A DNA stretch of 64,000 bases from Mobula birostris. Lineage: Eukaryota. The notes beneath the pieces were generated by a model. The model had not been told where the DNA came from. It worked only from the letters and a program-made list of their open reading frames with translations, and did not search any database. This document shows positions 1-64,000 of this stretch, piece by piece (the first letter of the stretch is position 1; each line of letters opens with the position of its first letter). Made by a program: the position numbers and the translations under genes. Location of the stretch: the NCBI RefSeq assembly GCF_030028105.1, contig NC_092399.1, positions 13,330,001-13,394,000 on the forward strand, given 5' to 3'.

Positions 1-344
1 GCCAGCGGTGTTACGGGTAGTAAGTAAATAAGAAGGGGGTGATGGGAAGTAGGCAGTTACTAAATAGGACAGAATGTAAGAAGTTGATAATAGAGCAAAA
101 GGTTTTTATACAGAAGGTTCAGTTTGTTAATAACCAATGCCGAAGGTAGGAGGAAGGTAACTGTGGCTGAAAAAGACATTGCTAAGGAAAATTGGGTACA
201 ATGCTTCTTTGGAGATTGAAATGCAAGTAGTCTATAATTGAGCAATTGTACAACAACATTAATTTTAGATTACGTGTTCAACATATACACATCCAATTCA
301 ATACTGATGCAGTGAAACACAATAGTGACAGCTCAGGTGGAAGC

Positions 345-785
345 TGTCACGGTGTGCCCTCGCAGGACTGGACCCAAGTGCAGAAGAATGGCAGACACTC
401 TCTCTGTCCCGGAGGTCACTGGCACCAGCTCAACCTAGGAGCAGCGGACAGCGGGCTCACGACTCGACCGAGGAGCAGAGGAACAGCAGAATCCCCAGGA
501 AGAGACAGAAACAAGAGGTTAAGCATAGGAATACCAACAGAGCATCTGAGAGACACCACGAGACAAATCCTTCTCTATAACACGGTAGGACTCTGCTAAA
601 GAGCTAACTAGAGACCCCCTTAAGTAATCGTAGAATAGGGGAAACACATGCCAGTCACAATTAACTAGACAAGATTCAACTGAAAGCACAAGTACTTAAC
701 GGCTCTAGTTAAGATAACAGGTGCTCGAGGAACCTAGAAGATCAATGTTCTACAGCAAGCTGTAGAAGCCCACAGGCTCATGACA
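345..785. mobile_element. Solo LTR of an LTR retrotransposon (Gypsy-like)
   Basis: Starts TGTCACG, ends CATGACA (TG...CA, short inverted termini). Flanked by near-identical 5-bp TSD GAAGC (340-344) / GAACC (786-790). No coding region. Confidence 0.7.
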
Positions 786-2081
786 GAACCACAACACAAA
801 CCCAATCAAACACAGAAGGATGCTTCAAGTCACACTGATTTTGAAGTGGTTAAGTACATTGCCAGGTGAAGTGATTTCACTCTGACTCATCCTCATTGTG
901 TAATACTGAAACATGGATGAAGATTTTAAGATATATTCTTTCTCTCCCCATTCCATCATTTTAATAGGCAATACTTGGTCTTTCGGTTATTAGCAGGTAG
1001 CATGTGAAAAGACAATCCTAACAAGATGCACATAGTAGAAAGTTGTCCACTCCACCCCTCTCTAACACCCTCCCTGTTACTCATGCTTAGCTCTGTAATT
1101 TAATGGGGATGCTATAAAAAGCATAAGTTTTAAAGGAAAAAAGAGTAATCTTCAGAGCACAGATGCATCCAAGTTATCCAGTGTTGAAAGATTGTCGCTG
1201 TCCAATATTTCAGCATTTTCTGTTGACGCCAAATATCTTTTCTTTTAATTCACTCTTTAAGATATGAGCATTGTTAGCAAAATCACATTGCTCTTGACAA
1301 GGTTGTGGATTGTGTTTCTGATCCACTTCAGTCCTTCTGTTGTTGACAACCCAGTAACACTACTGGGTAAGCAGTTGTAGGATATAGCAAACCTGACAAC
1401 GAGAAAGAGATAGTAACATTTACAAACCTCAATGAAATGTAACATGGGGGGGGTGGGTACTGCAGGTGGGGGCATCACTGTACGTTTGTCAAATGCAGCA
1501 GAAGAAAGCAGCTATTGGATTTGGATTAAAAGGAAAGACAACAACTGGGCTACAAGATGAAGACAGGAGGGTATGGAACTGAGGGGGGTGTATCTGGGAC
1601 AGCAGGTAGCACCGTTGAGCCCTCTGGAGACGTCGTGGGCTTATCAACGAAACATCATAGAAGGAAGGTGCCCACCTGATGACCCCGATGACGTACCTAC
1701 CCTCCCTCCTTGTCACCACTCCAAACCCACTGCCAACATCGAGAGTGCCAACTTACCATAGGGATTGAAACATCAAGTCCTAGCAGATCTACTGAAGCTA
1801 TTGCCTGTTTTAGTGATAGAGACCATGGGTTAAGTAGGCACTATTGGTGTGTTGATTTTGGAGGGGAAGAAGAATGTCACAATAATGCAGTTCATTTGTA
1901 GTCACATCAAGGGCCTTAGTCTTTTATCTTGAATTATTTTAGTATTGTGCACCAGCATTTTTCTACAGGCAGCACTGGCTCAATTCATTACTTTAATTGG
2001 TCACTACCCAGGACTTCCTCATTAAATTTTCTTCTGCTTCCTTGTCCAGCTGGTCAGTGTTCATGGATTGAACATGTAAAA

Positions 2082-2161
2082 CAGGGGTTCCCAACCTCGG
2101 GCCAGCGGACCCCTCGGTTAATGGTAAGGGTCCATGGTATAAAAAAGTTTGGGAACCCCTG
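2082..2161. mobile_element. 80-bp hAT (Charlie-like) MITE
   Basis: TIRs CAGGGGTTCCCAA...TTGGGAACCCCTG; degenerate 8-bp flanks ATGTAAAA/CTGTAGAG; related copies at 20111 and 56606. Confidence 0.7.
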
Positions 2162-2589
2162 CTGTAGAGCAAGCCAAACCACAGTGGATTTGCCAGGCAT
2201 GCAGCAAGCTCATGTGAGTCTTTAGATGATCTGCTAAATCTCCCCAATCAAAGAGATTCAGAACAGAGAGTTCCTAAATCTACCTCAGTACATTTCTATA
2301 ATATTAATATAACAATATTCATTAATATATTAATATTAAACAACTTTACTGGAAAAGAAAGCATACTTTCTGATACCCATCTTAAACCATTTTACTGGAA
2401 AAGAAAGCACGCTTTGTGCTAACAATCTCCAGAGGGCAGTGAATAGCCTTGCATTCAGTGACAAGAACTGCCAGTTGCTTAGTGATGTGTGAGCAGATTG
2501 GAATGACGATATTATTTGCTGAGTTTCACGAACTAATACTTGTAAAATTGACAACTGAGTTCTTCAAAGCTGAGAATATGCAATCTGTT

Positions 2590-2860
2590 GAATCAGAATC
2601 AGATTTTTAAATCACTGACCTATGATGTGTAATTTGCTGTGTTGGGGCAACAGTGCAGTGCAAAGACATAAGACTCTATAAATTACCAAAATAAATAAAT
2701 AGTGCCCAAAAAAAGGTACAATCAGAAGTGTTCACGGGTTCATAGTAACCAGATAGCGGAGGGGAAGAAACTGTTCTCAAATCATTGGGTGCTGGTCTTC
2801 AGGCTGCCGTAACTCCTCGCCGATGTTAACAAGAAGAGAGCATGTCACAGATAGTGAGCT
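2590..2860 (-). mobile_element. 3' fragment of a Rex1/L2-like LINE
   Basis: (AATCAG)n tail followed by GGGGAAGAAACTGTTC...GTCTTCAGGCT, the antisense of a LINE ORF2 C-terminus and 3' UTR that recurs in the window. Confidence 0.5.
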
Positions 2861-2914
2861 GCTTTGTTATTTGATGACTAACGAGCTTCAACTCCTTTAG
2901 TTGTGTTCTTGTTC

Positions 2915-3125
2915 TGAGGCTGTCAGACGTGGATTCAGGTCCCATTCCGGATACTTGGGCAGTAGCTCAATGCAACATGGAGAGTTAATGCTCTGTGGAT
3001 GAGCCACCTTCGTAATGTGACGCTTAAAACAAGGGCTTGTCTGTCCTCCCAGAGACACATTACAGATTCTGGGGCACTGTTCAAAAAATGAGAAAAAGAA
3101 ACGTCCTAAGATTCTTGGCCAATCT
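2915..3125 (+). mobile_element. Old Deu-core SINE (SacSINE1/AmnSINE-like)
   Basis: B-box-like GGATTCAGGTCCC followed by a degenerate match to the Deu-SINE body (GTGACGCTTAAAACAAGGGCTTGTCTGTCCTC...GGCACTGTTC), compared from memory. Confidence 0.5.
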
Positions 3126-3926
3126 TCATTTAACAGATTGTTTGATCTCATGCAAAACACACAAGAAGCTGCAGGAACTCAGTAGGTCAGGCAGCATCCA
3201 GGGAAATGAACTAACAGTCAACATTTCGGGCCAAGATGCTTCTACAGGGCTGGAAAGGAAGAGGGAAGATGCCAGAATAAAAAGGTAGGGGTGGGGGAAG
3301 GAGGACTGATGGAAGGTGATGGGGAAGCCAGGTGGATAGGAAAGGTAAGGGGCTGCTGAGGAAGGAATATGATATGAGAGGAGAGTCGACCATAGGAGAA
3401 GGGGAAAGAGGAGGGCATCCAGGGGGAGGTGATCGGCAGGTGAGAAGAGGTGGGAGATCAGAGTGGGGAATAGAGGAAGAGGGGAGAGGGCGGGAGATGT
3501 TTTTTACTGGAAAGAGAAATCGATATTCATCCCATCAGGTTGGAGGCTAGCCAGACAGAATATAATGTGTTCTTCTCCACCCTGAGGATAGCCTTATCAC
3601 GGCACAAGAGCAAGCCATGGACCGACATGCCGGAACGTGAATGGGAATCTGAAGTAAAATGTTGGGCCACCGGCAGGTTCTGCTTTTGGTGAACAGAGTG
3701 GAGGTGCTCGACAAAGCGGCCCCCCAGTTTATGACGGGCGTCACCAACGTAGAGGAGGCTGCATCGGGAGCGGCAGACACAATAAGCAACCCCAACAGAT
3801 TCGCAGGTGAATTGCTGCCTCACCTGGAAGGAGTGTTTGGGGTCCTGAATGGAGGTGAGAGAGGAGGTGAATGGGTAGGTGTAGCAGGAATAAGTGCTGG
3901 GAGGGAGATTTGTGAGAAGGGGTGAA

Positions 3927-4222
3927 TTTTATTTTATTTTATCTTATTTAGGTACAGCACAGAGTTGGTCCTTCTAGCCCTTCAGCTTCGTCACCCAGCA
4001 ACCTCTGATTTAACCCTAGCCTAATCATGGGACATTTTACAATGACCAATGAACCTACCAACCGGTATGTCTTTGGGTTGTGGGAGGAAACTGGAGCACC
4101 CAGAGAAAACCCGTGCGGTCACGGGGGAACGTATAAACTCTCTACAGACAACAACGGGAATTGAACCTGGGTCAACTGTACTGTAAAGCGTTGTGCTAAC
4201 CACTACGCTACCATACCACCCC
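3927..4222 (-). mobile_element. tRNA-derived V-SINE (HE1-like)
   Basis: On the minus strand: A/B-box tRNA head (GGTAGCGTAGTGGTTAG...GGTTCAATTCCC), V core (GGGTTTTCTCTGGGTGCTCCAGTTTCCTCCCACA), CR1-like 3' end and (TAAAA)n tail. Confidence 0.85.
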
Positions 4223-4513
4223 AACTGGACAGTGGAATCATGGAGAGAGCAATCCCTGTGGAAAGTGTGTGGGGGGGGGGAGGTAAAGATGTGTTTGGTG
4301 GTAGGATTCCTTTGGAGATGGCTGAAGTTGCGGAGTGTGGTGTGTTGGATGTGGAGGCTGAAGGGGGGATAGCTTAGGACAAGAGGAACTCTTATCACTG
4401 TTAAGGCAGCAGGAAGGTGGGGTGAGTGGGGAATGGAGGAGATGCAGGTGAGGGCAGCATCAACGGTGGAGGAAGGGAAACCCCGTACTTTGAAAAAGAA
4501 GGATATCTCTGAT

Positions 4514-5452
4514 GTCATAGTCATAGTCATAGTCGTAGTCATATTTTATTGATCCCGGGGGAGATTGGTTTTCATTACAATTGCACCATAAATAATAAAT
4601 AGTCATTGAACCATAAATAGTTAAATAGTAGTATGTAAATTATGCCAGTAAATTATGAAGTAAGTCCAGGACCAGCCTATTGCCTCAGGGTGTCTGACCC
4701 TCCAAGGGAGGAGCTGTAAAGTTTGATGGCCACAGGCAGGAATGACCTCCTATGACGCTCTGTGCTGCATCTTGGAGGAATGAGTCTCTGGCTGAATGTA
4801 CTCCTGTGCCCACCCAGTACATTATGTAGTGGATGGGAGACATTGACCAAGATGGCATGCAACTTAGACAGCATCCTCTTTTCAGACACCACCGTGAGAG
4901 AGTCCAGTTCCATCCCCACAACATCACTGGCCTTACGAATGAGTTTGTTGATTCTATTGGTGTCTGCTACCCTCAGCCTGCTGCCCCAGCACACAACAGC
5001 AAACATGATAGCACTGGCCACCACAGACTCGTAGAACATCCTCAGCATTGTCCGGCAGATGTTAAAGGACCTCAGTCTCCTCGGGAAATAGAGACAGCTC
5101 TAACCCTTCTTGTAGACAGCCTCAGTGTTCTTTGACCAGTCCAGTTTATTGTCAATTCGTATCCCCAGGTATTTGTAATCCTCCACCATGCCCACACTGA
5201 CCCCCTGGATGGAAACAGGGGTCACCGGTACCTTACCTTTCCTCAGGTCTACCACCAGCTCCTTAGTCTTTTTCACGTTAAGCTGCAGATAATTCTGCTC
5301 ACACCATGTGACAAAGTTTCCTACCGTAGCCCTGTACTCAGCCTCATCTCCCTTGCTGATGCATCCAACTATGGCAGAGTCATCAGAAAACTTCTGAAGA
5401 TGACAAGACTCTGTGCAGTAGTTGAAGTCCGAGGTGTAAATGGTGAAGAGAA
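4514..5452 (-). mobile_element. Rex1/Babar-like LINE, 5'-truncated (RT C-terminus)
   Basis: ORFs 5100-5471 (LQKFSDDSAIVG, LNVKKTKELVVD, YKYLG) and 4677-5048; (GACTAT)n tail; closely similar copy at 29787-30742. Confidence 0.88.
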
Positions 5453-5498
5453 CACTCGTGGAAAGGAACACTCATCCTAGTAACAGGAAATGAGAAAA

Positions 5499-5746
5499 TC
5501 AAATCCAAACAACACGCACAGCACACACAAAATACTGGAGGAACTCAGCAGGCCTGGCAGCATCTGTGGAAAAAAGTACAGTCGATGATTCGTGCCGAGA
5601 CCCTTCGGCACGACGGCCCTGCCAAAGGGTCTCGGCCCGAAACGTCGACTGTACTTTTTTCCACAGATGCTGCCTGGCCAGCTGAGTTCCTCCAGTATTT
5701 TGTGTGTGTTGTTTGGATTTCCAGCATCTTCAGATTTTCTCTTGTT
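5499..5746. mobile_element. Fold-back (palindromic) Penelope pLTR pair with two degenerate hammerheads
   Basis: 5523-5607 is the near-perfect reverse complement of 5625-5709; possible TSD TGAGAAAA (5491-5498 / 5747-5754). Confidence 0.8.
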
Positions 5747-6057
5747 TGAGAAAAGAGAATACCATTTTTACCGGAAGCAGGATCGGAAGAGGTATGGTCA
5801 AGATAGCCGAGAGGAGAATGATGTGTTGTATGCGGAGGCTCATGGGGTTGATCTCATTGCTGTTTATTGAGCCTGCCCTGTGCAAATTGGATGCAATGCA
5901 TTTATTTTCAAAAAGTACTTAAATTGGCTGTGAACCTATATAAGAGTGTTTGCCTCCTTTGCTGACACCAGTTCCAATTCCAGCATCTACTGCTACTCTT
6001 AACAATAATCTTTTCAGCTCCTTTGAAGTAAGCCTGTCCCATGTTAAAATTTCATTA

Positions 6058-6225
6058 ATACAAGAGATTCTGCAGATGCTGAAAATCCAGAGTAACATTG
6101 ACAAAATGGTGGAGGAACTCAGCAGGTCAGAAGTCCAGATAAAGGGTCTTGGCCTGAAACATCAACTGTTTGTTCATTTCCAGAGATGATACCTAACCTG
6201 CTGAGTTCCTCCAGCATTTCGTATG
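6058..6225. mobile_element. Short fold-back Penelope pLTR derivative
   Basis: TGGAGGAACTCAGCAGGT ... ACCTGCTGAGTTCCTCCA arms around a degenerate hammerhead (6132-6168). Confidence 0.7.
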
Positions 6226-7394
6226 TTAATTTTACTTTTCATAATTTAACTTTCACTTACATTTTCATTATCTTCTCTGAAGTTATGTTTCTGGTGTGTT
6301 GGTAATGTTTAGCCACTTGCTGACTCTACCCCGTATCTTTGATATTGCCTTTGGTTGAGGCTTACATACTTTATCCATTAATAAGCATAGTTATAAAGTT
6401 GCTTTAAAAAAACAAAGAATGGCTTCAAATGGTGAAGAATGCTGAAGGGCTAAGGCATGTTAATGTTTTAGCTCAGAATGTAGTAACATGTTTGGTAGAT
6501 TGGTGAGATTTTGCCTTCACATCTGTTCTTTTAAAGTATTCTCTTGTGAATTAAATAATTGATAATGAATCTCATCGGGAGTACTGTTGCTGCACCTAAT
6601 CCAACGTGGTTGTTGTGATGTGAATGGAGTCAATGGAGAAACACTGAAGTTAGTGGATATATTCACCAAAAACAAGCAGCAGACATCATATTGAGACACT
6701 CTAGTAAGAAGAGGCCTCCCAACCCGATATTACATGACATTTTTATATGCTAAAGATCAAAGATGCTAAAGATCAAAGGTAACAGCAGGACAATTCTGTT
6801 GTTACAATGTACTGTATCTACAAGGCTTCCTTTAAATTATATATAGTTCTCAAAGATATCCTCCTTCACACCCACACACCAGACACTCAAAATGAATGTT
6901 AGTTCCCATTGACTTTCTCTCTCGATTCATGCATACGCAGACATGAAGTGATTGGGTGTTTCCTGGTTTGAAATCAACCCCAGTCTGTCGCTGCTGGGAG
7001 CCTTTTGCTCAGAGCTGCATTTTAAATTCAATCTGTAGTCCACAATCAAATCTGAAGACTGTTTGCTATATACCCTAACTCCAGAATATGCCTGAACAGT
7101 GGTGATGCTCCAGTACATTATCTACAAGGAGGTGGTGTTGTCAATCTCACCCATCAAGGTGGTCCACTGTGGGAAAAGTAGTAGGTCACTGCAGTCCACA
7201 GTCAAATGCCGACCAACGTCTGCTTGCTTCTTGTACAGCAATGGGGGAAATTTGAGTGAAATAACTCAGCCATCTTCTTGCATTGCAAATGAAGTATGCC
7301 ACTAAAATGTTCAGAGAGGAGGGGACAAAAAAATCACATTTAAAGCAGAAAGTAACAAAGTGAGGCATTGGGCCTGTTGTTGTTGGTTCTTTCC

Positions 7395-7555
7395 ACATCA
7401 TTTCTTTAGCATTGTCTGTTTTTTAACAAGACTGAGTTGCTGGCTCATCACTCTACCCAGCACGGATGGGATGCGTGCAAGGAGCCGGCTGGATTCAAAC
7501 GCGGGACCACTTGTCTCGAAATCCGGTGCAGATGCCACTACATCACTGGCCAGCT
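7395..7555 (-). mobile_element. tRNA-derived SINE
   Basis: Minus strand reads GCTGGCCAGTGATGTAGTGGCATCTGCACCGGA...GTTTGAATCC (A/B boxes); same family as 37307-38172. Confidence 0.7.
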
Positions 7556-8184
7556 AATTGGGCTTTTGGGAAAAAGTTAATAATCAACTCTGAATGAGAA
7601 TTAATGAAACTGATGAATAAAAAATTAATATATTCATTATTACGCAACCTCAGTTTAAATATTAGGTTTATTGTTTGCCATTGATTAGATAATTAGATAC
7701 AATTGCACGTAATTGAACATTTCTACATTTGACTTTTAGATCATTAGTACCTTCTAACAATTTGCATTTTAATGTGCTAACCAAAAACTCCTCTTCGCCA
7801 TTCCTGAATTTGACATTTAGCGTAGAGCCACTGAAATGGCTACACTAACCTATGCTTGAATTTTAACAATTGTATAAATTATGGGAGCGTAGTGAAAGAA
7901 TCACAGGTATAAATCTTGTAAACTAGTGCAAGAATACCCTTACGTACATTATAAGCAATACTTAACTGAACATGAAAAGTCAAGGAATTCTTAACATGAT
8001 TAACGTTACTAGAATTGGATAAAGATTCTGAAGGATATCGCTTTCAGGGGATGAGCACAGAAAGACGCTGGGGAATAACTTGGCATGTTATCCTCTTCCC
8101 ATAGTATTGCAAATCTTTTTAGCTCCAAATACTGTGTGTAAATGACTGATGTGAAAGAAAGTTTTCAAGATTTTTAGGCTATAA

Positions 8185-8963
8185 CACTGGACACTTTTTT
8201 TTGTTAAGTGTTGCTTCCTCAGAAATTTTCTTTTTGCTTATGATAGACTGCTTGAAGCTTAACACAAATATAATTTAGCCTATTTGTATCATGTAAGAAT
8301 TTGGAGAAACAAGAAATTAACAATTGAGTATAATGCATTTAATTGCCTAATGGTGCTGATGCTTTGCAATAGTTCAACTAAGCTAAAAATGTTTTGTTGG
8401 TGGTTTTCTTTTGCACTCAGTGTCTGAGGTTTCTTGCTTAAGTGTTCAACAATAATCAGCCAGCATTGATGGATTCCAGTTGCCCTAATACCGTTTCTCC
8501 ATGACCACAATGTCGTGGCGGAACTTTTCACCATGCTTGTTACTGATAGCGCCAGGATTTGCAGGGAAGAATTCTAAATGGGAATGCAGAAAATGAATCT
8601 TTAGTAACATGTTGTACTTCATGGTTTTGTATGCTTGAAGCATGTTGTCAACCAGCTGCGGTAGTTTGTGATTCTGTAGTTGCCAAGAAGATTTTCAACA
8701 ACTTCCTTGAACGCCTTCCATGCAATTTTCTCCGGTCCCACTAGACTTTCTTCGCATTGCCTGTCATTGATGACCTGTTCGATTTGTGGATCAACAAAAG
8801 TGCCTTCCCTAATCTTGGCATCAGTTATTCTGACTTGAATTATGAATTGAAATAACAAACATTGGTAATTTCAACAAAATAGTGCATGCTTGGGAAATTT
8901 TATGGCTATTTTCATAAGATACATCCAAAATTATTCAGAAAGCAAAATTTTTGTTGTCCAGTG
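8185..8963 (-). mobile_element. Internally deleted Chapaev3-type (CMC) DNA transposon with transposase remnant
   Basis: TIRs CACTGGACA...TGTCCAGTG flanked by TAA/TTA. Minus-strand peptides ITDAKIREGTFVDPQI...AWKAFKEVVENLLGNYR and MLLKIHFLHSHLEFFPANPGAISNKHGEKFRHDIVVMEKRY match the Chapaev3 LKIHFLHSHLDFFP...GERFHQDI motif. Confidence 0.78.
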
Positions 8964-10649
8964 TTATTACCTGCAGACATTTTACTAATCTGTTAGTCTC
9001 CACCCTGCTCACTTCTTTGTGTTCAGTGCTAATAATTCTTTTAATGATGTTTGGAGATGATGCCAAATCAGTTATTTAATTTGAGTTCTCCTCTGTTCAT
9101 TTTACAACAGCTTGTCCTGGCATTGATGCCACAAGATAATAAATGGAAATGTGATTAATTAAAGCCAGATGAATTTGCTTTGCATCACTTGTTTCTCAAT
9201 GTTGTGATGTTTTTTTTTTCTCTCACCCTGCAAGGGTAGTACACTCAATTTCAAAAAGTAAGTGACACAATTAATTCTGTAGGCATATCTGAAAAGACCT
9301 TGGGGCACATTTTCCCTTTGTGTATGAATATTTATGAGTTGTTTTGAAAGCAGTGTGTACCATGACTTTGAGGAGTGCTTCCATCTGAAAATTAGCAAGG
9401 AGAAAAGAGAGAATATTTTAACTCCATAAGTTCTTGTTCACGAGAAACCCTTTAATGGGTTTAACGGGGGGGGGGTCAAGCAGAGGAGGGAAAATGAAAA
9501 ACATTTAGTTCAGATTTGGCACTTCTCGGCTGATAGGAGTTTTCTGGCATAGACCATATACTGAAAATGCAGTGGACATATCTTATACTGCAGATTATGG
9601 AGGTTGGCAAGGATGCAGAGGTCATAGCAAGTACACCATTCACAGCACAAACTACCTCAGGCAGTGAAATGTGGCAAGAGAAACAGCTGCCTTGGCAACC
9701 TGAACTTTCCTTCTTGATAATATCAGTCCTGTAAAGTTACTTTGCAATGTTGTTCCCTTAACTTGTTGCGCATACTTGGACTGTGAAATTTCTACTGGAT
9801 TTCCAGATTCTCTGAGTTGTGAGCACAGAGGCCACGTTATCTGCTTGGTGTCACATACAAGCTGCTTCTTGAACATGTTTATGGACTTTCCCCCAGGGTC
9901 AAAAGGGTCATGTCATGGCTTCAGGTAGAGGCCCTTTTTGCAAGCACTTGCATGGGAAATCAACTTTGCATGAGGCTGGCTCCTGGGGATTTTCCTAGCG
10001 CTGCCAAAGGCTTCGCTAATTTAAAAAGTCTAGCAAGAAGATACATTCATTTTAGTTGTTTATAAGAAGTAATGCGTGCAGCGAAAATTCGGTTACCCAG
10101 CAGGCTGTAATAACCGGCTGAACAACTTCGCTGAGTGGAGGGGGTTGGGGTGTGGCGGTAGGCAGCTCGAGGGAATGGTTAAGCTGACTCCTAGTAAATG
10201 AGAAGTTCTGATTATCTGCTACCTGTCAAGTCAGGTACGTGCTGGATGATGGTACTTTTGCGGGGTTTTCATTTAATTAATTGTAAGTATAGTTCCACGA
10301 GACATTAATAAAAATGGATAATAAATTAAACAGAAGATGTCAGCCTTTAAAATGGTGTTTTGAGGATTGCTGCTGGCTACTTGAAGCCTGGAAGTGTTCA
10401 TTAAAAAAGTTAATGTACAGAATTGTATTAAAGCAACTGTAATGCAAAATACCATACATTGCAAAAAAAACTCGCAATTTAAATTTGAGTTTCGAAAAAC
10501 AAACAATATATAAAATTAATTATGACCTAATGAAAAACTCAGTGATTCCATCATCATTATTAAGTGCATACCATTGGTAGTCTGGGGGGAATAGTTATAC
10601 TAATGACCAGAAACATAACTAGAATAGTTACATATGTTATTTGGCTACT

Positions 10650-11170
10650 TGAGCAGATTAGGGGCTGGATATTCCATGGTGAGTAGGTCATGTCCTAACT
10701 CCCAAAGCCTTTCTTGCATCTACAAGGCGTGTGAAGGTTGTGATGGAATATTGCCCAGTTGCCTTGATGATTGTAGCTCTAATGATCAAGAAACTCAATG
10801 CCATCCAGATCAAAGTAACCCACATGAGTAAAACTTCAGCCACCACATTAGTCATTTTCCCCTGTGCCACATGACTGCTGTGTGCTGCAGAAACTTGCCA
10901 AAATTTCTTTGGTAGCACATCACAAACCTGTGACCTGCTGCCTTAGCAGGACCTGTAGAATAGATACAGGGCACCATCTGACTGTTTATTTCTGAAGTCA
11001 TACACCATTCTGATTCAGATGTGTAAATTAATTGCCATTCTTACAAAGCTGCTAAGTTAAAATCCTGGAGTTTGCTATGTAGGCGGCATGATTAGAATAC
11101 CTCCATTTCACGGACAGCTATGTGTCGTAAGGTAGCTTATAAAGGGTTTTCAGTGTTGGGCAATAAAGAG
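10650..11170 (+). mobile_element. Old CR1/L2-group LINE 3' fragment
   Basis: Degenerate ATCTACAAGGC...GTGATGGAATATTGCCCA (IYKA...VMEY.P), ending GGGCAATAAA. Confidence 0.5.
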
Positions 11171-12044
11171 CAACAATAAATTAATTAAAATGATTGTGAT
11201 AATTGATTTATAGACTTAGATAATTTTTGTAAACATTGTATAGCTTTATTTTAATTGTAACCTTGGTTTATCTTGCTTTGCCAGACAACAGCACACTGTT
11301 TTTACTTTGCAAGTAGTCAGACAAGCATTTTACTAAAGTGCCTTTATGGGCTCCAAGTAAAATGAGGTACTGTTACCAAGGCACATCAGCAGGTAGCAAA
11401 GAACCCTGCAGAATGTTTCACTCAATGAATCTTATTTATTTTTTATTGCACTTTCCTTGGTTGTTAGAAGGCAGAAAATACATCAGTGAATGATCTGTGA
11501 ATTCTCATTCTATGCAGAACCAAAGGTTGGCTTCAGTTATAGAGTTCATGACTTCAGGCAATCATTTGGTCATCAGGCGTGCAGGCAGTGTATTCTCAGT
11601 GCTTGTTCCAGACAATTCTATGATACTTTATAATGCCTAAATAATTGGATTCTGTTTCTGATTTGGAAGACCAGAATGGTGTGGGAACACTACACATTTT
11701 ACCAAAACTTTTCTTTGTGCGATTACCATAATTATGGTTTGATTTGCAGAACTTGTTAACACTTGAAATCCTTATATTAGCTCCCTCCTTCATATTGGTT
11801 CAAGATAACCATGTTATCTTCTCAACCTCAATTAAGATAATCAAATTAATTGCACGTTTGCACTTTCATATTTTATAAAATAAAATCATCCTTTTTTTAT
11901 TATTTTCAAAACCAGCATCTAATATTTTAATGGTTGTGTAGTAGGTGCTGGTGAAGATGCTCCATAGTGCAAACTTTCTCCGATGCTGATTTATTACTGA
12001 TGAAGCAACTTTATAGAAGCTAAACTAAGATAAAAGCAAGGAAA

Positions 12045-12400
12045 TAATTTATATGTACAGAATGTCTTTCACAGCATGTTATGAGCTGCTTCAAAGCCAG
12101 TGAAATACTTTGAAAGTACAGTTAGCTTTTATAATGAAGGGCAATGTGGCCACCAATTTCTGTGTAACATGGTCCCATGAACATCACCAAGGTAATTGAC
12201 CAGAAAATTGTGTTGCTAAGGTTGTTGAGATTAAATGTCAGCCGGCATACCGAGCAAATTCTTCTCCTTTCTTCAGCCCTTGGATATTTTGTTCATATGA
12301 AGGGATAGGCAGGAACTTAGCAAAGTGTCTCACTTTACATATCTGGATATTTACATTGAAATGGGCAACAGAAACAGAGAGAGTTTGGCAAACTACTCCT
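12045..12400 (-). mobile_element. Old Deu-core SINE
   Basis: Antisense Deu-SINE body (GCCAGTGAAATACTTTGAAAGT...GGCCACCAATTT...TGACCAGAAAATTG). Confidence 0.55.
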
Positions 12401-12401
12401 A

Positions 12402-13890
12402 GAACATAGAACACAAAATATCACCTATCCGTACAGGCCCTTTGGCCCATGATGTTGCATAAACTTTCTAACCTACTCTAAGATCAATCTAATCCTTCCC
12501 TCCTACGTAGCACTCCATTTTTCTATCATCCATGGACCTCTCTGTAAGTTTCTTAAATGCTCCTAATGTATCTACCACCAGCCCTGGCAGAGCTTTCCAC
12601 TCACCCAACACTCTCCGTGTAAAGAGCTTACCCCTGACATCCCCCACATACTTTCCTCCAATCATCTTAAAATTGCGCCCCTTTGTATTAGCTATTTCAG
12701 CCCTGGGGAAAAAAAAGTCTCTGGCTATCTGCTCTATCTATGCCTCTTATCATCTTGTACACCTCTACAAGTCACTTCTCACCCTCCTTCACTCTAAAGA
12801 GAAAAGCCTTAGCTCATTCAACCCAGCTTCATAAGGTATACCCTCCAGTCCAGACAGCATTTTGGTAAATCTCCTCTGCACCCTCTCCAAAGCAAGGCAA
12901 TCAGAAATGAACACAATGTTCCAAGTGTGGTCTAACCAAAGTTACCTCAGGGCTCATAAACTGAATTAGTTTAAATTGGATTATGAGGACACTCAGTCCT
13001 CATTTATTGTCATTTAGAAATGCATGCATGCATTAAGAAATGATACAATGTTCCTCCGGAGTGATATCACAAAAAAACAGGACAAACCAAAGACTAACAC
13101 TGACAAGACCACATAATTATAACGTATAGTTACAGCAGTGCAAAACAATACCATAATTTGATAAAGAGCAGACCATGGGAATGGTAAAAAAAAGTTCCCT
13201 GACTATTGAATCCCCTGACTAATGAAAGCCATTACACCGTTCACCTTCTTAACAATCCTATCAAGTTACGGCAACTTTGAGGGATCTATGGATGTGGACC
13301 CGAAGATCTTTCTGTTCCTCCACACTGCCAAGAATCCTGCCATTAACCCTGTACTCTGCCTTCAAATCGGACCTTCCAAAATGAATCACTTCACACTACT
13401 CTGGGTTGAACTCCATCTGCTACTTCTTCTCAGCCCAGCTCTGCATTTATCAATGCCACAATGCAGCCTCCAACAACCTCCACACTGTCCACAACTCCAT
13501 TAAACTTTGTGTCATCTGCAAACTTGCTAACCCACCCTTCAACTTCCTCATCCAAGTTAGGTGTGTCCAGGAAGTCTTCCATGACAACAGTCCTGTTATT
13601 TTTTTTTCACCTTTCCAAAACCTGCCTCCCGATCTGTTCTTTGGTGTGTCTGTTGCTGTTGTGTGCGTGTGGGTGTGAGTGAGAGAGAAAGGGGAGGGGT
13701 GTCTATAGAATATTCCCAGCAGAGTGACTACTCCCTTCCTGTTTCTGACTTCCACCCACACCGACTCTATAGACAATCTCTCCACAACGTCTTCCCTTTC
13801 TGCAGCTGTGACGCTGTTGCTGATTAGCAATGCAACTCCCCTACCTCCTTTACTACCCTCTCTGTTGCTTTTGAAATATCTAAACCCCTA
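12402..13890 (-). mobile_element. Fragmented CR1 LINE (3' end, RT pieces, endonuclease piece)
   Basis: AGAACATAG-type tail at 12402; endonuclease-like SIESVWVEVRNRKGVVTLLGIFYRHP in ORF 13450-13830; interrupted at 12977-13196. Confidence 0.75.
12977..13196 (-). mobile_element. 3' fragment of the non-autonomous element at 14234-14910
   Basis: Reverse complement of ~14695-14910. Confidence 0.8.
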
Positions 13891-14233
13891 CTCAAAGGGA
13901 AAAAAAGGTGGATCAGCCTTTTCCTGAAAATTGGTGTTTTACACTTGACTATGAAGTCATAAACTTTCAGATGGGAATTTGCAAGTGGAATAGATGAGAA
14001 CTGTGTCCTGATGGAACTTGGAACATCTATGTTCAGAAATCAACATGTATTCAAGCTTTTTATTTTCTGGAAAGCCTTTCATGTAAAGCCATTTCTTTTG
14101 AATTAGCCAAGCATACAAAATATTGCCATTATTATGTAAAGGATAATGATTTATAGTCACTGTTTTTTCATTGTAATATGAATTCATTTTGACAGATTTC
14201 CAGAAATTATATTTTAACAAAACAAAAAAGCAT

Positions 14234-14910
14234 GTGGAGAAGATGGCAGCGCGACGCAGCGTGCGCGGCCTCTCCGGTGAATGATATCTGTAATCTGTCA
14301 AGTAGGGGACCGTGCACAATTCTGATTTGATGGAGACAGACGTGAGAGTACGGAGGAACATCTGGAGAAACTTCTGAAATGCCTGCTTCACTGCCGCTGC
14401 TACTGTGTGATCCAGAATCTCCGGAGCAGAAGGCCCCGAATCCTCAGCTTTGCTTGTTTCAGCGGCCGGGGCGAGGTTGAAGGCGCTCAGCAGAGGATGG
14501 CGCTCGGGAGGCTGTATTGGAGGGGCTGGTCGGAGGCTCGAAGTTTTCGGACGGATGGACTCAGTGTCGGCTGTGGTCGGCTGCTTCCAAGGCATCGGCA
14601 AGTTGACGGTGCCTGGAGGTTTCTGGGAGGGAGTTTTTCCCTTTTGCCGCCTGATATCGGGGACTCAGGAGTTGATCTACTCAGGGATTTTGAGACTTTA
14701 TTTACCGTGCCCATGGTTTGTTCTTCATCAAATTATGGTATTGCTTTGCACTGCTGTAACTATATGTTATAATTATGTGGTTCTGTCAGTGTTAGTCTTT
14801 GGTCTGTCCTGTTTTCTGTGATATCACTCCGGAGAAACATTGTATCATTTCATAATGCATGTATGCATTTCTAAATGACAATAAAAGAGGACTGAGTGTT
14901 CTCATAATCT
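14234..14910 (+). mobile_element. Non-coding, non-autonomous retroelement (677 bp), apparently full length
   Basis: 6-bp TSD AAGCAT (14228-14233 / 14911-14916); CpG-rich 5' end with YY1-like AAGATGGCAGCG; AATAAA near the 3' end; second partial copy at 12977. Confidence 0.7.
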
Positions 14911-15644
14911 AAGCATTCAATAACTTTTCAAGCATCAAGATAGATCTATCTTAATAGAAAAAAATAAACAATTCCCTCTTTGTCTTTCACTTAAAATCAA
15001 CCTAAACTTTTTTTTTGGTTCTTAATTATTGGAACTTAACATAATCATGCTGTTCTTGCCTCAGATGTCACATAGGTACTGCTAGCAAATTGTTACAAGC
15101 TGGGGTGAGATAGGTTAGTCAAGATGAGCAGAGTAAAAACATTGGGACTGTTGATGTTGTTCTGAGAGTTTTCAAGGAAGAGTAGGGAGGTTTAAAGGCC
15201 AGAAGAGGTTATTGAGGCAAAATGAGAGTTCTTGATTTTGAGAGAAAAGTACAACTGTCTGGGGAAAAGGCCAAAGAAACAGAAATTGGAACAAAGACAG
15301 TAGAGAAAAAAAAATGCCCAGCAACATGTTACGTATGGTGTTTTCTTTTTGAGGTCGGGATGAAACAGAGATGCCTACTGAGGATTGATTATCTAGGGCC
15401 AGAGAGTAGAAAGGCAGAAGGAACAAAGAGTACACAACATTGTGGAAGGAGATGGGATCAGAGGAAGTGTTGCAGGAAAGAAAGGCCTAGAGGTACAATG
15501 ATACCCAAGGGTTTGTATACATTATGATCCGTCTTATCTGAGAGGATATAGAACAGAGATCAAAGGGTGGTAGAGTTGTGGATAAGGAAGGTTTTGAGAT
15601 AGTGAGACTGCTGTTGAAATGAAATATGTAGTGGACACAGGCAA

Positions 15645-16360
15645 TGTTGAGGCTTTATAAAGCACTGGTGAGGCCTCACTTGGAGTATTGTGAGCAGTTT
15701 TGGGCTCCTCATCTAAGAAAAGATGTACTGACATTGGAGAGAGTTCAAAAGGAAGTTCAGGAAGATGATTCCAGGAGTGAAAGGCTTGTCATATGAAAAG
15801 CTTTCGATGGCTCTGGGCCTCTACTCACTCGAATCCAGAAGAATGAGAGGTGACCTCATTAACGCCTATCGAATGTTGAACGGTCTCAATAAAGTGGATG
15901 TGGAGAGGATGTTTCCTTGGTGAGGAATCTAAGACCAGAAGTCACAGCCTCAGAATAAGAATGAGGTTTCAATGAGGTGACCTCATTAAAACCTTTCGAA
16001 TGTTGAATGGCCTCAATAAAGTGGATGTGGAGAAGATGTTTCCTTGGTAAGGAGTCTAAGACCAGAAGTCACAACCTCAGAATAGAGAAGCTCACTTTTA
16101 GAATGGAGATGAGAAGGAATTTCTTTAGCCAGAGAGCAGTGAGTCTGTGGAATTCGTTGCCACAGTTGGTTGTGGAGACCAAGTCACTGGGTATATGTAA
16201 GGCAGAGTTGACAGATTCTTGATTGGTCAGGGCATGAAGGGATACGGGGAGAAGGCAGGAGATCGAGACTGAGAGGAAAAATGGATCAGCCATGATGAAG
16301 TGGCGGAGCAGACTCAAAGGGCCAAATGGCCTAATTCTGCTCCTATATCTTATGGTCTTA
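15645..16360 (+). mobile_element. CR1 LINE 3' fragment with an internal ~125-bp tandem duplication
   Basis: GTGAGGCCTCACTTGGAGTATTG (VRPHLEYC), RRNFFSQRAVSLWNSLP, CTTATGGT tail; GAGGTGACCTCATTAA...CAGAATA occurs twice. Confidence 0.85.
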
Positions 16361-16799
16361 CCATGTTGGCATGTGGCATTTAGTGCAAAGATCAGGATGT
16401 GGCATAAAATAATAGTTAGATGATGCTGAAGGTTTTGGTGATATTTGTAATTGTTGGTGGATCCATAACATACTATGTTGTAGAGGAGGTAGTTTGTCCC
16501 ACCAGGTCTATACTGGCTCTCAGAGCAATGCTACGAATCCCATTACTCCATCTATTCTCCATCCTGCCCCCCCCCCGCAACCTATTCCCTTTTCTGCAAC
16601 CCAGAATTAAAGGTATCTTTTTCCGAGAGTTGAAACCGCAATGCCACCCTAACGTGAAGAGTTCAGTCAAGATGCACATGGAATAAGTAGAGTTGGAGAC
16701 AATTGCAGCAGAGGAAAATGGGGATGTTAAAGTAACTTTGGTAGATATTTGGTCAACAAACTAATTAAGGTGAATTTGTTTTCTTTATTATCACTGCAG

Positions 16800-16857
16800 A
16801 TGTGCTTCACGTTTCTTCTGAGAAGCCACAAGATCCAAGATATTTCCTTGTATTCAG
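16800..16857 (+). other. Probable 5' UTR exon of C1orf216
   Basis: Pyrimidine-rich tract TTTGTTTTCTTTATTATCACTGCAG| and donor CAG|GTAATT in unique sequence 1.5 kb upstream of the coding exon. Confidence 0.5.
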
Positions 16858-17021
16858 GTAATTGAAACAAGCACAATTTGATCAGGATTTTGTATATAAT
16901 TACTATTTAATAATATTGGTCACTGTTTTATTTTGGTCTTGTTATTTGTTGATTCACAATGATTAAACATAATGGATATCATGTTGTACAAATCCCTAGT
17001 CTTTGTGGTATAAACACAAGA

Positions 17022-17155
17022 GATTTTGCAGATGCTGGAAGTCCAAAGCAACACACACAAAATGCTGGATGAACTCAGCAGGTCAGGCAGCATCTATGGA
17101 AAAGGGTAAAAAGTCGAAGTTTGGGGCTGAGACCCTTCTTCATGTCCTGAAGAAG
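17022..17155 (-). mobile_element. Penelope pLTR fragment with the start of a fold-back
   Basis: AAACACAAGAGATTTTGCAGATGCTGG...GAGACCCTTCTTCATGTCCTGAAGAAG. Confidence 0.75.
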
Positions 17156-17496
17156 TATGATGGTTTGCTATTTGAACACCATAAACAGAATATTTATTTT
17201 TCTCAGCATCTTGACAAATGTGCTTTACCTTCAATCGGTTGCTATAGAAATGATATCAAATAAAGAAGTGCTCAAAATCAATAATGATCACACCAGATCA
17301 AATAATATCCAGGAAGGGTCTCTGCATTTAATATTACTACCCCCACACAACACTTTCTTGATCTCTTTCCCCATTCAATAACGCATGCAACTAGTTCTCC
17401 TTCTCAAAAACTTTAAATATCTACTTTGAAGCTTAAATTGTCTTTGTATGGTACCTTGTCAGTGAATTGGGATCGAAAGTTTATTACAATAATGCA

Positions 17497-17875
17497 ACAC
17501 ACACAACGTGCTGGAGGAACTCAGCAGGTCAGGCAGCATCTGTGGAAATGAATAAACAGTCGACATTTCGGGTTGAGACCCTTCACCAAGACTGAGAAGG
17601 AAAGGGGAGGATGCCAGAATAGAAAGGTGTGGGGAGGGGGATAGAGGCTAGCTGGAAGGTGATAGCTGAAGCCAGGTGGGTGGAAAAAGGTCAAGGGCTG
17701 GAGAAGAAGGAATCTGACAGGAGAGGAGAGTGGCCCACAGTCCTGAAGAAGGGTCTCACTCTGAAACATTGTCTATCTATTCATTTCCATAGGTGTTGCC
17801 TGTCCTGTTGAGTTCCTCCAGCATTTTTTGTGTGTTGCTTTGGATTTCCAGTATCTGCAGATTTTCTCGTGTTTG
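17497..17875. mobile_element. Fold-back Penelope pLTR pair with TSD
   Basis: Inverted pLTR arms; 10-bp TSD CAATAATGCA (17487-17496 / 17876-17885); degenerate hammerheads at ~17558-17593 (-) and ~17739-17775 (+). Confidence 0.82.
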
Positions 17876-18375
17876 CAATAATGCACATGGGCACGCACCT
17901 CAAGTAAAACAATCTAAAATCCTTTGATCCTATAGTCCATTGTAAATTATATCTAGCATCCTGGGACATATTTCAACCTTCTTTTGGATTGGAACAATGT
18001 GGTCAAAATTCAAATGCTTAAAACTGTGTGGTCAAAATGAAACTTAACATGAAAGATTAAGACCTCTATGAGTACCTGTTGAACTGACTTAACATGCTAG
18101 TGAAAATATGACTTTCCTAGTGTCATGATTTCTGTGAGAATAATGATTACTATGCTTAAAAGCAGCTTTATGAACACCTAAGATCCCAAAATATTCCACG
18201 TAAATGAAAAGACAGATTTTCATTTATCTCTTCTTACGAACATCCATCGTTAAGTTTTAAGTTGCTTGCCAAGTTATAAAATATGATCATACCTTGAAGC
18301 AGATGTTACATGATAACATAATTCTCCATATGTGTCCAAAATGCTCTGTTTTTCAGCTTTTTAAAGTAAATCAGT

Positions 18376-19179
18376 ATGTTTGCTATTGAGGCACTGGGAG
18401 CCCCTGAAGTTTCCTCAAGTTCTCAACTTTGCAACAGAACGCATGAACTAGAAATCAGGAGTGAAGCCATTAGTATGACAGATGTCAAACAGGACATGAA
18501 TTCTAACTTTGTGGTAGAGCGATCCAGCAAGAATGAGATCTTTGGCAAGCTTCCGTCTGAAGGGACCGCATTGAGAAATAGTCCTCAACTGAAAAATGAA
18601 CCGGATTTGCAAATGAAGAAAGAGAAGGGCAGTCCTTTTTCCCTGAGTTTGGAGTCAGGGAGCACCAAACCACCTTCAGGAGAGCGTGTCCGAATTCCAC
18701 CAGAGGGAGCCGAAATGGGCCACCCCAGCAAACTTACCAAGGTTGTGGATTGTGAAGAGCTTACTGTCTCTCCCTCAGATGACAATGGCTATTCCAGCAG
18801 CTGCTTGAGTATCGAAAGTCCAGATAGTGTAGAAGGAAACATCTGGGAGGCAGGTGAGACTGTCAAGAAGGATAAACTGGATCCTTGGCAACAAGCTGAT
18901 ATTGAAAGCATTCCAGGGACTCCACCTGCTGCAGACTCTTTCCTGCCTTCAATATTTGAAGCAGTCCAGAGTCTTCAAGAGAAGCAAAGATTCAAAGAGC
19001 AAGAGAAAGAGAAGCACCAAACCCAAGTGATCATGTACCGCCGCTTGGCCTTGCTGCGATGGATCCGTAGCCTCCAGCAGAAAGTCGTGGACCATCAACA
19101 CCGGCTGCAGGAGAGCTACGACACCATCCTGAGCAACCGCAAAGAGCTGCTGAAGTTCATCAAACAGGGAGTTGTCTAG
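18376..19179 (+). CDS. C1orf216: UPF0500 protein C1orf216 homolog (267 aa, single coding exon, C-terminal coiled coil)
   Basis: Starts MFAI like the human protein. Conserved blocks PPEGAE, SPSDDNGYSSSCLSIES and KEQEKEKHQTQVIMYRRLALLRWIRSLQQKVVDHQHRLQESYDTILSNRKELL recognised from memory of C1orf216. Splice acceptor CTGTTTTTCAG ends at 18356; in-frame TAA at 18367-18369 fixes the start codon. Confidence 0.93.
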   Translation: MFAIEALGAPEVSSSSQLCNRTHELEIRSEAISMTDVKQDMNSNFVVERSSKNEIFGKLPSEGTALRNSPQLKNEPDLQMKKEKGSPFSLSLESGSTKPPSGERVRIPPEGAEMGHPSKLTKVVDCEELTVSPSDDNGYSSSCLSIESPDSVEGNIWEAGETVKKDKLDPWQQADIESIPGTPPAADSFLPSIFEAVQSLQEKQRFKEQEKEKHQTQVIMYRRLALLRWIRSLQQKVVDHQHRLQESYDTILSNRKELLKFIKQGVV

Positions 19180-20110
19180 CAAGAGAGTGACCAGTGCATG
19201 TTGCGTGGAGTCTCACAAACCTCAGTAACTGCCTTCTCTCCTGCGATCAGTTTCAGTAAAACTCACTTATTCATCTTAGAAACTCGGTGACTGAAGTCAG
19301 AAAATGTAAGCAACATTAAATGTATCATTGTTTGACTGGATGAGAGGGCATGCTTCCCACTATCTTGCTGTTTCTTGAAGAGATATTTCCCCCTTATTTT
19401 TAAGGCTGCTTTCTGAGATGCACGAGGAAGTAAACTGCTGAACAATGGAGATTGAGTAGGGAAACCGTTCTCAACCCTGGCTGGGTCACCTGGGCAAGAG
19501 CGTCCCATATTGAAAGACCCAATACACCCGATGACCCATTGTTGTTACATCACTGATGATGACGCGCATCCTAGGATCGCAGCATCAGTCAAATTGTTGG
19601 TTATGGTAATCACTTCATCTCTACTGAGATCTGTTTTTATTTTGTAAAAAGAAAATTGCTGTTGCATCCCTGTATAATCTGGAAAGGCTATTTCCAGTCA
19701 AAAAGGTTACATTAGGATCTTGCCCTGTTGCATTTTGCAGCTGACATGTTCCTGTGCTATATATTTTTTGTTTCTTTATCACCTTGTTTTTAAACCAACT
19801 CCACACTTTGCTATCCTTTTAAAATGTAACTTTTTTTTAATGATGTCCTTATTACTCAGTCAACAAAGTAGAGTGATTGATGTTGCTTCAGATTTATTCC
19901 CCTTCTCCCTCGAAGTTGAAGCTGACATTTGATTTTAAAAAAAGGAGCTGAGGATTTTCCTTGTTGCACATGCAGTAAATGTGCAGATCCTGATATTATT
20001 CCAACTTTTGTTTGCTTTATCGTCAGGAGTTTTTGGTTGCATTTATCCTGCTGACTCAGATTTTTTCTTTGGTGTGCTTGAAGCATATTGACACTTCTCA
20101 TTAGTTAGGC

Positions 20111-20191
20111 CAGAAGTCCCCAATCTTTTTTATGCGATTGATTCTTACTATTAACTGAGGGGTCTGAGGACCCCCAGGTCGAGAAACGCTG
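20111..20191. mobile_element. hAT MITE copy in the putative C1orf216 3' UTR
   Basis: Inverted copy of the 2082 family; 8-bp TSD AGTTAGGC/AGTTAGTC. Confidence 0.7.
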
Positions 20192-20424
20192 AGTTAGTCT
20201 GTACTTGGTTCAATTTTACATATAAAGATCAAATGGAACTAAAGAAATGTGCTGATTTGTGAAATACTCTTCTATTCGTATTTAATATGATATGAATTAA
20301 AATTAAAGTCCTTTTAGTTTGAAACTCATGGATCAATAATTTTAAGCTTAGTCACAAACATTAATTATATTAGATGTTGGATCTAGAAAAAATATGCTTT
20401 ACCTGTAACAGATAATCAACTTTT

Positions 20425-20430
20425 AATAAA
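20425..20430 (+). promoter_or_regulatory. Candidate polyadenylation signal of C1orf216
   Basis: AATAAA ~1.25 kb downstream of the stop codon in AT-rich sequence; another lies near 20555. Confidence 0.35.
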
Positions 20431-21022
20431 AATGTAAAGATTGTATTTAAAGCTAGCATGTCAAATAACTATATTGTATCCATTTGCTCATGGAGATCAT
20501 TTATATATGGATAAGATTCATAAGATGTGCTCTTAAGTCAGAAATTGCATTGTCAATAAAGGCAGCAAGGCATTGTGAGCTGAACAATATTTTGAGAGAT
20601 GGACCTTTTATAAGGATACCTGGTTCTGAAGCTGTTCTGGTACTGACTGATCTTATTGTTTGGATAACACGTGGCTGAAATTTGAGGGAACCCTCTCATG
20701 GATTGGGTTGAACGTTATTTGATGGTAGGGGTTCTCTGAAAATCTGAAACTACTAGCTTTTTCTTTCTGGTTTGTTTAAAGCATTGAGATATTCACGTGG
20801 GCATGATTATCTTCTTGTAAAGATAGCTACTATCATGTGTAATGTAAGCAGACGGACAGAAGAAACAATTATTCCGTATGTATTATGGCTATGTTTGTCA
20901 TCTGACCTACCTTAATAATGTTTGCCCAAATATAGCTGCAATTTTTTTTCTGAATGACTACCATCATCATGATGTGTGTGTGGTTAATAGGAATTTATGA
21001 TGTGCAATTATTAATTAATATA

Positions 21023-21146
21023 AAGTGAACTATTATATATTAATGACTATTTATAGAACTATATCAGTGCTATCATGCCTACATGAAGTGAACTATTATA
21101 CATTCATGACTATTTATAGAACTTTATCTATGCTATCATGTCTATA
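21023..21146. repeat. Tandem duplication, 2 x 63 bp
   Basis: AAGTGAACTATTATA...GCTATCATG units start at 21023 and 21086. Confidence 0.85.
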
Positions 21147-22959
21147 ATACTAAACACCTTCAAATATGAAGTTTTTGTCAAAGTTTGTCTTATTACTAAA
21201 TAAGTCAGTGATTTGTTAATGGGTTCTTTACATTTAGTTTAAAAACTGTAGAAATAATCCACTAATATGAAGAACTGATAAGCAAGATTTTGAGCCTGCT
21301 CTGAGATTTGGACCCAAGGACCCAATTTGGTTCAGAATGTTTTTGGTTTGCTTCAATTTTATGCATGAATAGTTGAGTTTTACCCCCTTTTCGAGTGTTG
21401 GTCTTTTTTTTTCTCTTTAATTGCGTTCTTTCGGGTTCCTTGCTTTGTGGCTACCTGCAAGCAAGCAAATCTCAAAGTTGTATCATCTACACATTCTTTG
21501 ATAATAAATGTACTTTGAATCTTTGATACTATGAACTGATACTGTGATACATGGGGATGAGATGTGATGTCCATATGGTCCGAATATCACAGTTATTTAG
21601 CAAACATTTAGCATGAGAAATTCTAAGCAATTCCAACGAAAGTAAATGTCTGCAGTGTTAAAGAGTTAGGAAATATACTTAAACACAAGAGATTCTGCAG
21701 ATGCTGAAAAAAATACTTTAAACTGTTTGAAACTAATTTGCACATTTAAAAAAGTTCACATTTGATCACCAAAGGGGAAAGAGGTGCACTTAAATGCATT
21801 AATTATTGATGAGATTCCTTATATTATCATTAAATATTCCCCATTCCGTATCGCCGTTCTGCCAGCACCTCCTGGAGTGGATCAGAATAATGAATTCCTA
21901 GAAGAACCCCAGTCCATTTGCCTCATCCCCTTTTCACTCCACAAATCTTGCTTAATAAGAAAAGTGGCTTTCTAATGTGTTTCAATGCAAAATCAACCAC
22001 TTCCTGTGAAATTGGACTAAGCACTTCCAGGCATAATTCACCTTAACACAGCTGATGATTCTCTGGCATCATTCATGCTTGTAATGACAACACTGACATG
22101 TGAAATGCTCATCTCAGCCTCCCTGGCGGAAGTTGGAGGAATAATGTGCAACTTATGACCTTTTTTAACTTAATATAAACAGGTCCAGTCCCTGCAGCAT
22201 GTGGCAAAGAGACATGAATTAAATGGTTCCCTCTGAGTCATCAGTGTGTACTGTCTGCATCTACCTGGCTCTGTTTTAATGATCTGTGTATTTCACACAT
22301 CATTACCTAGTCTCTCAGCACTTGCATGGGAGTGGTGTCTGCTGCATCTTTGATATAGCATTCAATCAAACTTTGCTGATAATTACAAGGGGAAAGGATG
22401 TGGCCTTTCAGACTGAAGATGAGTTCCCCTCCCACATTTCCTTAGTATGTTCCCTCGCCTTGTTAGGGCTTTTTTTTGGGGTTCGCATGTATAGCAAATA
22501 ACGTCAACAGCTAACTTCAGTCACCAATCTTCAGGTCTGAATATAGACTGTAGATTAAATATAAAATGCATATTAAATATAAAGTTCCTAAGAGCCGTGA
22601 ACTGCAGTTAATTGGAAGATCAGACAAAGCTGGTTTAAATTCGTTTGGGTGTCTGTAATGTGGATGTGAAGAGGGAATTGTGAAAGTTGTGTGTAATTCA
22701 AAGGAAGCATTGTGGAGGCATTGTAAATATGGAATCGTCCTGTGATCTTTAGCACACAAAATGTCGTGTGCTGTTGGGTCAAGCAGGCCTCTTCCTCCAA
22801 AAGGGTCTCAGTGTGATGCCTGTTGGCCCTCATTTTGTCGAATAAAGAGACTACTTCATTTCTACCAGGAACTTTTCTCAAGCGACTTTGTTCATGCGAC
22901 ACCCTCATTGAAACCTGCTGTAATCTGGCGGTCTTGAAAAGAACCACTTTAAGTTTGGA

Positions 22960-23090
22960 CAACAGGAATTCTGCAGATGCTGGAAATTCAAGCAACACAC
23001 ATAAAAGTTGCTGGTGAACGCAGCGGGCCAGGCAGCATCTCTAGGAAGAGGTGCAGTCGACGTTTCAGGCCGAGACCCTTCATCAGGACT
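22960..23090 (-). mobile_element. Solo 130-bp Penelope pLTR unit carrying a hammerhead, with TSD
   Basis: Flanked on both sides by TTTAAGTTTGGA; the minus-strand 5' end coincides with the start of the ribozyme. Confidence 0.85.
23055..23090 (-). ncRNA. Minimal type I hammerhead ribozyme
   Basis: Minus strand AGTC-CTGATGA-AGGGTCTCGGCCT-GAAA-C-GTC-GACT: intact core, stem I AGTC/GACT, GUC cleavage triplet. Confidence 0.75.
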
Positions 23091-23490
23091 TTAAGTTTGG
23101 AACCCACTTTCCAAGATCCCCAACAGTTGAGCTACAGTGGGTGCCATTTCTACAGGAAACTACCACTGTGAATTGTACAGATTATATTTTATTGCAATTA
23201 CCGACAGAGCAATTCCCTCAACTTTCTTAAGGTAAATGTTCACAATTTCAATACTTATTTTTGGTTAGGGGAGCCAGAGGAATATTATGCTAAATTTAGC
23301 ACTTATTGAAAGCACAGGTAATGATGAATTATTATTTTTAATTAATTATGCTTAAGACAAAAACATGCCATCAGAATAATAATCTAAAAATCCACTATTG
23401 AAAGGAATATCTACAGGCTGGATCTAGAATAGGCAATTACTTATCCTGCTGATGGAGCAAGTATGAACTAATCTGACACAGTGCTATATA

Positions 23491-24258
23491 CAGTGGATTG
23501 CAGTTAATTGGGCCATTGCTTAATCACTTATTTGGGACAACTCTTAAAGAACCTTTGTTTATCTGGGGCACTGTGCCACTTAATTGTGGCAGGAGACTGT
23601 TGCTGAACAGTTTCTAACTAGCATCAGCCGCATGCGCTAGCGTGGCTTTTAGGCATTACACTGTGCTTAGAGCGATGTTTTTAAATAGCATTAATCACAT
23701 GTGTTTGTACTCAAAAAGCAGTGATTTTTGCCACTGATCGTTGGTGAAAATAAGCAATGAGACAATTCAGAACTGTTTTGCTCGCTGTGGTTTCAAGCAT
23801 TCAGGTTTGGAAATGCCCAAAACGGTCAGGAGGGAAAATGAAACAATTTCACTATTTTAACAAGTTAGGAATTATGAGGAATTTGAAGGTATCAACGATC
23901 TTCTTTCATGTTACAATGAAAATGAAGATTTAGAGGATGCAATCGTCGGTAATATTTTGTGAAGACAGTACATTACCTGCACTCGGTGTCTGCGCTGATT
24001 TTGTTCAATCAGAAGAACACGGTAGGTGAATTCTTCCATTGATAACAACTGGAAACTAATACCGTGTTTTATAGTACTGTAGAGATACTGGTAGTGTTCT
24101 AATTTGTTAAGTATTTCATTTAAATACATAAATTGTACATAGTTTGTCTTTTCTAAACCTTTTAACTATTTCCATGCAACTTTGGCTAATTGGAGCAGCC
24201 ACTTAATTGGGCCAAAATGTACTTGTCCCAATGTGTTCCGATTAACCAGAATCTGCTG
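23491..24258 (+). mobile_element. Tigger/pogo-type DNA transposon, internally deleted
   Basis: TA-flanked TIRs CAGTGGATTGCAGTTAAT...ATTAACCAGAATCTGCTG; internal TIQNCFARCGF typical of the Tigger transposase C-terminus. Confidence 0.75.
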
Positions 24259-24265
24259 TATATAT

Positions 24266-24499
24266 TGTGGTAAACCATATATATATATATGTTGTAACCG
24301 GGTTACCTGCTTGGACACGCCCCTCTGCTGACTGCCCCTGTGGCTCCTCCCACAGACCCCTGAATAAAAGCGATTGCGCCATTGCTCCTCCTCCTCAGTC
24401 CAGGGACAGACACTCAGCATGCTGGCGGTCACATTTTACTGCGAATAAAAGCCTTTCAGTATTTACTCTACTTCCAGTCTTTTGGAGTTATTGATGGTG

Positions 24500-24504
<5 letters not shown>
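24266..24504 (+). mobile_element. Short solo LTR inserted in a TA microsatellite
   Basis: TGTGGTAAAC...AATAAA...GATGGTGCAT; near-identical inverted copy at 62510-62744. Confidence 0.75.
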
Positions 24505-24531
<27 letters not shown>

Positions 24532-24816
24532 CAGTGAAGACACGAGAGGCTGCAGATGCTGAAACCTGGAACAACAAAGAATCTGCTGACGGAACTCCAC
24601 AGGTCATGCAACCTTTGTGGGGGTGAGGGGATGAGGGGAAGGAATTTTTAACATTTTGACAAATTGTCAAAATCCTGAATCATATTTATCAATATATATA
24701 TTTAATCTTGCTCCTTTACCGTCAAACTTCTTTAGATTGCTGCACCAAGGCATCTTCACATTATTTACTGTTTATTATTTAGTTATAATTATACCATATT
24801 CCTACCATTAGTTACA

Positions 24817-24940
24817 TACACAAAATCACCTCTTTATTAAGTACACCTGTACAACAGTTCATGAATGCAAATATATAATCAGCCAATCATGTGGAAGCAA
24901 CTCAGTGAATAAAAGCTTGCAGACATGGTCAAGGAGTTCA
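24817..24940 (+). mobile_element. Tc1-like transposon terminal fragment
   Basis: TACAC...CTTTATTAAGTACACCTGT...AATCAGCCAATCATGTGG resembles Tc1 terminal repeats of aquatic vertebrates. Confidence 0.5.
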
Positions 24941-25036
24941 TTAGAACATTGAAACATGAGAAAGTTTTTGACAAGATCGGACCATCCGGCCCAACAAAGC
25001 TTGCCAAATTCCTATTCACATTGTGTTGAAATAACT

Positions 25037-25521
25037 TGGAGTACTGTGTCCAGTTCTGATCGCCTCACTATAGGAAGGATGTGGAAGCATTGGAAAGGGT
25101 ACAGAGGAGATTTACCAGGATGCTACCTGGTTTAGCGAGTATGCATTATGATCAGAGATTAAGGGAGCTAGGAGCTTTGGAGAGATGGAGGATGAGAGAA
25201 TGCATGATAGAGGAATAGATAGAGTGGATAGCCAGCGCCTCTTCCCCAGGACACCACTGCTCAATACAAGAGGACATGGCTTTAAGGTAAGGGGTGGGAA
25301 GTTCAAGGGGGATATTAGAGGAAGGTTTTTTACTCAGAGAGTGGTTGGTGCGTGGAATACCCTGCCTGAGTCAGTAATGGAGGCAGATACACTAGTGAAG
25401 TTTAAGAGACTACTGGACAGGTATATGGAGGGATTTGAGGTGGGGGCTTATATGGGAGGCAGGGTTTGAGGGTCGGCACAACATTGTGGGCCGAAGGGCT
25501 TGTACTGTGCTGTACTTTTCT
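25037..25521 (+). mobile_element. CR1 3' fragment nested in an older CR1
   Basis: TRGHGFKVRGGKF...FFTQRVVGAWNTLP; TSD ATAACT. Confidence 0.85.
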
Positions 25522-26515
25522 ATAACTATTGAGTTTAGATTTGAAAGTCTCTAAGGTACTACGCTCAACTACACAACTAGGTAGTTTGCTCCACGTGTCC
25601 ACAGCTCGCTGTGTAAGGAAATGCTTTCTGATATTAGTCTGAAATCTTGCCTTAACTAATCTCCACCTATGTCCTTGTTTATGGATTAATTTTGAAGGAG
25701 CAGCTGGCATCCACCTGACTTATACCCTTAATGATTTTGAACACTTCTGTCATGTCTCCTCTCATTCTATGTCTACTTAGATTAAAATGATTTAATTCTT
25801 TCAATCTTTCTTCATACCTCATATCCTGCAGACCTGGAATGAGTCTAATCACCCTTCCCTGGACTGTCTCCAGTGCCTTCACATAACGATTGTACACAGT
25901 ACTTAAAGTGTGGCCTCACAAGCGTATTATGCAGCTTAAGGAGAACACTTCTAGACTTGAATTCCACTGAGCACATTATATAGCTCTACATTCTATTAAC
26001 CTTCCTAATCGCTTCTGTGCATTGTCCAGGTGTTGATAGTGATGAGTCTACCAGGACCCCCAAATTCTTCTCATACAGTGAACTTTCTAACTCAAGACCC
26101 CCCCCCATAGTATATTTATATCTAATATTTCTACTTCCTATATGTAACATTTTACATTTACTTACATTAAATTCCATCTGCCATATGTCTGCCCACATCT
26201 GGATTTTGTTTAGATCTAACTCTATTGATTCTACTGCCTGAATGTTATCAGCCCCTCCCACTAATTTTGTGTCAATGGCAAACTTTACTAGTTTATTTGT
26301 TATGTGCTTATCCAGATCATTAATGTAAATTAAAAACAGCAGCGGTCCCAAAACCGATCCTTGCAGAACTCCACTTTTAAGATCTTCTGGTGTGAAAATG
26401 ATCCTCTCACCATAACTCATTGTTTTCTGTTTTTGAGCCAATTCTGCACCTATTCGCACACCTTACCCCAAATCCTAACCTCCTGTAATTTGATTATTAA
26501 CCTCTCGTGGGGTAC

Positions 26516-27183
26516 AATAAACAATAGACGATAGGTGCAGGAGTAGGCCATTTGGCCCCTCGAGCCCGCACCGCCATTCACTGTGATCATGGCTAATCAT
26601 CCACAGTCAGTATCCAGTGCCTGCCTTATCCCCATAACCTTTGATTCCGCTATCTTTAAGAGCTCTATCCATCTCTTTCTTGAAAGCATTCAGAGACTTG
26701 GCCTCCCTGCCTTCTGGGGCAGAGCATTCCACATATCCACCACTCTCTGGGTGAAAAAGTTTTTCCTCAACTCCGTTCTAAATGGCCTACCCCTTATTCT
26801 TAAACTGTGGCCTCTGGTTCTGGACTCACCTATCAGCGGGAACATACTTCCTGCCTCCAGCGTGTCCAATCCGTAATAATCTTATTTGTTTCAATCAGAT
26901 CCCCTCTCATCCTTCTAAATTCTAGTGTATACAAGCCCAGTCGCTCTAATGTTTCAACATATGACAGTCCCGCCATCCTGGGAATTAACCTTGTGAACCT
27001 GTGCTGCACTCCCTCAATAGCAAGAATGTCCTTCCTCAAATTTGGAGACCAAAACTGCACACAATACTCCAGGTGTGGTCTCACCAGGGCCCTGTACAGC
27101 TGCAGAAGGACCCCTTTGCTCCTATACTCAATTCCCCCTGTTATGAAGGCCAGCATGCCATTAGCTTTCTTCACTGCCTGCTG
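26516..27183 (-). mobile_element. CR1 3' fragment nested in an older CR1
   Basis: KANGMLAFI...[15 protein letters not shown]; CAATAGAC-type tail. Confidence 0.85.
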
Positions 27184-27919
27184 TACCTTGTCAAAAGTCT
27201 TCTGAAAGTCCAAGTAAATGATATCAACTGCTGTATTGTTATCATAAATTTTAGTTGCCTCTTCATAGAACTCCAACATATAGTAAAACATGATTTCCCC
27301 TTTCTGAATCCATGCTGACTTTCTGCTAACATGCCTGTCTTATCAGCTTCTTTTCCATTCCATTCTTTATTAATGTTTCCAATATCTTGCCTATGATATA
27401 CATTAGCTTACTGGTCAATAGTTACCAGGGTCAGTGCGATCACCCTCCTTATATACTGGATCAACGTTAGCCCATTTCCAGTTTTTAGGAACTTCACCAG
27501 TTTTCACCGACTTTTGAAAAATACACACTAGGGGTTTGTATATATAATTGCAGATCTCTTTAAGTACTGTTGGGTGTATGTTGTCTGGCCCTGGAGATTA
27601 CTAAGTTTCAGCCTTTTCAGCTGAAGGAGGACCTCACTTTCTAAGTCACTTAAAACAACCTTATTTTTCTCTACACTTACTGGCATATTGCTAACATCCT
27701 TGTAGGTGAATACTTTAGCAAATTATGAGCTAAGAGTATCCGTTACATCCTCCTCTACATAATTTAACACCCCACTATTATTCCTAATACAGTTAACTTC
27801 CTCTTTGATTTTTCTTTTACTATTAAAGTATTGAAAAAATCTCATAGGGTCAGTCTTAGCAATATCAGCAATATGCTTCTCAACCTGCCTTTTAGCAATC
27901 TGAATTTCCCTCTTGACTA

Positions 27920-28235
27920 TTATTAAGGCATCCATTAGTCTTGCGAGACCATGGATCTGCGCCTGGAAAGTCTTCACTCTCCAGGGCGCAGGCCTGGGCA
28001 AGGTTGTATGGAAGACTAGCAGTTGCCCATGCTGCAAGTCTCTCCTCTCCACGACACCAATGTTGTCCAAGGGAAGGGCATTAGGACCCATACAGCTTGG
28101 TACCAGTGTCGTCGCAGAGCAATGTGTGATTAAGTGCCTTGCTCAAGGACACAACACGTTGTCTCGGCTGGGGCTCAAACTCACGACCTTCAGGTCGCTA
28201 GTCCAATGCCTTAACCACTTGACCATGTGCCCACT
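27920..28235 (-). mobile_element. tRNA-derived CORE-type SINE
   Basis: Minus-strand tRNA head plus GTGTCCTTGAGCAAGGCACTTAA core; TSD CTTGACTA; second copy at 57868-58175. Confidence 0.8.
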
Positions 28236-29010
28236 CTCTATACTTGACTATAGATCTCATATTTTCATATGCCCTACTGTTAACATCATTACTGGTTTTT
28301 CTGTGTTTCTTATATAGATGTCTTTTCAATTTTTTTTATTTTAATCTTTATTCATCCATGCAGTTGATCTATTGTTTTCATTGCTTCTCGTGGCCTTGGG
28401 TAGGAACATTTCCTGCACTGTGTCTTACCTCTTTAGATCAACCCCATTTTACCTCAACTGACTCGACATCAAGCAGTTTCTTCCAATTTATCTTCTGAAG
28501 TCTTTGCCAAATCTGCACAAACCTTGCCTTTCTAGAATTCAGTTTAATGGCTTTGGTTTTTATTGATATGCTCTCCCAGAAAACTTTCAGACTAATAATG
28601 TTATGATCACTTGTTCCTAAAGGCTCAACAGCTTCTGTACTCAAAATTCTATCCTGATTGCTACAGAATATCAAATCCAGACAGGCGTCTCCCCTTGTTG
28701 GTGCATCAACATGCTGGGTCAGAAAACAATCATTCAATAACTCAATGAATTGACTTTTCTGTAATCCATTAGTCACTGGGTTCTCCCACTCAATATTTGG
28801 GAAACTAAAGTCTCCCATAACTAGAACATTACCCTCAGTCTTGCTTTTTCTAATATTCTGCTAGAGTTGTTTATTAAAATCACTGTCGGCATTAGGTGGT
28901 TTATAACATATATTGAATGTTATTCCTTTATCCTTATAGCTTTCAATTCTTACCCAGATATTTTCACTCAATCTTGATTCGGCTATCATAACTAGCCTCA
29001 CTTTTAAATT

Positions 29011-30819
29011 TTGAGGAAGTAAAGAGGCTACAGAAGGATCTAGACAGATTAGGAGAATGGACAAAGAAATGGCAGATGGAATACAGTGTTGGGAAGTGTA
29101 TGGTCATGTACTTCGGTAGAAAAAAATGAAAGGGTCGAATATTTTCTAAATGAAGAGAAAATACGAAAATCTGAGGCACAAAGGAACTTGGGAGTCCTTG
29201 TGTAAGATTCCCTAAAGGTTAACTTGCAGTTTGAGTCTGTGGTGAGAAAGGCAAATGCAATGTTAGCATTCATATAAAAGCAAGAACACAATGTTGAGAC
29301 TTTATAAGGCACTGGTGAGGGCTGACTTGAAGTATTGTGAGCAATTTTGGGCCCCTTAGAAAGGATGTACTAAAACTGGAGTGGGTTCAAAGGAGGTTCA
29401 CAAAAATTACTCTAGGATTGAATGGCATATCACATGAAGAGCATTTGATAGTTTTGGGTCTGTATTCACCAGAATTCAAATGAATCAGGGATGATCTTAT
29501 TGAAACCTATCAAATGGTGAATAGCCTTGATAGAGTATATGTTTCCTGTGGAGGGAGAGTCTAAGACCAGAGGACACCCTCAGAACAGAGGGACATCCTT
29601 TTAGAACAAAGATGACAAGGAATTTATTTAGCCAGAGAGTGGAATTCTGTGGAATTCTTTGCCACAGGCATCTGTGGCCAAGTCTTTCTGTATTCGTAAG
29701 GCAGAGGTTGATAGATTCTTGATCAGTCAGGACATGAAGGGATAAGGGAAGAAGGCAGGAGATTGGGGCTGAGAGGAAAATTGGATCATAGTCATAGTCA
29801 TAGTCATACTTTATTGATCCCGGGGGAAATTGGTTTTCATTACAGTTGCACCATAAATAATTAAATATTAATAGAACCATAAATAGTTAAATAGTAATAT
29901 GTAAATTATGCCAGGAAATAAGTCCAGGACCAGCCTATTAGCTCAGGGTGTCTGACCCTCCAAGGGAGGAGTTGTAAAGTTTGATGGCCACAGGCAGGAA
30001 TGACTTCCGATGACGCTCAGTGTTGCATCTCGGTGGAATGAGTCTCTGGCTGAACGTACTCCTGTGCCCAACCAGTACATTATGTAGTGGATGGGAGACA
30101 TTGTCCAAGATGGCATGCAGCTTGGACAGCATCCTCTTTTCAGACATCACCGTAAGAGAGTCCAGTTCCATCCCCACAACATCACTGGCCCTACGAATGA
30201 GTTTGTTGATCCTGTTGGTGTCTGCTACCCTCAGCCTGCTGCCCCAACATACAACAGCAAACATGATAGCATTGGCCACCACAGATTCGTAGAACATCCT
30301 CAGCGTCGTCCAGCAGATGTTAGAGGACCTGAGTCTCCTCAGGAAATAGAGACGTCTCTGACCCTTCTCGTAGACAGCCTCAGTGTTCTTTGACCAGTCC
30401 AGTTTATTGTCAATTCGTATCCCCAGGTATTTGTAATCCTCCACCATGTCCACACTGACCCCCTGGATGGAAACAGGGTCACTGGTACCGTAGCTCTCCT
30501 CAGGTCTACCACCAGCTCCTTAGTCTTTTTCACATTAAGCTGCAGATAATTCTGCTCACACCATGTGATCCTGTACTCAGCCTCATCTCCCTTGCTGATG
30601 CATCCAACTATGGCAGAGTCATCAGAAAACTTCTGAAGATGACAAGACTCTGTGCAGTAGTTGAAGTCCGAGGTGTACATGGTGAAGAGAAAGGAGACAA
30701 GGCAGTCCCCTGTATAGCCCCAGTGCTGCTGATCACTCTGTCGGATCATCCATGATAAAATGGCAGAGCAGACTCAATGGGCCAAATGGCCTAATTCTGC
30801 TCCTATACCTTACGGTCTT
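29011..30819 (+). mobile_element. CR1 3' fragment interrupted by a Rex1-like LINE
   Basis: DLDRLGEWTKKWQMEYSVGKC remnants; the 3' UTR resumes at ~30743 after a GGATCAT duplication. Confidence 0.8.
29787..30742 (-). mobile_element. Rex1/Babar-like LINE, 5'-truncated
   Basis: ORFs 29938-30453 and 30339-30749; (GACTAT)n tail; highly similar to 4514-5452. Confidence 0.88.
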
Positions 30820-32234
30820 TCCAGTCCAGATGAAGGGTCTCGGCCCGAAACATCAACTGTTTACTCTTTTCCAGAGATGCTACCAAGGAGGACGGGACCC
30901 CGGGGAAATGATAGGCAAGTGAGAAGTGGTAAAAGGCCTGAGTGGGGAATAGAAGGAGAGGGGGAAGGAGGGAATTTTATTTTTACTGGAAGGAGAAATC
31001 GATATTCATGCCATCTGGTTGGAGGCTACCCAGACGGAAGGTCATTGTGCCCTGACTTCCTTTCCCTCCTCCTCTTCCCAGGTGGATTTTGTGCACCATC
31101 ACCTAACATACATCACCATAACAGTAGAGAACTCTTAAATCCATCTCCTAACCAGGCACAGGCGATATACGACAGCATAAGGAATTAAAGGGTTAGCAAT
31201 GAAAATTTGCACTGGTTGCGGGCACTTGGTGCACTGAATACAAGGGTTAGGTTTAACAAAAACAAAGTCATAAGGCATCTTATGACAAACAAACAGCACA
31301 TCTGCTGGCACAATGGGAAACACTGTAAACATTAGAAAGATTAAATATTTATTACCCACTTACTACAACTATCACTTTCTTGGAACATGGCCCTCGTGAA
31401 TCAGTCATGTCATAGCCCGAATAAAGAAAGATTTCTGGATTTTGTTTACTGCTCACAAACTGCTTTTGAATCAAAAGCAGAACATGGAAGAACAAAGCAA
31501 ATCATTTGGCATCTGTTAAGAGGAAAAAAAATGTTGACTTTCTGTGTAGAACTCTTTGAGAAATAAGAAGTGACAGGTTAGCAATCATTTTAGTTAAGCA
31601 GAGGGATGAAAAGGGGGAAGAAACGGTGCCTACATTGACAGATGGGAGAAAAGGGATTGAAAGACCGTAGAATACTCATTAAACATAAATCCATAATATA
31701 AAAGAGGAAGATCAAGGACTGTTGAAACTTTACTTCCTACCGTACTAATTGGCATTGGAGAGGAGACTCTGTGGTTTCGAACAATACAGTTGAGACAACA
31801 TTTATCCAAGAGGTTTCATACTTGAATCAGGATTCTGCTTAGATCAGGACTTCAGATAGCAATGGGCAACTTATTAAAAAGATGTAATTCTATAATTCAT
31901 TACTGTGGCTGAGGCTGCGAGGGTGCTCCGGGCTTTGTGTCTATGGACACAATGTCGTTCTGAACGCTGTTGCTTGTTTTTACTGTTTGCTCGATGCGGG
32001 TGTTCTTTCTCTCCCTAAGCACTGGGCGTTTGTTGGTCTTTTTTTAATTGGCTTCTTTTGGGTTTCCTATTTTGGGGCTGCCTATATGCAGTCAAATCTC
32101 AAGGTTGTGTAATTTATATATACTTTGATAATAAAAGTATTTTGAACTTTGAATATTAAGCAACTATCACTTTCTTGGAACATGGCCCTCATGAATCAGT
32201 CATGTTAAGCAGCATTAAGCCTTTTTCATATTAG

Positions 32235-32727
32235 TTCCACTTCCCATTCCCATTTCAATATGTCTATCCATGGCGACCTCCACTGTTGTGATGAGGCCAC
32301 ACTTAGGTTGAAGGAAACAACACCTTATATTCCGTTTGGGTAGCCTCCAACCTGACATCAATTTCTCGAACTTCTGGTAATGCCCCCACCCCCCTCCCCC
32401 TTCACCATTTCCCATCCCCTTCTCCCTCTCTCACCTTATCTCCTTGCCTGCCCATCGACTCCCTCTGGTGCTCCTCCCCCATTTTCTTTCTTCCATGGCC
32501 TTCTATCTCTTTCACCTATCAACTTCTAAGCTCGTTACTTCACCCCTCCCCCTCCAGGTTTCACCTATCTGCTTGTGTTTCTCTCTCCCCTCCCATCACC
32601 CTTTAAATCTACTCCTCAACCTTTTTCTCCAGTCCTGCCGAAGGGTTTCGGCCCGAAACGTCAACTGTACTTTTTCCCTAGATGCTGCCTGGCCTGCTGA
32701 GTTCCTCCAGCACTTTGCGTGTGTTAC
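32235..32727 (+). mobile_element. Penelope-like 3' fragment with a variant hammerhead
   Basis: GIY-YIG C-terminal remnant (ATLRLK..HLIFRLGSLQPD), pyrimidine-rich tract, CTGCCGAAGGGTTTCGGCCCGAAACGTC. Confidence 0.8.
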
Positions 32728-33219
32728 TAGGCCTTTTTCAAAATGGCTGCCAACATTCAAGAGTTAAATTACACATTTTGTACAAGGGGACAAGAGGCAT
32801 TTAAAATATTCCTTGCACTTTGTATGAAACCTCAGAGTGGAGACACACATGTTGGCACTCCTTATTCTCAGGTGACAAGTCACTGAATGGCATCCAAGGG
32901 TTTTTGTATTGACTTTGCCTATGCATTGATGTTGTTTGGAAAGTAAAATTCTGCATAGCCTTGTTCTGTGGGTGAGCTGTAGAGCACTGCTTCTGGATTT
33001 CAAACTCAGTATTGTCATTGACAATCAATCCCTGTTAATAGAATTCACTGTGAGCCAACACTGGTGACAAAAGACTGTAGTCAGTACAGTATGGATTCCT
33101 GCAGCACTTCGATTATTTTTCAAGGTGTGGACCATGATGGTAAGGACACTATTTTCTGCCCGAACCAGCTATCCAGGGAAGATGGTGCTGGTATTTGAAT
33201 CCATGTTATAGAAGAGTCG

Positions 33220-33781
33220 TGGAGTATTGTGTACAGTTTTGGTCCCCTAATCTGAGGAAAGACATTCTTGCCATAGAGGGAGTACAAAGAAGGTTCACCA
33301 GATTGATTCCTGGGATGGCAGGACTTTCATATGATGAAAGTCTGGATCGACTAGGCTTATACTCGCTGGAATTTATAAGATTGAGGGGGGATCTTATTGA
33401 AACGTATAAAATTCTAAAGGGATTGGACAGGCTAGATGCAGGAAGATTTTTCCCGATGTTGGGGAACTCCAGAACGAGGGGTCACAGTTTAAGGATAAAG
33501 GGGAAGCCTTTTAGGACTGAGATGAGGAAAAACTTCTTCACACAGAGAGTGGTGAATCTGTGGAATTCTCTGCCACAGGTAACAGTTGAGGCCAGTTCAT
33601 TGGCTATACTTAAGAGGGAGTTAGATATGGCCCTTGTGGCTAAAGGGATCGGGGGTATGGAGAGAAGGCAGGTACAGGGTTCTGAGTTGGATGATCAGCC
33701 ATGATCATACTGAATGGCAGTGCAGGCTCGAAGGGCCGAATGGCCTACTCCTGCACCTATTTTCTATGTTTCTATGTTTCT
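33220..33781 (+). mobile_element. Young CR1 3' fragment
   Basis: Uninterrupted ORF EYCVQFWSPNLRKDILAIEGVQRRFTRLIPG...NFFTQRVVNLWNSLP; (TTCTATGT)n tail. Confidence 0.9.
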
Positions 33782-34264
33782 AAGACCATATATGAATGTA
33801 TAGTACAATAGAGCCATTAGGCTAAAACGAGATTTACAAGCTTGGAAGAGATGGTGACTTGTTCTTTCGGTCAGGATACATACACAAACCTGAAAATAAT
33901 CTTGTGCAGTATTATGGAGTAAAAGCTGATTTCATTTCTGTGACATTCCTTTAGGTTATAATTGAGGGGGAACGAAGTTATTAAATCTATAAAGTCGATT
34001 CAAATGCTGATTCTGGGCTATAATTTCAATAGTAGGCTGCATTAAAAATTTCTGCACGCTTCCTATGCTTCATATAACTTCACCTTTTGATCTTTCCCGA
34101 CTAAGATCACCTTTTGCACACACAACAGTACCTTTACCGTCAGTCTCATTGGGGTGTTTGACAATGGCGGTCTTCAGAGGAAGTTTTCAGAGCACTGTAC
34201 TTTTAATAGTCTTTTGATTATTCTTTTTTTTTACTTTTTGCCTTAAGATGATTTGTCTACAGTA

Positions 34265-34784
34265 CAGTACAGTGCAAGAAGTTTAGGCACACACACACAT
34301 ATATAGCTAGGGTGCCTCGGACCTTTGCACAGTACTGTATTTGTCAACATGGAGTGGAGAGCGAGTTTGTAAATTTGGCAGGAGCAAAAGATGTTGGGAG
34401 TGCCACAGGAGGGGTGTGGGACAGGTGGCAGAGAAGAAGTGCCAGGGGTGGGTGGTGGCACAGGTGCAGACACACCCAGGCCTGAGACACCGGGCAAGGT
34501 CATTTGATTCCAAACAATCGGTTTATTGATCATAACAGAATGTCTCTCTGGTGCCTCCCGCTCCCTTCCCCATTTCCCAACCATGATTTTCCTCTCCCTG
34601 CCCCCTTCCCACTCTCAGTCCACAACAGAGACCCATATCAGAATCAGGTTTATCATCACACAATATGTCATGACATTTTTTTTTTCTGGCAGTACAGTGT
34701 AATACATAAAATTACTACAGTACTGTGCAAACGTCTGAGGCACCCGAGCTATATATATGTGCCTAAGATTTTTGCACAGTACTC
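34265..34784. mobile_element. Composite repeat bounded by two ~70-bp palindromic Tc1-like MITEs
   Basis: CAGTAC(A/T)GTGCAA...TTGCACAGTACT units at 34265-34337 and 34718-34784, TA-flanked and mutually inverted. Confidence 0.65.
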
Positions 34785-36209
34785 TACGTGGACTCCAAGT
34801 TCTCTTTTATCCTCAACTGTACCAGTACTCAACTGAAGCTACTCCAGTTTGTCTTTTTACATTCAAAATGGGATGACCCATGGTGAATTAAACTTCACCT
34901 GCCTTTGTTTTGTCCACTCATTCTGAGCAATCAAGCAAGGCATTTGAATTATGTACTGTAATTGCATGCTTTAACTGGCATGCAAGAGTGTCAGGTTGCA
35001 TACTGTATTCAGAAATTTGAAATAATTTTCTTTCAAAATTTATTTACCCAGTTCATTAGTTTTGTGCAGCTCCAACATTCTGGAGTCAATGAACAGTGAA
35101 TCACTGCTTTCTTCCACTGAACGTCTGCTGTAGCAAATTGGTAGGAAGGGATAATCAGCCTTTGTAACACGCCATTGGAAGGCATAATGATGACTCACTA
35201 TGTTATGTTTCTGGATCACTTTAATGCAATTAGCACTGAAGAGTCCAAACTCTCTTCAGGAAGTTACCAGATAATGTAATTTGAAGCAGAAAATGTTTAG
35301 CAGCTGTAAGTACCAAGGACCATCAGAAAGATTGTAAAATAAAGACGAGATGGATCAATTTGTCCTGAAAATGTGAAGAACGTAAGGTTAAGACAAACAA
35401 TGGCATGGCCAATAATTGGACAGATCACATTATGTAATTTATATGTAGTTTGTGATTATTAAGATATGATTATTACTGGACCTTCTAGAGCAGTGAAGTT
35501 GAGAGTGAAGGGTAAATTAACGGGAAATAAATGTAAAGCCTCTCACAATATTTACATACTGTAACAGGTGACCTTTGAATCTTTAATAATAAAACACGAG
35601 TTAATAACATTAAAGGTAATAATCCATAAATTGCAAATATCTTGCATAGAAATAGTTATTTCTGCATTGCAATAGTGTCTACAGTGATTTTCTTTGTATG
35701 AAGTATTTTGGGTATTGAGCTAACAAGAAGTTTCAAAAACATGAATTTCTTTTTATGATTTTTATATATTTTGTAGAGCCCATTGTAAAGGTTTGAAAGG
35801 CATATGCCTACACAAACAAGAATAAGGACTTTGACTTTGATTCAAACGCGGTGAAAATCAATTCTCCATGAGCCCATGGTTAATAAAATTTACAGAAAAT
35901 CTTTGATTATGCTACAAAGTTCTGACTGCTGTCAAAATTCAGTCAACTGCTAAAGGCCATTAAGATGAAGCAGACAAGGGTAGTTAAAAATTACCAGAGG
36001 GATTTAATGCTACGACCACAAAACTTCTGAGGGAGAGTTCACTATCAGTTAATAGGTGGATAATACTACCAGTTCAGTAGGCTTTTCTTAAAGATAAAAA
36101 AATTAATTGGTGAAATGCAAACATAAGCATATCAAGGATAAATGAGACAGGGAAACACATCAGGCTCAACATCACAACCTAACTGTAAAAGCTTGTAGTG
36201 ATTGGCAAA

Positions 36210-36452
36210 TATTTATTTATTTATTGACAGAGAACCCAGACAGAATAGGCCCTACTGGCCACTCAGAAATCCCCGATCCAATTAACCTACCAACCAGTAG
36301 GTCGTGGGACTATGGGAGGAAACCAGAGTACCCAGAAGAAACCTACGCGATCACGTGAAGAATGTACCAACTCCTTACAGGCAGTGGCGGGAATTGAACC
36401 CTGGTCTCTGGTACTGTAAAGCGTTGTGCTAGTCACTATGCTACAGTGCCGC
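36210..36452 (-). mobile_element. V-SINE (HE1-like)
   Basis: Same tRNA head and V core as 3927-4222; (TTTA)n tail. Confidence 0.8.
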
Positions 36453-37306
36453 TCCATATCTACTAAGATTATTTCCTCAAGAGTTTGTGGCCTCAGAAAC
36501 CAGGTGTAAGATACATCCAAGTGAAATCCAGAAAAATAACTTACATTTGAAGGAGGACTTTACGAGTTTTCAAATCCAATTGCATTTTACAACAAATTAA
36601 GAATTTTTGCAGTAAATCAATCACCAAAGAAGAAAATGTGACAGCCAATTAGCTTTCGGATAGATTCCACCAACAGCAATAAAATTATGACGAGGTAATC
36701 TGCTTTGATGGTGATGGTTGAGGGAGAAATTTTGGCTACAAATTAATAGCCAGATTACTATCATATGCATTGCAAAAACTTGCTAATGAACAAATCGCAC
36801 AACATGTTCTAAGTCCACCTTATGCCTTGTAGCAAGTATCCATGTCACTAATGCAGACCCACACACATTAACATGGGGGTACTGTCTAAATATTTATCAC
36901 CAGTAGAAATGGTGTGCTGAAACAGACATGTGGAAGTCATTGTGATATTATAATATACCACAGCTGTTGCTCCTCCTCTGTGGATACTGGTGCCCGCGTG
37001 TTGCCAGGTTTCACTGAGTTTCGCTGAGCCTGAATGAACCAGTTTATTGTACCCAGGCCTCAGGAGAAATCAAACGCCTCCCCAAGTAAATGAGTTTCGC
37101 CCCACAAATCTTTGAAGATGAAAGCTCAGCAATAATGGTCCATGCTGATCTAAATAATTATACATAGTGCACTATCACCTGAGAGAGTCATCCCCTCTTT
37201 AAATGCCCGTGTTAATGATGACTTCGTCTGCAATATTTTGCGCCTGGAAGCATGGCTGCTGTTATTTACTATCACTAACTATACGTGCTTCACCTTCTAG
37301 GATTAG

Positions 37307-38172
37307 CTGGCTGGTGGTGTAGTGGCATCTGCACCAGACCTCGAGGCCAGAGGTCCTGGGTTTGCATCCAGCCGCCTTCTTGCACGCTTTCGGTGGTGAA
37401 GAAGGCGAATGCAATGTTGGCATTCATTTCTAGAGGAATAGAATATAGGAGCAGGGATGTGATGTTGAGGCTCTATAAGGCGCTGATGAAACCTCACTTG
37501 GAGTACTGTGGGCAGTTTTGGTCTCCTTATTTAAGAAAGGTTGTGCTGACATTGGAGAGGGTACAGAGAAGATTCACGAGAATGATTCCGGGAATGAGAG
37601 GGTTAACATATGAGGAACGTTTGTCCACTCTTGGACTGTATTCCTTGGAGTTTAGAAGAATGAGGGGAGACCTCATAGAAACATCTTGAATGTTGAAAGG
37701 CCTGGACAGAGTGGATGTGGCAAAGTTGTTTCCCATGATGGGGGAGTCTAGTACGAGAGGGCATGACTTAAGGATTGAAGGGTGCCCATTCAGAACAGAG
37801 ATGCGAAGAAATTTTTTTAGCCAGAGGGTGGTGAATCTATGGAGTTTGTTGCCACAGGTGGCAGTGGAGGCCAAGTCATTGGGTATATTTAAGGTAGAAA
37901 TTGATAGGTATCTGAGTAGCCAGGGCATCAAAGGTTATGGTGAGAAGGTGGGGGAGTGGGACTAAATGGGAGAATGTATCAGCTCATGATAATATGGCGG
38001 AGCAGACTCAATAGGCCGAATGGCCGACTTCTGCTCCTTTGTCTTATGGTCTTAAGGTCTTTCCATCTGGGCTGGGTAGAGCGTTGAGCTAGCAACTCGT
38101 CTTGTAAAAAACAGGCAAAAAAGAAACGGCAAAGTTGCCTCCTGATGTGCCACAAAGCACAGAAAGGAGCAA
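37307..38172 (+). mobile_element. tRNA-derived SINE split by a CR1 3' fragment (~37392-38057)
   Basis: SINE head at 37307-37391 resumes at ~38058 (CTTTC duplicated); the insert encodes KKANAMLAFISRG...NFFSQRVVNLWSLLP. Confidence 0.8.
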
Positions 38173-38569
38173 CATACACACACACTTCTGGGATGGCCAG
38201 CATTTTAACCCCCATTATATAATCTTTAATTAATTTGTATTATTTCTTAGACCAGTTTTCAAAAATAAGACCAGTTGTCAAAAAATCTTATCCAACTTGG
38301 AGTGCTGAAAAATAAAAAGAATTGAAATTGTCTCAGAATATCTTTAAAAAATGTCTGCAGTAAAGCCTGATGCTTTCCCCTTACACAAGTGCTTTCATCA
38401 CCTTGAATTAGCTGAGATTTTGCCGTTATGTCAACCGGTTCTCTTATTTCAGCCACCTCTGGCTCGTAATTCTGACACCTCAATCAAGACCACTCATTAC
38501 CTTGTCTCACCAGCATTTTCAAACTAGCTGTGGCATGAGAAACAAGAAAGCAAATAAAAATCAGGAACC

Positions 38570-38733
38570 CTGTCTTCTCCTATCATTTCGGGTCTCCCCC
38601 TCCCCCTCCCACTTTCAAATCTCTTACTATCTCGTTTTTCCTGACGAAGGGTCTCGACCCAAAACGTCGATTGTACTTCTTCCTATAGATGCTGCCTGGC
38701 CTGCTGCGTTCCACCAGCATTTTGGGTGTGTTG
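38570..38733 (+). mobile_element. Penelope pLTR fragment, hammerhead with GAAA>AAAA change
   Basis: CCTGACGAAGGGTCTCGACCCAAAACGTCGAT...GATGCTGCCTGGCCTGCTG. Confidence 0.78.
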
Positions 38734-38863
38734 CCTGATATGTAATTAGTTTTTTTTCACTTCGAGATTTTATTTCCTCTTTGTTTTGTATTTTTCTTGC
38801 GGGTCTCATTCCTGCACTGGCCCACGGCCTCCAGCTTTTCATCCCTTTTTCTTTCTCTGCTGC

Positions 38864-38864
<1 letters not shown>

Positions 38865-38906
<42 letters not shown>
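38865..38906. repeat. (CA)n microsatellite
   Basis: About 20 CA units, read directly. Confidence 0.95.
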
Positions 38907-38907
<1 letters not shown>

Positions 38908-40415
38908 GACATGCAAAAACAAGCCCCAGGGCAAGGCTAGGCTGATAAAAGGCCACAATGATTGTGAAAGAACACTGGATGGAGTCCACAGACAGAAGAT
39001 GAGGTCAGTGGTGAACTGGCATAAAGGGAATGCACCATGAGAAGCAAATGGGACGTCCAGTATTTGGAGGGAGCTGTGAGGGGAACAGATGGGTGGCATG
39101 ATTGGCATATAGAAAGGCAATGGCATGCAGAAAGGCTCTGCCTTAAGTACGAAGAAGAAAAGTGAGAGGATGGAAATTTGGGGTAATAGCATCCTTTCCA
39201 GATGCGCATATTCGCACTTGCTATCACAGCTTGTAACTCCCAAAAACTTCATTCTGTACTATATAATCATCATCTCCCAAAGGCAATCCTTGCTGCAGCT
39301 CTGGACGGTCTCTGTTGCCTCGAACCATAAAGGACATATCTCCTGTGGCCATTATTCTTCACCTAACTCTCCAGGCTCTTGTTATCCCCTCAAAGTGTCC
39401 TTGCACTACCATCCAGTCTACATGGAAAATGATGTGTGCAATGTAGAACACTCTTCTGGATTGCATATTAACAATAGCAAGAACTTGCCGCAGGTCCTCT
39501 ACTGAAACCAACAATAGCGGTTTCAGAGCTGCGCTACCCATGAAACACAACAGGGCAGTTGAACACATATTGCATTAAAAGTACTCATTCTTCATGAGAC
39601 ATAGGAGCAGGATTAGGCCATCTGGCCCATCAAGTCTGCTCCGCCATTCAATCATGTCTGATCCTTTTTTTTTTCTCCTCCTGAACCCCAGTTCCCGGCC
39701 TTCTCTCTGAAACCTTTGATGCCATGTCCAATCAAGAATCTGTCAATCTCTGCCTTAAATACACCCAACAACCTGGCCTCCACAACTGCAGGTGGCAACA
39801 AATCCCATAAATTCACCACTCTTTGGCTGAAGAAATTTCTCTGCTTCTCTGTTTTGAAAGGGCGCCCCTCTATCCTGAGGCTGTGCCCTCTTGTCCTAGA
39901 CCCTCCACCATGGGAAACATCCTTTCCACATCTACTCTATCTAGGCCTTTCAACATTCGAAAGGTTTCAGTGAGATCCCCTCATCTTTCTGAAATCCAGC
40001 GAGTATAGACCCAGCACCATCAAATGTTCCTCGTATGATAACCCTTTCATTCTTGGAATCATCTTTGTGATCCTCCTCAGGACATTTTCCAATGCCAGCA
40101 CATCTTTTCAAAGATGAGGGGCCTGAAACTGTTCACGATACTCATGGTGAGGCCTCACCAGTGCCGTATAAAGCCTCAGCACTGCATCCTTGCTGTTATA
40201 TTCTAGACCTCTTGAAATGAAAACTAACATTGCATTTGCCTTCCTCACCACCATTTCAACCTGCAAGTTGACCTTTACGGTGTTCTGCACAAGGACTCCC
40301 AAGTCCCTCTGCATCTCAGATTTCTGGATTCTCTCCCCATTTAGAAAATAGTCCGCACATTTATTTCTACTACCAAAGTGCATAACTATGCATTTTCCAA
40401 CATTGTATTTCATTT

Positions 40416-41622
40416 CAAACTAAACTTCCTCCAAACTAAAGGTGTAGCTATGGGCACCCATATGGGTCCTAGCTATGCCTGCCTTTTTGTTGGGTTTGTG
40501 GAACAATCTATGTTCTGTGCCTATTCTGGTATCTGTCCCCCACTTATCCTTTGCTACATTGACGACTGCATTGGCGCTGCTTCCTGCACGCATGCAGAAC
40601 TCGTTGACTTTATTAACTTTGCCTCCAACTTTCACCCTGCCCTCAAGTTTACCTGGTCCATTTCCGACACCTCCCTCCCCTTTCTAGATCTTTCTGTTTC
40701 TGTCTCTGGAGACAGCTTATCCACTGATGTCTACTATAAGCCTACTGACTCTCACAGCTATCTGGACTATTCCTCTTCTCACCCTGTCTCTTGCAAAAAC
40801 GCCATCCCCTTCTCGCAATTCCTCCGTCTCTGCCGCATCTGCTCTCAGGATGAGGCTTTTCATTCTAGGACCAGGGAGATGTCTTCCTTTTTTAAAGAAA
40901 GGGGCTTCCCTTCCTCCACTATCAACTCTGCTCGTAAACGCATCTCCCCCATTTCACGTACACCTGCTCTCACTCCATCCTCCCGCCACCCCACTAGGAA
41001 TAGGGTTCCCCTGGTCCTCACCTACCAATCCACCAGCCTCCGGGTCCAACATATTATTCTCCGTAACTTCCGCCACCTCCAACGGGATCCCACCACTAAG
41101 CACATCTTTCCCTCCCCCCCTCTCTCTGCATTCCACAGGGATTGCTCCCTATGCAACTCCCTTGTCCATTCGTCCCCCCCATCCCTCCCCACTGATCTCC
41201 CTCCTGGCACTTATCCGTGTAAGCGGAACAAGTGCTACACGTGCCCTTACACTTTCTCCCTTACCACCATTCAGGGCCCCAAACAGTCCTTCCAGGTGAG
41301 GCAACACTTCATCTGTGAGTCGACTGGGGTGATATACTGCGTCCAGTGCTCCCGATGTGGCCTTTTATATATTGGCGAGACCCGACACAGACTGGGAGAC
41401 CGCTTTGCTGAACACCTACGCTCTGTCCGCCAGAGAAAGCAGGATCTCCCAGTGGCCACACATTTTAATTCCACATCCCATTCCCATTCTGACATGTCTA
41501 TCCACGGCCTCCTCTACTGTAAAGATAAAGCCACACTCAGGTTGGAGGAACAACACCTTATATTCCGTCTGGGTAGCCTCCAACCTGATGGCATGAACAT
41601 CGACTTCTCTAACTTCCGCTAA
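40416..41622 (+). CDS. Penelope-like reverse transcriptase C-terminal half + GIY-YIG endonuclease (5'-truncated; the ORF-track start lies in flanking CR1)
   Basis: QTKGVAMGTHMGPSYACLF, CYIDD, LPFLDL, TDVYYKPTD, CKRNKCYTC, GVIYCVQCSRCGLLYIGETRHRLGDRFAEH, PDGMN; about 400 codons with no stop. Confidence 0.88.
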
Positions 41623-41914
41623 GGCCCCACCTCCCCCTCGTACCCCATCTGTTACTTATTTTTATGCACACATTCTTTCTCTCACTCTCCTTTTTCTCCC
41701 TCTGTCCCTCTGAATATACCTCTTGCCCATCCTCTGGGCCCCCCCCCTTGTCTTTCTTCCCTGACCTCCTGTCCCATGATCCTCTCGTATCCCCTTTTGC
41801 CTATCACCTGTCCAGCTCTTGGCTCTATCCCTCCCCCTCCTGTCTTCTCCTATCATTTTGGATCTCCCCCTCCCCCTCCAACTTTCAAATCCCTTACTCA
41901 CTCTTCCTTCAGTT

Positions 41915-41950
41915 AGTCCTGACGAAGGGTCTCAGCCTGAAACGTCAACT
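41915..41950 (+). ncRNA. Minimal type I hammerhead ribozyme in the pLTR
   Basis: AGTC-CTGACGA-AGGGTCTCAGCCT-GAAA-C-GTC-AACT; core intact, one stem I mismatch. Confidence 0.65.
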
Positions 41951-43182
41951 GCACCTCTTCCTACAGATGCTGCCTGGCCTGCTGCGTTCACCAGCAACTT
42001 TGATGTGTGTTGATTGTATTTCATTTGCCACTTTCTTGTCCATTCTCCTAATCTGTCTAAATCTGTCTGCATCCTACCTGTTTCTTCAACACTATCTGCC
42101 CCTCCACCAATTTTCATATCATCTGCAAACTTGGCAACAAAACCATCTATTCCATCATCTAAATCATTTACATACAGCATAAAAAGAAGCGGTCCCAAAA
42201 CTGACCTCTGTGGAACACCACAAGTCACTGGCAGCCAACCAGAAAAGGATCCTCTTATTCCCACTCACTGCTTCCTACCAATCAGCCAATGCTCTAACCA
42301 TGTTAGTAACTTTCCTGTAATACCATGGGCTCTTAACTTGGTAAGCAGCCTCATGTGTGGCACCTTGTCAAAGGCCTTCTGAAACTCCAAATATACAACA
42401 GCCACTGCATCCCCTTTATCTATCCTACTTGTAATCTCCTCAAAGAATTCCAACAGGTTTGTCAAGCAGGATTTTCCCTGAAGGAAACCATGCTGACTTT
42501 GTACTATCTTGTCCTGTCTCACAAAGTACTCCATCACCAAATCCTTAACAATTGACTCTAACATCTTCCCAACCACTGAGATCTATAATTCCCTTTCTGT
42601 TGTCTTCCTCCTTTCTTAAAGAGTGGAGTGACATTTGCAATTTTCCAGTCCTCTGGCACCATGCCAGAGTCCAATGATTTCTGAAAGATCATTTCTAATG
42701 CCACCACAATCTCTAACGATACCTCTTTCAGAACCCTAGGGTGCAGTTCATCTGGTCCAGGTGACTTATGTACCTTTAGGTCTTTCAGCTTTTTGAGCAT
42801 CTTCTCTCTTGTAATAGTAACTGCACCAGCTTCTCTTCCTTCACACACTACAACATCAGGCATACTACTAGAGTCCTCTCCAGTGAAGACTGATGCAAAA
42901 TACTAATTTAGTTCATCAGCCATGACCCCCGTTATAATTTCTCCTGCCTCATTTTCTAGCGGTCCTATATCCACTCTCACTTCTCTTTCATTTTTAATAT
43001 ACTTGAAAAAACTTTTACTATCCACTTTGATATTATTTGCTAGCTTGCTTTCATATTTCATCTTTTCCCTTCGAATAATTTTTGTGTGTCAACCAAATCA
43101 TTGTCTTATTGCCAGGAAAATGGTATAAAACAATCTCTAAATCCACATCCTTTAACATTTTAATGGGCATGGGCCATTTTAG

Positions 43183-43530
43183 TTAGTTACTTACTGCCTG
43201 ATATACCGCTGGCATTAGGGCTACAATGAAGGTCCTCTGTCCTTGGCCATCTTCTCTGTTGTGCCCCAGGTGTGGTTCAGCGTCCTTATTTCTGCCTCAA
43301 TGGCATGGCACCAAGTTATATTTAGCCTCCCATGTTTCCTCAGCCCTTCAGGGGTCCAATGAAGTGCTGTACCAATGATGGAGTTGGCCTCTCATCACGT
43401 AGCCATTCCAACGCCAATGATCCCCCATGATGATTGTGGACGTGACGCTGAAGGAGCAAGGCGTTGTTGGAGATCTTTCTTGACCAGAAGCTATGGAGCA
43501 TCTTCTGGAGGCTCATGGTGTGGCCACTTA
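43183..43530 (-). mobile_element. RTE-clade LINE 3' fragment
   Basis: Minus strand gives HWTPEGLRKHGRLNITW, resembling the RTE W.P.G.R..GRP..TW motif; (TAAG/TAAC)-like tail. Confidence 0.55.
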
Positions 43531-43780
43531 CTGGTATCTCAAGTGATTATACCACTTTCCCCTTCAACCATCAAGCTCCTGAAATCATCGTGGATGTCTT
43601 CACTCAACACTGAACTGATTCCACGAACTATTGACCCACCTTCAAGGATTCTATAAGTCATGCTCTCAATATTATTTATTTATTGTTATTTTTATTTGTT
43701 CTTTGTATTTGTACAGTTTTTCTTTTGCACATTGATTGTCAGTCTTTATCTGTAGTTTTTTTCATTCATTCTATTGCATA

Positions 43781-44405
43781 TGTAATACCTTGGTTCATAT
43801 TTTTTACTGTTATGCTCCATGTATTTCACTTTGTGCAGCTTGTTCTGCTTTCAGTCTGTTTGGGTTATTGTTGAAGATGAGGGATGATGTGGAATGTGTG
43901 CCATCCAATTAGCGGGAGGTTTTTCTTGGTGAGGGACAAAAAGGTTGGGCAGGCCTTTGTTCGAGAGGAGATGAGGAGAGAAGACACCGGGGAGAACCAG
44001 TCGTAGCATACGATCCAGTGGGAGATCCGTTTGTTCGGGATGGATGGCGAGCGACGTTCGGAAGGTGGTGTGTGCTTTCATGTTGACCGAGGACCGAACG
44101 CGTGAGCAACAGAAAAGTTCAAGATGAGCTCCAACTTGTACACATTTGACTGTTTAATTAGAATGGGCCCTTTTCTTTTTGTTATTCTTTACTACCCCTT
44201 CAGTTAAGATTCATAAATATAATTCCTTTAATCGGATGCAGTGTACTGTCTATCATTTCATGGCATTAATTTGTAACAGGGTTGGAAATGACACAGCATC
44301 CACATAAAATGGGGTGGGATCCAGTGCACCTCAACCTCTAAAGTTTGGCAGGACCAGAGGTAATCTTCCCTAGACTTATGCAGCCAAGGAAACCAGGATG
44401 TTTCA
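43781..44405. mobile_element. Probable solo LTR inserted in a LINE tail
   Basis: TGTAATACC...GGATGTTTCA termini (TG...CA); the flanking LINE 3' UTR resumes after 44405; degenerate 4-bp flanks CATA/CGTG. Confidence 0.55.
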
Positions 44406-45329
44406 CGTGTCTTTGTTCTACTGTGGATGTCTGCAAGAAAGTGAATCTCAGGGGTGTAGATGGTAATAATAAATTTATTTTGAACCTTGAACTTTTTATA
44501 TTTAATATCTTATTGAAGGAATTCCATAAAATGCTTTATTGCATATTTTCCAGGTGTGATATTGATGTTGTGGTTCATGAGCACTTACCACAGATGATCT
44601 CTGTCAGCAGGCCAAGTGCAGGTTAAGACGGTAAAGTCTCTTATTAGGAGTGAAGAAACAGGTTCTGAGGTCATTAAAGTCAGGACTCCAAATCACAGCT
44701 GGAACTCATGGAAAACAGTTTGTAAATTCCTGGAAAAGTAATTATACATCAGTTGCTGGGGGCAAGTAAAGATTTAGGTTAACATAGGTCTTGAGATCTA
44801 GTTTATTCATATTTAAAGTCAACATTCTGCAGATTTGTGATAAACTGATAAACTGATAAACACCAGTTTTAAGGAAAAGGAAATTAGTCATGGAAATCAG
44901 TTTGGAAATGACTGATCATTTTTCTTGGAAATCACTTCAGTTTTAAGATGGTCAGATGACCAAGACATAAATATACATCCTGGCCTTGAGGAAGATGGAC
45001 AGACTGAACAAAAGTCGGGCTGTAGTCAGTTCTTTAAAATCTGAGCAGTCTGAGGGTCCTATCATTCTCAGATATCTCCCTTATGTCCATTGGGAGCTGA
45101 TCAGAAAGCTCTTGTATTGAGGTAGATTCATTTTAACGCCCACGTTTTAGAAAGGCAGGATCAAGTGTTATGGCACAGGGAAGTTAATGACTTCCATTTT
45201 TCTGGAGGAATAGTGTACGGTGAACAGGAAGGCCAATAATTTAAATTCAACCAGATTCAGTATATTTTCCCTTACTGTCATTGAATTGTTTCATTGGCTC
45301 TTTATAATAAAATGGGATAATAGAAAAAT

Positions 45330-46382
45330 GACCATGTCAGTCCATGGCCTCCTCTACTGCCACGCTGAGGCCACACTCAGGTTGGAGGAGCAACACCTTA
45401 TAATCCATCTGGGAGCCTCCAAGCTGGTGGCAAGAATATTGATTTTTCACCCCCGACTTCACCATTACCCATTCCTGTTTCCTTCTCTCACCTTATCTCC
45501 ATTTCTGCCCATCACCTCCCTCTGGTGCTCCTCCCCTTCCCTTTCCTCCATGGACTTCTGTCCTCTCCTACCAGATTCCCCCTCCTCCAGTCCTTCACAG
45601 ACACCCCACCTCTCCCGGAAGTTCCGGGAGTTTCCTGCATGTTGATAGTGGCTCCCTGATGCCCACAAGTTATATACAATATCCCGGAAATAGATATTTC
45701 TTTTGAGAGCGAGAGAGAGAGAGAGCAAGAGAGAGCACGAGCGAGAGAGAGAGCGAGCGCCATGGCAGAGTGTTCCAAAGAAAAGAAAATATAAAACGTA
45801 CGTCACTCCAGACTACACTAAAGTGTACCCCTGCCTTATAGGGGTCAAAAATAATGACAGTGTTGCTCGCTGCACTGTTTGCAACAGTGACTTTTCTATT
45901 GCCCACGGTGGGTTAAGACTGTAAAAGACATGTTGAGTTGAGTTTAACAGGTGTCATTCGTTCATTAGCATAGCTAACGTTATTTAAACTAGCTGGCTAG
46001 CTGCTAAGGAGCTCTCTATCACAGACATCCCACCTCTCCCGGAAGTTCTGGGAGTCTCCTGCAAATTGATGGAGCTACCTCCCTGAAATGAGTTTTTGCA
46101 GGTTGGGATGTCTGTCTTCATATCTTTCACCAATCAACTTCCCAGCTCTTTACTTCACCCCCTCCCCCCTCTCCCTCCTCTCCAAAGTTTCACTCATTAC
46201 CTGCCACTTTATGCTACTTCCTCCCCTCCCCCCTGACCTCTTTAGTCTGGCTCCTTGTGCTTTCCTTTCCAGTCCTGATGAAGTGTCGACTGTTCACTCT
46301 TTTCCATGGATGCTGCCTGGCCTGCTGAGCTCCTCCAGCATTTTGAGTGTGTTGCAGCACCTGCAGACTTTCTGACGTTTGA
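45330..46382 (+). mobile_element. Decayed Penelope-like 3' fragment split by a hAT element
   Basis: MSVHGLLYCHAEATLRLEEQHL; pLTR with stem-II-deleted hammerhead AGTCCTGATGAAGTGTCGACT (46271-46291). Confidence 0.75.
45598..46114 (+). mobile_element. Internally deleted hAT-like transposon retaining the N-terminal zinc finger
   Basis: TIRs CAGACACCCCACC...GGTTGGGATGTCTG; a second left end at 46022; peptide ARCTVCNSDFSIAHGG typical of hAT transposase N-termini. Confidence 0.65.
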
Positions 46383-47230
46383 GAAAAATGATCAGAAGGG
46401 GAGAAATGCGTAGAGGCCAGGTTTTATTCAAATTAACATTATCCATCATATTCTGGATTACCTGGGGAACAATACCGCAATTTGTATTTATTTAGGAAAC
46501 TTGATGCAGAAAATTTGCAATGAGATATAATAGTGGCAAGGCTTTTTTCTCAGTTGTCTAATGAGCACAGAGCTATTTCAAGGAGACTAAGGAGATAGGA
46601 AGTTTCAGGCAAGTGGAAGGGTTTAGAGAGAATTTCAAAATTCTGCGCAAGTATAGCTGAATGCACAACTACTAGTAATAGATAAATATGTGCGTGGCCA
46701 GAGACAGATGGTTCAGAGGCTGGTTATTCCAATCCAAGATCGGGAAAAAAAAACTAAAGGAATGTGGATTATGAGTCAGAAAGACATCCAGACACTCAGT
46801 TGGATAACTTGAATTGGAAATTATTGAGAACTATTGTATTTACTCATCTGCAGTTGTGATTTATAAAATGAGCCTTTTGGAATAGATAAATTTTGACAGA
46901 AAATAAATTGGTAACTCTATTTAAATCTAGATATTCTGCAGCATTTGTCTGTTTAGGAATTATATGGAAATACAAAATCAAGCGGCCATTTCCTGCTTCC
47001 TCTCCACTCAGGTCACTGGAGTTAGACACTGTTGCCTAGAAACTGGCTTTTACCTCCCTTGGTGCACTAACACCCACCTTGAAAATAGCTGTGAAAATGG
47101 GCAAACTAATTTTAAAAGCAGCAGAATGCGGTTTTGTATGTAGGATTATGCACCAAACACAACCTGGGGACTGCATGCAGAGCTTCCAGCTGCCGTATCA
47201 ATCACTGGAAAATGAGTTGGTGCTTCAAGA

Positions 47231-47706
47231 AACACACATAAAAGTTGCTGGTGAACACAGCAGGCCAGGCAGCATCTATTGGAAGAGGTACAGTCGACGT
47301 TTCGGGCCAAGACCCTTCGTCAGGACTAACTGAAAGAAGAGCTAGTAAGAGATTTGAAAGTGGGAGGGGGAGGGGGAGATCCAAAATGATAGGAGAAGAC
47401 AGGAGGGGGAGGGATGGAGCCAAGAGCTGGACAGGTGATTGGCAAAAGGGATATGAGAGGATCATGGGACAGGAGGCCCAGGGAGAAAGAAAAGGGGGAG
47501 GGGGGAAGCCCAGAGGATGGGCAAGTGGTATAGTGAGAGGGACAGAGGGAGAAAAAGGAGAGAGAGAAAAAGAATGTGTGTATATAAATAAATAACGGAT
47601 GGGGTACGAGGGGGAGGTGGGACATTAGCGGAAGTTTGAGAAGTCAATGTTCATACCATCAGGTTGGAGGCTACCCAAATGGAATATCAGGTGTTGTTCC
47701 TCCAAC
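47231..47706 (-). mobile_element. Penelope-like 3' fragment with TSD
   Basis: TSD CTTCAAGA (47223-47230 / 47707-47714); closely matches the reverse complement of ~41540-42010. Confidence 0.88.
47292..47327 (-). ncRNA. Minimal type I hammerhead ribozyme (best-preserved copy)
   Basis: Minus strand AGTC-CTGACGA-A-GGGT(CTTG)GCCC-GAAA-C-GTC-GACT: core nucleotides, stem I and stem II intact. Confidence 0.8.
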
Positions 47707-48049
47707 CTTCAAGAGCTCCTTCCACTGAGGAATCTCCCTCTGCCACAGCCTGAGTATTGTTACAGTGAAGTCTGACACTGGGAAGAGAGGGAAAAAAAGC
47801 ACAAGGGATGGATACATGGTGGTTGCTTATGTATGTGGGCAGCTCCCAACTTGATGAGCTGGCCCAAATAACTTCCTTATCCCCTAATGACCATAAGCCA
47901 CTGCACAGTGCGGGCCGTTTAAAGAGCCAATAATCACAAAATGCAATGTCAAGAACAGTGAAGAAATCATGAATGGTGTGGCTCCATGATTTCGATCACT
48001 GGAAACTGAGGCCTTCAATTGCTGCGTGCCAGATATTGACATCAAAGTG

Positions 48050-48251
48050 TGTCTTAATCATGCCACTTCCTGTAAGAAGTTTGTACATTCTCCAAGTGAC
48101 TGTGAGGGTTTCCTCCGACTGCTGTGGTTTCCTCCCACAGTCCAAAGACATACCAGTTGGTAGGTTAGCTGGCCATTGGTAGGTTGCTGGGCGGCGCGGC
48201 TCAGAGGACTAGAAAGACCTATTCCACACCGTATCTCAATGAATAAATAAG
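48050..48251 (+). mobile_element. V-SINE, partial
   Basis: GTTTGTACATTCTCC...GGTTTCCTCCCACAGTCCAAAGAC core; (AATA)n tail. Confidence 0.75.
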
Positions 48252-49394
48252 TAATGTCACATTGTTGACTGCCGCACAATGTGTCCTTCCGACAGCTTCC
48301 GTCTTTGCCAACAGAAGGTGAGTGGTGAGGGGCCTGTGACACCACCAGGTGTTAGAATATTGCTGAGAAAATATCACCGATGCTGAGGTAAATTGTCTGT
48401 TAAAATACCCAGAAAATCTCCCGACAGGCACAGTTCAGCCGAGAATACACACGGAAGACATGGGCACAATGTATCCAATTTTTCAGCTTGTAATGGACCT
48501 CAAATGGTAATAATTTTTAAATACTTTAAGTCGTTAAATTTATTTTTTTAAGTTACTATTGCAGTTCCATGAGCAAACAATTTCTCAAACAATTGATTCA
48601 AAATCATGAAACATTTAAGCATGGACTTTCCTAGAATATCGCTCTTTTACAGATATTTTTCTAGGTGTTTTGACAATTTTATGATTGAAAGCATGCTGAA
48701 CTATTTGCTTAATGTTTGATTTTGTGTCTGATTCTACTGTATACGATCTTGCGACTCTGCAGGGTTACTTCTAAGAGCAATTTTCTTTTTGTGGTATAAT
48801 CCTGGATACTTTCCTTGTTTACAAGAGTGGAAACAGTGCTGTAGGTGGGGCAGTTTTCATAACGTTGGAGAGGAAATATTTCAGTAGGTGTACAAGCTGC
48901 TTTGCTTTGTCTTGGTTAATAATTTCTTATTGACACAAGCGTGTCAGTAAAAATCCAGTGGAGGTAGAGCAATTACACAAATATAATGCCCCAAAACACC
49001 CATCTGAATGTTTGGAATTCAGGACTAGCTGTATGTCAGATGACATTGTAGGCTAATGTAATTGATGGATACGTACATACATAATTCACGACCACTGACA
49101 CCGAGTTGGGGGATCACTTTATGAGGCTATTCTGATGCGAGGACGTAATCACATAAAGTTCTGTTACCGCGTTTTTGGGATCAGTGTTTGGAGCACGGCT
49201 CTGCTTAAACATAAAATGCCTCGCACTACCTTATTTGCGAAACCTACAACATTATGCCTGTCACCAATCACAAGTTCAAATGTAATTTAAAAACGCAAAC
49301 ACGAGGAATTCTGCAGATGCTGGAAATTCAAGCAACACACATCAAAGTTGCTGGTGAACGCAGCAGGCCAGGCAGCATCTCTAGGAAGAGGTAC

Positions 49395-49430
49395 AGTCGA
49401 CGTTTCAGGCTGAGACCCTTCATCAGGACT
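49395..49430 (-). ncRNA. Minimal hammerhead ribozyme
   Basis: AGTC-CTGATGA-AGGGTCTCAGCCT-GAAA-C-GTC-GACT. Confidence 0.7.
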
Positions 49431-49668
49431 AACTGATAGAAGAGCTAGTAAGAGATTACTAGGTATGTGGATGGTAGGGGACTGAAGGGCCATGGTCCCA
49501 GTGCAGGTTGATGGGATTAGGCAGTTTAAATGGTTCAGCATGGACTAGATGGGCCCAAGGGCCTGTTTTAGGGCTGTACTTTTTCTATAACACTATAAAT
49601 AGTTAAAATATAAAAAAAAACAATTGTAATTCCTTAAAAGTAATCTCTTATTAGCTCTTCTTTCAGTT

Positions 49669-49704
49669 AGTCCTGACGAAGGGTCTCAGCCGGAAACGTC
49701 GACT
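49669..49704 (+). ncRNA. Minimal hammerhead ribozyme (weakened stem II)
   Basis: AGTC-CTGACGA-AGGGTCTCAGCCG-GAAA-C-GTC-GACT. Confidence 0.6.
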
Positions 49705-50207
49705 GTACCTCTTCCTAGAGATGCTGCCTGGCTTGCTGTGTTCACCAGCAACTTTGATGTGTGTTGCTTCAAATGTGATTGTTGTTCCACTATACGCATG
49801 TATGCATCCGAACGAAGCAGGGTTCCTCCACGGCCAGGGTGCAAAATACAGTGCATCCGGTCACAGACAGCACGCAGAACATACAGTTACGATCCAGCGC
49901 ATCCGGTCACACAAGTAATATTAGCACAAATGCCTGAGTGATATGGCCTGAAGATTGATGGTGCATGGGATGTAATCCTGGAGCCACGTGTCTGAGATCT
50001 CTAGTGTTGGAGTAATACTGGGACCTAATTCTGCTGGTCCTGGCACAAAATCTCAGGTCCTATTGATTTCAATGAGAATTCCATAGCTGTGGATTAAAAT
50101 CACACAGGAAGGTATGCTTTTTTAAAATTACTTTGTATTATTGTAATAATCTGTAATTAATTACAATTGAGTCCAAATGTTTTTTTATATATATTTAACT
50201 ATTTATA

Positions 50208-51045
50208 GTGTTATAGAAAAATTACAGCCCTAAAACAGGCCCTTGGGCCCATCTAGTCCATGCTGAACCATTTAAACTGCCTAGTCCCATCAACCTGCAC
50301 TGGGACCATGGCCCTTCAAATCCCTACCATCCATGTACCTATCCAAACTTCTCTTAAACATTGAAATCGAGCTCGCATGCACCACTTGTGCTGGCTGCTC
50401 ATACCACACTCAGTTTTCCCTCAGGTTCCTCTTAAACTTTTCACCTTTCACCCTTAACCTACAAACTCTGGTGGTAGTCTGGCCCAATCTTCATGGAAAA
50501 TACCTGCTTGTATTTACCCTATCTATACCCCTCATAATTTTGTATACCTCCATCAAATCCCACTCAATCGTCTACATTCCAAGGAATAAAATCCTTACCT
50601 ATTTAAATCCTTCCCTTATAACTCAAGTCCTCCAGACCCAGCAACATCCTTGTAAATTTTCTCTGTACTCTTTTAACTTTATTTACATCTTTCCTGTAGG
50701 TAAGTGACCAAAACTGCACACAATACTCCAAATTAGGCTGTGCCAATGTCTTACACAACGTCAACATAACATTCCATCTCCTGTACTCAGTACTTTGATT
50801 TATGAAGCTCAACGTGCAACAGCTCTCTTAACAACCCTATCTGCCTGTGACACCACTCACAATGAACTATGGACCTGTATTCCCAGACCCTTGTGTTCCA
50901 CCTCACTTCTACCATTCACTGTGTAAGACCTCCCCTGACTGGTCCTACAAAGGCACAACACCTCACACTCGTCTGCATTCAATTCCATCTGCCATTTTTC
51001 CAGCTGGTCTAGATCGCGCTGTGAGCCATGATAGTCTTCCTCGCC
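50208..51045 (-). mobile_element. CR1 3' fragment
   Basis: ORF 50603-50812 LEYCVQFWSLTYRKDVNKVKRVQRKFTRML. Confidence 0.82.
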
Positions 51046-51959
51046 TTATACTGAAAATAAACTTTATAAACTAAACGTAACATAAACATTATATATTTGA
51101 TAAAAAAAATAACTAATTTTTACTTTTAATTATTTATTTCAAATTTGATAACGTTTTTAATGTCTCTGAATGTTAGACATATTTAAAAGTCATTTACAAA
51201 TTTTGTAGCTGACAAAGGCTAGCCTCCACCTTTCCAGCTGTTTGAAGCTGTGGAGATCCTTCGGGGACAGAATATCACCACTTTGCTGCCAGAAGCCCGG
51301 CTGCCTTTTGGACTCATCAACGAAATCAGCCTTTCACATCTGGCTCTAGCAAATGGGGAGGTTCCATGATTACAGGTGGTGATTACAGCCAGGGACTACG
51401 TCCAGAATGCTTTTGTGGGCTTTATGGATGCTTATAGAATGCCACTGTTGAATATACGCTGCCACATCTTTTCTCTTTCCTGTCTGTTGTACCATATTGT
51501 TGCGCGCAACTTCATATATGTAAAAATACGAATTGGCAAGAAGTTTTAAAATTAAATCCTATCAGCACAGGTGAAAGGATAACAGCAATGTTGATGGCAC
51601 TGAAGCTCTCTAACCTTGACTTGATGGAGTGGGGGGGGGGATTATTTTTTACTGACTGATCTTCAGGGGGAGAAAGAAAACACACCTGAATATTACGGAG
51701 AAATTCAACAACAGAGCAAATGCACCCCTTTCGTGTAACCATGGAAATATCTGGAGACACGAACACCTGCCACTATACAGGCACCTAAAGTGTTAGATGG
51801 TCTGGTTCCACCGATCATGTTTGGAGTTAAGCTGCCACATTTTCTCAGAACAGGACCAAAGGGTGCTGGGAGTTTATCCGAAATTTCTGTTTCCACTTGC
51901 TGATAATTAAAGTAAGTACTAATTTCCTTCTCATATTCTGGCTATATCCTCCACACAGC

Positions 51960-53040
51960 CCTCATTGCTGGGGGTGGAAGAGCTCCATTCAATGCAGGCT
52001 GGCACTTCCATTGTATCCTAGATCATGGACTACCTGACTGGCAGACCACAGTCTGAGCAGCTTCAGAGCTGTCTGTCAGACACGGCTGTAAGCAGCACTG
52101 GGGTCCCACAGGGTATTGGCTCCCTTCCCGTTTACCCTGTGTATCTTGGACTTTAGATACAACACTGAGTCATGTCATCTACAGAAATGTTCTGATGACT
52201 CAGCAATAGTTGGGTGTGTAAAGGGGGGACGGGAGGATGAATACAAGGCCTGGTGGAGGACTTTGTCAAAGGGTGCAAGCTGAATTATCTGTAGTTCAAC
52301 ATCAGTGAGACAAAGGAGATGGTGATGGACTTTAGGAAGACTAAGCCTACATTGTTCCCTGTTACTATTGATGGTGAGGGCGTGGATGTGGTGAGGACCT
52401 ACAAATACCTGGGGGTGCACCTGGATGACAAGCTTGAGTGGAGCACCAACACAGAGACTGTGTAAAAGAAAGGCCAAGGTCACCTCAACTTCCTGAGGAG
52501 ATTGTGGTCCTTTGAAGTGTGCAGGCCTCTCCTTCACATGTTCTACCAGTCTGTTGTCACCAGTACAATCTTCTATGCGGTGGTGTGCTGGGGCTATGGC
52601 ATCAAAATGGGTGATTTCAACGGGCTCAATAAACTGATTAGAAATGCTGGCTCTGTTATAGAAGTCAAGCTGGATGCACTGGAGGCGCGGAACCTACGGA
52701 AAATCCTGGCAATTCTGGGCAACGTTTCTCACCCTCTGCATGCCACCTTGGCTGAACAGAGGAGCACTTTTAGTAATGGACTAAGACTACAGCACTGCTA
52801 TATAAAGAGTGCTATATGAGGTCATTCTTGCCCTCTGCCATTAGGCTCTGTAATGAGTCAACCTATAGCCAGGGATGTGATGATTCTCCACACCCCCCCC
52901 CCCATTAGACTGTTTGAAGTATCTTATTTTTTATTCATTCTTACTTCTTTTCTAATGTTTGTACCTTCGTGCACTTGTAATGCTACTGTGACACTGTAAC
53001 TTCCTTTGGGATCAATAGAGTATCTGTTTATCTATCTATC
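51960..53040 (+). mobile_element. Decayed Rex1/Babar-like LINE (second subfamily)
   Basis: LQKCSDDSAIVG, TKEMVMDFRK, YKYLGVHLDDKL, MFYQSVVTSTIFYAVVCWG; (TATC)n tail. Confidence 0.82.
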
Positions 53041-54322
53041 AATAAAGAAGGTGAAATTGAGGCTTGCCTTAACAGTGGCTGGTGCAATGAGGAAAGCAGT
53101 GTCCATCCAGAGAAGGAATAGATAGAACGTCAAAGGCCGAAGCTAAAGCAGGAAAATTAAATAGTTTGACAACCCATTAAAGCTGGTTGGGGTACTGAGA
53201 GGATCTACTGAATCAAGAGCACTGAGGAAGCTTTGAGAATGCGAAGTACTGATGGGACCATTGGACACAGCAGCCATTCCGTGCAAAAAAAAGAGAAAAA
53301 GATAAGGTTAAATCACGAAATAATCTGTTTTTCGCAAAGTTTCATTCATTTGAGAGAAAACAATTTTTATTCAACTATGCCAAGACATTCTTCATCCAGC
53401 TGCCTGTACTTGACATGATTTCTTGCTTCCTGAGGTATTTTCATCCTGCCCTTTGACAAAGCCAATCCCCCTAATCCCTTCATATCCTTTTTAGTCTAGG
53501 TATTCACCATTCAAAATAAGATCTTAAGACGAATCAGCCTCCGATTAGTTTTTATTTTATCTGAATGGTGGCACAGTCAGCAAATGACTCCTGTGATGGA
53601 TTCCAGATTCTGGACCACAATGGGTGGAAACAGAAAGCAATGTTAACTCTTTGAGGGCTGTTGCTTCACTAAACCCATCCTCCTATACACCCCAAATATA
53701 AAAGCTAATTTTAGATTCACGTGGATTTCTTTGTAGATGATTGCACTCCAATGCATAATAACAAGGTCATAAGAACCAGGATGGAAACCCTTCAAGACCT
53801 AGAACAGCATGCTACAAAATTGTCTTCCAGTATCCAAACTCCTCAAATTCCTGAACAAACATTCACAGATGCCTGAGGGCGTGTGGACCGCAGGATGGCC
53901 TTATACCCTTAACATGCTGAATGGTCTTTTTCCCCATGTCCTTGATTGAGGGAACCTCCAGTTGAGGACAAGATGGTTGATCACAATCAGATGAGATAGA
54001 TGCTCTCTCAACTTAGGCTTGGCTGGCTTTCAGGTTTGCAACCAATGGCTTGGGAAGGTTAGGGTCTAAGGGAAAATAGTTATAAGAATCAAAGAGGATC
54101 AAGCACCAGACTGCATGTCAGGCAACATCCTTTAAGTTACACCAAAGCAGACCTCACTAGCCCAAATTTGCAAACATGCTCTCCTTTATCTGTGGACGTT
54201 CATGCATTATGGTAAATTGGTGAAGTTACATTTCCATTGACATTCAGTTGGGGAATGTGCATAAGCATTGTGATACTCAGTAGAATTTTGAGGCCACACA
54301 TGGGTAGAGAGCAAGTACAGTC

Positions 54323-56043
54323 CATAAGACCATAAGACAAAGGAGCAGAAGTGGGCCATTCGGCCCATCGAGTCTGTTCCGCCATTTTATCATGAGCTGA
54401 TCCATTCTCCCATTTAGTCCCACTCCCCCGCCTTCTCACCATAACCTTTGATGCCCTGACTACTCATATACCTATCAATCTCTGCCTTAAATACACCCAA
54501 TGACTTGGTCTTCACTGCTGCCCGTGGCAACAAATTCCATAGATTCACCACCCTCTGACTGAAAAAATTTCTTCGCATTTCTGTTCTGAGTGAGTGCCCT
54601 TCAATCCTTAAGTCATGCCCTCTCGTACTAGACTCCCCCATCATGGGAAACAACTTTGCCACATCCACTCTTTCCATGCTTTTCAACATTCGAAATGTTT
54701 CTATGAGGTCTCCCCTCATTCTTCTAAACTCCAAGGAATGCGGTCCAAGAGCGGACAAACGTTCCTCACATGTTAACCCTCTCATTCCTGGAATCATTCT
54801 AGTGAATCTTCTCTGTACTCTCTCCAACGTCAGCACATCCTTCTTAAATAAGGAGACCAAAACTGCCCACAGTACTCCAAGTGAGGTCTCACCAGTGCCT
54901 TATAGAGCCTCAACATCACATCCCTGCTCCTATACTCTATTCCTCTAGAAATGAATGCCAACATTGCATTCACCTTCTTCACCACCAACTCAACCTGGAG
55001 GTTAACCTTAAGGGTATCCTGTACGAGGACTCCCAAGTCCCATTGCATCTCAGAACTTTGAATTCTTTCCCCATTTAAATAATAGTCTGCCTGTTTATTT
55101 CTTCTGCCAAAGTGCATAACCATACACTTTCCAACATTGTATTTCATTTGCCACTTCTTTGCCCATTCTTCCAATTTATCCAAGTATCTCTGCGCACTCT
55201 CCGTTTCCTCAGCCCTAACGGCCCCTCCACCTATCTTCGTATCGTCAGCGAACTTAGCCACAAAGCCATCTATTCCATTACCCAAATCATTGATGTACAA
55301 TGTAAAAAGAAGCGGCCCCAACCCAGACCCCTGTGGAACACCACTGGTAACCGGCAGCCAACCAGAATAGGATCCCTTTATTCCCACTTTCTGTTTCCTG
55401 CCAATCAGCCAACCCTCTATCCACGTATGTAACTTTGCCATAATTCCATGGGCTCTTATCTTGTTAAGTAGCCTCATGTGTGGCACCTTGTCAAAGGCCT
55501 TCTGAAAATCCAAATATACAACATCCACTGCATCTTCGTTGTCTAGCCTACTGGTAATTTCCTCAAAAAATTGTAATAGGTTTGTGAGGCATGATTTTCC
55601 TTTAAGGAATCCATGCTGACTTCTGCCTATCTTGTCATATGCCTCCAGGTACTCTGTAACCTCATCCTTGACAATCGACTCCAGCAACTTCCCAACCACC
55701 GACGTCAAGCTAACAGGTCTATAATTTACTTTTTGCTTCCTTGCCCCCTTCTTAAATGGCGGAGTGACATTTGCAATCTTCCAGTCCTCCGGAACCATGC
55801 CAGAATCTATCGACTTTTGAAAGATCATCGCTAATGCCTCTGCAATCTCCACAGCTACTTCCTTCAGAACATGAGGGTGTATTCCATCTGGTCCGGGAGA
55901 TTTATCTACCTTTAGACTATTCAGCTTCCTGAGTACTTTCTCTGTCGTAATTGTGACTGCGCACACTTCTCTTCCCTGCCACCCTTAAGTGTCCAGTATA
56001 CTGCTGATGTCTTCCTCAGTGAAGACTGATGCAAAATACTCGA
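54323..56043 (-). mobile_element. CR1 LINE, 5'-truncated, with a largely intact RT reading frame (54830-55966)
   Basis: KSPGPDGIHP, NYRPVSLTS, QHGF, LDFQKAFDKVPH, GVPQGSGLGP, KFADDTK; frameshift into ORF 54414-54860; CATAAGAC tail. Confidence 0.92.
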
Positions 56044-56605
56044 TCAGGGTTCTGGATGTTGGATGTGTTGGCTTTCACTAGTAAATAGCAAGCTAGTATT
56101 TATTATTCAATTGAGCGAGTTCCATTATGCTTAAGAAATAGCAGTATTCTCCTAACGCCTACATTTTTAACATCATTGTTGCTAATAAGGACCCATGTCT
56201 ATTTTTGCTAACATTTCCATCTCTACTTCTCTGTTCAAGTTTTTGCAATCTGATTTTATAAGACCATGAGACATAGGAGCAGGAATAGGCCAGTCGGCCC
56301 GTCAGGTCTACTCCCACATTTGATCATGACTGATCCATTTCCTTTTCAACCCCATTCTCCTGCCTTGGCTAATCAAGAACCTGTCAGCCTCCACCTCAAG
56401 TGCACCCAGCGACCTCATCTCCACAGCCACACGTGGCAATGCATTCTACAGATTCACCACCCTCTGGCTAAAGAAAGTCCTCCTCATATCTGTTCTAGAT
56501 GGACGTCCCTTTATCATGAGGCTGTGCCCTTTACTGGTTTTGTAGGAATTAGAACACAAAACCGTACAACACCGGAAGTAGGCCTTCAGCCCACAACGTC
56601 TGTAT

Positions 56606-56673
56606 CAGGGTTTCCCGAATTCGGGTCCAGGGACATCTTGTTTAATGTCATAAAAAAAGGCTGATAACTCCTG
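56606..56673. mobile_element. hAT MITE copy
   Basis: Degenerate copy of the 2082 family; flanks GTCTGTAT/GTCTATAC. Confidence 0.55.
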
Positions 56674-57867
56674 GTCTATACTGAACACAATGCTAAAGTA
56701 AGATTACATTCTGCATTCTGGTTTTGATTTGCCCTTTTACTACCTCAGCATACTGATGTGATGAAATGATCTGTATGGACGGCATGCAAAACAAAGTTTT
56801 TCACTGTATTTTGGCACGTGTGTGACAATATTAAACCAATAGCCAACTATATTTCTTATGCCAGCACATGATCAACACCCTTCCGTTCCTTGCATATTCA
56901 TGTGTCTCCCCAAAAGTCTCTTAAAACACTATTATTGTAGCTACATCCACCATTACACCTGGAAGCCTGTACCGCCCTTCATATAAAAACATGCCCAACC
57001 GATTTCCGTTAAACTTTTTCTCCTCACTTTCAATGCACACCCTGCCACTCCTCTCATTCTCTCATCCTATTTTCCCTCTCAGTCAGTTTCTTAATCATCC
57101 TTTGCAGAATTCTAAGATGTTACTACCATTTTTGGCTTTTGATTCAATTGGACATTGATAATTTGTGCACAATAGTAATGTGATAATTACTAAATAATCT
57201 GCTTTCATGTCATTAGGTGGGGGATAAATATTGCATCAGCACTAACTCTCTTGATCTTCCTTAAAGACACTCGTTTAAAAACCATGAAGAGCATTCTAAC
57301 TGGGTGCAGCACCATTTGGTAAGGGGGGGAGCACGAGGTGGGCAGCGGCTACACAAGATTTAAATAAACTGCAGAAAGTTGTCAACTTGGTCAGCTCCAG
57401 CCTGGGCACTGGCCTCCATAGTATCCAGGACATCTTCAAGGAGCAATGCCTCAAAAAGGTGGCATTGCTCAATAAGGACCCAGGTCATGCCTTGTTCTCA
57501 TTGTTACCATCAGAAAGGAGGTACGGAAACCTGAGGGCACATACTCAATCGTAATGCATGGAACTATTTCTTTTAGAGAAATGACTCCCCTTAGTATTAC
57601 ATATGGACTGATAACTTACCTAAGTGCATTGATCTGTTGTCTACGAATGTGCACTGATCTGCTCTCCCCCTCTCTCTTGCTGCAATGTAAATACACCAGT
57701 TAAAGCCTTCTCCCACATGTGTGCTTTTATTTAATTGATATGTAGCTGTACAGACACAATATCGACCATTCAGGAACGGTTTCTTCCCCTCTCCCATCTG
57801 TTTTCTGAATGGACATTGAACTCACTACTTTTTTTATTTCTATTTTTGCAGTACTTATTTAATTTAT

Positions 57868-58175
57868 ATATAATAGGCATCCGTTAGTCCCATGAGACCA
57901 TGGACTTGCGCCTTGGAAAGTTTCCAGGGCGCAGGCCTGGGCAAGGTTGTATGGAAGACCAGCAGTTGCCCATGCTGCAAGTCTCCCCTCTCCACGCCAC
58001 CGATGTTGTCCAAGGGAAGGGCATTAGGACCCATACAGCTTGGCACCAGTGTCGTCGCAGAGCAATGTGTGATTAAGTGCCTTGCTTAAGGACACACACG
58101 CTGCCTCAGCCAAGGCTCAAACTAGCGACCTTCAAATCACTAGACGAACACCTTAACCACTTGGCCACATGCCAA
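57868..58175 (-). mobile_element. CORE-type SINE inserted in a LINE 3' UTR
   Basis: Closely similar to 27920-28235. Confidence 0.8.
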
Positions 58176-58192
58176 TTCTTTATAAATATATA

Positions 58193-58225
<33 letters not shown>

Positions 58226-59324
58226 TTACTGTAATTCATATTTTTTCTATTACAAAAGCAACAAATTTCATGACATATGCTGTTGATATTAAACCTGATT
58301 CGAAGTAACATACTGCCATGTAGATCCTTTGAATCTCCCCAAGAAGTCAAACGGAACCTCAATTTAATATCTCATTTGAGAAATGGAACTCCTGGTTGAG
58401 TAACTCTCCCTGAAATGTCAGTCTAGAAGATCTTTTCTGCAGTGGATGGAGTGAGATTTGAACCTCAGCAGCTAGGATGCTGGCAACCAAATTACATTTG
58501 ATATCGTACCAGGCACAAGTATGGAGTGGAAGGGATTCCTCCCATGTCCTATCTTTATGGAAGCTATAATTTCTTTCTAAAATAATAGGCCTGCTATAAC
58601 TCGATTACTGAGATGCTGCTGACCTAAAACTCATGGGTGCCTGATACCACAAGATTGGGAACTCGGGCCTGCAGCTGATGAGGCTATTAATTAGCAGCAG
58701 TGAGCAGGCTAATTATTAATTATTAGTCTCCTTACTGCTGAAAATATGCAACAGTGGCACCCTGCACCCTCAACGAAAGGGCACAAGACCACAAACACTT
58801 TTGATCCTTCCAGGCATAAAATGGGCTGAAGTCTGAAAGATTTCTCTCCGTTCAGATTATTTTCACCCTTTAACAAAACGCACAATAGCCATTTGCAGAT
58901 AGATCTACTGGGGTTGACAGGTTAACTAATGAAATATGCAAGCGGCTTGGAAATGGTCCACAGCCAGCATTTTCTACAAGGTTGAAGTCAACTCAGAAGG
59001 AGCCCCAGAGCTTCAACTGGAATTTGGGATGGAACTTTACCTCAGCTCTTCCAGCAGTTCACCTAGGCATTTCAGTCTTCTTTCATGGATAATCAGAGAC
59101 AAACTTGAAGTGAAGTCACTGTTAGAAATTAGTAGACAACACAACAGTCAATTTGTGCAGATTGGGTCTATGCATATATAGTAATGTGATAATCACGATA
59201 GAATCTTTCATGTTGGTAACTCCTTCATTGGCTGGCTAATACCGAACAGCTTCCTTTTTTGGTTCAGTGATACATTTGGCAAATTGAGTAAACTATATGT
59301 TGTGGTTTGAGACCTCCAAACTGT

Positions 59325-59590
59325 AAGGTTGAGGGTTCAGAGAGTTGAACACCAACATAACGTAGATCATTAGTTCAGTAAGGTACTGAGAGAGTGCTGC
59401 ACTATTAAAGCTACAGTACTTTGGATGAGACGCTGAACTGAGGAATATTCTTCCCTGGGATTAAGCAACACTCTGTGTGGCACAGAGCCGTGGTTCTTCT
59501 GGTGACCTGAGCTACGTGCAACACTCAGTTGACATCACCAAACGCAAGTCATTTGCTCATATGTGATGTTGCACTTTGGGGGATTTTGTC
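59325..59590 (+). mobile_element. Old Deu-core SINE
   Basis: GTACTGAGAGAGTGCTGCACT...GGATGAGACGCTGAACTGAGG matches the Deu core as recalled. Confidence 0.6.
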
Positions 59591-59713
59591 ATGAAGACTA
59601 ATTGGTAATATTGAAGGCACAGTGTAAATGGTAGATTATATTTTTACCAACCATGGGCTCAGTCTTTTCATTTATTGGTTGTGATATTTTCCAACTCTCA
59701 GAATAAAATATCT

Positions 59714-60330
59714 GGAGGGAGTTAGATATGGCCCTTGTGGCTAAAGGGATCAGGGGGTATGGAGGGAAGGCTGGTGCAGGGTTCTGAGTTGGATGATCAG
59801 CCATGATCATACTGAATGGTGGTGCAGGCTCGAAGGGCTGAATGGCCTACTTCTGCACCTATTTTCTATGTTTTCTATGTTTCTATCATAGAATCATAGA
59901 AAAGTACAGCACAAAAATAAGCCCCTTCAGCCAATCTGGTCCATGCCAAACCATTTAAACTGCCTAATCCTGTCGACCCGCACCCAGACCATTGCCATCC
60001 ATACCCCTACTATATACATCCCAACCAAAACTTCTCTTAAACACTGAAATCAAGCTTGCATGCACCACTTACACTGGTAGCTCATTCCACGCGCTCATGA
60101 TCCCCTTAAACTTTTCACCTTTCACCCTTAACCTATGACCGCTAGTTGTAGTCCCATCCAACTTCAGTGGAAAAAACCTACTTGCATTTACCCTCTCTAT
60201 ACTCCTCACAATTTTGTATGCCTCCATCAAATCTCCTCTCAATCTTCTACATTCCGAGGGATAAAGTTCTAAACTACTCAATCTTTCCTTATAACTCAGG
60301 TCCTCCAGACCTGACAACATCCTTATAACA
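59714..60330. mobile_element. Two CR1 3' fragments tail to tail (59714-59885 +, 59886-60330 -)
   Basis: (TTCTATGT)n tail abuts a (CATAGAAT)n tail; ORF 60069-60320 RRLRGDLMEAYKI. Confidence 0.8.
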
Positions 60331-60640
60331 TCATTTTGAATTCCTGGGATGCATCTCTAAAGTGGTCATGTATTTCACCTGGATGAGGGTAATTGTGGTT
60401 TTGGTTTACTCAATTTGCCCAAAGTATCTCTGAACCACAGAATGACACAGCACAGAAGGAAACTCTTCAGCATTAGCCAGTTCCTGAAAGAGTTCTTCAA
60501 CCATTCCAATTAATCCACTCATCACTGAGAACTCTTTAAATACTTATCCAATCGTCTTTGGAAGATTATTCCTGGATCTGCTTCTTCTGTGTTTTCTGAC
60601 TGGCATTACATGACTGATCAAAGAACATGGTGTCAATTTT

Positions 60641-60872
60641 CACACACAAAGTGCTGGTGGAACACAGCAGGCCAGGCATCATCTATAGGAAGAAGTACAG
60701 TTGACGTTTCAGGTCGCGACCCTTCGTCAGGACTAATGGAAAAAAGAGATAGTAAGAGATCTGAAAGTGGGAGGGGGAGGGGGAGACCCGAAATGATAGG
60801 AGAAGACAGGTGGGGGAGGGATGAAGCCAAGATCTGGGAAGTTGATTGGCAAAAGGGATACAAGGCTGGAGA
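60641..60872 (-). mobile_element. Penelope pLTR fragment with hammerhead (60699-60734)
   Basis: Minus strand AGTC-CTGACGA-AGGGTCGCGACCT-GAAA-C-GTC-AACT. Confidence 0.82.
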
Positions 60873-62029
60873 CCCTTAAATCTGGGGTCATTGTTCACTG
60901 ATCTTTTTTAAATTAAATAATCCTCATTTCTTCCGTGAAAATGTTTCATGATTTTGAACGTGAAAATTTCCTTTGTAATAATTCCACTCCAATGAGATCG
61001 ATCTAAGTAGATAATCAGGAGCCCTCATCCCTGAGTCCATTCCAGTAAATTTCTCTGTACCCTCTCCAAATCCTTGGATACAACACCCGGCATGGGCCGT
61101 ATAAACTTTGGGCATATTTCTTAAAATTTATACACTAAAGTTACGTCCAATTTTAACAGCGGTTACGCCTACTGAAAGTACAACCCAGGTCTTTCTGTTT
61201 TTGTGTTCCTTTCATAATTACACTATTTGGTTCATAATGACTCTCCTTATTTTTTGTAACAAGATCCATCATTTCAAACTTCTCTGCGTTAAATTTATTC
61301 TGCCCCACAAAGTTCGACTGTTTCTCAGTTCTCTGCTTAAGTATGTTACAATTCCCACTTTGCCGATCTTTGTGTCACAGGCAAAACTTCCGAAATGGAT
61401 GCCTGCCTCTCCACGTGTATCAAAAAGAGCAGCGGCCAGCGCACAATCGCCGCGCTGCAGAAACCTTAAGAGTTAGTTATCTGCTGGAGATTTGCAGATG
61501 AACACCATGGGGGGAGTTAAGGTGCTAACGCAGACCTCTGTGTGAATAGATGACCCTGCAGGCGCTCACCATGTGTAGGCACGTCTCCAAAGTACTGAAA
61601 GCTTTGCGTTCTCCACAACTGATCGCATTTGTCAAAAGTGCTCAAACGTGCAGGCTTGTGTGTGCATTTGCAGCTAATGGGGGCAAATGTTGCCCTGGAG
61701 CTTCGAGCAGCATTTGTTTCTGCTGTTATTTAGGAAACCGTTTTGGGGGGTGTTTCCTGAGGCAGTAGCGCCACTAGGTGGTGTCGGAGATACAGCCTTA
61801 GGGTTTGCAACGGCAGGCCCCGGCCATGGTTCTCAGCTCGCACCTGCCGTCCTCGGGTTGGATAAACATTCAGGCTCCAGGCTTCTTTTATTTTGCACGA
61901 TCGTCCAGTCCCCACAGGAGCTCAGCAACCTTCCTCAAGGGTTAAATAACTCCGTACTTTGTAACTCTGTGAAAGGTAAGATAGTGCCTCTTAAAAAAAA
62001 ATCACCAGAAAACTCTGGATTGTAAAAGT

Positions 62030-62031
<2 letters not shown>

Positions 62032-62073
<42 letters not shown>
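62032..62073. repeat. (CA)n microsatellite
   Basis: About 20 CA units, read directly. Confidence 0.95.
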
Positions 62074-62074
<1 letters not shown>

Positions 62075-62509
62075 ATCCTCATTATTCAGCTTACCCGACT
62101 CCCGTGGCTCGGTTGGATGAAGGTGACTAAGAAAAGGCCCTTAAGTGGAGCTTGATCAGCAGATATTGCCGCTGCCTATTATTGATCTCCAGATTGTGCC
62201 CTCTAGTCCTGGACTCCCTCACTATAGAAAACATCCTCCCCACTCTAGGCCTTTCACTCCGCGCCTTCCAGAACTCACCAGCCTGCCAGGAGAAGGAAGG
62301 CTGGGGGAGAGGAAATGAGGGTAAAAATTCAAAACTTCTCTACAAAGTTAGGGGCTCAGTAACACAACAAATGAATGGCTGCAGTGCGCTTCATTTTCAA
62401 AATGCCGAGGATAAATGTGGAGGGGGTCAGCTAGTGCCCACTACAAGTATGCATAGATTGCGATGTCAACTCATACAGTATCCAGCTGCTACTTTAGAAT
62501 TTAACACTC

Positions 62510-62744
62510 TGAGGCACCATCAATAACTCCAAAAGACTGGAAGTAGAGTAAACACTGAAAGGCTTTTATTAGCAGTAAAATGTGACCTCCACCATGCTGA
62601 GTATCTGCCTCTGGACTGAGGAGGAGGAGCAATGGCACAATTGCCTTTATTCAGGGGTCTGTGGGAGGAGCCACAGGGGCAGTCAGCAGAGGGGCGTGTC
62701 CAGACAGGTAACCCGGTTACAATATATATATATAGTTTACCACA
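62510..62744 (-). mobile_element. Short solo LTR with perfect 5-bp TSD
   Basis: TSD CACTC (62505-62509 / 62745-62749); TG...CA termini; same family as 24266-24504. Confidence 0.82.
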
Positions 62745-64000
62745 CACTCCAACCAATGCCCTCTCTTAACCTGCTCCCTTCCAACTTGATAACTGGATAG
62801 CGGTCAGCGCGACGCGATTCCAGCACGGGGTGTCGGAAGTTTGGAGTTCCACCCTGGCGTCCTCTGAAAGAAGTCTGTACGCGTGGAACGTCTGGGTTTC
62901 CTCCGGCTGCTTCAGTTTCCTCTCGCGGTCCAATGACCTGCCAATGTAGTTGTTCAGCGATTAGGTTAGTTGGGGTGCTGGGAGGGCCAATCGACCGTTC
63001 AATCAATCATTGACCACTTGTGGATGCTGACCCCTTTCTCCGGGCGCTGTTTAATTTCTTTGTTCGGGTCGCTTCCAAAGTTCTCGAACTTTCCTAAAGT
63101 TTGCCGAGAATGAAGTGCTGGGGCAAAAGGTTGCTGCCCAACGCAGGTGGGTTAGGCTTCTCCACCAGGACACTGTGTGGCTGATTGTGACCTGGTGCAG
63201 TCAGACAAGCTGCTGGAGGAAGGGAAGGGTTCGGTAAGGGGCCGTGTCTGCTAGGGTGCCCAGGGAGCAACTCCCAGCTGAACCTCAGCGAGGAGCAGCG
63301 TATTAGACATCTGTACTTTGGTAAGGCTGCCACCTTCTTCAGCCATAATGCACCTCCCCTCGCAGAGGTGAAGAATGCCCTTAATTAGCCCAGGCTAATT
63401 TTAAGTGGTACTAATTCCTCATACCGTTGGCCCCCCGCTGACACATGCAGCCACACAACAGCACAATTAACGCTGGCTGAATTCTGTGGCCATCGTAATT
63501 AGCAGATGGCACGGAATTGGGTTAATCTCGCATCCAATTCCTTGCACCAGCTCTCAGGGGAGTTACTGAATTTAATGTGTGTGCGCGCGTGTGTGTGTTT
63601 TAACCAATACCTATTGAAAACAGGCCTTTAACCTATTGCAAGTGCATCTTTGTCTCGGTTTAAGACAACGAGATGAAATGTGGGCGCATGGAAGAGCAAG
63701 CGTTGAGAACCAGCTCCAAAGTTTTAGGTGCAATCCTTTCAAAACGAGAAGAAAATTTTCCGCATTGCAATGTCTCTTTGAGTAATATGGCACATTTAGC
63801 TAAGTACAGTAAATATCTGTGTATGTACTCCTTTGATTTGAGGGCATAATAACTAAAGACTCCTCAGAGAGAATTTTATGTCATACTGAAGTACGATTTA
63901 CTTGCACAGTCAGGATAATAGCCGTTTGTCCAGACTTAGATCACTACCTCAGTTGCCTTCCCACGGTGCCCTGTGGGCATCGGGAAATAAGAGTGGGTTG

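Follow-up and report, generated by a model that had tools for sequence, protein, structure and literature searches.

The 17 hammerhead motifs scattered over both strands of a 64-kb stretch of the Mobula birostris genome (NC_092399.1, positions 13,330,001 to 13,394,000, hereafter the window) are minimal type I hammerheads that sit at the 3' termini of Penelope-like retroelements (PLEs) truncated on their 5' side. With a probability of about 85%, they represent dead-end, 5'-truncated terminal-repeat hammerheads of an abundant PLE family, in which cleavage as a dimer would be confined to the master elements and would be followed by neutral decay of the inserted copies. The motif class itself is already known (Cervera and De la Pena 2014).

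Hammerhead copies in the window

All 17 copies listed in the preliminary description proved to be real by motif scan and nhmmer. An ungapped scan with the 36-mer 47292-47327(-) recovered 16 window copies at ≤13 mismatches (range 0-9), with one match across 20 shuffles, and the seventeenth, 46271-46291(+), has lost 15 nt from stem II to A15.1. The nhmmer search returned 18 window matches, corresponding to the 17 copies and a weak inverted stub at 6093-6130, and none in the reversed controls. Six copies had been described as intact; core, ACGU palindrome, stem I and stem II are kept together only in 23055(-), 47292(-) and 49395(-), that is, in 3/17. The C2.1-G1.1 pair closing stem I is lost in 41915 and 60699, while the closing pair of stem II is a G.G mismatch in 49669. 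The features of the window are as follows.

3148..3266, minus: old-family PLE 3' end, dead hammerhead 3216-3251
3513-3886 and 4226-4509, minus: ORF remnants on the same strand as the PLE end 3148..3266
5519..5615, minus: left arm of an inverted pair arranged head-to-head, with a dead hammerhead at 5580-5615
5615..5747, plus: right, long-tailed arm of that pair, with a dead hammerhead at 5615-5650
6132..6227, plus: old-family stub with a weak inverted stub alongside, dead hammerhead at 6132-6167
17010..17147, minus: old-family stub, dead hammerhead 17112-17147
17494..17641, minus: old-family stub, dead hammerhead 17558-17593
17739..17874, plus: old-family stub, core letters kept, palindrome broken (ACAT); on the host-gene sense strand, ~0.5 kb upstream of the last exon
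18352..21520, plus: host gene last exon, UPF0500 C1orf216 homolog, ORF 18370-19179, DUF4653
22959..23090, minus: young solo 132-nt insertion, target-site duplication ~13 nt, antisense to the host gene
23055-23090, minus: intact hammerhead of 22959..23090, predicted cut between 23059 and 23058
30823..30884, plus: old stub with a dead hammerhead at 30823-30858; an inverted fragment of an ORF end at 30993-31039
32227..32728, plus: old-family ORF end and pLTR, dead hammerhead 32631-32666
38569..38738, plus: pLTR stub whose hammerhead (38637-38672) is dead, with G12 changed to A
40424..42022, plus: young 5'-truncated PLE that retains ~400 C-terminal aa (end of the RT, CX4CxxC linker, GIY-YIG) up to a stop at 41622, then a ~295-nt pLTR and a short tail
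41915-41950, plus: hammerhead of 40424..42022, core intact, stem I closing pair lost
46271..46380, plus: old stub, hammerhead 46271-46291 with 15-nt internal deletion
47224..47708, minus: 5'-truncated PLE end carrying an intact hammerhead at 47292-47327, whose cut is predicted to fall between 47296 and 47295
49297..49457, minus: young stub, long tail, intact hammerhead 49395-49430
49642..49772, plus: young stub, short tail, head-to-head with 49297..49457, hammerhead 49669-49704, stem II closing pair lost
60641..60861, minus: pLTR stub whose hammerhead (60699-60734) keeps the core but not the closing pair of stem I

The assignment as a minimal type I hammerhead with a loop-less ACGU helix III held up. 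The palindromic ACGU at 15.2-16.2 is present in all three subfamily consensuses. A descriptor combining the CUGANGA, GAAA and UH core, the type I order and helices I/II gave 18 matches in the window and 93 random 10-kb loci (930 kb), all of them from the same family; no other hammerhead family was detected by it in the 930 kb, and the controls gave 0 matches (reversed) and 0, 0, 0, 1 and 0 (five shuffles). The Infernal search with Rfam 15 (E≤5) returned 8 window matches with no hammerhead among them, so that the motif is missed by the Rfam models. The best Rfam match, MIR8670 (82.8 bits, gathering 150), corresponds to the inverted pair 5524-5707.

The unpaired nucleotide between A9 and 10.1 is A in 116/122 in-register copies, and the 10.1-11.1 pair is G-C in 48/122 and G.U in 62/122, the youngest family being G.U. 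As far as the available sources describe them, published PLE minimal hammerheads share the type I order, the loop-less helix III, the palindromic 15.2-16.2, the unpaired base between A9 and 10.1, a helix I of 4-5 bp, one motif per pLTR and mostly solitary copies dispersed genome-wide. In contrast, helix II is 4 bp here and 7-8 bp in Schistosoma, the published 10.1-11.1 pair is G-C rather than the G.U of the youngest family, and the present motifs display little sequence diversity and no covariation. In these sources, the carriers named include no cartilaginous fish. The stem covariation check, whose failure the preliminary description had listed among its grounds for refutation, was negative, the score being reached by 319/500 shuffles (127 distinct rows), and it has little power in such near-clonal families.

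The Penelope-like carrier

The earlier proposal of a Penelope origin is supported by hammerhead-ORF-hammerhead loci, by RT and GIY-YIG matches and by linker motifs. In 2/20 fetched long-ORF loci (L032 and L033), an ORF of 1016 or 1087 aa is flanked by two motifs 3.5-3.7 kb apart, and in 20/20 a same-strand motif follows the end of the matched ORF; in the window, hammerhead 41915 lies 293 nt past the ORF stop. The Pfam matches were weak, both for RVT_1 (E 6e-4 and 1.4e-5, below cut-off) and for GIY-YIG (E 8.7e-5 and 6.4e-3), and a protein search returned 359 homologs annotated as RT and GIY-YIG, the best named matches coming from a shark. The protein carries DKG, YIDD and CX4CxxC motifs, the single CX4CxxC match being at aa 883 of the L032 protein, and pLTR direct repeats, inverted truncated neighbours and an optional 30-40-bp tail are all present. 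A full-length element spanning 38637 to 41915 was considered and rejected, as the PLE match begins at 40424 and other repeats intervene.

Judged from its sequence, the family likely belongs to the Neptune clade. In the available text of Craig et al. 2021 (PMC8557442), Neptune EN+ PLEs share with it a single ORF with RT followed by a C-terminal GIY-YIG, the DKG motif, a CX2-5CxxC linker, CCHH-type residues, pLTRs, inverted 5'-truncated neighbours and the optional 30-40-bp tail, and the CX2-5CxxC linker between RT and EN is absent in Penelope/Poseidon. The preference for Neptune over Nematis is based on these motifs and on the presence of Neptune and Poseidon PLEs in vertebrates, as stated in the available part of bioRxiv 10.64898/2026.07.22.740005. 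PAc, a Poseidon element of Anolis carolinensis (Frangieh et al. 2024, PMC11167929), resembles the Mobula PLE, as far as its available description goes, in a hammerhead near the pLTR-ORF junction, a tail set by two RT start sites and uncut RNA as the apparent main template. However, the ORF of PAc begins within the hammerhead, whereas the first ATG of the long ORF here lies ~170 nt past the motif start, and Poseidon lacks the Zn-finger linker seen in the Mobula PLE.

Among 58 young copies, the 3' ends gather near +100 and +135, which we link to the optional 30-40-bp tail (PMC8557442) and the two RT starts (PMC11167929) in the available accounts. The 5' ends, mapped onto one PLE reference, range widely, from +142 to beyond -899. 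Reverse transcription probably begins immediately 3' of the motif, at two sites ~35 nt apart, and would usually halt early, so that motif and tail would be the part most often inserted. Alternatively, the short copies might form a retrozyme or SINE family in its own right, non-autonomous and replicating via circular RNA. Many copies are indeed only 100-140 nt long, and non-LTR retrozymes, which likewise carry type I hammerheads derived from PLE pLTRs, are reported in one chondrichthyan in the available part of bioRxiv 10.64898/2026.07.22.740005. That source describes retrozymes as tandem arrays with a hammerhead per unit, whereas the Mobula copies are dispersed truncations with scattered 5' ends; no array of two or more consecutive hammerhead-bearing units occurred in the window, with its 17 copies, or in the strict set (core plus stems) of the 93 random loci, and no locus held two strict copies on one shared strand. 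This origin is thus hardly credible for the family and largely refuted for the window copies.

Genome-wide abundance and decay

The very large genome-wide pool of motifs anticipated in the preliminary description was borne out by the random-DNA survey and an exact-match count. The 930 kb of random DNA contained 186 remnants, one per ~5,000 bases, which extrapolates to ~0.8 million in the 4.0-Gb genome, and exact intact-type matches number 41,778 genome-wide. Strict copies make up 14/186 remnants, ~92% being broken, and no local enrichment was found in the window (17 copies vs 12.8 expected, P=0.15). The available published counts of PLE hammerheads are ~4,000 in coelacanth and ~9,000 in Xenopus, compared with at least 41,778 intact-type motifs here, the counting methods being different. 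Among the reports found, this is the largest pool of sequence-intact hammerheads, with more than 40,000 that are mutually complementary via ACGU and stem I. A literature search combining hammerhead ribozyme, Penelope and cartilaginous fish yielded no paper, 10.1101/2025.06.08.657570 mentions neither Penelope elements nor ribozymes, and the supplements of PMC4209133 and bioRxiv 10.64898/2026.07.22.740005 may list shark or ray motifs.

Once inserted, the copies look to decay almost symmetrically at CpGs, in a neutral-like manner. Out of 78,966, the palindrome CpG had decayed to TG in 9,133 and to CA in 10,467, and the cleavage-site CpG to TG in 8,569 and to CA in 9,083; the CA excesses of 1.15 and 1.06 are both statistically significant. 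In old copies, mismatches amount to 0.121 per non-CpG site of the core vs 0.136 in the tail. Between the consensuses of subfamilies split by crude tail motifs, 1/36 motif sites (the free N7) differ from young to old vs 13/67 tail columns (Fisher p=0.03), while the comparison of old with the third subfamily showed no extra motif conservation (4/36 motif vs 7/62, p=1.0). The conservation of the motif between subfamilies likely means that it serves the element, and selection on it is likely limited to active master elements.

Possible cleavage in master elements and in host transcripts

Folding predictions suggest that the monomer forms a rod that masks the core by pairing it with the cleavage triplet, with P(G5:C17) of 0.94-0.99 in 6/7 distinct intact-type 36-mers. 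For 47292, the active dimer is predicted at -11.9 kcal/mol vs -23.8 kcal/mol for two monomers, a penalty that is overstated, as nearest-neighbour energies omit the core tertiary contacts. In master elements, cleavage after GUC would occur only as a dimer via the ACGU palindrome, and the PLE protein would probably assist it, since the monomer is predicted to collapse into the rod.

The role of PLE hammerheads is called unclear in the available text of PMC8557442, and the motif might cleave nowhere, even in active elements, being retained as a hairpin that binds protein, acts as a promoter or pauses the RT, or simply hitch-hiking. The templates appear uncut, as none of the 58 young copies begins at the cut site (20/58 begin within the motif, upstream of it). 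In addition, T at 11.1 in the 3' motif of 19/20 long-ORF young copies converts G10.1-C11.1 to G.U, the young consensus has a C7 that is predicted to strengthen the inactive rod, and both full-length copies carry one palindrome-broken motif each. In the available accounts, moreover, cleavage is dispensable in vitro with no reads ending at the site (PMC11167929), and PLEs devoid of hammerheads thrive (PMC8557442). Nevertheless, all three subfamily consensuses preserve every catalytic position, in contrast to N7, loop II and 11.1, which vary. Joints starting exactly at the cut site are also in excess genome-wide, with 268 vs 98 and 95 at two control registers (2.8-fold); some templates may therefore be cut in vivo, although stem I microhomology explains most of the excess. 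A motif that never cleaves is rated as rather unlikely.

The suggestion that the pool could cut host transcripts found no support, because most copies are broken, covariation is absent, partners are few, auto-inhibition is predicted and no intact copy lies in the host exons shown. The one host gene found, the C1orf216 homolog, has no intact hammerhead in its shown exons, and its last exon is free of any hammerhead copy. No second host gene was detected over the intact copies, there being no credible Pfam match in 124/260 window and 130/254 flank ORFs, a search that short exons would escape; these ORFs gave only retroelement matches and weak coiled-coil matches in a LINE-like copy, and the nearest proteasome-subunit exons are ~360 kb off.

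It is very unlikely, on this evidence, that among the 40,000-60,000 copies with intact sequence some cleave pre-mRNAs of the host in vivo, through pairing in trans or, where it is expressed, the PLE protein. The 41,778 exact matches have a single palindrome and a single stem I in common, which would allow pairing between any two of them; the Anolis PLE hammerhead cleaves upon addition of PLE protein in the available account (PMC11167929), four runs guessed to be RNA are rich in contigs derived from the repeat, and the slight, disabling CA-over-TG excess has the direction expected from host selection. That excess is small, however, and loop II is also CA-heavy (35 vs 22). Furthermore, published minimal monomers are described in the available text of PMC4209133 as showing no cleavage and dimers little, and the active dimer is disfavoured by the predicted energies. 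Same-strand intact partners are rare (2/100 intact copies within 1 kb, 8/100 within 2.5 kb), and the best pair of the window is predicted to be blocked, the 49297..49457 copy being fully paired with the 49642-49772 copy in a 130-bp hairpin of a read-through transcript. The intact copies are likely inert leftovers rather than cutters of host RNA, and the inserted copies likely no longer cut RNA while decaying neutrally.

Greater importance would arise only if solitary copies cut host RNA, and the evidence here argues against it. A bolder and improbable proposal is that expressed PLE protein licenses trans cleavage, so that intronic and UTR copies cut host RNA and the cut-site joints are a fossil of germ-cell cleavage; if true, the function of PLE hammerheads would become testable from sequence. 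The finding is a quantitative extreme of a known phenomenon, with ~0.8 million remnants and more than 40,000 intact-type motifs in one vertebrate genome, and its large young family provides the statistical power for intron strand bias and joint-position tests of in vivo cutting.

Motif copies in the window and their carrier element

The presence of the hammerhead motif was borne out by an ungapped scan with the 36-mer at 47292-47327 (minus strand), which recovered 16 copies at no more than 13 mismatches (1 match in 20 shuffles), and by a profile of the motif plus its tail, the element sequence 3' of the motif, which gave 18 matches in the window and 0 in reversed DNA. The seventeenth listed copy, at 46271, is without 15 nt of the motif. 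Each copy was graded on core, palindrome and stems, with positions numbered by the standard hammerhead scheme as used in PMC4209133. Of the six copies that the preliminary description had called intact, only 23055, 47292 and 49395 proved complete (3/17), all on the minus strand; the stem I closing pair is lost in 41915 and 60699, and the stem II closing pair in 49669. The search of the window with the Rfam hammerhead model, which had been proposed as a check, left the motif undetected. Judged from its sequence, the motif is assigned to the minimal hammerhead class of Penelope-like elements (PLEs) and would work like it. A retrozyme array was also considered as the identity of these copies and rejected, as neither the 17 window copies nor the strict copies of 93 sampled loci form a tandem array.

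Every window copy maps to the 3' end of a PLE. For the ORF that ends at 41622, a first look gave 244,336 candidates genome-wide. The 102 that were scored showed 93-95% identity to it, and the 20 loci of scored candidates with the longest open frames were fetched. The motif lies downstream of the matched ORF end in 20/20, and two of these loci (L032 and L033) contain a hammerhead, an ORF of 1016 or 1087 aa and a second hammerhead 3.5-3.7 kb on. The element protein displays weak RVT_1 and GIY-YIG matches, the motifs DKG and YIDD, and a linker of the form CX4CxxC; PMC8557442 gives such a linker for Neptune and Nematis, not Penelope/Poseidon. In 19/20 of the long-ORF copies (L031-L050), the 3' motif carries T at position 11.1, so that either the normally conserved G10.1-C11.1 pair becomes G.U or stem II closes instead with an A-U pair and no bulge.

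The ends of 58 copies of the young subfamily were analyzed from 930 kb of sampled DNA plus the window. Their 3' ends bunch near +100 and +135 from the first base of the motif, and many short copies are head-to-head paired or flanked by target duplications; these ends, inverted pairs and duplications match the published PLE insertion anatomy.

Predicted folding and possible traces of cleavage

According to PMC4209133, minimal hammerheads need two RNAs that join through their ACGU palindromes and exchange stem I arms, monomers being inactive and dimers weak. Because helix III has no loop, the monomer is unable to form the active fold, and the motif likely works as a dimer of two RNAs joined by ACGU with swapped stem I arms. 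In 6/7 distinct intact-type sequences, a rod is predicted in which G5-A6-N7-G8 pairs with C15.2-G16.2-U16.1-C17, and it is most stable with N7 = C, the state of the youngest family. Energies computed for 47292 were -11.9 kcal/mol for the active dimer, -23.8 for two monomers and -33.9 for the inactive duplex; they are indicative only because the folding model leaves out tertiary contacts. The predicted rod and disfavoured dimer fit the lizard PLE hammerhead, which, in PMC11167929, cut only with the element's protein, its cleavage being dispensable and uncut RNA the main template.

Potential partners are few: among the first 100 intact copies examined, a same-strand intact neighbour lies within 1 kb of two and within 2.5 kb of eight. 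The window's only close same-strand intact pair is 49395 and 47292, 2.1 kb apart; their dimer was absent from all predicted folds tried, and 49395 is predicted to pair along its whole length with the inverted copy beside it in read-through RNA. At 49297-49772, two young copies in head-to-head orientation are separated by 178 nt and show 95% complementarity over 134 nt; a transcript running through both would fold into a highly stable hairpin, which might be a substrate for editing or siRNA production. Another head-to-head PLE pair, at 5524-5707, matches Rfam MIR8670 (82.8 bits, E 6e-15, below the gathering threshold of 150); fold-back PLE insertions of this kind form long dsRNA hairpins able to mimic microRNA precursors.

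The reverse transcriptase usually reads through the cut site, since 0/58 young 5' ends lie there and 20 lie within positions 1-32 (1 within 33-75). Within the hammerhead, young 5' ends gather in its 5' half, at positions 1-4, 10 and 26, often at inverted joints (sampled loci L053-L143; window 23090), suggesting that the enzyme stalls or folds back at the predicted rod. Genome-wide, 268 joints begin at position 33, whereas the control positions 37 and 30 give 98 and 95; an inverted partner adjoins 19, 20 and 13 of the first 30 joints at 33, 37 and 30, respectively. Among the 30 at position 33, seven meet the partner's position 1 via four stem I bases and five meet its position 15 via 3-nt microhomology; in a manual tally of the first 100 joints listed, 46 carried the three letters that mark the stem I class. 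Because such position-1 joins and letters are frequent, stem I microhomology can account for most of this surplus with no need for cleavage, although a cut template would leave an identical junction. No element partner was found for 7, 7 and 11 of the 30 joints at positions 33, 37 and 30; once scaled, those at 33 are about twice as common, but the numbers are small and contain duplicates. Any cleavage signal in the position-33 joints would concern at most about 1-2% of young copies.

Host gene and surroundings

The sole gene found in the window is a C1orf216 homolog (DUF4653), with its best named match from a sawfish (82%), which makes the genome probably that of a batoid. Contigs of four presumed RNA runs cover 18352-21520 without gaps, and thin pieces reach ~23550 in one of them. 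The gene's 3' UTR (within 18352-21520) is ~2.3 kb long and nearly repeat-free, though the window is at least 47% repeat. Intact copy 23055 is antisense to the gene. Three copies in sense orientation precede its last exon (5615, 6132 and 17739), and all are dead; we infer these to be intronic because a CpG island lies ~4.5 kb before the window. Pfam searches of 124 among the 260 ORFs in the window and of 130 among the 254 in its flanks yielded no credible exon of a second gene across 47292 and 49395. Other retroelement fragments in the window are as follows:

54830-55984, 39673-40406, 33144-33704, 37279-38060 and 25986-28860: LINE-like reverse transcriptase family, RVT_1 and endonuclease matches

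These fragments are presumably CR1-like, and one of them seems to host a young PLE insertion (40424-42022). An integrase core (rve) fragment at L148:3300-3629, about 33 kb beyond the window's downstream end, is likely an LTR element remnant.

Selection, decay and genome-wide scale

Subfamily consensuses were built from 41 young, 71 old and 7 third copies, after 3/122 at locus edges were dropped. Young and old differ at 1/36 motif positions (the free N7) versus 13/67 tail columns (p=0.03), young and third at 3/36 versus 18/66 (p=0.04), and old and third at 4/36 versus 7/62 (p=1.0); no catalytic base changed among the three consensuses. Since the motif varies less than the tail between consensuses and the catalytic bases are unchanged, this modest evidence suggests selection on the motif in master elements. 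Decay after insertion appears close to neutral: the TG and CA counts are 9,133 and 10,467 at the palindrome CpG and 8,569 and 9,083 at the cleavage-site CpG, where a small excess of the more disabling change is significant at both and loop II leans the same way. In old copies the core is mutated to the same degree as the tail (0.121 versus 0.136); the young value, 0.079 versus 0.017, is raised by copies whose truncation point lies in the motif. Covariation across genomic copies, another proposed check, did not exceed shuffles for the stem pairs.

In 93 arbitrarily placed 10-kb loci (7/100 places were nonexistent and dropped), 186 remnants were found, or 2.0 per 10 kb (bootstrap 1.67-2.35), which extrapolates to 0.67-0.95 million in the 4.0-Gb genome; the window's 17 copies represent ordinary density (P=0.15). 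Among the 186, 122 are in ungapped register, 44 keep the core letters and 14 are strict, with core, palindrome and stems all kept, extrapolating to ~60,000 strict copies per genome. Exact genome-wide matches number 41,778 for intact-type sequences and 78,966 with CpG decay allowed (controls 0 for both). At loci L206-L211 (G000:C6, 35.6-36.3 Mb), ten listed matches, spaced 24-107 kb apart, agree in their three junction letters, and the six checked are identical, which indicates a large tandem segmental duplication or assembly repeat.

PMC4209133 gives ~4,000 motifs in coelacanth and 9,000 in Xenopus, counted by another method. No paper on elasmobranch PLE hammerheads was found in the literature searched, though supplementary files may list further cases, and retrozymes are reported in one chondrichthyan in bioRxiv 10.64898/2026.07.22.740005. 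The type is already known, and this motif family stands out by scale alone.

Follow-up and report, generated by a model that had tools for sequence, protein, structure and literature searches.

An inverted copy of neighbouring DNA between the two pLTR arms of a Penelope-like insertion in Mobula birostris

The window—the whole 64,000-nucleotide stretch of Mobula birostris DNA analysed here (contig NC_092399.1, positions 13,330,001 to 13,394,000, forward strand)—holds, working from left to right, two head-to-head pairs of pLTRs at 5519–5748 and 17494–17876, which belong to other subfamilies than the unit described below; at its centre the second pair has 145 nt of a repeat frequent in other loci, without a close local source. 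A 269-codon open frame follows (18370–19176, plus strand), matching DUF4653 (PF15546, E=1.3e-58); it is an exon of a host gene and lies 30 kb to the left of our unit. Beyond this lies a 1.8-kb 3′ fragment of a Penelope-like element (PLE; 40345–42179, plus strand) with RT- and endonuclease-like frames, in which RT-like motifs can be picked out by eye across 40345–41619, a segment that gave no Pfam match. The unit itself occupies 49275–49780, with a related sequence to its right:

49275–49287 (+): left TSD, 13 bp; the best flanking direct repeat, with one mismatch to 49768–49780.
49288–49457 (−): pLTR arm with the tail, from a Penelope-like element, its 3′ end facing outward; defined by sequence comparison.
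49395–49430 (−): minimal hammerhead motif of the minus arm, read from the sequence; core letters kept, position 11.1 a U (49407), a frequent variant.
49445–49462 (+): left junction hairpin (DNA fold, junction view) with a 7-bp stem and 4-nt loop; its last 3 nt are common to the source.
49460–49631 (−): captured DNA, an inverted copy of 50159–50341 from which ~10 source nt are missing; 94% identical, and top among the genome matches scored.
49632–49644 (+): filler of the right junction; ~5 nt that match nothing are followed by 8 nt equal to 50127–50134, the last 3 common with the pLTR.
49642–49769 (+): tail-less pLTR arm, 3′ end outward; its inner end is at the same element position as that of the left arm (35/35).
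49669–49704 (+): minimal hammerhead motif of the plus arm; position 11.1 a G (49692), stem II closing pair broken.
49768–49780 (+): right TSD, flanking direct repeat; its first 2 nt are common with the arm end.
50127–50341 (+): source sequence for the centre, made up of a unique flank, as far as about 50204, and the 3′ end of a CR1-type LINE.

The two arms form inverted repeats (49327–49460 and 49639–49772, 94.8% over 134 nt) and are identical at 119 of 126 positions (94.4%). Whilst the left arm extends to 49288, the right one ends at about 49769; in element positions their outer ends lie at 149 and 110, so that only one side carries the ‘tail’. The unit thus combines hammerhead-bearing, inverted, head-to-head pLTRs with a single enclosing TSD and a one-sided tail of 30–40 bp. 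The original prediction had described this layout, and had placed a 13-bp TSD with one mismatch around the whole; both were found as described, save that the plus arm starts at about 49642 rather than ~49640.

Between the arms, 49460–49626 is the reverse complement of 50174–50341 (94.0% over 168 columns). Beyond this main piece, whose source lies 402–569 nt from the right-hand edge of the unit, an 11-mer (49621–49631) matches 50159–50169 and an 8-mer (49637–49644) matches 50127–50134, all in the order of the source; the gap of ~10 nt in the copy relative to its source may be a later deletion. The source belongs to a decayed, minus-strand LINE that is longer than the captured piece and runs on to about 51000—presumably of CR1 type, judging by ORF2 C-terminal motifs recognised in its translation—and what was captured consists of this element’s 3′ end together with a unique, AT-rich flank. 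A search of the 4.0-Gb genome with 49440–49660 produced 3,430 candidates, of which the best 40 were scored, making any count a lower bound. After the query itself, the local site is the top match (94%, query positions 21–187); the remaining 38 are CR1 tails, 82–88% identical, which extend no further than query position 164 and miss the greater part of the flank. Within these best 40, therefore, the earlier proposal that a centre of ~175 bp was copied in inverse from 50159–50341, at this locus and not from just any CR1 copy, is borne out by the genome alignment, and a multi-copy composite repeat is ruled out as its origin. What lies inside the TSD is, in short, a templated insertion: less than 250 bp of non-element DNA, copied from the local genome.

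An empty version of the site is present in a relative. In one contig of organism C, sequence corresponding to 48800–49288 is joined to that of 49804–49956 with 20 letters between; 515 bases of the window are thereby reduced to 20, a net loss of 495 nt as against the 493 expected for the unit plus one TSD, the figures being alignment lengths from this single contig. The flanks there differ at 35 and 14 letters, about 7–9%, and since the unit is absent, the insertion is younger than the split from organism C. A contig of organism A, which may come from the assembled sample itself, matches 48800–49310 without difference, crossing the left outer junction by 23 nt, less than our 31-nt minimum. For organisms B and D, none of the contigs listed spans any of the junctions. 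Copy and source differ by 6%, which makes an assembly artefact unlikely; the inner junctions are as given by the assembly. Arms (94.4%) and centre versus source (94.0%) are equally diverged, as expected for one event; the sequences support our regarding the unit as a single old insertion made in one integration.

The inverted layout is not peculiar to this locus. Exact head-to-head motif pairs, defined by two exact 15-mers 30–330 nt apart, number 1,996 in the genome, with none for the reversed control. We sampled 125 distinct pairs: 50 unselected (the first listed, all on contig C1; viewed with flanks of 1.5 kb for 15 and 5 kb for 35) and 75 chosen, the window unit among them, by five patterns that favour non-consensus centres and short arms. 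Duplicated loci (L046–L058, L127–L139, L146 and L149) were excluded from all counts; L141, L142, L144 and L145, being short versions, were excluded from the classification of fillers, and their 10-kb versions (L176–L179) from the arm-end, TSD and statistical counts instead. A TSD of at least 10 bp with at most one mismatch encloses 104/125 pairs (44/50 of those unselected), compared with 1/125 in shifted controls, the family median being 14 bp; 115 of the 125 have one tailed and one tail-less arm. Inverted pLTRs are, then, the routine product of this family. Its longer copies run into an open reading frame with a GIY-YIG domain (L104:164-1093; PF01541, E=2.2e-4, at 21.9 bits slightly under the curated cut-off of 22.6), and CxxxxCxxC is present in their translations. 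A Cys-rich linker before the endonuclease, together with RT phylogeny, marks the Neptune clade, to which the family may belong.

When sorted by what lies between their arms, 73 of the 125 pairs have no filler of at least 20 nt, 29 have a PLE-derived one, 10 hold host DNA copied locally and 13 hold other sequence; with some of these 13 seen within just 1.5 kb of flank, ten is a lower bound for the local class. The suggestion that the locus exemplifies a route for local DNA capture is therefore upheld by inverted pairs elsewhere whose centres match DNA nearby. Seven of the captures are inverted (the window unit, L031, L060, L063, L069, L140 and L162) and three direct (L070, L112 and L193), with centres of 83–255 nt that are 89–99% identical to sources 179–1,811 nt from the unit edge, five on the side of the tailed arm and five on that of the tail-less arm; two come from the 50 unselected pairs (L031 and L112). 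The TSD is clear in nine of the ten, that of L193 being degenerate (14 nt with 2 mismatches, by eye). For nine of the centres, all but that of L112, the remaining members of an 88-locus, 10-kb set contain nothing that matches at 89% across 80% of the centre. A bias towards inversion was considered and dropped (7/9, p=0.18, and weaker still at 7/10 with L112), as was L064 as a local capture, its centre being the element’s own 5′ region; L066, L068, L074 and L089 have no source within flanks extended to 15 kb on each side.

Several of the other fillers deserve description in their own right. The 394-nt centre of L141 (G000:C4:226798448-226798882) has a 100% match, inverted, 538 kb away (L199, G000:C4:226260416-226260809). 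The matching stretch begins at the TSD of a lone pLTR insertion, and the arm of that insertion departs from L141's at several letters; this is either a recent distal capture or a pair of linked insertions. L117 (G000:C1:63852584-63852803) and L119 (G000:C1:66658761-66658979) are head-to-head units 2.8 Mb apart, with a common interior (96.8% identical) whose 25-nt filler occurs only at these two places; their TSDs differ and their tails are on opposite sides, which suggests that the interior was copied between them by homology-guided invasion or gene conversion. In L074:4818-5170 (G000:C4:18559017-18559369), the filler is a 340-nt piece, 93–95% identical, of a tandem repeat with a unit of ~860 bp that forms arrays on many contigs, several close to contig ends, and because this repeat is so widely spread not all templates are provably near. 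Finally, the 437-nt centre of L066 (G000:C13:3621643-3622165) starts with a T run and, read by eye, is apparently inside a 16-nt direct repeat of its own, as would be expected had a retroposon inserted into the junction at a later time.

This range of fillers bears on the template. The RT could have run off the element RNA onto a nascent transcript of the neighbouring DNA, and template jumping by R2 proteins is described in the available text of PMC11371274; PLE-derived fillers do outnumber local ones (29 versus 10 of 125), RNA-to-RNA jumps or re-priming probably occur in the family, and the mixed orientation of the captures is compatible with transcripts of either strand. We nonetheless find a jump onto RNA decidedly unlikely for this unit: the only host exon found, with 34 of 108 unmasked frames scanned, is 30 kb away, and both the collinear, short re-priming seen here and the location of the two traced distal templates on the same contig as their units (538 kb and 2.8 Mb) are better fitted by proximity to DNA.

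The hammerheads lend the unit little prospect of activity. Both arms keep the unpaired core letters and the palindromic 15.2–16.2, so that the ‘intact hammerhead core’ of the original prediction holds for these letters; it does not for the pair that closes stem II, G10.1–C11.1 being replaced by G-U in the minus arm (49407) and G-G in the plus arm (49692). Among 301 scored copies, position 11.1 is C in 149, T in 142, G in 5 and A in 5. According to the available text of PMC4209133, this pair is conserved in minimal PLE hammerheads and no cleavage was observed for single minimal motifs. In the predicted fold of a read-through transcript the two arms pair with each other (−302 kcal/mol), hiding both motifs; one would be freed only in an RNA starting inside the centre. 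The nearest pLTR on the same strand, and the only nearby dimer partner, is at 47224–47354 (minus strand, 92%), 2.1 kb to the left of the minus arm. An Rfam scan of the window returned no match at the gathering score, and the folds of single-arm RNAs do not differ from those of shuffles.

Accordingly little remains of the view that the locus is a functional cassette, with a ribozyme on each strand, which transduces the captured DNA. That interiors can be copied is seen in L117 and L119, with one head-to-head interior and different TSDs, although their opposite tail sides do not fit simple copying of a whole cassette. For the window unit, no second match spanning arm, centre and arm was found among the best 40 scored of 3,430 candidates, the layout is routine, the stem II pair is lost in both arms, and the arms would pair with each other in a read-through RNA. 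We regard a mobile cassette as next to impossible, and place in the same bracket an assembly artefact, which the 6% divergence and the empty site exclude. No function is apparent at the locus, and we predict that the unit is a dead fossil.

The inner ends of the arms bear on how these and the centre came to be joined. Of the 115 pairs in which just one arm is tailed, the arm without the tail extends further towards the centre, by over 5 nt, in 48 and the tailed arm does so in 36, with the two agreeing within 5 nt in 31; two pairs were dropped from later statistics because their alignment failed. In nine of the ten local captures the inner ends of the two arms differ by no more than 4 nt in element position (35/35 in the window unit, and 76/75, 110/112 and 116/112 in others), the exception being L069, at 8 nt. 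Equal inner ends occur in 21/46 pairs with filler against 7/59 direct joins (p=1.3e-4), and in 5/7 against 7/36 of the unselected pairs (p=0.012); where both arms are 50 nt or shorter, the difference (16/26 versus 6/18) is not significant (p=0.12).

The junction letters carry further detail. At the left junction, the hairpin (−5.1 kcal/mol as a DNA fold, equalled by 3 of 200 shuffles) adds 5 nt to the cDNA end, the last 3 of which are the start of the source, and is likely to be a snap-back extension of that end. At the right, the first 3 nt of the same extension together with the arm end make 6 nt that match 50127–50132. The same junction letters are found at 25 other places in the genome, many of the 20 we viewed being head-to-head joints with self-copied bits; the AGT present in both arms, which we had considered as the start of the parent RNA, is therefore better explained as hairpin extension, since it recurs at unrelated joints. 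These microhomologies are short and may in part be due to chance, and several junctions of the other local cases show none.

Equal arm ends and common, non-consensus junction letters (in the window unit, L140 and L060) could together be accounted for by a single tailed cDNA that left its RNA, copied neighbouring DNA, folded back and then copied itself to make the tail-less arm; self-priming is indeed proposed for PLE palindromes in the accessible part of PMC3846280. Such an origin strikes us as unlikely here. The common letters are those of an intrinsic hairpin extension, as their recurrence indicates; the outer end of the tail-less arm is retained at its usual place in 8/9 local-capture units (97–110); and the tail-less arm is often longer inward, by up to hundreds of nt. 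As a fold-back copy cannot exceed its template, and the tail-less arm is the longer in 48/115, separate priming of a cDNA from either end of the target is the likeliest course, and arm lengths rule out single-cDNA fold-back as a general rule.

Perfect palindromes are fragile, and an ordinary palindromic insertion might later have broken at its centre, by hairpin or cruciform cleavage, and been patched with local DNA. Symmetric ends could result from such a central cut, and a short delay would be beyond the resolution of the arm and centre ages. Still, those ages are equal as far as they can be read, both junctions bear extensions typical of free cDNA ends, and direct joins are mostly asymmetric (52/59), leaving a symmetric precursor in the minority; we judge later repair very improbable. 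The earlier proposal that capture took place during integration, by template jumping or repair, by comparison agrees with the single TSD, the local source and the equal divergence of arms and centre.

The layout, TSD, source, junction letters, empty site and recurrence are direct observations, and to our minds they are probably explained by a Penelope-like insertion in which the inverted local copy was made as a bridge, joining two cDNAs primed from both cut target strands. A staggered cut, offset by 13 nt, would provide two 3′ ends, both priming reverse transcription—one at the start site of the tail, the other ~40 nt further in. Both cDNAs would stop at one and the same RNA position, then fold back on a 4-nt-loop hairpin, gaining 3–5 nt apiece. 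One end would then pair with nearby genomic DNA through 3–6 nt and be extended by ~170 nt, probably in up to three collinear steps (50127–34, 50159–69 and 50180–50341), before annealing to the other cDNA by ~3 nt, with the gaps filled thereafter. On the simplest path, the right cDNA would pair at 50127, copy to 50341 and anneal to the left, with the reverse direction yielding the same sequence; copying could be by the PLE RT or by a host polymerase such as Pol theta, as the sequence fits either. More generally, trimmed ends would be joined directly at short palindromes, and untrimmed ends, where both cDNAs ran off the same RNA end, would be bridged by synthesis.

Priming from two ends fits the behaviour of a purified anole PLE protein which, in the available text of PMC11167929, cleaves both strands and extends them, with synthesis beginning at two RNA positions between which the tail lies. 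Against the proposal, mixed orientation and sources on either side mean that no single resection geometry covers all cases; and the tie between bridging and untrimmed cDNA ends comes with the caveats that the contrast in equal ends is not significant for arms of 50 nt or less and that 75 of the 125 pairs were chosen by patterns favouring short arms. As a wider and more tentative idea, which we hold with rather less than even confidence, PLE integration may generally pass through a two-ended intermediate, both of whose cDNAs run off one RNA 5′ end, and whose untrimmed ends are bridged by strand invasion into chromatin near in space, mostly at 0.2–2 kb and sometimes at 0.5–3 Mb along the same chromosome.

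Were two-ended bridging to hold, a few percent of head-to-head insertions would amount to local duplications of small size, numbering between tens and hundreds in a genome. They would form a dated series of fossils for the way in which the ends are joined in PLE transposition, whose course once the first strand has been made is described as still open in the accessible text of PMC11167929 and PMC8557442. Local-capture units would record that joining—priming at two ends, snap-back, and a bridge spanning a greater distance than is reported for L1—and offer countable predictions for an in vitro PLE system, namely equal inner ends, source distance and dependence on Pol theta.

Much of this has precedent, with inverted pLTRs and templated insertions (of L1 and R2) already in print; the comparisons that follow refer to the available portions of the sources. 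Insertions of EN+ PLEs likewise have head-to-head pLTRs, one TSD and a tail of 30–40 bp at one end (PMC3846280, PMC8557442), and PMC3846280 reports a few cases of unrelated sequence caught between solo pLTRs inside TSDs, as well as host spacers in Pen1; in those texts the captured DNA is not traced to the neighbourhood of the insertion, as it is here for 10 units. We located no publication tracing PLE fillers to the insertion’s own flank, in a literature short of most subscription journals and older Penelope reviews. The metazoan PLE minimal hammerheads of PMC4209133 have the same core letters, extra base between 9 and 10.1 and palindromic 15.2–16.2, and differ in keeping the closing pair that both arms here have lost. 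Unlike non-LTR retrozymes (10.64898/2026.07.22.740005), our copies are inverted, not tandem, with no second copy of the unit among the best 40 of 3,430 candidates. For R2, cDNA ends snap back on the cDNA or, less often, on nearby target rDNA, mostly after full-length synthesis (PMC11371274); in these snap-back 5′ junctions of R2/PRINT, too, a cDNA 3′ end primes extra synthesis before joining, but the insertions are engineered, one-ended and in rDNA, whereas ours are natural, two-ended and fixed in the germline. The centre itself has a likeness in L1, for which 22 templated insertions are reported (10.1101/2024.08.27.596794), typically <250 bp long and with the template no more than 15 bp from the site, along with three templated cases near the site in a further paper (PMC11702581) and a strand-invasion model like synthesis-dependent strand annealing; there too, non-element DNA of <250 bp is copied from near the site, although the L1 template is typically within 15 bp and at one 5′ end, and here it lies 179–1,811 nt away and between two overlapping arms. 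What the ray genome holds is thus a real and recurrent variant of known processes, the two-armed insertion of PLEs combined with templated bridging, at a longer range than that of L1.
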